Assembly: GCF_964204645.1 (NCBI RefSeq)
Contig: NC_134036.1
Coordinates: forward strand, 10,643,859-10,707,858
Source: Tubulanus polymorphus
Taxonomy: Eukaryota; Animalia; Nemertea
Length of the DNA: 64,000 bases
Direction: 5' to 3'
The notes under the pieces are model-generated. The model saw nothing but the letters and a program-made list of their open reading frames with translations, was not told where the DNA came from and searched no databases. The position numbers and the translations under genes were made by a program. Every line of letters starts with the position of its first letter. Within the stretch, counting starts at the first letter, position 1. Below are positions 1 to 64,000 of the stretch, piece after piece.

Positions 1-10
1 AATTATTAAG

Positions 11-106
11 AGTAATAGGGAATTTAGGCTTCATTTTAGAGGGAGAGAGGTTTAGTGAGCTCGACCTCTCGACCTCCTGGTCTGAAAGCCTACTTTTCCT
101 ATTACT
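11..106. mobile_element. Terminus of a related Polinton-family element (short terminal fold-back)
   Basis: AGTAATAGGG...GAGCTCGACC...GAAAGCC...CCTATTACT resembles the ends of the 28413-51442 element. It is preceded by TTAAG, like the inner arm of the main right TIR. Confidence 0.6.
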
Positions 107-351
107 GACCTACATTGAATGAAATATTACCTAATATCGGTAAAGGGAAAGGCAAAATATTTACAACTCTAGATTTACATTCGGGATATTTTCAGATTCC
201 TATGCATTCGGATTCTATAGACAAAACAGCTTTTGTTTGCAACAGCGGGAAGTGGGAATATTTAATGATGCCGCAAGGGTTAGGAGGAGCTCCCGCTACG
301 TTTTGGCGGAATATTACATACGTTTTAAGGGGCCTCCTTCATGACATTTGA
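107..351 (+). pseudogene. Ty3/Gypsy reverse transcriptase fragment
   Basis: FTTLDLHSGYFQIPM...KTAF...MPQGL..APATF motifs; truncated. Confidence 0.85.
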
Positions 352-982
352 AGAAACCAAACAACTGAAGAATCCTTTTTCGATTCATCAATTCCGTAAG
401 TTGGAACCGTAACAATGGTTTCATCGATCGAATACGTTTTTCTGCGCGCGTAGGTTGATTCGTGCGGGCGCTGGGAGTCGTCAGGGAATTTGTTTTTTCG
501 CTGGAATGCATTGATCAAATTGTAAGCGGTGTGAAATGCAATCATCGATCGATCGATCTAACGTACATGTAGCTCTGGGGTGTGGATTTTCACCAGTTTT
601 TGAAAATATGCTGATAAAATGTCCAATGTCTGATGTTCCTAGTTCATTTTCAATTAGAAATGGTGCAGGTGAAGCACTGAACACGTGTGAAGTGTGGACG
701 ATCAGTTTTTGAAAATGCGCTGATAAAATATCCAATGTCTGGTGTTCGTAATTTATTTGTTGTTGTTCATTTTCAGGTAAAACTCTCTCGATCGAAGCAT
801 ACGTGAAGTGTGGACGATCTTTTTCGTTCGAAAGTGCGCTGATGTCTACTGTTCGGTGTTCAGTGGTATGGGGTTCAGAAGTTCCGCGGCCACACATGAA
901 GTGCGGAAGATCCGGTTTGTTTTTGAAAACGTGCCGATTAGAATTGGAGGAATAGCGATATTAAGTAATTGAATGAACGAAC

Positions 983-1217
983 CTCCGGTAGCTGTTGTTA
1001 TCTCAATTTCGTCGCTGTACTTATAGGTGACACCGGATTTATTCTTAACTCCTACTCTCATGATATACCGAGTATAAGGAGTCAACCCGGTGATTGTCGC
1101 TGATGTGATACCAGTCCCGGCATTGAGTTTCGTCCACATCTCTTCGTGTTTATTCTTGTATTCGACCTGATACCAAGCGCTGTCTGCTTTGCACCGTAAT
1201 TCATCAGCCGTCAAACC
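983..1217 (-). CDS. Exon of receptor-like host gene: C-terminal part of FN3 domain 2
   Basis: tatag|GGT acceptor and G|gttcgt donor; WYQVEY...ITGLTPYTRYIMRVGVKN FN3 signature; phase matches the exon at 2171-2277. Confidence 0.8.
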
Positions 1218-1329
1218 CTATAACGCGAAATTCAAATTTAACATACGCACATCTCGAATCATCATCAATCCGCTTCGGAAATAGATATTGCAGGAATGAG
1301 GATAGGATGAACAAGCTTATCAACAAAAA

Positions 1330-1525
1330 TATGAACCCCACAATCACGATATCGAAACTGTCAAAATTATTAAAAACGCGAATATTCGGTTTTACACTAA
1401 AAACCAATTTCAAGGGGAATGAAACCGAAAGAGTGTAAAACCAAAAATTCGGGTTCATAATAAATTTTAACAGTAGTTTCGATATTTTAAAAACCTTTTC
1501 GATCTCGTGATTGTGGGATTTATAT
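1330..1525. repeat. Degenerate fold-back (MITE-like) repeat, related to 10170-10270
   Basis: CCCACAATCACG...TCGGTTTTACACT pairs with AGTGTAAAACC...CGTGATTGTGGG. Confidence 0.5.
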
Positions 1526-2170
1526 CTTACTCGTCTCTCGCGATTCAGTGCGTACATTTACGGCGTTGGGCTTATCAACAAGACAACGACTCGAAATCTA
1601 TCCGTGAATTATCGAATTGAAATAGTCGTCAACTCCATAACAGACGATATCTGAATGAAGACTAACCGTCTGATACCCAATTCGACGAATATCGAAGGCC
1701 CAGTCGAACGAGCTTATCGAATAGCAAATTTTGCTCATTTAACTTCGCGCCATCTTGATGATACAGCGGCGATATTTTTCAGGGCACTTTTTCCACCGGC
1801 AACTAATAAGACAGCAGTCCGCGGCGCAAGATTTAGCTTAAATTCTCGTTATTGTCCCTCGAGTTTCTAGAAATTGTATGTATGAAAATCAAGCGCGTTG
1901 GAAGCTTCTTTGTTGCCGCCCGGCCAATTGCCCATTTTGACACGCCTAATTTACCTCAATTTCGTCAAAAACATGGTATCATAAAAAACGTCATTTACTA
2001 AATTTGCACTTCCAACGCCCCCTGCAAATGCATTGGAATTTCAAGTTTTTCCAGACCCTAGTTTTGGCTGCGTGGGAACTTAACTTGCCCATTTTCAGTA
2101 TAATGCCCTTTTAATTTTTTTGTGCTCTGTCAAAGTCCGCACTTGGATCCGCCCCTAAATCGATACTTAC

Positions 2171-2277
2171 ATGCCACGATATTTCAGCCTTGGCCTTGGT
2201 GTACTGCGACAAAGGTCTACTATCATCCTGAAGCCGAGTGGATTCTAACTTCAAACGGGTCGGTCCTTTCGTAGGCT
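2171..2277 (-). CDS. Exon: N-terminal part of FN3 domain 2
   Basis: aatag|AG acceptor and CAT|gtaagt donor; PTKGPTRLKL...AEISWH. Confidence 0.7.
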
Positions 2278-3232
2278 CTATTTCGATCAAAAGAATTGAC
2301 AATAAATTATTGACAATAATATAGCCGTGCAGCATTTCCGAAGAAATGTGCAACAACTGCCAATAACATTTTAGGTTCCTTCGAGTTTCGGATAGTTTTT
2401 TATTCAGGATAACGGCCATACACCGCCGCCACCAATTCCAGGATGGTCTGACAAACAGACGATAAACGTTTAGTCGAAAATTGGTTCATCATTTTTTATT
2501 CACCTTCGATCTAATTTTGATCGCTGGATTTGCAGAGGCTCACGGCGAACCAAAATATCATAACGCGAGCGCAGTATGATATATAAGCGGATATACTGGG
2601 GGTTATCCATTTACTATCAATGTGTGACGAGTCCCCGCGAACGCGAGCCTCGTATGAAGGATTCGTATTTTCTACTCGGCGATTATAATAGGGAGCTGCA
2701 GCACCGCCTATCCCGCCAGATGGGGTGACGAGCACTCTGTCTCTCCAATAATTAGGTTGTAAATAGTGTATGTTGTTAATAACTTTGTGATATTTTATTA
2801 AGACAAGTTAATATTTAATGTTGATTGTAAATATTGTATACTTTCTATAAGTCTCCCTCCATGTACCATAGAAATGGTTGGAGTGTAAATAAAATCCTAT
2901 TAAAATCCTAAACCATGCGTTGTCAAAATTAGTTCATTTCCAATTGATTTTAAACTGCATTTCTAGGCTCCCGAATCCGTATATCGTCATAGGCCCCACC
3001 GAATATACAATAATCTTTCTACTCAGTGATCGGTACAGTTTTAATTAATTAATGATTGATTTAATCGAGAGAAAAGTCCATTCGGTTTTTTTGATAGAAA
3101 TGTAGAAGAAATCGATCGCGCAAGACCGAGTAACCTACTCTAACAGCGAACCTGGCGGATTCTCGCCTGCCATAAGTAGAATCAGCGATTGCTTAAGTTT
3201 CCGTATTTCCCTTCCGTTATCCCGGAACTTAC

Positions 3233-3574
3233 CTCCACACGTGGTTTTTGCATTCGATACCAATTTCACTAGTAGATCCGATTTTGACACCATGGAATCA
3301 CCCTGATATTTGTGGAGGTACACGGCCACGGTGTAGTTGGTATTCTGCGTCAAACCTGTGAGCTGTATTTGAGTTTGACTAGTGACGCCGACGTGAACCC
3401 AGGGTAAATTGCCATCAGCTTTCTTCCATCCTACAACGTACCAGACATCGTAGTACACCGTGATGTTACCGCGTCCGGAATCGACGACGGAACCGGAATA
3501 AGCCGGCCAGTTTATAGTGATACTGTTTTCGGTGCTGATAGTCGTCGGAGTCGACGGCGAAGTCCATTTGAATT
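3233..3574 (-). CDS. Exon: FN3 domain 1
   Basis: ttccag| acceptor and G|gtaagt donor; SITINW...LTGLTQNTNYTVAVY. Confidence 0.85.
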
Positions 3575-4378
3575 CTGGAATAAGAAGCAAATCGAACACG
3601 CACGGTACCATGATACGTTGATGAAATAACTCTTTTGACGAGGAAACTCTGCAACACTGACATCGCGGGTATAGCAAAGGGCTGCCAAACTTGAAAAACC
3701 GAATTAGGAAAATCAGGAACAATGTTTCCAGCTCTGGTCGAAAGTTTCTGAGAAACGCGTGTTAGCAATTACGCACAAAAGCCAGCGCTACATTATAAAC
3801 CTCTCCGATGGAATTTCTTACAACTTCTGCCATTATTTTCGCAGACGAAACGATTCTCGTGCTTGAGTCATACTACAAACGAGCTGGCGACATCCTCATT
3901 GCTTCTTTCCACCCATGCGTAAATAAATGGGTGCCTGGTAATAATACCGATTTGATGGAAATCGCTGTTGAACATTCTATCACAGTTATAAGGGTGCGAT
4001 AGAAATATCTAGCTATCACTATCACTATAACGCAGTAATCTTGAACTAAATACCGACACGCAATAACTATTACAGTTAGCATTCCTTCTTCGAATGAAGG
4101 TCGAAAATTTGATCCTTACAGATCGGTCATTCCTGGATTTGAGGAGTCTTCAAGGAGTTTTGTATTGGAGAAGATTTCAAATTTCGAGGAAGCGTATAGT
4201 CTACTCTACAATTACAAAATTGACAAACAAGCAAGCGAAAGGAGCTTCCAGCACCTTCAGAAGCAAGGGGAGCTGTAGGGAGCTTGTTAACGAAGAAAAA
4301 ATGGAAAACCTGACACTCTGATAATAGAATTTCGTTTCCAACTAGGCCTCCATAAAAGGAGTGAGTAATAAAACTAAC

Positions 4379-4519
4379 CTTGTTCGCAGCTGTGCCCGAT
4401 GTAATTCGGCAAACATCCAGTTGAGCATGTACCGCTCAGATAGTCGCAGATTGCATTACCGTCGCAGCGACATTCGAGCATACAACCAAACGATGCCGGT
4501 TTGCTGCAATCCGATTTGG
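4379..4519 (-). CDS. Exon: EGF/laminin-EGF-like Cys-rich module (not in ORF track)
   Basis: ttgtag| acceptor and G|gttagt donor; FGCMLECRCDGNAICDYLSGTCSTGCLPNYIGHSCEQ. Confidence 0.85.
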
Positions 4520-5769
4520 CTACAAAATAACAATATCACATGAGGACGAAACGTCAGTTGCTAAAAAAGTTATTCATACTTCACAGTGACAATTCAAGTT
4601 CCAAGTTCAAATGTATTAACGGAGGGCATGTCTACGGATACGTACAGAGATGTATAGAAAACAAATGAATGATGAATTTACAATTTTGTGCAATAAGCGA
4701 AAGTAGCTTGGCCGCCGTCGCGAGTACCGCGGTAAGAATGCGAAAGGAAAAAGAAAGAACAATAAGACAAATAAATGAGAGTTGATGTTATAATTTTCCG
4801 TAAATTTACGGAGAGATTTACGGAGGACAATAGAGGGCGGTCATAGAGCGTAGTGACGGTTATCAACATTATCGTCGGATTTCGGCGAGGTGTCTTCGCG
4901 CCATTATAGTCCATCCTCAGAGAATGAGCTAGGGATCTTTGTCACAGATATTGTCATTAAGTTGCCTAGCTAGTTACATTAGTTTTGGTTTTGGTATATA
5001 TTCTAGGGGTTGCCACTTTAGACTAGCTTTTCCCCTGAATATTCCCGCGACATGCACACGTTGTTTTCCATGACTTGATCTGCTAAGAATCTAATCAATT
5101 AACACAGTCAACTACGTAAGTCACTAGACGGAAACTGTTTGATTCCGAGCACAATCTAGCAATCTCAACAAATCTACCCGATTTTTTTTTAAAACAAAAT
5201 TCCCTGACTATCCCCTGATTTCCTGGTATAAGTGACCACACTGATTCAGTTTTTAAACTATAACCCATAGCCTGGCATTTTGCAAATAAATATTTTCGTT
5301 AATGAGCAAATCCCACAGTTAATGATTCAACCATACAAATTCGGATAATTTCGAGAGTTTTCACTAAACTCCATCATCAGAGTAACCAAAAATGATTTTT
5401 TTTTGCGAAAAAACCATTAAAATATCTACCAGCGTAGATTTTCTTATACATCTTCGTCATCGAGACTTTCTAGAAAAATCTCCATGTAATGAATTCTACT
5501 TTTAAAGTAATTCGGAATAGAAAACTGAATTATTTAGATAAAAGGGAAAATAACTTTAAAATTCATCAATTCAATTATTTTGAAATTTTAAAAACTTCTT
5601 TCAAGTAAATCATCTTTTAGTTTCGATGTATCAAGTTTACGTTTAACAACCAATTTTAAGCAACTGGCCTTTGATACCTATAGATAAGGACCATTCTCGT
5701 GATTCTGGGAATGGGGGTATTTTAACATTCGGAGCGGCCCAATTCATCAAAGATTTAATTAAGGCCTAC

Positions 5770-6009
5770 CTGTATATACGTATCCGTGCACTTTAACTTC
5801 GGCTAAACCGAAATATTCCACTTTTCCAATTCCCTGATGTTGAACTGTAACATATCTACCGATTAGAGGTTTACTACAACGTTTAAAAACATGTCCCCCG
5901 CACAGAGCAGGACCGTGATATCCACATTTCACGTTAGATCTGGGAACACCTGCGTCCGTACTAGCAGTAGTGTTACCTACACGTACTTCAAGATTACGAG
6001 ATCTTCGTT
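5770..6009 (-). CDS. Exon: C-terminal half of F-type lectin (fucolectin/F5-8C-like) domain
   Basis: tttcag| acceptor and G|gtaggc donor; NLEVRVG...CSKPLIGRYVTVQ...LAEVKVHG. Confidence 0.85.
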
Positions 6010-6473
6010 CTGAAATATCATTAATGTAAACGAATGTAGGTAAAAATCCCCCGGGTAAAATTCCCTTCATAGGTATAAAAATCGCCAATTCTTCGAAGTA
6101 GGTATAAACCCTACACCAATTCATCAATGGAGTGCATATATATACAATTTAGGTCGCAAATTGCCTAACTATAGACAACTTAAGCGAGTTCACACTGTAA
6201 AGTTACGTTTGGAAAAAGCCATCGAAATGGCCACAAATTGGCCCACATCGATGCCGAGAAGAAAACATATATTTTCAGTACTTTTATTTAATGATAGGAG
6301 GAATTACTTTTCAATGCTGTCACATGATCCTCACCCATAGATCTGGGTTGTTAGGTTAAAGGTAAGATTAGCTTTCGACTCAAATTTCAACTCAAAAATG
6401 GAATACCCAGATCACGTCGAATGTTCTCATGCGCAAAATCCTAACACGAATACGATAAAAGAAAAAAGCTTAC

Positions 6474-6719
6474 TCCACGAATTATCTGGATTGTTATCAC
6501 AGTTAGTAGCGTCTGATCGATCATACAGGTCGACACCCAGCACGACGTGTTGCGCGCCAAGATCAACTTGAAACCAGGCGTCAGTTTCATTCTTAGTGTG
6601 GCAAAGTTCCTCTTCTTCCCCGTCGCTAATCAACCCATCGACGCATTTGTCAGCACCATAAAGAGCACCATAAGGGAGAACAGAAGACGACGTTGCCTGT
6701 TTGTCGCGAGCTACATTAC
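6474..6719 (-). CDS. Exon: N-terminal half of F-type lectin domain
   Basis: ttctag| acceptor and A|gtaagc donor; GNVARDKQATSSS...CVDG...CHT...WFQVDLG...RSD. Confidence 0.85.
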
Positions 6720-7323
6720 CTAGAAGACAACAATTGAACAACATTTCACATACGTGTGTCGTACATGGCATTAGAATACATATATACAACGAATTCTCTG
6801 TTTCGTCGAAATCCTTTCGATGGCATTATCCGATCATGTTTTTTACACTGTGACTACACAAATTCAATTATTTTCAGCCACTGTTATGCTTTTCGACAAC
6901 ACATATATTTAAAAAACTAACACTGAATGCTGAAATTATTCGGCGATATCTCGCGTATTAACCTTACGCGGAAATACCGTAATCTTCTCACGTAGGATGA
7001 CTAATTGGGATATAGTCAAAACGTCGAATGAAACTTTCCGGACTCTTTCCCCCAACCAGAACCAAACCAGGGATTTTATCGACAGTACATTCAAACATGG
7101 ATACTATAGGCGATATGATGATGAAAAATCCCTGCAATTTGAAAATGTTTTCAAAACTAAGAATTCATTTAATCGATGAATTAAAATGACTCGGCGTTTC
7201 GAACTCCAGCTAGAGAGAACCGCGTCAGGTGTGTGAGTGTTGATGTCCGAATTGGGATGGTTCGAGGCTTCGGACTAGCAACCGGCAGCAAACGTAATTT
7301 ATATCGTTTCGATCTTAACTTAC

Positions 7324-7479
7324 CTATTTGACATCCGGGTCCGTTCCATCCGGCATCACACTCGGCGTCGACTGGACATTTTAGTTCAACCCCAGGTGTC
7401 TGCGTTACTGGTGCCTGACCGGGTTTACAGTGTTTCGCCCACTTGCTGTTGTTACAACTACTACCGTAACAAGTTGTGG
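7324..7479 (-). CDS. Exon: Cys-rich EGF-like module (not in ORF track)
   Basis: ttctag| acceptor and G|gtaagt donor; ends CDAGWNGPGCQI, in phase with the next exon. Confidence 0.8.
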
Positions 7480-8136
7480 CTAGAAAAGAATAGATAAAAC
7501 ATATCGGAGAGACATTTTATCAACAAACCTTGAAAAACTGTTCGTCTTCCAGTCTATAGTTCGGGGTTTTAGTGACTTTTGAATGAACTGCAAAAAGCAG
7601 ACGTTAAATATTTTATCAGCTCACTTTCAAAACTGATCATCCACACTTTACATGTGTTCAGTGCTTCACCCGAGACTTTTTTAATTGAATAAGAACTACA
7701 TTAGACATTTTATCTGCACACTTTAAAACACTGATCATCCGCCCTTCACATGTGTTCAGTGCTACCCCGAGATAATTCGAATTGAAAAGTGAAATACAAG
7801 CACCATACATTAGACATGATCACCACACTTTCTACAATGGAACCTCGTTGATAGAAGTATTGAGGCTAAAAGTGATATTGACAAACGAGCTTCGTATTAT
7901 GATATGAATATGTTAGCTGGGCGACATTCTTGTCATACCACACCACTCCCTGTACAAATGTACGTTGTGTAAAGTATGTATTTCGTATTTTTGTTTTTGA
8001 CTTTAGAATTCCTTGACGATTAGGATGAAGTCAAAACGCTGAATAAAATATTAGCTCATGGGAAGATTTTTGGACTCTTTTTTTTGTATTGTCGGATTAT
8101 ATCGTATATCGTTCGAGTGAAGTTCCTTCTTTGTAG

Positions 8137-8301
8137 GGATTTGAACCTGATGGCATCGCGAGACTCTGCCACGTTCCTCCCTCGCACGGATTTGAACCTG
8201 ATGGCATCGTGAGACTGTCACATTCCTCCCTCGCAGGGATTCAAACCTGATAGCTTCGCGAGACTACCTCGTTACTCCCTCTCTCGGAGATTCGAACCTG
8301 C
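8137..8301. repeat. Tandem ~50-bp repeat (about 3.3 units, four B-box-like motifs)
   Basis: Units start GGATT(T/C)(G/A)AACCTG, the reverse complement of GGTTCGAATCC. Confidence 0.75.
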
Positions 8302-10216
8302 TGGTACCAGGACTCGGTTGTTTCAGAGAAAAAAAAAATACTTTTTTCAGAAATTGAATGAACTGGGGATATTTCCGGTTGAACAAAAGAAGCTTTCAAA
8401 TCGCATTTCAATTCCCGATCTATCTCTATAGCAACGTTTGCGTCATAAATGACACCGGAAATAAATTATCAGCGTAAAAAACAGACGAACAAAAGCAAAT
8501 GTTTCGATCATTTGCCAATTTTCCTTTTGTGTCGGGTTTCCGCCCGCGTTGATCAATAAAATGGGAAGTTTTCTGGATCTGGATGATATATGATGACCGT
8601 CCTATTTTCGAAAATCGTTAATTCTTAAATCTATTTATTCAATTTGTCTGCGATCCATTTTGTTTTTAGATATTTCTCTCAATCTTTTGAACGCACACCT
8701 CAATTTGGTCATAATACCACCAGTGAAACTATACTGTCCGAATAAACCGTCGTTTTCTATATCAATTCCACACTGTACTGAAGGATTTCTAAAACGTCCT
8801 ACTTTTTCGTGTTGAAAAGTGGAAAGATTTTAAGTCATTGTTAGATTGTTAACAATATATTTCCTGCCTACGAATGGACTTTGATGATTTGAAAATAATT
8901 TTGAACGGCAGGCATGGAAAAATATCGTTCAAATCGGTTTAGTTCACCTTGCTATAATGTCTGCATGCACTGGTTAATATGATATAGTTGTTAGGTTAAA
9001 TAAATTGAGAATTCATACAGACTTGAAATCGAAAAGTCGTGTTTCTTGAACATAGTCCGATAGACGAACCGATCGGATCGAAAGATCATCAGGTAGGCAG
9101 GATTTTGTTCAACAATTAATGTATGGAATTCTTTTTGAAATATAGAAATGGAAGTTTCCGAATATGGATATCGGATATCAAAGAGGCAGCTTATGATTGT
9201 CAACACTCCAATGCTGACAAGGAAACAAGCTGTGACGTCATGTGCACGGTGTCTTAAGGTCTTAATGTTTTCAAGTGACATATGGCCATATTGCCGGTAC
9301 CAAATATCATGGAACTATAAGGGAATAGTCGCTGAGATGGAGTGGGCGTCGGCGTTCTGTGTTAATATCATGTAAAATGGCCCGACCAACAGTCGAAAGT
9401 ACAGCTAAACATTGAACTCCTTCCGTGGCCCTGAGCGTGAGAACGCGTGGTAAACCAAAGTTTTTCCTAAAATGGAATGCGCCACGGAAAACTTATACAT
9501 CAATAGATTAATGAATTTTCTTTACCGTCTCTCCGTTGAATTTCCACTCGAATTTCATTCACGATAAATGATTAATACGAACTCACATCCAGTTTTATTT
9601 ACCCACGGCAGGCCGGATTAGCCGCTAGGAATTTTTTCATACTTGGTTAATTTTCGGCATGATTGATCCGACCTGGTTACTTAAAAACACCATTGATAAA
9701 ATACTATGTCCGTGTTGAGACGATTTTATAACGAGAATCCGACAATAAAGACGAGAAAATATAAAAGTTACTTCAGGTATCATATTTAGCCTTATTTTAA
9801 TTTCGTCTGTCTGCTATGACATTTTGGATCAATTCAGAAATCCGCCTTGAAAGCTGGTTTCGTAATGTTGTTTGTGAAGACGCGCGCACGCAATTAAGAA
9901 TGAAAATGTCAGTTCTGAAAAGCACACGAAAGTACACTTGGGCGATGTTGAATTCATAAAAATGGCATGAAAATGAGAAAAACCCGATAAATACCAATCA
10001 CGACGCGCACTTCGAATAATGTATGAAATTGATTTAATTATTCGGTAAAATAAAGATTACACAAATTGAAGAAACCTTTTCATTCTAAATGAATTCAGCG
10101 ATTCAGTAAAAATCATGATAAGCTACTAATAACGTGATAAAACTACGCAATAAATCGCGAGAGACGAATAAAATATGAGTCCCACAATCACAAGTTCGAA
10201 AAAGATTTAAAACATC

Positions 10217-10705
10217 AAAACTATAAGGAATTTATTAAAAACTCGAATTTTCGGTTTTATCCTAAAAACCATTCTCAAGAGTGACTAAAACTATGACATT
10301 TCACAGTATATATACCAGTAAGAACGACGCACACTATTGCACATGAAAACTAGGTAATATTAACCAGAGAGGAAATGTATAGGCACAAAAGTTTATTATG
10401 AGGGGAGAAACCAAGGTTACCATTGACACAGGAATTTGAATGGGAATTTATTAAAGCCGACTCAACTATGTGACGTCGGGTAATACTGTGAGAGGGAAAA
10501 ATTATTCGAGAAATATAGCTGCCAACTGTGTGTACCGTAGTAGGCTATCGATAATTTGTTAATATTACCTAGTTTTCATGTGCAATAGTGTGCGTCGTTC
10601 TTACTGGTATATATATTGTGAAATGTCATAATTTTAGTCACTCTTGAGAATGGTTTTTAGGATAAAACCGAAAATTCGAGTTTTTAATAAATTCCTCATA
10701 GTTTT
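10217..10705. repeat. Long inverted repeat (~148-bp arms, ~190-bp spacer)
   Basis: 10217-10364 is a near-perfect reverse complement of 10558-10705. Confidence 0.85.
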
Positions 10706-11680
10706 ACATAGTTTATCATGATTTTATACAAAGCCTAAACCGATAAAATTCAGTGGCTTGTTATTGTCAGCTTGCTTGTATACCAAGCTTCGCTAACATA
10801 AACGATGATGTTGCCCTTTTAACTGAAATCTTGACGTATCAAATCATAAATAAATAAAACTGCAAAAATTGCTTCAATCGTTTTTACGCATGAGGAATCG
10901 ATCTTGATTTGAAAGGCACTTGTTGACGTGTGGGGAAAAATTGAAAATTTTCACAGAAATCCTTTAAAACGATTCCAGTTATTTTGGACTTAATTTTGCA
11001 ATACAAACGAAAACATACCAGCGGCAGCAAATCATAAGCTCTTTAATGGGTCTTCTTAGGGGATTTTTACCGGGGAATTTCGACCATTACCGTGTAGACG
11101 AGCCGGTAACAAAAACCTTTGGAAACAACAAATTATTCGCTTGTATGAATTTACGCCACTTTTGATAGGATTGCCTAATCAAATATTTCAATCATGAAGA
11201 TGGCGAGTTGACTGAGCCCGAGGCGCAAGTCGATAGTAGTTATATAGAAACAACAAACATAATGCATTTTCCTTAAAAGTGTTTCATCTATAGAGATTTA
11301 ATACAACTTGTCAACAGTTCAATTTCTATAATGCGATGACCTATGTATGGAAATATGTTTTCTGTTTGTTTTACGCGTGATCCAGGGGGATAATACCTTC
11401 GCCCAAACGTTCTACACACACATGATACCATTTAATGAATCCGAAATATATCCAGGCCTAGAGTTCATGCTGAAGGATGAAGACTAAGAATATCTTAGCA
11501 ATATAATTTTTAGAAAGAGATTTTTGTCCACTGAAGTTTAGAATAGCACGCCGGACTCTTTGTTAGGATCGACCACAGTTCTATAGTGAATTGATTACAA
11601 GTAGTTAATTTAGCAAAACAAAGTAAATTGTTCATTACAATGCATTGCTAAGGGTTAGTTGTAAAAAACCCCAGAATGTT

Positions 11681-11786
11681 GGAAAAATGGCCAAGGAAAA
11701 ATGGCCAGGAAAGAATGGCCAAGGAAAAAATGGCCAAGGTAATTTGTCTAGGAAAAAAATGGCCACGGAAAAAAGGCCAAGGAAAA
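11681..11786. repeat. GGAAAAATGGCCA short tandem repeat (likely DNA-transposon subterminal array)
   Basis: About 6 variable copies. Confidence 0.7.
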
Positions 11787-13667
11787 TTTATGAGAACTAC
11801 TGCCAATGTTAATAAAACATAAAGCTTTCAATATAATGACATCACATATTTTTCATGGGGCTTAAAACAATTAAAATCGGTATTAATGAGTTCAGAAATG
11901 TGATGAACTTACATTTCATTTCATTGCATATAATGAATATATCAAGAACTATCATGCAAGTGGTCAATGAATAAACTTACTAGTGATTAACTTAAACTTA
12001 ATAAAATAACTAAGTCAATAATTCAAAACATCTAAGTAAGCGAGTAAAAATCCCCAATTCTTCAAATTAGGTAATCCCCTCCCTTTGAAGGGATTATAAG
12101 TAGATACAATCTTAAGGTCAATTAATTCGTATTATTGATACGTATATCCAATTTATTCATATTTTACTGTCGAACACCGTAAGGATATCAATATGCCCAT
12201 ACAAACTATGCTATTTAAATTAAAACATACTACAAATTAACCTTTCATTGATACTAAATTAGTGCATATACATGTAGTTATTGCACAGCTTAGTAAAGGG
12301 GTTCATCGCGCATTTCAAATATATTACACTAGCTTGAATCTAAAATATTTAATATCAAAAGTACGTTATTTCTAATAATTCATGACATCGCACAGCTGAA
12401 ATTCAATAATATTCCAGTTCGAATCTTAAGATATTACAAATAAAAGTTTATTACTCTTATTAATTCTTACAATTTATTTTATCCGTAAGAATTTATCGCA
12501 ACGAAAGATTTCATTTAAAAGTTCAAACATATTTCAGTCTCATTGCAAATTCGAGAAACATCGTGCTTTGACATGTTCTTGACAATCACCAAGTATGAAT
12601 ATTTGGGGGATTTTTACCCAGGGTATGTTTACCCAGGGTTTAGATTTTTTAGATTTCTACATAGGAAATCTTTACCAGGTGATCTTTTTTATACGGATGA
12701 AGGTATTTTGAAGGAGATATTCTGGGGGATTTTTAATTGTCATATCTAGCTACAGTAGATACTTTGATTATTCGCTACGTTACTTATTACATATCACACA
12801 AATCCGCGTAACGCTAGAATCAATACTGTTAGCAAAAATCACTAAGAATCGCAATTTGCTCATTTTGTAATATTTTTGAAATCGTCCAATTTAATTGCAG
12901 AGATTCCCCGATATATCACGAGTAATGAAACAGATATCACGTTTAAACGTAGATTTTTCTTTAATTTTGAAATCCATAGAGCAAACATTTGAACCTAATG
13001 TTATTGAACATAAAGCTCCCAACCCTCCCTGCATTTATACATCGAGAAATCCAACTCGACTATAATAGGCTTTTTATCATGGTGTAATATAGCTTGTGCA
13101 ACAGGACGTCACTGATTCATTACGTTAATTGTGAGGTGTTTATACATAATAGTTTCGTGAATAATTCATATGGTGGGATCATAATCGGAAAAGATCTGCC
13201 TTAAAGAATTTATCGCCGTAGGGAGTTTGAGCTTCTCGATAAAATTCCCCAAAAATAATTCAAAATCGCCCTATCCAATATCTAAAGGCCATTCAAAGCA
13301 ATATATTTTGTCAATTCTTTTTGAATTTATCCATAATCAATAACATATTCTTAATAGTAATGATTTTATTATTAGGAATCTGATCTAATATATTTCTAGT
13401 TGTAAAACGTAGCTGTCCGATTTACGAGCAATTATCACATTAATGAGATGATCGCTCGTAGGTCGGATGGATGGACATATTAGTGTGTACCGGTTTACAG
13501 TGTCTTAAATCAAAGATTCCATTTGATATCCGTCGTATTTCTATGAAAGAGTACAAACAGAAATATAAACCCTATACAGGGTACAAATCAGAAGTTAAAA
13601 CTAGGACAATGGCTAATTTGCAAACAAAAAGGGAAAAATTTCTCTCAACAATCATGACCCACATAAG

Positions 13668-14035
13668 CCGCGATCATACGAAGACGATTTGGCCCGGGCC
13701 AAATTAGCACCGATCAGGCTCGGGCCAAATTTGGTAATTAGAGAGTGCGTTCACACGCAAACCATTCACTCGATACTAAACAATGCTCAAACAAAGCGAA
13801 GTGGATCATTTACGGTGCTAGTTGCAATTCAAACGCAGTCATTTGTCTGGTGCTCGGGCCTGGTCCGACGTTTTTGGTCGGGCCAAATTTGGCCCGGGCC
13901 AAACAGGCTCGGGCCCATTGGCACCCGTGTGAACAGTTGGTCCGGCCCAAATATGGCCCTGGCCTAAAAAAATACACGTGTGATCGCTAGAGACGATTTG
14001 TCGGGGCTAAATTGGCTCGAATCAGGTCCGACTTA
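13668..14035. repeat. MITE-like repeat built of TTTGGCCCGGGCCAAA palindromes
   Basis: Multiple GGCCCGGGCC / CGGGCCAAAT units; a diverged copy continues to about 14280. Confidence 0.55.
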
Positions 14036-14849
14036 AATTTTACGCATGGCTTACCAAAGAGCGCGCAGATTTTCATGTTCAAATTCATTTCACATTCAAA
14101 TTCAAACCCATTCATTCGTTACTAAACAATGCTTAAACCATGGAATCTAAAACGAGTCCATACTTAAACCAAGCGAAGTGACTGACTTCCAGAACCAGTT
14201 TAAATCAACACGCTTAATTTGACTCAGGTCTGGTCCGTCGTTTTTGGTCGGGCGATTAGGCACGGGTCCATTTTGCACCCATTACTGTTTTTTTTTCGCC
14301 AGATCCCTCCGTCCCTACACCTTTTAACTTGATTTTTATCATCCACGTATTTAAATTTCGATTCTTTCAGCTTGTGTTAATTTTATACTCATGCAAAGCA
14401 GACTGATTACAATTTGCAGCAGTGCGCTATATAATGAAATAAGTAATATTGATTGTTAATATCAATATCAAGTGTGAATTTGCAGTTGAAAAATAATTGA
14501 TTTGATTAACAGTATAATTTGATCTAGACCTCCCAGCGTCAATCAATGAAGAAAAAATTTAACTAGTCAAAGACTCAAGATCAAGTAAAGAAAAAGGAAG
14601 ATGCATTCCAACAACTGATTGCGATGTGAAGACTATATAAGCCTTATTATTAGAAAATGCACTACAGCTATTCAACTTTCTATAAATCATTCGTCGCAGA
14701 CCCTCAAATACCGTGTACATTATCACTCAAATTGCCTAAATATGTCTGGTGTCGTCGCTATAGTATACTATTTATTAAAACAATTATTACACCAATATAA
14801 TTAATATATACACCTATCATTCTAAAAGCTCAGGTTTTAGCGTTTAGTC

Positions 14850-15090
14850 GTTTGGAAGAACATTCATCCCAAAGTCTATATTTCGAATAACAGTCCAGTT
14901 TCCTTCGTTCGACATTCGGAGGAACATTCCTCCCGAAGTCGATACTTTGAATATCAGACCTGAAGGTCAAATTCTCTTCGTTTGACCTTGGGAGGAATAT
15001 TCCTCCCAAAGTCAATTCTTTGAATATCGGACCCCATGGTCAAGTTTCCATCGATTGACATTGGGAGGAATATTCCTCCCGCAGTCAATT
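14850..15090. repeat. Tandem repeat with palindromic TTGGGAGGAATATTCCTCCCAA core (4 units)
   Basis: Core seen near 14850, 14917, 14988 and 15061. Confidence 0.7.
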
Positions 15091-17211
15091 TTCACAATAG
15101 CGGTCCTCTTAATTGGTGACACTCAAAGAACGCGCGGCTCAGATTTCTATTGTGCGCCTATCGCGAGCTGCGCGTGAATCACTTACGTAATCTTTTCTGT
15201 AAATGTGAAGACCTCGGGGGCATTATGTTCTCTAAAGCCCAATATTATCCCAAATTCCGGACTGTTAATAGGTTGATTTTACAGCAGAGTCGACATGTTT
15301 CAACAATTTTTAACTGTTCATTTATGAATATTTGAGGACTTATGAACTAAAAATTAGTTAAATTTTTGATACATTTTGAGAAAGTCACAAAACATTTGAG
15401 ACTGCGTTCCAAGTGGAAGAGGAAAACAATATTCACCAGCGGAAGATAGACAGTTACGCAATATTAAGAATGGGCATTTTGGACTTGACAATTTTGAACC
15501 CGTGAGACAGTGACATAAAACAACTTTAGCATAAACTGCGATTCGGGACAGTAACTAAATCAGAAGCTTCTATATATAAGTTTTTCAAATTTCAGGGCAG
15601 TACATATTAAACCAGGCCGGCCGGTGACTGTTGAAATCAAGTTCATCAACTGAATGTGGCTTTCAATTGTTTTATGATAGGATGCATCTTTTAATGTAAA
15701 GCAATTCAGGCCTTAGCTTAATACTAAGTATAAACAAAATAAAAAATCAAAATCATCAATCAGTGTTGCAAACTAAACACAGATAATCGGGCGATTGCTA
15801 ACGTAAGGGCATAAAATGAGTTCAATTGATGACACTTAAAACCATCTTTTACTTAAAAATAGTTTTGATGGGTTCATCTAACGAAACCCATAAAAAAATC
15901 AAAGAAACAAAATGAACAACACAAGTTTTATGTATTATAACTGAACGTACCTTTTACGCGGGTTGAACCAAAAAATACGACTAGAAACGAAGCTAGAAAT
16001 AGTAAGACTTTGGTGGCCATCGGATTCGAATACGAGTTCACTTCCTAAGTCGGTAAATGTTAGATCCAGTCAAATCGTAGACAATTGTCTTCCTACGGTC
16101 TATACGGTTTTAGAACGATGAACTTGGAGAGTTTATTGTCCAATTCGCAATAAATAAGTCTTCTGCATAAATAAGAATAAGAAGTAAGTTGCTAAATGTG
16201 TTCCGCAATGTTCCGGAATGTCTACTTACAAGTACCCCGTGGGGTATGTGTGGGGTAGGTTTCCCGTCGCACCCGTGCGCGAGAGCCTGTCGATTCGTGT
16301 TTAAAAACAAACCAATTAACGCGTAAAAAAGGTAAAAACAAACAGAAATGCCGATTTCGTTCGGTTCAATTTGATTCAATTTGATTACGTCGTTCTCTAC
16401 CACTGCTGGACGCGCACTATCGTCCTAAAATGGTAACTTTCATAGAAAAAGCAAACAAACGAAAACGGAATAAACTTCCTCTTTCATAACTTGTGTTGCG
16501 AATATGTGTATAGATTTACTGAACTAGATATTTTAAATATCTAGTTCAGTAAATCTATTCGATTCTAGTTTTTTGCTTCCTGCATTAGAGCGCATAATAT
16601 TATCTTCGGCAGTTAGGGATGTTTTCAGTTTCACCAGGCGCCATTATGGGGGCATGTACCTCAGCGTGCCGCAGCATCGTTGAACAGATTTAAACATATT
16701 ATTTCTGTTGCACTTAAACCACAAGCGCGATTTACTTATTTTCTTTTATCACTACTTATTTTAATTGTAGTTCATCCCCTTTTGCCACACCGATTAGATT
16801 TACATATCGTTAATAAAGGTGACGATTTCTATTTTCTGATTGTGTTCATATTATTTTCCGCAAAATTCTGACACGGCTATAGTTTAAAAGAAATACGTCT
16901 TTTTTCAGGAAACGTTTGAGAAAAATAGGTAATTTCATGGCACTGTGAATGTTTCAGATACAATTTAGAACTTTTTTTCCGAAGAAGAGAGTTTTACCAG
17001 AAGATCTATCAATGATGCAATCGTAAAAATTTTTTCATAGAAACGCGCGCGGCCACCGGTTGTGTTTAGCGCAAGGCGCGCGCGCGAATGGTCGATTTTC
17101 TGTTTCACCTTGGCAGTGGCGATCATCTCGTAGAGATCGTACTGCGGGAATAAGTGAAGAACCAAATAGCGACAATCGCCTTCGAAAAATTAGGCAAAAA
17201 ATTGAGAAAAC

Positions 17212-18018
17212 TATGGAAGCCCTGAAACGACATTACGAATTACGTTTTACGAAATACGTTTTCCAAACGATTTCCATTTTCTTATTAGCTATTGCTTCAA
17301 AATTTTTTCGGAAAAACACGGGCTTTGCAATGAAGTCGAATCATGACTGAAGATTGCAGAAAGAATCTGACTGAATTTATTTTGCATTTCGAAATATAAA
17401 CATGTATATATCCGTGATATTGAGGGAGTTTCGTACGCATTTCTTATTACAAGTAATAATGAGACCAAGGAAGTCAAAAAGTGACTTATGATAATTTCAA
17501 ATGATTAAACGTATAGAGATTCAGCCTGCATACACCCTGATTCCTTTTATTAATAAATTACAAACACTGCACTGTCCTGTTTGGCAAGGGCACAATGATT
17601 TAGACGATACAAAACTGGACATTATTCGGGGTTCATGGAGATAAAAAGGAATTGGACTCCATATCGGTGCGGATACAATTGTTCAATTGTAACAAATGAT
17701 CAGAACAAGTCTTAGCTTTTAATAATGAAAATATATATTTATATTTGAAAGCAAAGCGTTTGTTTGGGCTGCAATCTCATCGATCATCGTTATTAGTTGA
17801 AGCATTCGGCAAAAAATACAACCGATCACACTACTTAAGTGCTGCCTTCTGCCTGCTACCCAAAGTTTAATATTCACGACACGGAGAGTGCACCACAACC
17901 TTGACCTCTTGTTCGAAGTGTTGTGGTAAATCGTTGCCCAAAATGCAAGTCGTAAAACGTAACTCGTAAGACGTAATTCGTAAAACGTAATTCGTAATGT
18001 CGTTTCAGGGCTTCCATA
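17212..18018. mobile_element. Non-autonomous TIR element (~0.8 kb), TATGGAAGCC termini, 6-bp TSD GAAAAC
   Basis: ~40-bp TIR TATGGAAGCCCTGAAACGACATTACGAATTACGTTTTACG; GAAAAC at 17206-17211 and 18019-18024. Confidence 0.8.
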
Positions 18019-18237
18019 GAAAACTAATATATTTTCATTTCATTATTTATTCATCACCGAAGTCAAACATACCTTAATGCTGAACACAGCGACGTACCAA
18101 ACAGTAAAATGCGTTAATTAAGTTTATGAGAAAAGATATTGAAAGGAGCTATGTTTGTGATTTAAGGTAAGTAACCTCATTCAAAAAACATAATTCTAAA
18201 GGTGAAAACAGAAAGAAAAAAGGCTTTTCCTACCTTT

Positions 18238-19745
18238 TTACATGTCCAGGTGGCATAACTTATAATTCTTGAGGGTGTGGAACCGTTGAAAGCAAGGTAC
18301 AGCACACATTGCTACGTAACATTGAATACACTCATATTTCGATTGTTTTCTGCCTCTGGGTCGAGTAGAATCTGAGCAAACTACACAATTCGGCCTGCCG
18401 CTTTCAACATTCCCTGGAAAGTGTGTTTCTATTGTGGCATTTCTCCAGTTGGTTGACGGCCACGAGACAGTGGGGTTTCGTTTATATATCCTTCCAGTAG
18501 TGATTCGGACGCCATTCGCTGAAATCTCTGCAGAGTGACATTGCCATTGTTTTGTTGCAACTTGTGTATTAATTATGTAGGTATTCAGCATGCACACTGA
18601 TAAGAGGGATTGAAATATTCTCGGGTACCACTTTCGAGATCTATGTGGAAATCTGTAGGTTTTTGTACGCTGATCCGAGACGTCAACGCCTCCCATGTAT
18701 TTGTTATACTCATTGATACAACTCGGCTTCTTGATGTCCCGAAAACCCGTTTATGTTCCACGTGCACGTATCTGTTTATCCATACAGTTATTTGTATATA
18801 CATTTGTGAGGACATGTACCCTTTTTGTATCATGCCATGCGACAACTAACATTATTCCATTACGACTGAAAACTGGGTCATCGCCTTTAGATAGTGGGTT
18901 GTGATGCGGTTTAATTGACAAATGTAATCCTTTTTGTGACACACGAATTGTTACACAGATACCGGTTTGACGATCACTAAACAATGTAGCTAGTGGTACA
19001 CTGGTATAAAAATTGTCCATGAACACAATGTGGCCTTTATCATAGTTATACTCACAAAGTTTATAAACAATTCTAGCGCTGTTCTCATCTTCAGTGTCCA
19101 CATCATTTCGATCATCGGCAGCATGGATTTTCCTGTGTAAAGAATCCAATCTACTATATATGCTGACTTGGAATCTGAGAGAACAATTGCCTTGTACCCC
19201 CATTCATCTGGTTTATTTGGGTTGTACTGCTTGAATGTACTTTCGCCTTTGAAAGCAATTGTCATTTCATCTAGGGCTATGTTATGACGGCACATAAAAT
19301 TGCTTGAATTTAGGTATAAGTAGATCTATAAGTGGTTTTGTTTTGAAGGCTCTCACATGACCTGGTTCCCCACGTGGTATTCTGTTCTCATTGTTGACTA
19401 AGTGAAGTTAACTCATAATCAAGGTGAATCGATCTCTTCTCATTATTTTTTTGAACCCAGGTGTTTCTGTTGTCCAGTAAGTATCCCAGTATAGTTCAAT
19501 TTCATGCTTTTCTACCAGTCCCATTATGAAGCATATAGAAATAAAAGCTTTCATTTCATGTATTGTTACAGGTTTCCATTCACGAAATCGCGACCTTGGC
19601 TTTAGATTCTCATTATTTTCAAGAAATTGTTTGAAATTGTTTCACACGCAATTCTTCAACTGTTTACATTGGTGTTCACAATCCACTCTTCTCGTATGGC
19701 TATGTAATTTCTTACCGGGTCTGTTAGTGTATTCTTTCGCGTAAT
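18238..19745 (-). pseudogene. Decayed piggyBac (PGBD4-like) transposase
   Basis: DEMTIAFKG, YNPNKP..WGYK, FMDNFYTS, MGGVDVSDQ and C-terminal Cys-rich CVVC...CIQC...C..PCF..FH, spread over several frames. Confidence 0.9.
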
Positions 19746-20199
19746 TCTCAGCAATCAGTATTAATATAAATCCGACAATAAACAACACGATATCCATATT
19801 GTAGTTTCAACACTAGACGGACTTGAAGCCCCTGGCAGACGGTGCCGGATTGTAAAACTTGCAACGCGAGATCACTCGCTCCTCACCAGCTCACATTGGC
19901 ACATACAGCGCAGGCCCGAGCGTGTGTCTCCGCCACAGACGACGCGCTATTACGTATAAATCGAACGTATTCTCTATGAATGTCCCCGTGAAAAACAAAT
20001 ATTCAAAGGCCCTTGCCACGCGACGCGTCTATGGAATGTACGTTGGTATCCGGTTCTGCTATTTATATCATCACAAAAGAAGTCGAAGTAGTTATAGTGT
20101 TTGCCTCGATCAGTTTTATATTTAGCATCAAACGGTGTCTACGCATCACGGTTATCATCCAGCGTTCATGTAGAGTACACGCTAGCGCTCAATTTGATC

Positions 20200-20450
20200 T
20201 CAGAGTTTCAGCGCAAGGTACTACACTTGCTTACTGAAATCCAAGCTGATGCGAGGAGGTGCCTAGCTGATAGAGAAGATAATGAATCGGACATTCATAT
20301 CAACGCATTATCGGACATAGAGGAGTTCCAGCTTCTCAAATCAGAATTAAGAGACCCCGAGAAACATGTAACACTGGTATGTTGTTTAAGCTGATTAAAA
20401 GTAGGTGGTGACACATATAAGGATGCAATATCGAATGTTATGAAGAAGTA
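20200..20450 (+). pseudogene. Fragment of a transposon-associated (DUF4806-like) protein
   Basis: FQRKVLHLLTEI...EEFQLL..EL...VGGDTYKDAISNVMKK pattern recalled from CACTA/Mirage accessory ORFs. Confidence 0.35.
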
Positions 20451-21480
20451 AATATTATTCAAGCTGCTTCTTTTATCGATTTCATTTTGGACCAACAGTA
20501 CTCATAAGTGAAAGAATACGCCCAGGAAAACCAACCCCCGTGAAGCTGGCTCCCGGTTCCTCGGTTCCCGGTTCGGCTCCCGATTAAAAACCATTTTGCG
20601 CGCGATGATCAAAACAAACATTTGCGCGATGTAAGCGTCAGCGGTTGCTCGGATTTTGTATAGTGTGCTTGAATACTGAGACGCCGGTGACCTAATTTCA
20701 TTTTGTCTGCCTACAGAGACGCGGATGGCCTCAATTCTGGGGAATGTAATAGTGGAGAATACTGCGATGTGAGCATCATCGGTCTGATACGAGGAAGATT
20801 GTACTGCATGATTTGTTATATGTTGCTAGTTTTTCACACAGCCAATTGCGTTACTGCCCTGAGCCCGGTTTAAGTAATGATTCTAATTGAAAATGCTTAA
20901 TTGGGGGTAGTTAATTGGTATACCTTTGTCAGCGATATGAAGTTGGCTATTGAAATGTGTAATGAAATAAATATCTTCATTACAGGCATTGTCAACATAT
21001 TTGAAAATCATTTTGAATCGGTAGCCGAATCGGGACCCGGGAAGCGGGAGCAGGCTACTGGTTCGGCTCCCGATTCCAAATATGAAGCTGGCTACTTATT
21101 CGATTCGACTCTATTGCGGACAGGTAAATGTTATGATTGCGTAAGCATGGTGTCTGCTCTTGAAGTACTAGCCGCAACCTTGACCAACAGTCGAGACGAG
21201 GGCAATCGAGACGTCTAAACACAACGCGCAACCATGTCCGCTGACTGCGAGCGTTGCCCCGAGTGTTGACCTGCACTATGACTCAGCAAGTCATAATATC
21301 TTCTTTCATTCATTGAATGTTTTGTGAAATAAGCGAAATCCTCGGAAATGTCTTTCTTATTATAAACTGCAAGCAGCTGCTACTACGTCATCATTCCGAT
21401 ATGAATGTATGAAGCTACGAGATGTACGCGTGACTTGTGATATGTAGGTTTCCATAGACAAGTGGCTGTCCAATATCAAT

Positions 21481-21648
21481 AGTAGATAAAAACCCACAAT
21501 AAAAAGAGAGAATATCTGGTAGCTTAACGTTTCAACTCAATTCTATGAGGCATTTTCAAAAACTGTTTTTGAAAATGGCTCATGGAATTGAGTTGAAACG
21601 TTAAGCTACCAGATAGTTTTTCTTTTTATTGTGGGTTTTTATCTACTT
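21481..21648. repeat. ~168-bp hairpin; arms resemble a degenerate Penelope-type hammerhead/3' end
   Basis: AGTAGATAAAAACCCACAATAAAAAG...CTTTTTATTGTGGGTTTTTATCTACT; arm contains TGAAAATG-stem-GAAACGTT. Confidence 0.75.
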
Positions 21649-24564
21649 GTGATACGTAGTTTTTCCCACAGCCAATTGGGTTAATTAATGCCCTGGGCCC
21701 GGTTTAGGTGATAATTCGAATTGAAAGTGCTATATTCTAGTTAGTGAATTCGATGATGAAATCTGTTTCACCAACGCTTATTAGGGAAAAGTGAATTAAT
21801 CGTAATTATCTCCGAAGTTAATTCCAAATTAATTAGTCCTATACGATGAAGAAACTATCATTCATAGAATGACCAGCCCCGTCGCTAATTATGCACCGGA
21901 ATGTGGGGGAGCTTAAATTCCCGTTCGTGAAACCCGAAACCCGACCCTGGAGAAAACGCGATCAACGAGATCAAAAATTAGACATGTCAAATAAACAGGC
22001 GTTCGAACGAGACGTCCGCCCACCGTCCGAATCACCTCTTTAATCCTATAGACGCCTATCTTTTGTTAAGTATTATATTTTCCATAAAAGATATTTCAAT
22101 ATACGTTGGTTGTTCTAGAGTTTCAATTTCATCGTTTTTTCGTCTTGCGTCCAAATACTGAATACGTGTTAAATACTGAAAACGTGTCTGTTTCTATTCG
22201 AATCGTACAGTATAATTGAACAGCCGTTCGGCTTGAACTCTAGAACAACTGAACCGATCGTTTCGACGTTGACGAGAAATCTTCACGCTTACAAGTGCGC
22301 AGTGAATTGGTTACGAGCGATACGAGTATATATGATAACAATACTTATAAACCAACTCCAAAGCTTCGATCACCGGCCGCTCATCTAAACTGTGTTCACA
22401 ACTGAAACGCGCAGTGAATTGGTTATGAAGCGAGACGAGTAGCTTTGACTATATTAACCAGCTCCAATGTCTCGATCGCCGGCCGCTCATCTAAACTGTT
22501 TTCACGCTGCCTCCGTTTGTGACCTTAGGATAGCAAGCTCAGTCTATCTACGCGCAATGGTGACTGGAAAGTTGCCTCTTGACATCAGTCTCATTAAAAG
22601 CTACCAAAAATCTAATCGTGACAATGTAAATAAAACCCGATCAAGACTGTATATATGTAAGTGTACAAACATGTATTCAATATTCACGTGTCTGTGCCGC
22701 TTTCTTACTGACGGTCTATCAATACGCATAGCACTGTCCGTTTGATTGCGATACATTCACGGACCTAACTCACTGTATATTAGAAACACATAACTGCTAC
22801 CAGTGTAAAACTTATACTTTTAGGCAAATTCAGCACCAGATGTGAAGTACCAACTGCGCACCCCTTGACGGAGAAACCCATCCTAATCGGAGCTGCACCG
22901 TCGATGTCATACAACTACACTTCGGATACCCCAGGGCCATACTCTCATCTGGAAAATTTGCGTTTCGAAATGTCCTTTCTTCCTATCTAGTCAACACGCG
23001 GGATCATCAACTTAGAGGACTTCTACATCAACATCTACCCGAGGAAAAAAACCACACTAAACTATCGGACTATTTACACGTAGAAAACGACCAAAAAAAT
23101 ATAAAAATGGACAAAATGATCTTGTAATATAGCTATTTCCAGAATCTCATTGTATTAAATTAGGCAGCCAGAAAAATTCATCCCAATCAGTCGCTTGCCG
23201 GTTCAGACTGAATGGAAGATTGTTTGGATGAACCGGAACCGAATTTCCAATTATGTACTTCGATTTTAAAATATTCTGTTTACTCGACCGCCGATCACAC
23301 ATCTATATCTGTACTTCGATTTCCGATTTCAAAGTCAAACCCCCTGTTTCGCTCCCGGCAGGTGTGGTGGGTCTGTAAGGGACACTCAATCGAAAAATCA
23401 AACAAAATTTACCAGCCAAATAAATAAATAATGGGGACAATCCCTATTTTAAGATCAAAACTGTTTTCACAACTCAAACGTCGTTAAGTGAACTAGCGAG
23501 GCGGATGGCTTATGCTAGTACCTACTCGCTCGAAAGCTGCTATCGTCGTCACTTCCGAGATCGATTCTTATAAATTCGGCGATTGTTTACGCTTTGAGCT
23601 GTTTGCTGTAGACGCATTACTCCGACGACGAACTGAAATATAAGAAAGCCGCGACAATCGCTGAAAAGGTATTTACGTCTTAACATTCTGTAACCATCGC
23701 GCACGACGATGCGAGTGACAATATGGGAGCCCTCGCCCGGTTATTGATTTTCGAAAATCTCGATGGCGAAATAATCATTCGTTTCATGATAAATAGAATT
23801 ATTATATTATTTCATATGCTCAGCGAAATATTCAATTGAATGCGATGGAAATAATGAACATTCCACGCAAGATTAATTGCAAGACTCTAAAGTCAATTAC
23901 TGTGATGAACTGACTGGCTTTATAAAGTAACAAGCGGATGTGATGCATATGAACATGGGTCCAATTGCAAAGTAGGGGCTTACATTCCAGATGGGACTCA
24001 GACCATCTTGGTTCTATTGTCGATCTAACAATCTATGACCAGACTTGTGACGATGACCACTTTTGGATTAAGTCGCACTGAGGTCCCGACAGGTTTCGCT
24101 GTTGGGTTATTAGTCGACCGCGTTTCAATTTTCATCGATATCCAATTTCACTGAAAATGAAGCATTACCACTGGGTTTAAGTTTAGTTCTCTAACTACTT
24201 ATTGTTTTGGTCTTGGGCTACATTCAAGTAAGGCACATAGCTATTTGAATTGAGTTGAATTCATTTTGCTTTTCAAAATTACATTATGAAACGGAAAAAT
24301 TAACAGAGTTTCGCGTGAAACTTTTTACAATATATAGCATTAATGAAAATAGAGGGGATCGTGAGAAGTCAAAAAGTGACGTATACGAATCCGAGCACCC
24401 TAACTTTATGCAAATACATATGTAATACAAAGATTATGACGATTATGCAAGTATTATTTAGATAAAAGTAGATAATTACAATTAGATAAAATGCAAATAT
24501 ATAATAATACTATATTTAAATGTCACTAGATAGGAATTTTACAATATTTGTCTATTTCTTTCAG

Positions 24565-26293
24565 ATGCATTACGTCATAACTCTGGGAGCCGCGCTGCTG
24601 CTGTTGGTGACGTCTTGTAGGTCGTCATGTCTGATATCGAGGGCTAGTAAGTAACGGCGAAGCGGCGCTGTCACTGTCACGCCCAAATTTATTTAGCCAA
24701 ATTATTCCTAATACAACAAGGAAACGAAGTTGTTGAAATTGTCGCTACATTTTACGCCGTCCGTCCAAGAACGGAGTTCTGATAAGAAAGCGAATATATT
24801 AAACTGTTAAATAAATGTCACCTGACTCTTTGGCTATAGGTAAGACATCACTACGAACACTGATTGTAAAGTGGCAATAAAAATGCTATATCAGGGAATT
24901 TGAAAACCAAAAATACTTGAAATAGATTTCTTAGAAATGACTAAGTTCTCAAAACTATTTATACGAATACTTCAACATTATTTTGCACAGAATACTAAGT
25001 TTTTTCGGAAGGGGAATGGTTATTTGAGTATTAAATAATCAAATTCATCCGCAGGAGGTACCCTAGATCCAGCTCCGTCCCAAACACCGTTTGTTTCATT
25101 TTTAGAGTGTAAATGCGAGACGGGTTGGTCACCGGCAGGAAACGACAAATGCTTCAAGATTTCATCGGTTTACGGTCCGTTCGATAGGATCAAACTTTGC
25201 CCCAACAGTTCAATGGCTAAAATTGAGAACCAAGAGCAAAAAGATGTTGCCAGAAGTAAGTACTATTTTAGTCAAACGTGTTTCGATATGAAATTATGGA
25301 AATATATCTTTCAGGAACTAAGTATTAAGTACTTCACCTTTGGCATTCAATACCTAAAACACTAGTGTCCCTATGGTTAATATTACTTTCACCAGTCTTC
25401 GTAAAAAAGATTTAAAGCCAATTTGAAAAACCATATGCTATGTAACACTTGACTCGCAAAAGCAACATCGGGCGTGAGTTTTGTAGTCTAGTATTAACTT
25501 TAACCCGGGGGCTTACTCAATTCATTTTCGATTGAACACCCCCCCCCCCCCAAACGTGCATCTCAACCGCACGGCTCCACGCCGCGACTAAACAACCTCG
25601 CCAGAACGGAGAGTCCAGAGCCGTACGGATGGCCACGTGATCGATAAAAGAGTGCGAGTCAAACGGACGTATTCGAGAGTCGACCTGCCCCGGTAGGTGA
25701 AAGATCCGGTCTTGACGCGCGCAACGAAGATCATATATTTTTATATTTATACATCCTAGAGTGCTTAAAACACAATTCTCCCGGCCAGTGTATAGAAAGA
25801 CACGCGTGTGGTATGTTTTCACTGTTTGTTTTTTTTGACGCCTTATGAAACGTTACCATTATGAAACCTAAACAATGTTAACCATTCAGCGTCATTTTAC
25901 AAACGACAGCCGTAAATCGATGTGCAAAACGTCACAGGTCTATGTGTACACAAACAAGCTATCTGGCAAAATATTATTGACATAGATGTAGAATGGCTTC
26001 CTGTGATTATATAATGACCTATATTTGAACGTCGAAATGTTATATTGCATTGAATATCATTAGAAGACGTATTGTAATAGTAAAGGATGTATGATTATAT
26101 CAGAAGCGGCAGGCATAAATAGAAATGATAAGTAAATCGGATTATTCGGTTAAATGGCGGATGTATACACGATTTGGAAGTCTGATATAAAAGTCAGACC
26201 CTGACGTGGGCATGCCGGTGGAATGACGAAGCTATCTACGATGTGTGTAGGGCCGGCGTGAATTTCATCAGCGGCTACAAGCGGTCAATATGA
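24565..26293 (+). pseudogene. Secreted C-type lectin-like (pseudo)gene; exons 24565-24646, 25106-25255, ~26104-26293
   Basis: Signal peptide MHYVITLGAALLLLVTSC; exon 2 CETGWSPAGNDKCFKI...C...MAKIEN; exon 3 has xIGL and WND...C...NFI remnants with stops and a frameshift; canonical ag/gtaagt sites. Confidence 0.7.
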
Positions 26294-28412
26294 AAATGTG
26301 TAAACATATAATTTCAATATTCAAACGTTTTAGAAAATATGTTTGATATTAGGAGTATGCAGGTTTCGTGAGATTATCAATTTATAATAGCATAGCTATC
26401 ATATACGGCTCCGCGTCCTCTGATGGCATGTGTATTAGGTGACAATTCAATTCAATTCTTTATTGATCCTTATTACATTGAAATCTCGGGATAAAATTCC
26501 CAAATTCAATAAACACAAGTTTTAAAATAAATTAATACAACATACATGACACACGGGTAATTCATACAGAACAACATAAGCATGTTATTTTAAATGACAA
26601 TGTCTACTTCAACCCACCCAGACTCAAGACTCTAGGATATCGAGTGACAGCCAAACCCGTGGCCCGGGCCGGCTGGCTAGGCCACACGATATGCTCGAAG
26701 TCATGTTGAAGCAGACATCAGAAGAGCTCGTTCTTCAACCATGGAGGCAATGAAGTTGCAGACCAGCTTAGAGGCATGAGTAAATGAAGTCGGTCGCAAG
26801 TTCGCGATCAATTATTGAGAATTTTCAATAAAAAAATCTAAACCACTACTAGAGTCGAAGACCCGCTGTATCATCTACCCAATCGCCAAATCTCATCATT
26901 CCCCAAATTTCTTAAAACTTCGATTTCAAATTTGCAATTCCACATTAGCTTAGCCCAGAAATTATACATTTTTTTCGCAGGCGTCAAATAATTTTCTAAA
27001 ATTAATTTTCTTGTTTATGATTACTTTTACTGTCTGACGTAAGCGTCGTACATTCATTCTACAGTGCTTGAAGATGGGTACTACAGACACGCGTGGATTG
27101 GAAATAGCAAATTCGAACCCACGGTGAGTCGCTTCATCTTTGATATACGGTAATGGTTGAAACACCGAGGTGTTAAAATAATTGTAAACGAAAATCCCAC
27201 GCGCATAGAGACGAGAGAATCGAAATCGACTTTTTTTTCGACGATTATAGTAACCTTTAGGAATATCATTAGTATTCCTGAAGAAAATATCAAATGTTAT
27301 ATTTTTACAAGAAAATTACGATTATTGTAGATTAAAAACAATGGAGAGTATAATTAAATGGGTGATATTCAGTGAAATGATTTGATAAGATTAAGGTGGT
27401 CGATTTTGGCTAAATTGAAAGAAGTTGGTTCCCCGATCGCCGATTTTGTACTTCGATTTAGACCAGAAAATATGCAAAATTCGACAGTTCTGCACCCAAC
27501 CGTAATCGATTCCCTCCTGTCGCTCCCGCCAGGTTGTGGTGAGTTTGTAATGGACACTAAATTAATGCGAATCAAATGTTGTCTATGTAGCGGTTGTAGT
27601 GTAAACATATAAAATAATAATTTAGGTAGTGACTGCAGTTGTCCATAGGTAGCGTAGTCGTAGTCACTCTGCTGTGCCGGGGCGCTCGCTACACGGGTCC
27701 GCCTGGGTCGACCGCACTCGGGTAGTGAATACGGCAAGGAGACTCTTGTCTTCCCCAGGAAAGTAAATTGTATAAACTATGTAGAATTCGTTCCTCTAAA
27801 GAAAAATGTCGCTAAAAAGGGCGCTTAAGCAATACGCTCTCCTCCAAACAGTCGCCTTCCTACTCAACGTAGCCTTAATCTGTGTGGCTTATACAGACCC
27901 CCCAACCCGCTCTCCTCGGAGTAATCCGCTTTAGGGGCTTTCCTCGGACGAAACTCGCAGTGTTGATTACTCGACGGATATGGCTACCCCCATTCCAAGT
28001 GCCCTCTCGCACATAGCTGTCCCCCGTCATCTCAGGAGCTAATTGCGACTCATGCCAGATCTGTCAAACTAGTCGTATGCATAAGTGTTATCGGTAGCGA
28101 CGGTCAATAGGGGGATGATCCTCACGTAAAACTAAATGGGTGAGATGCAGCAGGAAAACAACAGAAATCCTCGTCCTTCCTTCCAGTGCCGGCGAATCAA
28201 ATAAACGCAAGATTCGAAGTTTGATTGGAATGTAGTACGAATTATTAAATATATATATATTTTCTTATAATACAAAATTCATCGTTCTTGATGCCGAGGG
28301 GACATCACGTCCACACGCAAAATACATTGATTCTTTACATTTCGATATATAAAAAGAATGTTCCCTTCTTGGCTTGCAAAGCCTTGGTACAGACAATGTA
28401 CGGTAGCATATA

Positions 28413-28986
28413 AGTAATATAGGTAATGGGCTTTCAAGCCAAAGGTCGAACGGTCGAGCTCATTAAAAAACAAAACATTAAAAGTAATTTAAAACGATAA
28501 TATATTTTCATAACCGTGTGCATTTTATATTATAACTAAATATTTATTCTAAGATATCAATAATTTAAATTTAAAAAGCATATTGTATTAAATCAATTGG
28601 TCGCTCCGCGACCAATTGATTTATTTACAATACACAAATTCATATAATCAAATATATTTTAATAATAATTATTATTCTATTATTCAACTGAAATACACAC
28701 GGTTATGAAAATATATTATAGTTTTAGATTACTTTTAATATTTGTTTTTAATGAACTCGACCGTTCAACCTTTAACCTGAAAGCCCATTACCCCTATTAC
28801 TCTTAAAATAATCATATACATGAATAACATTTAAATTGACAGATTATTCAATATAAAAGTATATATTTACAACATTATTTCAATATTCATATTTGTGTGA
28901 GTTAGATTTTTAAACATTAAAAGTGTTAGTAAAGTGTGATTGAAATAATACATGATATAAATCATTGAACTTCTAAAATCAATTTA
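28413..28986 (+). repeat. Left TIR (~575 bp)
   Basis: Reverse complement of 50066-51442 once the MITE is removed. Confidence 0.92.
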
Positions 28987-29008
28987 AAAAAAAAAAATTG
29001 ATATTAAA

Positions 29009-32000
29009 ATGGAAGCAAATAAGTACTACTGTCCAACATGTAATATCAATATAGATAAATCCCAAAAAGCAAGACACAATAAAACTAAAACACATTTAGA
29101 GAATAAATTGAAATTAGAATATGAAGATGATATATTAGAAACTAAATTAGATGAATTAAAGAATGAAAAAGAAACATACAAATGTGATACACGTAATCAA
29201 TCATTCAGTGATAAAAGATATTATAATGAACATTTAAAATCTAAAAGTCATATTAGAAATAAGAATAATGATATTTTAGGTGAAGATTATTTTGATAAAG
29301 ATAATGATAAGAAACAGAAGACAATTAAAAGCATAAAAATAAATTAAACAATAAAAGACCATATATGGAAGATGTAAGAAATTATATTAATTCATTAGAT
29401 AATAAAAAAGATATAGAGATAACCGAAGCATTTAAAAGTGATATTGTTCCAGCAGCTATTGAGTTTAAATTTCATAAAGGAAAAACATTAGAAGAAAATA
29501 AAAAACATTTAGAAAATATGAAAGAAATAATAAAAATAATAACTGATGTTGAATATCCTAAAATAAGTATTTCATCAAAAGTTAAATTCGTAAAATCTGA
29601 AGATAAACCAATATATAATATAAATTCTCATTCACAACATATTATATCTAAACAACATATAGATGATAAATTAGATAAATGTTATAATGAAGTAAAAACT
29701 AAAATAGAAGAGAAATATTTTGAAGGATCTGGTTTAATATTTGATAAAATAATATTTATGACTTTACATGTTTATAACACAAAATATAATAAGTTAACTA
29801 AATCGAAACCAATTGATGAAAATAATGTATCATATTATAAAGAACCAGATATTGAAGCATCGAGTTATATTAAACTACCATTTAAAACTAATGCTGTTAT
29901 AAATGTACAAAATGAAGATGATAAATGTTTTCTATGGGCTATAATAAGTTGTTTACACCCAGTTGAAGATTATAAACAACATAGTTTTAGATTAACTCAT
30001 TATAAACAATTTGAAAATAATTATAAGATGGATAAGTATCCTGTTATAATTAAAAACATCCCAAAAATAGAAAGAGATGATATAAATGATATAAAGATAA
30101 ATGTATTTAATTTAATCAAATTGCCAAATACAAAAGGTAACAACATAAAACATTATACATTAGAACCTTTATATCTATCAAAAGATTATGATTCAAATGA
30201 TGTTATAGATATACTATATTATGAGAATCATTATATGTGGATTAAACAAATCGATTTATTTTTTAAATCAGAAAATGATCACCATAAAATATATCTTTGT
30301 AGAAAATGTTTACATAGATTCAGTAATGAAAGTTCATTATAAAATCATAAACAATTATGTGAAAATCATGATTATTGTAAATTAGTTTTACCAAATGAAA
30401 AGGATAAAACATTAGAATTCAAAAAATATGATTACAAAAATAAAGTACCATTTGTAATATATGGAGAATTTGAATCATTAAATAAAGAACTAACTGATCA
30501 AGATAGATAAGAAATATATTATAAGAGAAAGAAATTAAATTCTAATGAAAATGATTTTTCAGATGAACCACCAAAAACAAATACTATTAAAAAGATTCAT
30601 CAATCAGCTGCTGCTTTCGGGTTATATATAAAATCTGATTATCCAGAACTAATTGAAAGTGAATATTATAATTACAGAAATGAAAATGTTATCAATCATT
30701 TTTGTGACTTATTAATTGAATATGAAATAAGATTTAATGAAAAGTTGAATAAGAATATAGAAATTATAATGACAGAAGAAGATAAAGAAGAAAGTTTGCA
30801 GATAAATGTTATTATTGTGAAAAGATATTTAATTATAAAATGTTGAATTAAAAAATGAATATGTTAAAGATGAAGTCTATAATAGAACATTGAATATTTG
30901 GAATCATTTCAAAATAGAAAATCATGGGCAATTATTTATGATTTATATTTAAAATCAGATGTATTATTATTAACCGATATATTCGAAAGGTTTAGAGATG
31001 TAAATCTAAAATATTTCGATATTGATCCATGTCATTTTTATTCTAGTCCAGGTTTAACTTGAGACTGTGGGTTAAAATTTACTGATATAAAAATGGATTT
31101 GTTAACAAATATAGATCAATAATTATTATTTGAAAAATCTATAAGAGGAGGTGTTTCAGGTGTATTAGGTGATAGATATTTCAATGTAAATGATAACCCT
31201 GGATATAAGTTATTATATATAGATGCAAATAATTTGTATGGTTGGGCAATGATGGAACCACAACCTTATGGAGTATTTGAAATAAGTGAAGTTTTACAAC
31301 GTGAAAATAATGATAAATTTGATTGGAAGAAAAGAATCCTAGATATTGCAGATGATTCGGATACTGGTTACTTCTTTGTTGTAGATTTAGAATATCCTGA
31401 AGATAAAAAATTTAAATCTAGAAATCTAGCTTACTGTCCCGAACATAAAACTGTAACTCATGAAGAATTATCAAATTACCAAAAAAGAATTAAACCCGAA
31501 AATCATATTCATACAGAAAAGTTAATGGTAACTCAAGAAGATAAATATGATTATGTAGTACATTATAGAATGTTAAAGTTTTATTTGAATCAAGGAATGA
31601 TCCTAAAAAAGGTACATAGATATATTTCATTTAGTCAATGTAAATGGTTAGAAAAATATATAGATTTTAACAACAAACCGAGAACTGAAGCTAAAACTGA
31701 TTTCGAGAAAGATTTCTTCAAGTTAATGAATAATGTATTCTATGGTAAGACTTGTGATAATATTAGAAATAGAAATGATATTGAGTTAGTTAGTAATGGT
31801 AAAAGAATTAGACATTTATAAACATATCCTAAGTTCATTGGCAACAGAATATTTGATGAAAATTTAGCCGCAGTTAAGATGAGAAGAACTTCTATGAAAT
31901 TTAATAAACCAATCTATGTTGGCGCTTCAGTTTTAGAATTATCAAAATTACTTATGTATGAATTCTATTATAATGTATTACAACCACTTTTTGGAGAAAA

Positions 32001-32556
32001 ACATATAGAAATCTTATATTTTGATACCGATTCTTACATATTAAAGATAAAAACTGATAACATAACTGATGATTTAAAAACATTAAAACATCATTTTGAT
32101 TTTAGTAATTATCCTTAAGATCATGAATTGTTTAGCAATGATAATAAAAAAGTTCCCTGTAAATTCAAAGATGAATTAGGTGGTGAAGAAATGATTGAAT
32201 TCATCGGTATTAGATCTAAAATGTATTCATATAAAACTAAAGAACATGAAGCTAAAAAGTTAAAAGGAATAACCAAAAGTGTAGTAGAAAAGAATATTCA
32301 TTTCAAAGATTACATCAATTGTATATTCAATGAAGAAGTTAGAAAACATAAGATGAGATGTTTAAGATCTGAAGATCATGAAATGTTTATTGAAGAAATA
32401 GAGAAGATAAGTCTAAACCCATTTGATGATAAAAGATATATTTTAGATGATGGAATTCATACAGTTGCTTATGGTTGCAATTTAGATGAATACTTAAAAT
32501 TTAAAAGAGAAGAAACAAAAGAGAACGAGATAATGAAAAGAATTCTAACGTGTTAA
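29009..32556 (+). pseudogene. Protein-primed family B DNA polymerase with N-terminal zinc fingers; many stops and an apparent internal deletion
   Basis: INVQNEDDKCFLWAI, YIDANNLYGWAM, KLMNNVFYGKT, YFDTDS, KFKDE, RSKMYS, SLNPFDDKRY. Most of the exonuclease region appears missing near 30850-30900. Confidence 0.93.
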
Positions 32557-32899
32557 TCAAATTTTAATAAAAATATGTATTATAAATGGAGAGTAAACAA
32601 ACACACAGTGAGAACAACAAATTATTTCTAGATAGAATAAAAGATACTACAAATGTAAAATCAGTAGATTATAAATTTAAGAAGTTAACAGAATTAACTA
32701 TTCATAAGAAATATCTAATTACAAATATTGATACAGTTACTAATAACTATGGAGATAAATTAGTTATACACTTAGAATATGAAGGATTAAAAGGGAATAC
32801 ACATAAATTCAGTACATATTTACCAGATAGATTTCATAGATTATCAAGTGAAGATTTAGAAGAATTATGTTCTGGAGATTTATATTTCGTATACAAAGG

Positions 32900-35054
32900 C
32901 AGGGAAGTGTGATGAGATGGAATACGGACGCTTTTAATTGCCGGATGTAGGCTATTCAATTCAGCCCGTACATCAAAGGTTACCGCAACAGCAGTAAGCT
33001 ACGCTTATCGAGTGTGTGTTACCAGCTGAACACCATTCAACATCAACTTTGATTCGGTCGCAGAACAACCCGCAATAGTTTTAGCCCGATAAATGTTCTG
33101 CGATCGATACTACGCATGCGCACTGCAGTTCATTGAACAACGTGGAAGTGGCTGTGTATACACATATTTTTCTTTAGAAAATCGGCTGAAATTCAACAAT
33201 TTCTCGTAAAATTTGTCCAAAAAGGTATGTATTTTTATTCTTCTATATCTCCGAAACCCGGTATCGGAACATTAAGTATTTATATTGTGATTAAAGTCTG
33301 TTTTTATGTGTTAAACATATGTTTTTGCCAGTTCGTTCCGATTCCGGGTTTAGCGTTATTTGGGCCTTGAAGATGTCAAATATTTCGGCCCAGACTCGCG
33401 CAGCTTTCGTTTCTGACGTCATGTTGCTATGTTACGACACAAACATATACACGAAGTATGATCTTTAAAATGTGTATTTACTACATAATAATGTTACTTA
33501 ATAACGCTTACATTAGGCCTACAAATTATTGTCCCCCATATAAACCAAGTTGCCTAAATAGCATCAGCAATCTCATTTAATTAACCTTTTTTTGTTTTTA
33601 GTCATGGATCTTTGTCGATTGTGTGGAAAAAATGCGAAACCTCCGGATCGTCGTCCTATCGATAAAAATAATTTCAAAAGCCATGTGAAGGAGTTGTTCA
33701 ACATTGATTTTGATGATGATACTGAACAGTACCAGATATATATCTGTAATATGTGTCGTGTCAAATTACAAAAATGGCGTAAGAACAAAAACGTTAAAAA
33801 AACTGTCCCTGTTACAATCAAATTAAAACAATGGACATGTAAACCACTGGTTAATTCCAAGGTTGGACGGCGACTTATTTGTAGTCAAAATTTTATCGAT
33901 CGATTTTCCATAATGTACTGCTGCCATTCCATTTGAACTGAATTTAAATACTCGATGGTTAATCACTTCAGTCATAGCCTTTTCCAAATATATAGTGTTC
34001 CTGCGAAAATAATAATAATGATTATTATTTTAACATGTACTTATCTGGATTTTTTATATTATGTTTATGTATTATTTTCTGTATTCGTTTATTATTTTAT
34101 AACCTAAAAGGATTGTATTGATTATAAAAATAAATGTAAAAATACCTGTATGTGTGTTTTCTCGTGTTCAGATCGCAGTCTCTGGTCAGCTGAGCCTGAG
34201 AAGTACCTATATGAAATAGAAAAGGAAAGAATAAAGTGCCTGCAATTAGGTGGAAACTATTCCGATATTTCATTGATTCAAAAGGAATAACACTCACTAG
34301 AATCGGCCGAATTAGTTGATCCTGATCCAGAGGATTCCCGTAATATTTCCGTATCGATCTGAACCAATTCGTCACTATCAGAGAATAGATCGTCAAAATC
34401 GTCATCATTTATAATTTCGTTGACAACCGTTGCCATTTTAATACAGCGGAAAGAACCGATATCACGATTGATAAAACACTATATCCGTCTGAAGCGATGT
34501 AGAGAGAATCCCACAATGATAACGAAAAAGTCCAAAAATGTTAGTAGTTTATTCAACGTTTCGTCCATGTCCTAATAGTCATCTTCAGAAATAATGAATA
34601 CTACAGAAATTATGAAAGATATATACAATCCAGAGACAAAGAGACTAATTCAAGTAATCAGAGATGATACTAACTAAAGGAAAATTAACTTAGAAACAGT
34701 TACACGCTAAAACAGATTAAAGAGAAGCAGTTAAGAGACAAACTAGGGGGCACTTAAATTTAAGACAATTGTGAATACAAGTTGATCGACTAAAATTGAT
34801 GAGGGGAAATCAGGTGTTGAGTTTAACCAGTTTACAGAGGAATTTTTATATAAGTTTATTATGGGATGAAAAACCGATATTCGGAAACAACTGATTTATT
34901 ACAGAGATTCCCGATCTCGCTGGTTATCGCTTATCGGCGCGTTACGTAACAAAGCGCTCGCCGACGAACCGTTATCGGCTTTAGGGCAATTACAACGCAC
35001 ATTCGACAAGAGCTGCACAATAGCGTCCGTATTCCATCTCATCACACTTCCCTG
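32900..35054 (+). mobile_element. Non-autonomous DNA transposon copy 1 (33-bp TIR, 7-bp TSD ACAAAGG)
   Basis: TIR CAGGGAAGTGTGATGAGATGGAATACGGACGCT at both ends; ACAAAGG at 32893-32899 and 35055-35061. Confidence 0.95.
33604..33936 (+). CDS. Truncated zinc-finger protein resembling RAG1 N-terminal / Chapa domain
   Basis: LCRLCG...LFNIDFDDDTEQY(Q/P)IYICNMC; the matching region in copy 2 has a 1-bp frameshift. Confidence 0.6.
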   Translation: MDLCRLCGKNAKPPDRRPIDKNNFKSHVKELFNIDFDDDTEQYQIYICNMCRVKLQKWRKNKNVKKTVPVTIKLKQWTCKPLVNSKVGRRLICSQNFIDRFSIMYCCHSI

Positions 35055-35118
35055 ACAAAGGTAAGAATGAAAAAGGGCACCATGAAATAGATTTCGAATA
35101 AGAAAATACGTAAAATAA

Positions 35119-38104
35119 ATGGTAGAATTAAAAGAATACAGAATATTTGTTGATTCTAGAAAACTTACAAATTATAAATCTCATAATTTACTAGTTCAAT
35201 TAGATAGAGAATTCAAGAATTGTGTAGATTTAAAATTAGTAAATATAAATTTATGTAATTCTTTTTACAATATATCGGATAAAACTATTGAAGATAATAC
35301 TGTTTTAATTCATAATAGAAATGTAGATAAATGGTTTCATCTAATTTTAAAACGAGGATTATATAATTTAGATACATTAGCGCAGGAAATTAATAGAAGA
35401 GCTCGGTTGAAAATGGGTTCATCTGCTGGATTTGGATTAAAACTGATTAAAAGTGATAGCTCCGATAAAACAGGGAAGTGTGATGAGATGGAATACGGAC
35501 GCTATTGTGCAGCTCTTGTCGAATGTGCGTTGTAATTGCCCTAAAGCCGATAACGGTTCGTCGGCGAGCGCTTTGTTACGTAACGCACCGATAAGCGATA
35601 ACCAGCGAGATCGGGAATCTCCGTAATAATTCAGTTGTTTCCGAATATCGGTTTTTCATCCCATAATAAACTTATATAAAAATTCCTCTGTAAACTGGTT
35701 AAACTCAACACCTGATTTCCCCTCATCAATTTTAGTCGATCAACTTGTATTCACAATTGTCTTAAATTTAAGTGCCCCCTAGTTTGTCTCTTAACTGCTT
35801 CTCTTTAATCTGTTTTAGCGTGTAACTGTTTCTACGTTAATTTTCCTTTAGTTAGTATCATCTCTGATTACTTGAATTAGTCTCTTTGTCTCTGGATTGT
35901 ATATATCTTTCATAATTTCTGTAGTATTCATTATTTCTGAAGATGACTATTAGGACATGGACGAAACGTTGAATAAACTACTAACATTTTTGGACTTTTT
36001 CGTTATCATTGTGGGATTCTCTCTACATCGCTTCAGACGGATATAGTGTTTTATCAATCGTGATATCGGTTCTTTCCGCTGTATTAAAATGGCAACGGTT
36101 GTCAACGAAATTATAAATGATGACGATTTTGACGATCTATTCTCTGATAGTGACGAATTGGTTCAGATCGATACGGAAATATTACGGGAATCCTCTGGAT
36201 CAGGATCAACTAATTCGGCCGATTCTAGTGAGTGTTATTCCTTTTGAATCAATGAAATATCGGAATAGTTTCCACCTAATTGCAGGCACTTTATTCTTTC
36301 CTTTTCTATTTCATATAGGTACTTCTCAGGCTCAGCTGACCAGAGACTGCGATCTGAACACGAGAAAACACACATACAGGTATTTTTACATTTATTTTTA
36401 TAATCAATACAATCCTTTTAGGTTATAAAATAATAAACGAATACAGAAAATAATACATAAACATAATATAAAAAATCCAGATAAGTACATGTTAAAATAA
36501 TAATCATTATTATTATTTTCGCAGGAACACTATATATTTGGAAAAGGCTATGACTGAAGTGATTAACCATCGAGTATTTAAATTCAGTTCAAATGGAATG
36601 GCAGCAGTACATTATGGAAAATCGATCGATAAAATTTTGACTACAAATACGTCGCCGTCCAGACTTGGAATTAACCAGTGGTTTACAAAAATTCAAGATA
36701 CATTATGTTCCGCCATTCACATAAGCACTGCGAAAGATTTGGATAAAATGTGGGCAAAGTTTCATGTTGTGATAGTCACAGGGACAGTTTTTTTAACGTT
36801 TTTGTTCTTACGCCATTTTTGTAATTTGACACGACACATATTACAGATATATATCGGGTACTGTTCAGTATCATCATCAAAATCAATGTTGAACAACTCC
36901 TTCACATGGCTTTTGAAATTTTTTTATCGATAGGCCGACGATCCGGAGGTTTCGCATTTTTTCCACACAATCGACAAAGATCCATGACTAAAAACAAGAA
37001 AAGGTTAATTAAATGAGATTGCTGATGCTATTTAGGTAACTTGGTTTATATGGGGGACAATAATTTGTAGGCCTAATGTAAGCGTTATTAAGTAACATTA
37101 TTATGTAGTAAATACACATTTTAAAGATCATACTTCGTGTATATGTTTTTGTCGTAACATAGCAACATGACGTCAGAAACGAAAGCTGCGCGAGTCTGGG
37201 CCGAAATATTTGACATCTTCAAGGCCCAAATAACGCTAAACCCGGAATCGGAACGAACTGGCAAAAACATATGTTTAACACATAAAAACAGACTTTAATC
37301 ACAATATAAATACTTAATGTTGCGATTCCGGGTTTCGGAGATATAGAAGAATAAAAATACAAAACTTTTTCTGGACAAATTTTACGAGAAATTGTTGAAT
37401 TTCAACCGATTTTCTAAAGAAAAATATGTGTATACACAGCCACTTCCACGTGGTTCAATGAACTGCAGTGCGCATGCGTAGTATCGATCGCAGAACATTT
37501 ATCGGGCTAAAACTATTGCGGGTTGTTCTGCGACCGAATCAAAGTTGATGTTGACTGGTGTTCAGCTGGTAACACACACTCGATAAGCGTAGCTTACTGC
37601 TGTTGCGGTAACCTTTGATGTACGGGCTGAATTGAATAGCCTACATCCGGCAATTAAAAGCGTCCGTATTCCATCTCATCACACTTCCCTGGATAAAATA
37701 AGAATAAAATTAGGTAATGAAGATCAACATGCATTTATGGTAAAAAACCTATAGCTAAATTGCTAGGAATTGCACCAGATATTGTTACAGGAAACATAGA
37801 TGGTAATTCAAACTTAATACCTTACACGCACTTTTATATTTATTGCCATTTAATTGATCCTACAAAAACATTCGAAGCAACTAAAGATAGAATTTGTAAT
37901 TCTAGTATATTAAATATTTTACCATTAAAAAATGTTAAAAAATTTGGAACGCGAATAAATTATAATTTAGCTGAATGTGATTTTAAACCTTGCATTCCTA
38001 AATTTAATAATTTTAAATTAGAAATAAGAAATCATAATGGTTATTTAATTGATTTGAATAATTTCCCTGTAATTGATGAATTAGTTATAAGATGTAGAGA
38101 GTAA
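35119..38104 (+). pseudogene. Minor capsid (penton-like) gene split by transposon copy 2
   Basis: NSFYNI...GLYNLDTL..EI then LLG...YIYCHLI...ILPL...EIRNHNGYLIDLNNFPV. The halves join across the TSD, with one further frameshift. Confidence 0.8.
35471..37691 (-). mobile_element. Transposon copy 2, inverted relative to copy 1 (7-bp TSD GATAAAA)
   Basis: Same TIR; GATAAAA at 35464-35470 and 37692-37698; body is the near-identical reverse complement of copy 1. Confidence 0.95.
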
Positions 38105-38121
38105 TTTTTTTCACTATATAA

Positions 38122-38478
38122 ATGAATATAACTGTTGGACCGAGTATATGTTTTGGATTTGATTTTAAACGTGAGAAAGAAATGAAATTTAACGTTAATG
38201 ATGTAATTACACATATCAAAAATATTGCTTTTTCTAATGAAACAACATTTGAGTATGAAACAACAATAAATAAAGAAACTTTAAATGTAGAAAAGATTAC
38301 TAATTTAATTAGAGAATCTTTAAGATTTTATGAATTAGATGAAGATTTTATCATCGATGATATTAAAAAAATAATAATTGAAATATATACAAATGAAACT
38401 AGTAATGAAATAAATGTTGAATTAATCATAAATAAGATAACTAAATATTTTGATGATAGTAATTCTTTTGATAAATGA
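38122..38478 (+). CDS. Polinton hypothetical protein (118 aa)
   Basis: Intact ORF with TAAATG start inside the gene cluster. Confidence 0.65.
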   Translation: MNITVGPSICFGFDFKREKEMKFNVNDVITHIKNIAFSNETTFEYETTINKETLNVEKITNLIRESLRFYELDEDFIIDDIKKIIIEIYTNETSNEINVELIINKITKYFDDSNSFDK

Positions 38479-38701
38479 ATTAGTGATAATAAGTGGATAA
38501 TAACTGGATTATATAATGGAGCATTACTATCAGTTTGGAACAGTTGGTTATTCAATGGTATTAAAAAAAGTATTCAAAATGGGAAGTGTTAATGTTGATA
38601 GATTTGATATCAATGATATTTTAAAATTAACATTAGCAGTTACTTTATCTAATTTAACTATTGATTATTTAGAAAAACAAAAATATATTCCTCCCATATA
38701 A
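38475..38701 (+). pseudogene. Small hydrophobic Polinton protein, frameshifted
   Basis: TAAATG start; ITGLYNGALLSV/GTVGYSMVLKK...DYLEKQKYIP across frames. Confidence 0.55.
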
Positions 38702-38725
38702 ATACATAATTATTTTATTGAATAA

Positions 38726-39148
38726 ATGGCTTCTGCAGTTATAACTATTATAGGATCAGCAATTGTTAACGCTTTAGCATTTACTGGTGGCGGTTAATAA
38801 TTTAAGCATATTGATAAAAATGGATCATTAACAGAACAAAAAAGACATAACTTAGCATTAGAGAAATACAATAAAGCAGCAGAAGAATATAGAGAAAAAA
38901 GACAAAACTATATGGATTATATTAACAAAGAATTATATGATCAGAAGATTTCACATAGAGATTTTCAATCAGTTGATGATGCAATGAGTTTATATAACGC
39001 GGTAACCAATAAAGAAAAATTACATCTATACAAACCTAAATTATCAGATTATTATACCCCAAGTAAAGAACAACAGAAATATGAAATGATATGGATTTTA
39101 GGTGGAACTGTTATTGTTATATTTGTAGCATATAAGTTTACTAATTAG
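38726..39148 (+). pseudogene. Polinton membrane-associated protein with two in-frame stops
   Basis: MASAVITIIGSAIVNALAFTGGG**...EQKRHNLALE...PKLSDYYTPS, then a C-terminal hydrophobic helix. Confidence 0.7.
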
Positions 39149-39168
39149 TAATTTTTTTTGCTAAATAA

Positions 39169-39603
39169 ATGGAAGATAAAGTTGATAATATTGATATTAT
39201 TCCTCATGATATAAATAAAACTAAATTAAAAACATATTTTGAAAAACAAATATTAGAATTTGAAAGTGACTTAAAGATAAAAAAGAAAACATATTTAAAA
39301 AGTAAAATTATATATTATTTGATTATAAGTGGTTCGGTTACAATTAGTTCTGTAATAACATTTCTAGCAATATTCAGTCCATTAACACCTTTAGCTATAT
39401 CAATTGGTGTATTAGGATTAAGTTCAAGTGTTTTAACTAGTATAAGTTCAAAATTAAATATAAAAAGTAATAAAGAAAAAATTAAAACTAATATAAAAGA
39501 AATTAATAAATTAAAGAATACACTAGATTATATAATAAGTTTAAATGGCCATATAACAGTTGAAGAACAAGATAAATTATTAAAAGAATTAATAAATTAT
39601 TAA
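39169..39603 (+). CDS. Two-TM-helix protein with coiled-coil flanks
   Basis: Intact 144-aa ORF with a hydrophobic hairpin. Confidence 0.7.
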   Translation: MEDKVDNIDIIPHDINKTKLKTYFEKQILEFESDLKIKKKTYLKSKIIYYLIISGSVTISSVITFLAIFSPLTPLAISIGVLGLSSSVLTSISSKLNIKSNKEKIKTNIKEINKLKNTLDYIISLNGHITVEEQDKLLKELINY

Positions 39604-39619
39604 TTTTTTAATTATATAA

Positions 39620-40945
39620 ATGGTAGATAGTTTTCCAAAAGCTTTCCAATATAATAAATCAATTAAATATAATATTCCAGCAATAGATTTTAATAAAGAT
39701 ATTACATACAGAAATAAAGTTTTAAATTCATTAATTGATTTATATATTTATGTTACTGAAAGTAATAATTTTCATGTAAAGATGGAAAATATATTTCATG
39801 TGTATACAATTAATTTCAAAAATTTAAATGAGGCATAACAATGGTTATTAAAACCTAATATGAAGTATTGGCAGAACCACTTAAATTTTGCTGTTTATTG
39901 CGCAACAACAGGATGTGGAATTAGTTGGAATGATCATTTAAACAAACCACGTTTACCATTGATGTTATCACTTTTTAGATTTCATACTTATTTTCAAATA
40001 AAATTAATATTAGATGAATTAGAATGTCCTTTACCAGGTTCAAAATATTTTAAAGAATTGAATAATAATATTAATTTTTCTAAGTTTTATAAAATATGTA
40101 ATGAATTTAATATTAATTCAAATAAAGATTTTAGAGCAAAATTTGGAACAATGGGTGGATTAGGAATATTGTATACTAAAGAATTTGGAAAAATAATAAC
40201 AAATTCTGATATAAGAACACTAAATTGGAATGAATTACCAAAATATTATAATAATATACAACAACAAAACAATAATGGTTGGGTTAATTTCATTTTAGAA
40301 AATAGTGAAGGTTTTACTTAAGCTGGTATACAAAGAATAAATCAATATATTAGAACTTATTTGATATGTATTCTAGGTGCGCAAGTTGAAACAAGATCAC
40401 CAATAATTGGAAATGATAACACTTCATTCGATGCGCAGAAACAATTCCAAGTATTATTTGAAGATTCAATGCATAATGATAACAATAGATAGATTCCAGA
40501 AAACATTGTAAGATATCAAAATTATTTAGATAAATCACATATTAGATTAAATTATTGTATAGGACCTAATCTATTAATTATTTCTAATGATTTAGTATTA
40601 AAGATGGGAAATATAATTGGTTATAATAATCTAATTAAAACTGCAACAATAAATAATTCATTTGGATTAAATGATATAAATAAAAAGATTATTACTACTC
40701 CAAAATTAATGGAAGGTGAAAAAAATAAAAAACACATTCAATCAACAGAAACTAAAACTAATAATATTAAATTAAATAATGATTCTAAAATAAAAGATTA
40801 CAATACATCAGAAAATATAAAAACTGATAATATTCAACATGAAATAATTAAACTAAATGATGATAATAAATCCCATGAAAATGCTAAACTAGCTTTAACT
40901 TGTATAGGAATTGTAATCGGAGGAATATTATATTTTAAATTTTAA
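39620..40945 (+). pseudogene. Polinton protein with C-terminal TM anchor, fragmented
   Basis: Three adjacent ORF pieces; WQNHLNFAVYCATTGCGIS...FRFHTYFQ...PLPG. Confidence 0.65.
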
Positions 40946-40961
40946 TTTTTTTATTATGTAA

Positions 40962-42577
40962 ATGGCAGAAGGTGGAGAAGATATTGGAATTGATACTTTT
41001 GGTGACGCTCCCGGTATAAGTGATGAACAACCAACTGATTTTGATGAAACAAGTCTTAATGACGGTGATGATAATAAAATAGAATATAATACTAATTTAG
41101 GTGAAGATGATGATTCCGAATTACGTGAAAAATTAATAAAATATTTAAAAGATCCTGAAAGTGGTAGAATTTCAACTAGAAGAGAAAGAAAAGAATTTAT
41201 GAAACTATTAGAAAAGCAACAAGAAAACTATCCTGATAAACCTAGGGAATTATATAAAATGAAATCTAGAGTAACAGATACAATTGTTAACGAATTATTA
41301 CCAAAAGTTGTAATACATGAAATTGATTCAGAAGGTGTTGTAGAACAAATTTTAAAAGTTGACCCATTTTGATTATTAATTTAGAATTTAAAAATGATTC
41401 ATGGTATTATAATCTTGATTTAAATAGGATTATTGTAACAATTCAATTATCTAGAATGGGTCAAGAAAATATTTTTGAACCTGAAATGCGAGCAAGATCT
41501 ACAATTGAAGGTTCAAAAGGCGGTAGAGAATTTCTCAGAATTATATGGAATGCACTCGATAGAATAAATGAAGAAGAACCAATTCCTAATAATGATATAA
41601 ACAAATATTCACCATTTGAAAATCCAAATCCAAATCCTACTGATGTTGATCCAGAAACATCGAGAAGAGATATTCAACAAATTGATAATGATTCAAGTCA
41701 ATTACAATTAACATTAGAATAAAAAATTGATAGATTAAGAGATTCAGAAGAAGAGATGAATAGTACTGGAATAAATCGAATGCAATCTTTACTAGAAAAA
41801 GGATTACTTGATTTAACTGATGAAGAATTAAAAGAATTTCCTGAACAAGCACGTAGAGAAATTAAAGGTATGCAAGAATCATCTGATGAAATTGCTAATA
41901 TTAAGATGAGATTTTCTAAAATAACCATGTTAGAAAAAGAATTAACTAATGCAGATGAAGAATTAAAACAATTAGAATTAAATAGAGATCATCAAGTAAT
42001 AGAGGAAGCTGATTATGAAAGCAGAAAGTTAGCTTTAGTAAAAGAAATAGATGATTTAGAATATAACATAGAATTGCAGGAAAAAGAAAAAGATACATTA
42101 TTTAAATCATATGATCTTAATCGTATTAAAAAATTAAAAGTTATTTTTAAAGATTTGTTGATAAAACCAGATTCTAAAATATCATTGAAAGATAGAATAA
42201 GATTGTTATTTATATTAGAAGGAATCACAATTCTTTCAATTCTAACAGCTGTAACTATGTTATTTACAACAATGGGTTTAGCTATATCAAATGCTTTGAA
42301 ATCTACTCCTACTCCCAATAAACCAGATAAACCCCCAGATAATAATTATATACAAGATAAAGTTAAGAATGGTTTAAAGAAATTAGCAAAATATTTATGG
42401 GAACTATCAAAGAAATCTGCTGCAGCAGCATTGCCAGGAATTATTGCATCAATTGTTGGTTTTATATTGAAATCTGCAGGAAACATTATTAACTTTGCTG
42501 CTGAACATATTATTTATTTTTAATTACAGTTGTAAGTGCTATTATTTTTGGGTTAGTAAACATGATCAAAAATAAAT
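40962..42577 (+). pseudogene. Acidic coiled-coil protein with C-terminal hydrophobic helices, fragmented
   Basis: ORF pieces at 40962, 41369 and 41756; GITILSILTAV...LPGIIASIVGFILK...AEH. Confidence 0.65.
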
Positions 42578-42599
42578 AATTAATTTGTTTGTTAGATAA

Positions 42600-43847
42600 A
42601 TGAGTGGGAGTTATATCAATCCTTCTAAGAATCATAGAATATCTAATGCTATTAAAGCAGAAAGATCACATCATATAATTACTCATAACCCTTCTAATAT
42701 TAATCCTGATGAAACTTTATGTGTTAGAATTCCTAGATTAACACAAAATACTTTTTATGTTCCAAATAGTATTTATTTATCAGCCGATATAAAAGTTACC
42801 GGTAATAATAATAATTATGTTGTTGATAATGTTGGAAGATATTTGATTAAAAAGTTAACTATAAAGATTGGTCCAGAAACAGTTTTCTCATTAGATGATT
42901 ATAATTTATTTATGCATTATAAAGATTTATGGTTAACTAAAGAAAATAGAAAAAATATGATATTTCAAGGCATCCAATCAGAAAACCAAAATAAATTAAG
43001 ATCAGAAGCACATAATGCAATATTAACTAATGCTGTAGAAAAATTGATAAAAAGTATATATGGAAGCAAATATAAAATTCCATTAGACTTTGAATTGATA
43101 AATAACAATGCACCTTTATATAAATACGCAATTCAAGAAGACGTTATATTCGAAATAACATTTGCTCCTGTAAATGAAATTGTAATATCTAGCGTTAATA
43201 AAGATATGAGTTATAAATTATCGAATATATGTTTAGAATATGACACAGTAACTGATGAAAATATTTCAAGTATAATTCAAACTCAATACAATCAAGGATT
43301 TTCATTATTATATGATTATATTGATAAATTTAAAACTGTTACTATTAATGCAAATGATGAAATAATTAATGAGAATATTATCTTCCCAAGAAGATCTATT
43401 AAAGGTATATTAATATTTTTTACCATTGCAACATATACTAATGGCGCAATAAATGTTGATAATTATTATAATCCTGAAATAACAAAAGTGGAAATAACTA
43501 TCGAAGGAATAGCAAATAAAATATTTTGTCAAGAAATGAGAATGATTGATCAATGGCCAGAAATTAGAAAACATTTTATGAATGAAAAAGTGAAATCATC
43601 TGAAAATTGTAACATTAATCAAATTGATTATTATACCGGTAATAAATATGCATTATGGTTAGATTTTAGAACAACAGAGGATAATTCATTACATGGTTCT
43701 GGAAAAAAAATACAAAACACTAAAGATGGAATACAATTATTCATGACAAAGAATAAAGGAATCAAAAATTTTAAAATGTACATTTATATTATATCTGACG
43801 AGCAATTAAATATTATAAATTCTCAATTAAATAGTGTTATGTATTAG
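42600..43847 (+). CDS. Major capsid protein (double jelly-roll type)
   Basis: Intact 415 aa, beta-rich; NPSNI...VRIPRL...VPNSIYL...NVGR..IKK...YKDLW...NICLEYD...YNPEI.KVEITIEG...LWLDFRT...LHGSG as recalled from invertebrate Polinton MCPs. Confidence 0.82.
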   Translation: MSGSYINPSKNHRISNAIKAERSHHIITHNPSNINPDETLCVRIPRLTQNTFYVPNSIYLSADIKVTGNNNNYVVDNVGRYLIKKLTIKIGPETVFSLDDYNLFMHYKDLWLTKENRKNMIFQGIQSENQNKLRSEAHNAILTNAVEKLIKSIYGSKYKIPLDFELINNNAPLYKYAIQEDVIFEITFAPVNEIVISSVNKDMSYKLSNICLEYDTVTDENISSIIQTQYNQGFSLLYDYIDKFKTVTINANDEIINENIIFPRRSIKGILIFFTIATYTNGAINVDNYYNPEITKVEITIEGIANKIFCQEMRMIDQWPEIRKHFMNEKVKSSENCNINQIDYYTGNKYALWLDFRTTEDNSLHGSGKKIQNTKDGIQLFMTKNKGIKNFKMYIYIISDEQLNIINSQLNSVMY

Positions 43848-43879
43848 AATTTTAACTTTAATAAAAATATATGTAATAA

Positions 43880-44647
43880 ATGGAAGGAGGTAAAGTATAT
43901 AAACATATTCCATACATCGATACACATGAAAATAATGATGATTTATATTATGTAATACCTTGTAATATAGCTTTGATATTTGATTCTATTTTCAAAATTT
44001 ATAAAACTAAACTAATAGAAATCGATAATAATAAAAGTGGTGTTGTTGATAATTTAAGTAATGTAATACCTTCTACATCTAATAATGTAATACCTACTAC
44101 ATCTAATAATGTAATACCTACTACATCTAATAATGAAATAATATTAAATGTTAGTGAAAATAGAAATTATTGTGGATATTGTAAAAGTGAATTTTCAAAC
44201 GCTACATCAAATTGGAATAAACATATGAATACAAGGGTACATATAAATAATGTTATAGAACGTGTTGGTTTAAAAGAATTTATAGAACACCCATTTAGAT
44301 ATGTTACAAAGTTTGTTTCAAATCAAAAAGTAAATGGTGAAAAAATATATGAAGATTTATTATTAGCAACACCTAATAAAGATGAATTAGATCTAACCGA
44401 TGCTAATGAAATATTAAAACCAAACACTGTAAATGAAATATTAGGAGCAAACACTAATAAAGATTCTATGAAACATAAAGTAGAACATAATGATAAATTT
44501 GATTGGATGAATAAGCATACCAATGAAACAACTATTGATGATGCGGTAAAGAAGGTGAAGAATAAGTATAAAAATAATGAAGAATTTGAAGAAGATTCGG
44601 TAGAGAGTTTGAATAGATTGTTAGGGTCTGATAGTGAAAGTGATTAA
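43880..44647 (+). CDS. Zinc-finger protein with 24-bp tandem repeats
   Basis: CGYCKSEF...WNKHMNTRVH; (SNNVIPTT)x3. Confidence 0.7.
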   Translation: MEGGKVYKHIPYIDTHENNDDLYYVIPCNIALIFDSIFKIYKTKLIEIDNNKSGVVDNLSNVIPSTSNNVIPTTSNNVIPTTSNNEIILNVSENRNYCGYCKSEFSNATSNWNKHMNTRVHINNVIERVGLKEFIEHPFRYVTKFVSNQKVNGEKIYEDLLLATPNKDELDLTDANEILKPNTVNEILGANTNKDSMKHKVEHNDKFDWMNKHTNETTIDDAVKKVKNKYKNNEEFEEDSVESLNRLLGSDSESD

Positions 44648-44677
44648 AATATTAATTATATTTAACTGAAATAATAA

Positions 44678-45050
44678 TATTGGTTGAAAATTGTATAAAA
44701 TAATAGTAAATAAAAAAGGGGGTTTTAAGTATTTAAGGTATTTAAGGTATCTAATACATATCTAATACATATCTAATTCATATTATTTGAAAATACCTTA
44801 AATTATATTTCTTTTTTAAATTTATATTGAAACCTCAGTAATAATAAATAACCTTTATTATTTTCAAACTTATTCATATATTAGTTGAAAAAATAAAAAT
44901 AAATTGGTTGAAAATTGTATAAATAATATTTATTTTAAAAAAGGGGGTTTTAAGTATTTAAGGTATCTAATAGGGATCTAATAGGGTATCAATTAGGGTA
45001 TCTAATAGGGCATCAGGTATTAGGGTATCTAATAGGGTAGCTAATACATA
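44678..45050. repeat. Repeat-rich spacer between the convergent gene blocks
   Basis: ~70-bp direct repeat (44678-44756 and 44903-44972) plus ~11-bp GGTATCTAATA units. Confidence 0.75.
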
Positions 45051-45063
45051 GATATATAAATAG

Positions 45064-45675
45064 TTATTTTATAAATTTATATTCATAGGGAAATTGTAGT
45101 CTCAGTAATAATTTTGAACCTTTATTATTCTTTAATTTATTCATATATTCATCATGTAATTCAGTAGGTATAATTTGATTTTCTTCCAATGATTGCTGCA
45201 TAGATTTTTTATCTTTATTGTAGAATAAAACTAGAAATCTTATATTCTCCCTAAAGTCTTTAACAATTGAATTATATTTTTGATTTAAAACCCATGTTGT
45301 TATCCCAAAATGTCTTCCAGAGAAAGCTAGATAACATATCTCACTTTCTCTAACTTTTGAATCATGTAAATTTGCGCAATCATCTACAATGAATAATGTA
45401 TTTGATCCTTTATAAGTATCAATTGCTATTTTTATACAATTATCTAAATTTTCTTTTACTGTTTTAGGATCTAATATAATAAACTTTTTTATCTTAACTA
45501 TATCTCTATTATATGTTTTATTCATTTCATAAGTAGGACAGAATAATATTATATTATCACAATGATTCTTATAAATAGTTTCTAACAAATCTAATATGAA
45601 ATGTGTTTTACTACAGTTTGTTACTCCAGTAACTAACATATTATGCGGTTCAAATATAAATAAATCTTTATTCAT
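45064..45675 (-). CDS. A32/FtsK-like packaging ATPase
   Basis: Walker A-like GVTNCSKT (SKT instead of GKT), Walker B FIVDD, SGRHFG motif. Confidence 0.9.
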   Translation of the reverse strand: MNKDLFIFEPHNMLVTGVTNCSKTHFILDLLETIYKNHCDNIILFCPTYEMNKTYNRDIVKIKKFIILDPKTVKENLDNCIKIAIDTYKGSNTLFIVDDCANLHDSKVRESEICYLAFSGRHFGITTWVLNQKYNSIVKDFRENIRFLVLFYNKDKKSMQQSLEENQIIPTELHDEYMNKLKNNKGSKLLLRLQFPYEYKFIK

Positions 45676-46780
45676 TTATTCTTTTAATTTTACTAGATAA
45701 AATCCATTCATTAAATTTATCATCTTAACCTTTATATTTCACCAAAGAATACTTTTTTCCTTTAAGAGTTTATGTTTTCAATACTTTTTCTATTTTGTAT
45801 TCTATTTCATCTGGATTTGGTACAAATGATAATTCTTGTTCATAGAAATAACCTAATATTTCTTCATCTTGTAGATCTTCTAATTTATAAACAAAAGGTT
45901 TAGTTAATATTATCTTTTTAATCTTGAATATTTCTTCAGTAAAATTTGGGGTATAACCTTTATAAAATGTTTTTCTATATTTAGATATTCTTACGTGTTG
46001 TCCAATTTTAAATTTAGGTTCTCCGAAATCATGTGTAACCAACGCGCCATATAAATTATTCCAAACTATTTCCGAATTATCTTCTTTTCTAGCTTGTATA
46101 GGTTTCATATTTATAGAACTATGTTTAGAATTATTATAACCTTTCACTAAATCATCTAACACATCGATATATTTATATGTTTCATTAGCAGTAAAATATT
46201 TCCACATTCTAGTTTTCAATGTTTTATTAAATCTTTCTATAATAGATGCTTTTTTATCTGAATGTGTTGAAAAATAATCTACATCGTTATCAGATAATAG
46301 TTTTTTGAAATGTTTGCTATAGAATTCCTTACCTTCATCAAATTGTATCTTATCTGGAATAGCTTCTTTAAATATAGATTTAAAAGCATTTGTCACTTCT
46401 ATACCAGTTTTACTTTTGATTGGTATACTCCATGCGTATCTACTGAATATGTCTATAACATTTAGTATCCAGAAATATCCTTTGTTGTATTCCTCTAAGT
46501 TCTTCATGTCAATTAAATCTGCTTGCCATTGTTGATCAATATATGAAACCATAACTTTTCTTGTTAAATAAGTTTTATCCATTTTCTTGTGTATTTGATA
46601 TGTTGGTTGATTTCGTAACCATGATTTTAATTCACTATATATTATATCACCATGTGGGTGCCGTACGGCGCCATTTTCATTATTAGATTTAATTTTATTC
46701 CATAATTCAGTAACGTTAGAATATGATACTTCACTTTCTGGGTTATAATATAAATCTCTTAAATATTGTTCTTTTTTCAT
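45668..46780 (-). pseudogene. Retroviral-like integrase with stop-interrupted C-terminal chromodomain
   Basis: WQADLIDM, IDIFSRYAW, FDEGKEF, IERFNKTLK. The frame continues past the stop at 45770-45772 as YKIEKVLKT*TLKGKKYSLVKYKG*DDKFNEWI. Confidence 0.92.
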
Positions 46781-46786
46781 CTTCTT

Positions 46787-47149
46787 TTAATCCATTAATA
46801 ATAATTTAGATTTAGTTTCAATGACTTTATGATTTGACTTATTTTCTGGTATGATAGGTTTATTATCATTGGAATCATCTTTATCATTAGATTTGAATTT
46901 TGATTTATATATTACACCGGATAATATAATAACTGTTACTAATCCAATTGTAATATATAATTTATAATTACTTCCAGCATTAAAAGAATCAGATGGATTA
47001 TTATCAATATCAGATAAAGTCTGTGATTCATTTATATCAGTTAATTTCTTTTTCTTAGCTTTTTTTAATTCTGCAGATCTTTTACCTAATTCTCTTGCCC
47101 ATTTAATTTGTTTCTCGGATCTAGGCTTCTTCTTAACTCCATCACTCAT
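46787..47149 (-). CDS. Basic single-TM Polinton protein
   Basis: Intact ORF, TAAATG start, hydrophobic LYITIGLVTVIILSGVIY. Confidence 0.65.
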   Translation of the reverse strand: MSDGVKKKPRSEKQIKWARELGKRSAELKKAKKKKLTDINESQTLSDIDNNPSDSFNAGSNYKLYITIGLVTVIILSGVIYKSKFKSNDKDDSNDNKPIIPENKSNHKVIETKSKLLLMD

Positions 47150-47750
47150 TTATTTTAGTTAATTTTTGTTCTGATTCATTTTCTGTTTCGACGTTTGGTT
47201 GTAGTACAGCGTCATCTGTTTCGTTCTTACCTGATTTATATTCCACAGGCTTGATGTTCGAAAATGTAATGACGCCAGTAGAAATTAATGTCATAACCGA
47301 TCCTAATTGAAATGAAGCATATCCAACCCATTTTTGTAATTCAGTCATAACTAAGTAGTCATTTTTCAAATCACTATATAATTCATTTTCATCATTAATT
47401 GGTATTAACTGGTTACATAATTTTGAATAACATTTGACAATACCATCTGAAATAGAATCATTTATTCTAGCTAATCTTGCTTCTTCATAAATCTTAAAAT
47501 ATTTTATTACTTTATCTGGTTTCATAGCATCTAATTCTTGAAAAGTAATAGTCTTAGTTAAAAACTCTCTACACTTTCCGCTAGCAATCAATAGTTCAAG
47601 ATGGTGTTTACAATATAAATAGTATTAATAATCTATATTGTTATTAACTTGAATAGAATTAGAAACAACTGGCTCCTTATTATCACTAATGCCCAAATCA
47701 TCTAATGTTTTTTCAATATCAATACTATTCTTACTCGATTTCTTTGACAT
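47142..47750 (-). pseudogene. Polinton hypothetical protein, disrupted near the 5' end
   Basis: TAAATG at 47750 upstream of the 149-aa ORF. Confidence 0.55.
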
Positions 47751-48311
47751 TTATATTAGAGAAATTTAATAAGAAAAATATTATAAGTATTATAAAATGA
47801 TACTAGATAGTTAAAGTTAAAGAATTCTAGTATTGACTACTGATACTAGCTATTTGAATTTAAAGAATTTATATTTGAATCTATTCAAAATATAAATTAT
47901 TCTCTTTTTGAAAAGAAAATATTAAAAATATAATAGAATTCACTAGCTAGTTGAAGTTATTGTTTTTTATTATATTTTATTTAAATTCTATTTGATATCT
48001 CACTACTATTGTCTATCTATTAGGAGCAGTAATTATAACTGTCCAGATAAGTCATTTCGGATCCTCGATATCAAATCCTCAACTGAAAATAAATTCAAAG
48101 AAACGACTGGTGGAAATATTATTTCATAAACAGATATATTTATTATACAAATTTTAGCGATTGATAATAGAACAATGGAGAACATTAGAAATGCGGTCCA
48201 ATCGGACCGGTTATTGCGCAATACTTAGTTAACAGTAAACAATACAATATTAAAACAGATATATACAATCGAGATTACATTTTTGATATCTAAGACCTTC
48301 AGTATTATAAT

Positions 48312-48893
48312 TTATAATTTTGTCCAGAATTCTTTATTTACTGGATTGTTTCCAATCGTTTCTTCAATTTCTGGTAAATGTCTTACTACTTCACTAAATG
48401 CTAATCCTAATATTTTGATTTTTTCATATTTTATTAATCTACCTACTCTTCTCAGTTTTCTTTCAGAACCGGCACTGATATCTATGTTCTTTTTAACCCA
48501 CAGCCCCCAAGAAATCCCCTCAGTTTCTTTATCAAACATTGAAAACCCTATATTTAGATAACCCCCGAAAATGATGTGGTCCCATAGGTGATTTGCTTTT
48601 CTATTTAATATGGTTTTATAACTTTTTTTTAAGATATCAGTAATTTCAGCAAATGAAATAACTTCTACACTTTGTATTTCCGGAAAGTTTAAATGTTCTG
48701 TGTCAATGATTAATTTAGATTTTAAAAACTCGTTCAACTCTTCTCCACTCATTTTCTTAGTTTTCGATTCTTTGAGCCCCAACAGCAATTTGAGTCGCGT
48801 TGCTGGTAATTTTGGTAATTGTAGTTCGCGCGGTAATTGTTTATTATGTATTACATCACTCAGAATTTTCACCATTTCTTGATGATAGTCCAA
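48312..48893 (-). CDS. Helical Polinton-associated protein (start uncertain)
   Basis: 193-aa ORF; FGGYL...W..WV..N..IS....RKLR...FW pattern. Confidence 0.55.
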   Translation of the reverse strand: MDYHQEMVKILSDVIHNKQLPRELQLPKLPATRLKLLLGLKESKTKKMSGEELNEFLKSKLIIDTEHLNFPEIQSVEVISFAEITDILKKSYKTILNRKANHLWDHIIFGGYLNIGFSMFDKETEGISWGLWVKKNIDISAGSERKLRRVGRLIKYEKIKILGLAFSEVVRHLPEIEETIGNNPVNKEFWTKL

Positions 48894-49376
48894 ATGTTCT
48901 TGTAATTTTGTGAAGTTTGTTCGTCAATTACGAGAGTTTCATCCTCCATTTCTATTGATTCCTGAGTTTCACTATCCAGTAGCATCGTTCCTCATCCGTT
49001 GGTTGGCTTATAATTTCTGGTTGATCTTTGTGTTCCATTTTAATCTAAAAGATGTCGTGAAAATGAATTACTGTACTTAAATATGTTTAAAGGTTTCCCT
49101 ACTTCATAATATATGTACTTACATTTAGATTTAGAACTGTTAACTGTGTTTTGAGAGAGAATATCCAATACGTACTATGTATGTGAAAGTTGATTTCTAA
49201 CTGCCGACGTAGCGCACGTTCGACCAAACTAATTATTTCTGCACAGATGTTCTTTATGATGAAGTTAATTAATTCTTTAGAATTGAAAACAAGATATAAT
49301 TGGCAACATATGTTTTAGTAGTAAACAAGAGGTATGTATTATATACATACAAAGCTCAAATAGAATTGCCAGCTTT

Positions 49377-50045
49377 CTAACCACTGATTAAAACCTCAGA
49401 ATGCGGTTGATTCTGTGAAATACTATTCCATAATTCCACAAATGTCTTTGCTTTATCCAGTTGATCTAAATATAACTGTAAATCTAGTTTATTAGATTTA
49501 ATTATGTTTTCCTTCTTTTCTAAAGGTCTTAGATTCTTCCAATTCCAAATAAGTTTTTTATTGTATTCATCATTCATGTCAAATTTAGAAATCGGCAACA
49601 CGTGATCAATATGAAAGTATTCACCATAATTATCTATATTCATTTTATCATCGAATTGATATATTATCCATGATTTGAGAAATTCATCTGAACAATCCAA
49701 TAAATTAGATAGTGTTTCTGAATGTGTTTCTTTGTTGAATAATTGTGTTAATCTAGATCTTAAACATTGTTTTAATCTAAAATTAAGATCTGTTTGATAT
49801 CTTTCTCTCATATATTCTGTCATATAATCATTATAAGCTTCTCTATTATCTTCTCGACATTGTTTGGTATATAGTTTAGTGCAAGTTTTACAGCAATATT
49901 GAAAACCATCTTTGCTAATCTTACGCTTACTAAATTCTGTTAAAGCTAATTTATCTAATTCACATTTAGAACACTTCTTGTAGTATATGTTTATGACACC
50001 AGTGTTATTTGTAATATTTATAGTTTGTGGTTGTTCTGATTCCAT
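49377..50045 (-). CDS. HNH endonuclease with N-terminal Cys4 zinc ribbon (giant virus/phage type)
   Basis: CSKC...F.K....KDG....CKTC; NYG..FHIDHVLPIS.F...NLRPL...EN..KSNK; intact. Confidence 0.85.
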   Translation of the reverse strand: MESEQPQTINITNNTGVINIYYKKCSKCELDKLALTEFSKRKISKDGFQYCCKTCTKLYTKQCREDNREAYNDYMTEYMRERYQTDLNFRLKQCLRSRLTQLFNKETHSETLSNLLDCSDEFLKSWIIYQFDDKMNIDNYGEYFHIDHVLPISKFDMNDEYNKKLIWNWKNLRPLEKKENIIKSNKLDLQLYLDQLDKAKTFVELWNSISQNQPHSEVLISG

Positions 50046-50065
50046 TTATTATACATATTTTTTAC

Positions 50066-51442
50066 TAAATTGATTTTAGAAGTTCAATGATTTATATCAT
50101 GTATTATTTCAATCACACTTTACTAACACTTTTAATGTTTAAAAATCTAACTCACACAAATATGAATATTGAAATAATGTTGTAAATATATACTTTTATA
50201 TTGAATAATCCGTCAATTTAAATGTTATTCATGTATATGATTATTTTAAGAGTAATAGGGGTAATGGGCTTTCAGGTTAAAGGTTGAATCGGTATTCGAA
50301 AAACGCCTAATGAAAAACACCGAATCGGAAAACGCATAACGCCTAATTCAAGTAACATCCAAGAAATTGACCTAAATCCCTACGTGAACTATGTACACAA
50401 CGCTACATAGTTCACGTCGAGTGCGTGGAGCGCCGCCTGTTCCATCTTCGTTTCTACTGTCTTTGGTTACGCAGGCTTATCTGTGTTATTATTTCATATT
50501 AAGACAGAGTATTATGATAATAAAAGACATCATTTTATGGAACATATAGTTTATTATTTTTGTTCAAGGAAGTTCAGGGGCTGGACATTATTTAGTCTCT
50601 CATTGGTTCGGTAGGTTCGGAAGATTAGCGTGGTTGTGAACATTTTTGGAGGATAATTTTGAGAATGGCTATTTTATCAGTCTCTGTGTGCGTTGTACCT
50701 ACGAGCGAAGGTTGTACCATATTTATGCATTCCGGTTTCAAAATTCAAGAAAGCCGGTTTATAACCGCGGCGTTTGTTTTCGCGTTATCATAGAAGTGTA
50801 AACTGTTTCAGTTTACACTTCTATGGCGTTATGTGATTGATCGCTTGCACGGCGGACATTCTATCATCATCCTATAATGAAGTTTATTAGAGTAGTAGTC
50901 TCGTTTCGTGAAGCGTAAAACACATGTATTTTCAAACTGTTCCGTTGATGAGTTGGATTGTGAGTCTCAGTAGATGGTGCAATTACGAAATTAGGTCATT
51001 TTCTAGGAATTAGGCGTTATGCGTTTTCCGATTCGGTGTATTTCATTAGGCGTTTTTCGAGTACCGAAGGTTGAATGGTCGAGTTCATTAAAAACAAAAC
51101 ATTAAAAGTAATTTAAAACTATAATATATTTTCATAACCGTGTGTATTTCAGTTGAATAATAGAATAATTATTATCATTAAAATATATTTGATTATATGA
51201 ATTTGTGTATTGTAAATAAATCAATTGGTCGCGGAGCGGAGCGGTAGCGAAGTGGAGCGACCAATTGATTTAATACAATATGCTTTTTAAATTATTGATA
51301 TCTTAGAATAAATATTTAGTTATAATATAAAATACACACGGTTATGAAAATATATTATAGTTTTAAATTACTTTTAATGTTTTGTTTTTTAATGAGCTCG
51401 ACCGTTCGACCTTTGGCTTGGAAGCCCATTACCCCTATTACT
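50066..51442 (-). repeat. Right TIR, interrupted by a MITE
   Basis: Matches the left TIR; ends CCCCTATTACT. Confidence 0.92.
50290..51066. mobile_element. MITE, ~60-bp TIR, 10-bp TSD AAGGTTGAAT (Mutator-like)
   Basis: CGGTATTCGAAAAACGCC...GGCGTTTTTCGAGTACCG; absent from the left TIR; second copy at 61651-62409. Confidence 0.93.
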
Positions 51443-51793
51443 ACAATGGATCCCGGAATATTGTAAATGCTACCCTATCAATCAAATTCTCCCTACTAGC
51501 CAACTTCAGAAAATATTGGAAATGTGAAATATCAGATTCAAAACATAGTAGTTACCAATTTTACAACAAATACAAAACTGACTTTAAATTAGAAAAATGT
51601 CTCTTCGTCACTAACGACTTCTGCCAAAGGTCAGCAATGGCCAAATTAAGAACTAGTTCCCATAACCTCATGATCGAAAAAGGGCGGCACCTATCAATAA
51701 CTGCTGAAAATCGTTTATGTCTAAAATACAACACTATAGAGGATGAGGAGCACTTCTTATTTAACTGCACTAGATTTGATGTATACAAACAGA
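51443..51793 (+). pseudogene. Non-LTR retrotransposon ORF2 C-terminal fragment
   Basis: KLRTSSHNLMIEKGRH...RLC...EDEEHFLFNC. Confidence 0.8.
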
Positions 51794-52822
51794 AGTAATT
51801 GTATAAATAGGGGTTCAGATCAAAGGTCGAAAGGTCGAGCTCTTAAAGAATGAAAAATACACGCACGCTCGAATTTATTTTTCATTTTTTACTCACTCAA
51901 CCTTTCAACCTTTAATCCGAACCCCCATATATACGATCTGTAGATTATGAATTTAAAAAAGTTAACCGAATTAACTTTAAATAAGAAATATTTAATTACA
52001 AATATTGAAACAGTTACTAATAGATATGGAGATAAATTAGTTATTCACTATTATTCACTATAGATTATCTCGTGAAGATCTAGAAGAATTATATTCAGGT
52101 GATTTCTATTTCATATACAAAGGTAAGAATGAAAAAGGTCACCATGATATAGATTTCGAATAATATAAAATCAATTTTAATAAAAAATTTGACATTAAAA
52201 TCGAAGCAAATAAGAAGTACTACTGTCCAACATGTAAAATCAATATAGATAAATCTCAAAAAGCAAGACCTAATGATACTAAATCTCACTTAGAAAATAA
52301 ATTGAAATTAGAATATAATATTGATATATTACAAACTAAATTAGATGAATTAAAGAATGAAAAAGAAATAAATAAATATGATACATGTAATCAATCATTC
52401 AGTTACAAAAGGTATTATTATGAACAACATTTAAAATCTAAAAGTCATATTAGAAATATTAATAATAATATTTTAGGTGAAGATTATTTTGATAAAGATA
52501 TTAATGAGAAAAAAAGCATGATTAAAAGAATAAAAAAAAATTAAACAATAAAAGACCATGCATGGAAGATGTTAGAAATTATATTAATTCATTAGATGAT
52601 AAAAAAGATATTGAAATTACTGAAGCATTTTAAATTTATATTGGACCAGCTGCTATTGAATTTAAATTTTATAAAGGTTAATTGATAGAGGAAAATTTAG
52701 AAAATATGAAAAATATTATAAAAATAATTACAGACGTAGAATATCCTAAAATTAGTATATCTGATAAAGTTAAATTTATAAAATCTGAAGATAAACCAAT
52801 GAAAATATAAATTCTCATTCAT
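51794..52822 (+). mobile_element. Truncated left end of a related Polinton
   Basis: AGTAAT start with a short fold-back, then homologues of the 32586 gene and of the pPolB N-terminus (29009-29635). Confidence 0.85.
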
Positions 52823-53039
52823 AATTCCGTATTTGGTCGGGTTGGAACAATGAAGTGTATTAATAATGTGGTTCCTGGAGGGATCTCGCTGTTACTTCTT
52901 GATACTCCCGGCTACTTTCTATAAAAGGAAGAAACGGAAGTATCGGGAGACATCGTTCTGTTGCTTTATCCTGTATTAGTAATGAGTAAATGAAAAATTA
53001 GTATAACAGTTATAGAATATTTTAGGGTGTAATAAAATG

Positions 53040-53975
53040 TGTAATACGTGGAAGTGTGCTCGTGAGCACTTAACTGAATCACAAAGTAAGATGAAAATGT
53101 GGCATGACATGAGAGCTAGGAGTATAATTTTTTATCCAGGAGATAAAGTTCTAGTTCTCTTTCCGATGTCAGTTAAACTTTACGTGTTAAGTATCAGGGT
53201 CCCTACGTAGTAAAGGAAAAGGTTAATCATGTTGATTATATAGTAACAACTCCTGATGTAAATATGATGAAACCATATGTAATTATAGAAGATGTGATGT
53301 TAGGAATCCAAAAGTTGTTTCTTTATTAACTGGGGAACCATTTCATAATGTGCTGGATTTGAATAATTTGGTGGTTCCTCCTACTTTTGACAATTCGAGT
53401 GAATTAAGGTTATTGGATGAAAATTTATCGCATTTAGAACCTAATCAAAAGAAACAATTGATTTATATGATTAATGAATTTAGACGTTTGTTCACAGATC
53501 CACCGGGTGAAACCAGTTTGATAACTCATGATCTGGATGTGGGTGATGATACACCAGTTAAACTGGCCCCATATCGAGTGAATCAAGAGAGATATCCTGA
53601 AAACGGAGATCGAGGCCATGGTAGAAATCGGTGTAGCTGAACCCAGTGATAGTGACTGGAGTTCTCCGTGTCTGTTAATTCCTAAGCCAGATGGAAAGGT
53701 GAGGTTTGCGACAGATTTTCGTTAAGTCGATTCAGTGACAAGACAGATGGTTATCCAATACCCAGGATAGATGATCTTGTCGATCACTCATTCACCTGAT
53801 GAAGTTTCTATCAATTAGTAGCGAAAGCTCGTGCGTCAAATAAATAGTTAACCTATATAGTGCTACTCGTCTCGTTACTTATTCGATCAGATTGGTAAAT
53901 TAAGTGTATGACTAAAATCGATTTAACCAAGGGTTATTGGCAAGTTCATTTGACGAACCGCGCTAAGAACATAGC
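53040..53975 (+). pseudogene. Ty3/Gypsy pol remnant, integrase tail followed by RT (Gmr1-like order)
   Basis: PGDKVLVL...YQGPY.V...DYIV then PYRV...SDWSSP.LLIPKPDG.VRF..DFR...YPIPRIDDL...IDLTKGYWQV. Confidence 0.8.
53787..53882 (+). ncRNA. 96-bp insert containing a minimal type I hammerhead ribozyme; 7-bp TSD TCGATCA
   Basis: CAC-CTGATGA-stem II-GAAA-GC-TC-GTG (53793-53833) followed by AATAAA. Removal restores RT DDLVDQIGK. Confidence 0.75.
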
Positions 53976-53982
53976 TGCAGAG

Positions 53983-54030
53983 AGTTAGGGTTAGGGTGAG
54001 GGTAGGTTTAGAGATAGAGGTTAGGGGACC
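53983..54030 (+). repeat. Degenerate (TTAGGG)n tract
   Basis: GTTAGGGTTAGGGTGAGGGTAGGTTTAG. Confidence 0.6.
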
Positions 54031-54119
54031 AAACCGAAGGTTTGGAGACCCCACTAGTGCACGGGCAGCGGGTTATCCCTGTAAAAAACGGTATGAATTA
54101 ATTTTTGTGATAAGGCGGT

Positions 54120-54550
54120 CTACGGGACGTTGATACCTCGGGGCGTGTTCGTGTCGAGTCGTCGTATCCAGTCTTATTCGGCTGCTTCGCGGGTCGGTCT
54201 CGTCGAGCCTGGTAGGTGTTGGAGACCGTACACCCGAAAGTGTTCGCGGGTGTGGTCGACCTGGTTGAAGTGGTCAGAGACTGGAGTCGAATTCTGATGC
54301 GTGAGACGTGATCCGTGACGCGTTCTCGTAGAGACATTCCGGTTTGGCCGACGTACAGCATGTTGCACTTGGTGCATTCGATGCAGTATATAATTTCACG
54401 GGTCGCGCAATTAATTGTGCTGCGGATCGCGTGCATTTTGTTGTGGCTGCGGCAAACGGTTGTTTCTCGGTTGAGGGGACACGTACGGCATATCGGTGTT
54501 CTGCATTTCTTGGTGCCTCGACGTCGGGTTGACGGAGTTCTTGAGTAGAC
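54120..54550 (-). pseudogene. Penelope-like GIY-YIG endonuclease fragment
   Basis: C....CRTC...IIYCIECTKCNMLYVGQTG..LRER..DH; PVSDHFN...E..WIRRL.T..PRGIN, with a frameshift and a stop. Confidence 0.88.
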
Positions 54551-54563
54551 CTAGAGGGGACTC

Positions 54564-54613
54564 GGGTGAGGGTTAGGGTAAGGGTAAGGGTTAGGTTTAG
54601 GGTTAGGGTAAGG
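54564..54613 (+). repeat. Degenerate (TTAGGG)n tract
   Basis: GGGTGAGGGTTAGGGTAAGGGTAAGGGTTAGGTTTAGGGTTAGGGTAAGG. Confidence 0.7.
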
Positions 54614-55539
54614 TTCTGTTACATATTATAATAGGGTAGGGTCAAGATGAGGATATAAGTAGTTAGACAGTTGCAAATTTTGACAGCTTCGGCGATAGGG
54701 CTGGGGGAAAACGTTAGGCTAGCACCATTGGGCTTGCGCGTTGGAATCCTAATTTTCGTGGATCTCTCTTAGAATTTTCTAAGTCCAGCGCATTCGCGCA
54801 TGCGCATTGCATTGATTTGTGGATGGTTTCATTATTACACAAATTGCCAATAAATAAATGACTACCGGCGTCGTCACATTTTTGCTACACGTGCGCAATA
54901 TTTGCCAGCAGGTTCGAATGCCATCCCAATCGGGGCGATTGTTATTCATACTAGAAAAAGCTATGTCCTAGAACTAAAACGATCGACTAAAGTCACCATG
55001 GTATGTTGTCGTTTTCAACGTAAATACAACGTCGACAACTCAGTCGTGTTTTTAGATATATATTTATACCGTTGAGTTCTAATCCCATTAATTAGATTGA
55101 TCCATCGAAGCACATATGTTTTGAAAACAATTGCCAAAACGATTTTGTGAGTTTTAAAGAGGGGATGTCATTTTTTATTCGGCCTATTTTGATACGACAT
55201 GGAAATCAACTAGTAAACTAGCGGCGTCAGGTTATAACTAGCGAAACCATCGACGTAAATTCACCGTGGTATTTCGACGTCATGGTCTTCAACGTAGGAT
55301 AAACGTTGAAAATACGTCGTGTGCCCACTGAGAATCGATGCAACTATTGAAATTTTGAGATGCTCCCTTAGATAAAGACACTCCTCCGATTCTGAAAAAC
55401 ATAGAGTTAACTGATACCTTTGAAGTCGGAAGAAGGATAAGCTCGAGTCCTGTACCAGCAGCATTATTTTTCTCTTTAATATCCGTTTCTGGAATGCTTG
55501 AGGTCATGGTTAATTAATGTTAATGTTGTCGGTTTATCA

Positions 55540-55870
55540 ATTATATCCGGTACAGTTGAAACATGCGATAGTGCATCCTATTTTAGAGAAGGTTTCTCTT
55601 GATCATCAGGGACTCAAAAATTACCGACCAGTTTCAGTATTCCTTTCATATCCAAATTCCTTTCATATCCTGCCAGAATCATTGACCACCTTGATAAACA
55701 TGATCTTCACGAGCCTTTTCAATCTACATATCGTGCTAGCCACAGTACTCAAACAACTCTACCGAGAGTAACGAATGACACCTTGTCTGGAATGGATTCT
55801 AGCAAGGTAGTCTTTATGGTTATGCTTGACCTCTGCATTCTACACAATAGATCACTCAATACTCGAAATC
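55540..55870 (+). pseudogene. CR1/L2-type LINE RT fragment
   Basis: LKHAIVHPIL.K..LD...LKNYRPVS; FQSTYRASHST...RVTND...MLDL in shifted frames. Confidence 0.8.
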
Positions 55871-58800
55871 TGAATACGGTTTTGACGGCAAGTTAGGGAG
55901 CATCTCAATAGTTTCCTCAATTAGAATAACTGTCTAATTGGTTTCACCCCCCCCCCCCCTTTGATTAGACACATGCCAAAGTTGGAACTATTGATTTTCT
56001 AATGAGATACCACCCACAGGACATTCTCACGAGTGTTCGATCACAACTTTACTTGAAAAATAAATAAGCAAAATTACAAGCGGAAAACCTATTAAACTCT
56101 AATAGACTGTATAAACAAAATCAAATATATTTCAAAATACCAACAGCATATAAGAGACGGTTAAATCTACTGCTTGTAATATTTATATTTGAAACAGCAA
56201 TTCAATTTAATGTTATCTTTATTGCACCGCAATAAATCGATTGTTCGGCAGTCGCGATGAATCCGCGGAAGGCCTAACCCCCCCATTCCCTTCCGCGAGT
56301 TATTCTAATTGAAATAACTATCGAAATTTTGAGATGCTCCCCAACGTGTTGCTCCAAAATATAACCACGGCCTTGTGAAGTATAAGCGCCAGATAAAGAT
56401 ACATTGCATAAGCGCTAAGGCATTTGCTATTTTCTCGGAGCTTGCCCATCCCCAACCTCTCAAAAAAATCGTCAAATTAAAAATGGTTATCGTTGTTAGT
56501 AGTAGTATAGATAGAGCCTGATACTGATCTTTTACAATTTTTTTTCTAACATGATATTTTTTTAGGATTGGTTTATGAAGTTGAAGAGTCAGAGTCTAGA
56601 GTTATATGCGGAACTTGATTTGAGGATCGATGTGTTTGTTCCTCGCCATTGAGAGGGAATCTCGTATTCATCAATACGAAGCTATTCACCTTAAAATCAT
56701 GAACAGCTAACAAACCGATCATTGATTTATTTACTCGCAGTTTTATTGAAGCTAATTATAACACGAGATTTGATGACAGGGTTACAAATATAAATTCAAT
56801 TCGAGCATTTTATAGTCAGTAACCTGATTTTGGTTCAGTTCAATGATCGGATTTTCCACCTATATCCGATTATAAAAACTGGCCACCAACTATTAGCCTC
56901 ATTTCTCAACCTAGGATGCACACGTTCCAAAACATGTCGCTGCTGGGTTGCAGCAATCGGCAGACGAATGACAGTGTCCACCTTTTTCATTGCAACCGAA
57001 CACATCTAAAAATGACATTTAAATAGGTGACGCTGCATAGTGTTATGTTAATATCGATGGTTTATAAAAACCCGCACCGCAGGTAACGATCCCAACCTAA
57101 TACACCCCAACCCACCGCTCCCCTTTCAGGGCACCCATTATGCGAGGACTGAAGGTCATCGAAAAATTGAAAGGACATAAAAATTGGTAAGAATCCAACT
57201 CTCGTTCTTTCAATTAAATCTATTACAATTTTCATAGTGGAAATCAATGAAACTTTTCTGACTTTGTTTTGTTCGAATGTTCGAAAATTACGATATAGTT
57301 ATTGAATGGTGGTAATTTTTCTTATAAAATCTTAAGTTTTATGAAACTCACCGCCTGACTGACCACATGCCACAGTCGCAACGATAATACCTACACGAGT
57401 GACCAAATAGGCAAACATTTTAAATCACCTAAAATTTGAATTTAAAAAACTGATAAATTTACTGTGTATGATGTACACTTTCCCATAATCCCTCGAAATC
57501 ATTTGAAATCCCTCGAAACCAGGTTGCCTTTAGACATCGCTTAGAAGCCATAATGGCCGCTGAACACGTGAAAAAAAAACGTTTTCTCGTGTTTTTTTTT
57601 CTTATGCCGTGTGCGGGGAGTCAAAACACAAAACACAGAACAGAAAAACGTTTTTCACAAAACAAGCACCGCTTGATTAGCGAAAAAAAGTTTTGCGAAG
57701 TCGAAATGGTTCTTCGTCCCGTGTGCGTTGGATGTTTTATCGTTTGCGGACAAAATGTTTCATGAAAAACGTTTTGTGGAAAACGTGTTTTCTGTTTTGA
57801 CCGAAACAAATGTTATGCCGTGTGCGGCGGGCTTTAGTGTTAATGATCCGAAATGGTAGAATATTTTGAAGTCACGTGAAAACCTCAGAAATATATCGGA
57901 TATATAATAACCAGCGAAAGGTTTTTTGCCAAACAAGAACTGCTTAATTTGTAAAACGTTTTGGGTAGCGTTTACAAATTACGTACCTTAAAATCTCGTT
58001 TTTCTGACCCCCCTCTTAGGTACGCACCATGACACCCATGAACACCCCCCCCCCCCCATTATATTCATAACAAGCAGACATAGAACTTAGTCCGATATGA
58101 AGAAATGACACAACATATGAATTAAGCAAGTATTGCTGTTTATTGATTTCATATACCCGGTACTAAAAGCCGCGATAACACCAGTGGTATCGGCTATTTT
58201 CATTTGAGTTTGGTGCATAAAGTGCGTACGGTACCAAGATTGATTAATACCCCATCAAAGTACGTACCTTTATGCTAAATGTATTGATCTATATTCTATT
58301 GCAGATGTACCTACTTTATCTAGATGATCTTCACCACTGATGCTGCTAGTTCTGAATATAGTGAATATTCCGTATAGTTTTCAATACTTATAGAAGCACA
58401 CGACGTCAAAACGCAGTTTACAATGTTTGCTTTTCGATTCATGATGTTGACTTTTCGTCTCGAAATTTCAGTAACTCGAATCCTAATCGCAACAGGTGGT
58501 TGAATATGAAACGCTCTTTTTATATATGTGTCTACAGATGTCTACGAGTATTGACATTTGCTTCAAATAATATAATTATTTCATAATGATGATAAAAGCA
58601 AAACAGCGATCACGGGTTTTCTTAATGATCCTGACTATAATAGGTTATCGTAGATCATGCCGGTGTGATTCTAAAACATCTATAATATTGATTATATATT
58701 CTTTATAAATTTTTGGCTCGCACTAGCGAGGCCTATGTCTGGTCTGGCCGATCGATAACCATTCGTATGCTTAATACACTACGCTCGAAGCTATTTTTGC

Positions 58801-61307
58801 ACACTCAAACGCAATTTCAGTAGCCTGTTATTTCACTATTAATGGGCGAATTGAACGGAATAAGCAAAAATATATTTCGTAATTGATTTTTCTTTATGGT
58901 GCGTTAAGTTGAGAGCCATGGGTTTCATATTTTTGGAGAAATTTACCAAAAAGTTTCAAAAATTCGATTTATTGGAGAACGTTTTTCATGCAGCATCTTA
59001 AACTGTTTCCCTGGTATAGAGAGTCCAACCCCCAGCAAGGATTCGAACCTGATGAACAGCGTGTACGTCTACAACGGTGCGAACAACAATAGCAATTAAT
59101 GTAGAGAGAAATAATGTTTGATCGAACTATTGAAATAATGACGATGTTTCAATTGGTTTCAATTCTCTTTATCTCCATCACTCAAACGTACTCAAATTGG
59201 TATCGTATATCACCAACGTCAAACAACATATGTTCCGAACTTCAGCAGCTGTTTTAGGAGTACTAAGATTTTTCATGGTTATTTAAGTTAAATTTATTAA
59301 ACAGTTTAAACCATCACAAGAGATCCTCAAACCGTCTTCTTGAATCTTTAAATCCATCGAGATTGCGATGGTCGTCATTTAGTAAATGATTTGAATTGAA
59401 CAAAATCATCGTTGCGAAAAAGTTATTGAGAATGATAAACAAGTCATTACTATTAACTCGTGATCTTATCATATTGAATCAAATGACCCATCGTGAATGA
59501 GAAGGTCGTCACGACTAATACCTATTTCACTGAATCGTTGACACTATCGAGGATGAGAAATTCGCAGAGAACACAGTTTTTGGTTTACCTATGTTATGTC
59601 TGTTGGTTGGCAGTTAAACCTACATGTTGAAAAGTACATCTATGTTGTCTGATGTGACATTCGCAACTGAACACATTTTCTAGGGTTTTCACAATTGAGC
59701 GTGAACATTGATTCTAAAGATTCAGTTTCAATTCGACTAATTTGAAAAAGATCCACAATAATTGAAATGATCAAAAATATTAAATGAATCCAGTTCATTG
59801 GATATATGAATTTTTTTCAATTTGGATTCCACACTTATCGTAATGTTATTTTAATCTGAATCAAGTTGTTCATCTGGTTGGTGTAATTGGAATTTGGGTC
59901 TAGTTCCATAGTTGTCATGGTGAGTTTGTCAGTTATTTTTGATCGGGATCCAGTTCCACGATATGGCTCGAATCTAAATACAACCCCACGGTTTAACTGT
60001 TTAAAATGATTCGCGATCCACTTCCACAGTTTTAATGTATTGGTTTTACTCCGAATCCCGTTCCAAGATAAAGAGCGGGATCGGAATCCAGTTTCACTAT
60101 ATGCACTCAAGATGACTGGGAATCCAGTTCCGCAGTTATGTAAGTCTAATATGTCTCCGAATCAAGCCCGATCTTTAATTTAACATGGTTGAATGCGTTC
60201 CTTACTAAACTATGTCATTTTGGGTCCCGAATATTCAGTTATTACATCAGACGAAAAAGTTTCATATTTCACCCGTTTCCACTCAGGATTGATGCACTGA
60301 CGTTAAAACCGAGCGAGTTAATAATCCTGAACAGAAAAACAAATAGTGTATTATATATCTGAAGTGCAAAATTCATGAGAGAATAATCTACATAGAGCTT
60401 CCTATATCGTTATATAGTTTTTCATGCAACTGTCAGTGATGACCAGATGACGATCAATATGACGCGATACGAGTGAAGAAAAACAATTCTGAGGACCGAT
60501 TGGAAAAACAATTCATTCACGGCTCTGTGAGAGTACATAGTGATGCAGGTGGAACGATTTGAAGTGCCAGATACGAATCGATTTACCATAACAAAACTTC
60601 GGTAGAAGTTTCAATATATATTAAGCTGTGCAATCATAAGCTTATTTCAATGAGTCCAAATGTATAAAATAAGGCACCAAATGTGTCATTCGTCGACCGT
60701 ACTGGCTGAAGAAAAGGAGAGTTGAATACGTTGGAAGAAGCGATTGAGGTGAGCGCATTCATGAAATATTCATATCTTTATTATTCATACTCAAACGTTG
60801 ATTTTCAGTAAAACAATATACAATTTCAGATGTTGTATACCTACTCTTGACTCACTTAAAAACATTCACTTTCATAAAAGCCTGTTACATTATTTCAAGG
60901 AATTACTGCACTTGTGAATGTGATTCTAATAATATGTGTACTAGAACTATTGGTCCACGTACGATTAAGCTACTGACGTAAAAAACAACCGAAAAAAACG
61001 TCTCACTTGATCGTTTCTACAAAATTACACCCTTAAAACGATAATGACTTGAAAACGTATATTCCTAGGGATAAAATTCCATTCTTAACACAGAGTAAAA
61101 TGAGACACATCTACATGTAAAACTAGTAAGATATGCATATGCATAACAATCGGTAAAGGCTGAATTATTTCATACAGTTTCTATATATTCAGCCGGAATT
61201 TGGATGTATTGGACGTGCAATATGTTGCCAAGAATAAAATCTGATCACCATTCTTTTTAATTCACATGAATTAAAAAAATGTCTAGTATAACGATTATCT
61301 TTCATAA

Positions 61308-62490
61308 CCTTCATTTGCTTTGCAGCACGTTTTCCCCTATTATCTGTTGATCTTTTTTTGTGCTGGTTTAGTTTTTCTTTGAACGCAACGACTGAGGGAA
61401 CAGCGTCTGGTTTCAAGATTTTCCTTTCCTCTGAAATTGAAATTTGAGCAACACGTATAAAAGAGCTTCGTGGTAGATTGTCAGCATATTGATTTCTCAT
61501 GCAAATTTAAACTAACCTAAAAGTCCCGTTTTTCTGTGATCAGCTGGTTTAAAGTGCTTGTGACAAACAAAGCTACGTTGACCAGGCGACCATAATTTTC
61601 TTTTGTCAGTATTATCGGCTCTTTTTATTGCTACACACCATTCCTTATACCGGTATTCGAAAAACGCCTAATGAAAAACACCGAATCGGAAAACGCATAA
61701 CGCCTAATTCATAGTAACATCCAAGAAATTGACCTAAATCCCTACGTGAACTATGTACTCAACGCTACATAGTTCACGTCGGAGTGCGTGGAGCCCCGCC
61801 TGTTCCATCTTCGTTTCTACTGTCTTTGGTTACACAGGCTTATCTGTGTTATTATTTCATATTAAGACAGAGTATTATGATAATAAAAGACATCATATTT
61901 TTTATATGGAACATATAGTTTATTATTTTTTGTTCAAAGAAGTTCAGGGGCTGGACATTATTTAGTCTCTCATTGGTTCGGTAGGTTCACATTAGCGTGG
62001 TTGTGAACAGTTTGGAGGATAATTTGAGAAAGGCTATTTTATCAGTCTCTGTGTGCGTTGTATCATATTTATGCATTCCGGTTTCAAAATTCAAGAAAGC
62101 CGGTTTATAACCGCGGCGTTTGTTTTCGCATTATCATAGAAGTGTAAACTGTTTCAGTTTACACTTCTATGGCGTTATGTAATTAATTGCTTGCACGGCG
62201 GACATTCTATCATCATCCCATAATGTAGTTTACAAGAGTAGTCTCGTTTCGTGAAGCGTAAAACACATGTATTTTCAAACTGTTCCGTTGATGAGTTGGA
62301 TTGTGAGTCCCAGTAGATGGTGCAATTACGAAATTAGGTCATTTTCTAGGAATTAGGCGTTATGCGTTTTCCGATTCGGTGTATTTCATTAGGCGTTTTT
62401 CGAGTACCGTTCCTTATACAGGTTTTTCTTGGTAGGGAACTTATGTCCCCCTTTGCTATTGTGACCAACCACAACACAATAGTCAGACAT
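61308..62490 (-). pseudogene. Spliced THAP-domain gene interrupted by a MITE
   Basis: After removing the MITE: MSDYCVVVG...HKFP...KEWCVAIKR...W.PG.RSFVCHKHF, intron 61431-61516, then LKPDAVPSV. Confidence 0.8.
61651..62409. mobile_element. Second copy of the CGGTA MITE, 10-bp TSD TTCCTTATAC
   Basis: TSD at 61641-61650 and 62410-62419; body nearly identical to 50290-51066. Confidence 0.93.
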
Positions 62491-62589
62491 TGTGAAATCT
62501 CCGATAATAGCACGAATAACCACATTTGACTTGGATTTTACTTCCGGGTTGTTGATAATCTCGCAAAAATGGCTCGCGAGAATGGTGCT

Positions 62590-63280
62590 GAATTTAACCT
62601 GGAAATGAATTCAAAATATAACCGAAATACCTTATGTACTAGTTCATTTGCAATAAAAATCTATCGCTTCAACGTTTTAGTTAGCGATATTTTACTTATC
62701 ATACATCGGCACGCATTTAAATCCTTTAAATATGATATCCCGACAATGTGATGAATTCGATAAAACCTCACTTCGAACGCTAAAGATCACTTGAAATGTC
62801 AAAGAACTACCAACAATCACAAATTTAGCGATAACGCTGGAAGCAGCTAATGCAAGTAATGACTGGTGCCGGGTGTCATCATTTAGTTGTTGAGTTCAAG
62901 ACTCTGAGGTGAATTAATTGCAGGCTACACTGATTATTATATGAAATATAATCTACACTGATTTTAATATGAAAATATATTATGAAATAAAATTGATTTT
63001 AGAAGGACTACACTCGTAGATTCATAATAAAAATATGAAAAGTACCAGGACTCGAACCAACAATTAAAATTGGGCCGTCAAGTGCTGCCACCATGTGATA
63101 CCTGGCAACCAGTCATTGCATTGTTAGCCGTGGAAAAATGTTTTTTTTTTTAATTTTAGGACATTTATAGTGATTTCTAGCCTTTGCAGTGAGGTTTTAT
63201 ATTATCTTACGTAGCGGTAGGCGAGAGATTTTCATTGTAAATGAACTAGAGCATGGCGAATTTAGGTTCCAATTTCCGGT
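62590..63280. repeat. Old degenerate inverted-repeat element
   Basis: CTAGTTCATTTGCAAT...AAAACCTCACT...AAATGTC pairs with GACATTT...AGTGAGGTTTT...ATTGTAAATGAACTAG. Confidence 0.5.
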
Positions 63281-64000
63281 TCTGACTAGCGCCATCAAAC
63301 GAGTAATTCAAGAACTTGAATTTGTCGATATCCCGTATTAACATCCAGGATACTCAAATTAAATATATTTTCAAAACTTTAGTATTCGTCTCAAATTACG
63401 TTAATGCACATTGTTTCTTTTTTGAATTTTTAAAAATACTTCCGATTCGGAACTTCATTATGATCAATTATCATTCTTTAAATCATTCTATAACTGTTAT
63501 ACTAATTTTATTACAATACGGGATAAAGCAAAACAACAATGTCTGCCCATACTTCTGTTTTTCTTTTTATAGAAAGTACTCGGGAGTATCATAAAGTAAC
63601 AGCGTGATCCTTTCACCAGCCACATAATTAATGCACCCCGATGTTCCGACCTAACCAAACACGATCTATTCTTAAGTTTTATAAAAAGAGTTGAAATCTG
63701 TTGAAATATGGGTCGTGTCGGTACCTTGAAGAACACTGCCAGCATACTGTTGAATACACATATGTAATTGAATGAAATTTGTTAAACAATAATCAATAAT
63801 ATTGAAATTAAACAAATCAATCCTACCAAAATAGTCAGCACGCCACAACTATGCCCATCAAGTTGTTTCTGGTGAGGCAGTTCGATTATGGACCATTCAA
63901 TATCATCAATCACGACCGTAGGCGTAATAGAAAAACGAATTCACCTTGACCTTAAACCGCGCACCTGCAAGCACCTATCCGCGCACCTGTGGAGCACCTG

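Follow-up and report, generated by a model that had tools for sequence, protein, structure and literature searches.

Poxvirus late-type start motifs in a decayed animal Polinton and a possible helper virus of its lineage

A decayed Polinton and its genes

The window is a stretch of 64,000 nucleotides, and its segment 28413..51442 is a decayed, multi-copy Polinton of 23 kb with 17 recognisable genes, including pPolB, an rve integrase, an A32 ATPase and a double-jelly-roll capsid gene between terminal inverted repeats (TIRs). An earlier note had described an endogenous Polinton-type element, which these features bear out; the three features used to define Polintons, pPolB, rve and TIRs (PMC11296320), are all present. 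The segment as delimited holds as a Polinton overall, but 4.4 kb of it are two copies of a host DNA transposon, and without insertions the element measures ~18 kb. Copy 1 (32900..35054), which has CAGGG...CCCTG ends, a 7-bp target duplication (ACAAAGG) and a zf-AD ORF and does not belong to the Polinton, is absent in 339 reads that join 32892 to 35055. Copy 2 (35471..37691), inverted relative to copy 1 and with the 7-bp duplication GATAAAA, is absent in reads and one contig that join 35463 to 37692.

The TIRs are about 580 bp long and 96-99% complementary, and reads stop there with unrelated flanks: at 28413, 822 reads from a DNA run of the same species carry loose ends that are unrelated, as do 1738 reads at 51442. 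The left TIR (28413..28994; inverted repeats I4, I5, I8, I19 and I21) starts with AGTAAT, and its first 389 bp (28413-28801) form an imperfect palindrome themselves (fold z -20.3). The right TIR (50058..51442) ends with ATTACT and contains a MITE at 50289-51067, of which a second copy lies near 61650-62409; 403 reads cross the MITE-free junction. Polintons typically create a 6-bp target-site duplication; here, ACAATG directly follows the right end and recurs 14 nt upstream of the left end instead of abutting it. Another copy of the family is represented by a rearranged fragment (51794..52900, plus strand; direct repeats D1, D2, D9, D11, D15 and D20) with end sequence, part of the 32586 gene and the start of pPolB, and the family has a high copy number in its host. 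The present copy is a dead germ-line copy, so any helper system discussed below belongs to the lineage and not to this copy.

On the plus strand, pPolB (29009..32556) is broken but retains the catalytic motifs DANNLYGWAM and KLMNNVFYGKT; it shares 42% identity with the intact pPolB of loci L021 and L027, whose residues 443-639 are reduced here to about 150 nt, and, as for the Beta class, it gave no match to Pfam DNA_pol_B_2 (PF03175). The following small gene (32586..35101, about 115 aa), split by transposon copy 1, has a homolog in L003 (125-469); a weak lead towards an SSB-like product comes from its nearest named cluster in the Atlas, Phi29 SSB at 0.83. The gene at 35119..38104, split by transposon copy 2, probably encodes the minor capsid protein, a name suggested by its size, position and a motif. 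Both halves match a single 254-aa ORF of L003, and profile searches of the element ORFs, including Pfam and PHROG, returned no match for it. Six genes of unassigned function follow (38122..42523; starts at 38122, 38475, 38726, 39169, 39620 and 40962), four of them broken; those at 38475, 38726, 39620 and 40962 have homologs also in relatives that lack TAAATG starts. The major capsid protein (MCP) gene (42600..43847) is an intact 415-aa frame with 573 homologs; its double-jelly-roll AlphaFold model (pLDDT 88.4) matches PBCV-1 and iridovirus capsids in Foldseek (E 1e-16). A zinc-finger-like gene with weak zf matches (43880..44647) starts after an A run.

On the minus strand lie the A32-like packaging ATPase (45064..45675; Pfam Pox_A32 5e-10), the rve integrase (45677..46780; Pfam rve 1.2e-9, above cut-off), whose frame is cut short by a stop at 45770, two small genes (46787..47750; starts at 47149 and 47750, the latter gene broken) and, as the first gene inside the right TIR, an HNH/endonuclease VII-like gene (49377..50045; PHROG 1035 endonuclease VII, 1.5e-15). 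No Pfam or PHROG match to a maturation cysteine protease was obtained among the window ORFs, and ORFs below 400 aa of 82 loci contain no adenain-like motif by a simple pattern, which could miss a divergent one. For RNA polymerase, the six frames of the element gave no DFDGD motif and no family match above cut-off.

One minus-strand gene (48312..49204) stands apart. Its ATG at 49038, frameshifted in this copy, has A at -3, and the gene shows host-type, Pol II-like anatomy with an initiator-like GCAGTT at 49204, a putative 5' UTR intron (49122-49045, GTAAGT...TTTAG), a downstream AATAAA and the highest GC3 of the element. It is matched by seven RefSeq models of the marine ribbon worm Tubulanus polymorphus, six of which align from residue 1 at 49038. 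Tubulanus is likely the host of the element, in keeping with the earlier proposal of a non-insect invertebrate, and the gene looks host-transcribed.

The start motif and its resemblance to poxvirus promoters

TAAATG supplies the start of 14 of the 17 genes, at 32586, 35119, 38122, 38475, 38726, 39169, 39620, 40962, 42600 and 43880 on the plus strand and at 45675, 47149, 47750 and 50045 on the minus strand, exactly where the earlier note had placed it. The exceptions are pPolB (29009), which starts with TAAAATG as that note had read, the integrase (46780, minus strand), which starts with GAAGATG, and the gene at 49038 (minus strand). The frames at 38475, 38726 and 47750 break after 2, 23 and 41 codons, and the intact relatives L034, L003 and L001 start these genes in the same place; the integrase has no TAAATG start in this copy and L005, but has one in L001 and L034. 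The frequency greatly exceeds background: TAA precedes 45 of 734 (6%) non-start ATGs of element DNA with the transposon insertions excluded (Fisher p about 8e-15, computed for 14/16), and in a shuffle check TAAATG stood at 6.1% of first ATGs after a stop. All 14 starts also have T at -12 (T-N8-TAAATG), compared with 19 of 45 non-start TAAATG in the element (p 9e-5). T runs of 6-8, lying 6-7 nt before TAAATG, occur at 38122, 39169, 39620 and 40962, as had been noticed earlier; the T at -12 had been missed.

The motif recurs in the closest relatives. Across 16 loci from the capsid subtree of the element, TAAATG heads 63 of 75 ORFs (84%): the 14 close loci contribute 50 of 59 and the two distant ones 13 of 16; the loci are related among themselves, so p-values overstate their independence. 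Outside the subtree, the counts are 1/53 in 14 AT-rich loci, 5/286 in 47 GC-rich loci and 0/11 in three intermediate loci, whereas subtree loci of 40-44% GC retain the motif. It occurs far beyond chance and is confined to one capsid subtree, as placed by a quick capsid tree without bootstrap, which does not settle a single origin. In the relatives, T occupies -12 in 58 of 63 starts (non-start TAAATG: 31 of 98), recurring in five separate lineages (25/27, 6/7, 10/10, 6/6 and 11/13), and -13 in 48 of 63. The switch is visible ortholog by ortholog: at -3, MCP genes have T in 17/17 clade members and a purine in 34/36 outside, and ATPase genes have T in 6/8 and a purine in 27/31, respectively; the earlier note had remarked that this T opposes the usual Kozak purine.

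Vaccinia late promoters combine TAAAT(G) across the start codon with a conserved upstream T (excerpt of PMC11980589), and TAAATG is described for a fish poxvirus and one entomopoxvirus as well. We compared the clade with 146 TAAATG starts from 17 chordopoxvirus loci, a control consisting of one 20-kb block of 4-13 orthologous genes and including no entomopoxvirus. Both sets share the same order of features: an A-rich stretch at -19..-15, near absence of G and C at -15..-13, a T peak, and G or A at +4. The T profiles correlate best unshifted (r 0.65). This arrangement, with TAAATG over the start codon, G/A at +4 and a G/C-free A-then-T core one helical turn upstream, is that of vaccinia intermediate and late promoters, and the TAAAATG of pPolB is the start form of vaccinia G8R. 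The clade differs in that its T peak lies one base nearer the start and is more fixed (-12, 0.92, versus -13, 0.72, with 0.53 at -12, in chordopoxviruses) and in that the motif heads 84% of ORFs, compared with about 20-55% in the poxvirus blocks; unlike poxviruses, the element encodes neither polymerase nor transcription factors. A split by gene into A-rich (intermediate-like) and T-rich (late-like) classes is weak (p 0.03). In the close clade, TTTTTNT is rarer on the coding strand than expected (10 versus 33.8 expected over four sub-clades), contrary to the prediction for a purely late programme; in poxvirus TAAATG genes it is not similarly depleted (9 versus 11.5), and taken singly the window (3 versus 5.7) and L034 (3 versus 3.8) do not reach significance.

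Transcription of the lineage and its rival explanations

Since 14 of 17 genes carry a start motif common to the closest relatives and lacking in distant ones, the lineage probably relied on transcription machinery borrowed from a pox-like virus. We therefore favour, with a probability of about 0.6, the reading that these Polintons lived like virophages and were transcribed by a cytoplasmic helper of pox type. The earlier proposal of transcription by a pox-like or other nucleocytovirus RNA polymerase stands as regards the motif beyond chance, its pox-like profile and the absence of a detected polymerase of its own, but does not cover the whole element, because the 49038 gene looks host-transcribed. 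We propose the following scenario: the provirus would stay largely unexpressed in the nucleus, where host Pol II would transcribe no more than the 49038 gene; upon helper infection, element DNA would reach the cytoplasmic factory. There, the A/T core would be bound by intermediate/late factors, and transcription by the viral polymerase, which itself reads TAAA (excerpt of PMC12917281), would begin inside TAAA. Slippage on AAA, which makes the 5' poly(A) leader (excerpt of PMC6211774), would put A instead of T at -3 of the message and so remove the Kozak clash. pPolB would then copy the genome, MCP, minor capsid protein and ATPase would package it, and the integrase would make new host copies.

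Alternatively, the motif may have no promoter role and result from tight gene packing, as the poly(A) signal (AATAAA) of the upstream gene, as a coupling of stop and start, or as an in-frame stop preventing read-in from upstream. Close gene spacing, AATAAATG at 7 of the 14 TAAATG starts and an A at -4 in 44 of the relatives' 63 starts speak for this, yet the TAA, as claimed earlier, is the upstream gene's stop in 0/14 cases, because the upstream frame that it ends spans at most 20 codons in 14/14, and it closes a long upstream frame in only 6/63 relatives' starts. Moreover, TAG and TGA do not substitute (TAGATG 0/75, TGAATG 1/75), the motif is also found at the first gene of a unit and at the two genes of a divergent pair (50045; L009, L010, L034), the outside relatives with 1/53 are equally compact and AT-rich, and the fixed T at -12 is left unexplained, so that packing appears very improbable. 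An autonomous nuclear element, whose leaderless or very short-leader messages host Pol II (or III) would initiate at the motif or close to it, possibly under the direction of an element-encoded factor, is somewhat less improbable but still quite unlikely. It accords with clade-restricted genes without assigned function (32586, 38122, 39169, 43880), with the high copy number reached in the host and with the 49038 gene, whose Pol II anatomy means that the element meets host machinery. However, Pol II starts 25-30 nt after a TATA box (excerpt of PMC5294985), a position that here would lie within the coding sequence, and a T at -3 violates the Kozak rule, to which outside relatives adhere in the same genes. 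Among the best 120 MCP matches, no model bears the name Tubulanus and identity does not exceed 76%, as against seven models for the exception gene; this comparison is indirect, and annotation bias is possible.

The helper could also be another nucleocytovirus, or a large DNA virus of a group yet to be described, that lies outside the poxvirus lineage and has a start-codon-fused initiator; the element would still be helper-dependent and 'pox' the wrong name. The one-base offset of the T peak, the stricter motif, searches that found no pox-like virus for such hosts, and the endonuclease VII-like gene here together with the deoxynucleoside kinase encoded by L003, both common large-virus genes, fit this option. 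Against it, the published late motifs of asfarviruses and pacmanvirus (TATATA), CroV (TCTA) and mimivirus differ, whereas the pairing of TAAAT(G) with a T tract upstream is poxviral, and the profile aligns best unshifted; we consider it unlikely. For the pox-type helper itself, a VLTF-1 (G8R) search across 1.84 billion representatives gave five matches, none pointing to an invertebrate virus, and the accessory-gene searches gave no pox link. Coral polintoviruses, set beside the clade by description, are transcribed with no helper named in the available text (PMC11131425), which counts against helper dependence.

Animal Polintons are usually taken as autonomous and nuclear, and a Polinton lineage with poxvirus-type late promoters was not found in the literature searched. 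The switch of the clade from Kozak starts to this promoter type makes the question of how animal Polintons are transcribed, and whether any need another virus, directly and cheaply testable. The promoters predict a pox-type virus in lophotrochozoan hosts, while the poxviruses described in the literature consulted come from vertebrates and insects (excerpt of PMC4542343), and the lifestyle of thousands of endogenous Polintons could be read from their start context. More tentatively, the widespread animal clade might be integrating virophages of an undiscovered marine-invertebrate poxvirus lineage, their proviruses combining two programmes (one spliced, host-transcribed latency gene and poxvirus-late expression for the rest); hundreds of germ-line copies could have been an infection-triggered animal defence, as mavirus is in Cafeteria, and start-codon context a barcode that sorts Polinton clades by helper.

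Relation to known systems

Mavirus and the EMALEs of Cafeteria are likewise integrating pPolB and rve elements whose genes carry a large virus's late-type promoter (gene content partly from an excerpt of PMC11161782). The element differs in its animal host, Polinton-family capsid, lack of a detected maturation protease and pox-type motif in place of the CroV TCTA, and its helper dependence is inferred from promoters only; if true, it would extend the mavirus-CroV arrangement of an integrated parasite with its helper's late promoter to animals. The reactivated integrated virophages are those with helper-like late promoters (excerpt of 10.1101/2025.10.09.676808). Assignment to the virophages (Maveriviricetes/Lavidaviridae) was rejected: no protease was found, and in a viral fold search with the MCP virophage capsids rank 35 and 39, below nucleocytovirus capsids.

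Entomopoxvirus-associated Polinton-like viruses, to which the earlier note had looked for kin, are small double-jelly-roll viruses proposed as poxvirus parasites (PMC11296320), of about 12 kb, with an adenovirus-type protease and no rve integrase (same source, in part). The element, about 18 kb without insertions, with rve, no protease found and a likely nemertean host, is by gene content not of that kind; the main text of Barth et al. 2024 (PMC11296320) does not mention promoters. Adintoviruses (PMC8502044) and coral polintoviruses (PMC11131425), animal Polintons/Mavericks with a Beta-type pPolB, share pPolB, rve, A32 ATPase, MCP, TIRs and multi-copy germ-line insertion according to the available text, which makes no mention of promoters. 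No adenain was found in the element, and outside relatives that share these core genes retain Kozak starts; a classical Polinton or adintovirus with an Ulp1-adenain protease does not agree with the window ORFs, which gave no protease match. The yeast cytoplasmic virus-like elements pGKL1/2 are linear, encode a pPolB and combine a TAAAN initiator with 5' poly(A) leaders (excerpt of PMC6211774); they have their own RNA polymerase and capping enzyme and no capsid or integrase, whereas the element, without a polymerase, has both capsid and integrase.

A bipartite motif at the gene starts

The earlier note had proposed that most genes of the Polinton at 28413-51442 start at TAAATG. All 14 starts it listed (32586, 35119, 38122, 38475, 38726, 39169, 39620, 40962, 42600 and 43880 on the forward strand; 45675, 47149, 47750 and 50045 on the reverse) indeed read TAAATG, in an element with 17 recognisable genes. 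The enrichment it expected over background was recovered, as TAA precedes only 45 of the 734 other ATGs of the element DNA, and the first ATG after a stop follows TAA in 6.1% of shuffles. Its remark that the TAA is mostly not the stop of the upstream gene extends to every case, the frame closed by TAA being at most 20 codons long in 14/14. To this list of features we add a T exactly at -12, present in 14/14 TAAATG starts versus 19/45 non-start TAAATG in the element; since all 14 starts carry it, the motif is bipartite, T-N8-TAAATG. The poxvirus early motif was considered for pPolB (start at 29009) and rejected: AAAATTGA precedes this gene at 28994, but a second copy lacks it and three other sites in the element have it.

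Distribution of the motif among relatives

The major capsid protein (MCP) of the window was aligned with 55 of 120 listed homologs to give the query for related loci, with which two genome-bin loci and the 80 best of 148 metagenome loci were fetched. A rapid maximum-likelihood tree built from the window, 12 proteins and 55 loci whose MCP frame is long (68 rows), with SH-aLRT support only and midpoint rooting, places a 25-row set including the window apart from a 43-row set, and is compatible with either one or two gains of the motif. Neither MCP nor ATPase relatives were found in IMG/VR or the phage collection. Two loci, L002, which nearly duplicates L001, and L073, whose MCP equals that of L074, were removed before clade counts, and ORFs with less than 45 nt of upstream DNA were left out of start counts. 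Within the window's subtree, TAAATG starts 50/59 ORFs of the 14 close loci and 13/16 of the two distant ones; outside it, the motif starts 1/53 ORFs in 14 AT-rich loci and 5/286 in 47 GC-rich loci, these counts and the associated p-values spanning related loci and hence not being independent. TAAATG is kept in clade loci of 40-44% GC (L006, L008), and a side branch of three loci inside the subtree (L014, L053, L076) has none among 11 starts.

Orthologous genes differ accordingly at -3, where MCP carries T in 17/17 clade members versus a purine in 34/36 outside, and the ATPase T in 6/8 versus a purine in 27/31. The T at -12 occurs at 58 of 63 clade TAAATG starts versus 31 of 98 non-start TAAATG, which is true of each of five lineages. 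AT bias, stop-start coupling and a poly(A) signal were each tried as explanations, and fail to account for the clade-wide motif, the switch at -3 between orthologs and the T at -12. As a feature of sequence, T-N8-TAAATG is real, lineage-wide and well controlled.

Other start contexts were also seen. In the side branch of L014, L053 and L076, several starts have TATAG, TATAAT or TATAC right before ATG, which recalls the asfarvirus TATA initiator. Five of the AT-rich outside loci (L021, L025, L051, L052, L081) have starts at TATAAAAAATG / TAAAAATG runs, and AAA directly precedes ATG at 32 of the 53 starts in the 14 AT-rich outside loci; such AAA-ATG starts may represent a strong Kozak context or another initiator. 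The P0044 cluster also has TAAATG-clade MCPs labelled as Bartonella; their contigs measure 0.5-1.6 kb and are probably animal DNA in bacterial bins.

Comparison with poxvirus promoters and the proposed helper

As a control we used 20-kb blocks around G8R, the poxvirus VLTF-1 gene, with 146 TAAATG starts in 17 of 25 loci (8 close duplicates dropped); the control thus represents one block of 4-13 orthologous genes, with no entomopoxvirus included. Its starts are A-rich at -19 to -15, almost free of G/C at -15 to -13 and have G or A at +4, with a T peak at -13 (0.72; 0.53 at -12). The clade starts are A-rich at -18 to -16, almost free of G/C at -16 to -12 and likewise have G or A at +4, with their T peak at -12 (0.92; 0.76 at -13). 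Without a shift the two T profiles reach r 0.65, their best correlation, versus 0.56 at +1. A poxvirus review (PMC11980589) describes a T conserved ten bases ahead of TAAAT, with which the clade profile agrees at an offset of one base.

TAAA is read by the poxviral polymerase itself (PMC12917281), which adds a poly(A) leader by slipping on it (PMC6211774), and the integrated virophages that wake on infection are those with the helper's late promoter (10.1101/2025.10.09.676808). Slippage of this kind would put A back at -3 of the message. We propose, with a probability of roughly 0.6, that this lineage would express its replication and virion genes inside the viral factory of a cytoplasmic, pox-type helper, and that the element would integrate into the host between helper infections. 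No RNA polymerase was detected in the element, and we strongly infer a helper-dependent mechanism. The helper could also be a different, non-pox large virus, which the one-base offset of the T and the near-universal use of the motif could mark; the late motifs that two papers give for asfarviruses, CroV and mimivirus (PMC5294985, PMC11788076) are unlike TAAATG, and we regard this alternative as unlikely. That the element is autonomous and runs a nuclear programme through a factor of its own, for which several clade-restricted genes of no assigned function leave room, seems to us quite improbable.

Some transcription signals fit a purely late programme poorly or do not discriminate. TTTTTNT is depleted on the coding strands of the close clade loci (L001, L003-L013, L015; 10 observed versus 33.8 expected), where T runs of at least 6 are likewise rarer, with a milder effect on the other strand. 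This depletion is absent from AT-rich outside loci (27 versus 30.3 expected) and poxvirus TAAATG genes, and is not significant in the window alone or in L034. It suggests T-rich termination signals, and is left unexplained by a late-only model. Depletion of AATAAA is absent in clade and outside loci, and the AATAAA and splice-donor ratios in coding DNA (0.95 in the clade versus 0.89 outside) do not separate the groups and are uninformative on nuclear versus cytoplasmic transcription. Splitting intermediate-like from late-like promoters by gene function gave only a weak separation (p 0.03).

A search for the helper via VLTF-1 returned five matches and no helper. One clade locus, L003, carries at 10340-10981 a deoxynucleoside kinase (Pfam dNK, 1.7e-31) behind the same promoter as the clade's other genes, an enzyme that serves DNA synthesis in the cytoplasm. 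A search with this kinase gave 38 matches, none viral by name, and likewise no helper; in one IMG/VR contig, the motif pattern is absent.

Anatomy and classification of the element

The element is flanked by terminal inverted repeats (TIRs) of ~580 bp, the left starting AGTAAT and the right ending ATTACT. It encodes an rve integrase, an A32 ATPase, a probable minor capsid protein, an endonuclease VII-like protein beside several genes of unassigned role, and a Beta-type pPolB, 42% identical to intact relatives, whose frame has suffered stops, frameshifts and an internal loss. The 415-aa MCP has a predicted double jelly roll fold (pLDDT 88.4; Foldseek E ~1e-16 to PBCV-1 and iridovirus capsids), and its profile had no match in a PDB sequence search. 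No maturation protease was detected among the element genes. The element is interrupted by a MITE (50289-51067) and by a host transposon present twice (32900-35054 and 35471-37691). Same-species DNA reads span all three insertions without them and stop at both element termini with unrelated flanks, so this element is a dead member of a family with multiple copies.

By the definition of pPolB, rve and TIR, the element is a Polinton, of a form in which no protease is detectable. It does not belong to the virophage class and falls outside the adintoviruses by their adenain criterion (PMC8502044). The entomopoxvirus-associated Polinton-like viruses (EPV-PLVs) are ~12 kb long, with a protease and no rve (PMC11296320), whereas the element has rve and no detected protease. 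It would likely work as mavirus does, but with a pox-type partner. Full-text searches of openly accessible papers listed no report of poxvirus-type promoters in Polintons; the word 'promoter' is absent from the main text of the EPV-PLV (PMC11296320), adintovirus (PMC8502044), coral polintovirus (PMC11131425) and egovirus papers and of two 2026 PLV surveys.

The gene at 48312-49204 on the reverse strand, with its ATG at 49038, is the only one of the element with Pol II-like anatomy and host RefSeq models. It has an initiator-like GCAGTT, a predicted leader intron (49122-49045, GTAAGT...TTTAG), A at -3 and a GC3 of 0.27 (versus 0.06-0.21). Seven Tubulanus polymorphus RefSeq proteins match it, at up to 98%, pointing to this ribbon worm or a near relative as the likely host, and host gene models begin at its own ATG; among the best 120 MCP matches, no Tubulanus-named model occurs. 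A variant with a 261-bp deletion is present as DNA in other copies. Since no homolog was found in the 82 related loci, the gene may be host-adapted or captured. Its anatomy and gene models would fit a latent, nuclear role, against which three AATAAA inside the gene may count.

Further observations concern the architecture. The TIR termini (28413-28801; 50251-51442) each form a ~390-bp palindrome (z -20) with an AT-rich, incompletely paired middle, both arms beginning AGTAAT; they resemble hairpin ends, an odd companion for a protein-primed polymerase. A concatemer-resolution-like motif in the TIRs was rejected, with loose matches only. The stretch between the converging units (44650-45060) contains two copies of a block that combines a G run with arrayed AATAGGGTATCT-like repeats, and may act in termination or as an origin. 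The two 2.2-kb CAGGG-ended transposon copies, which carry a zf-AD ORF and are flanked by 7-bp duplications, lie inverted and 416 bp apart and so look like a single foldback element. Outside the element, 846-7516 and 18238-19325, both on the reverse strand, hold host exons encoding fibronectin III and F5/8 lectin-like domains, as well as a broken piggyBac-type transposase.
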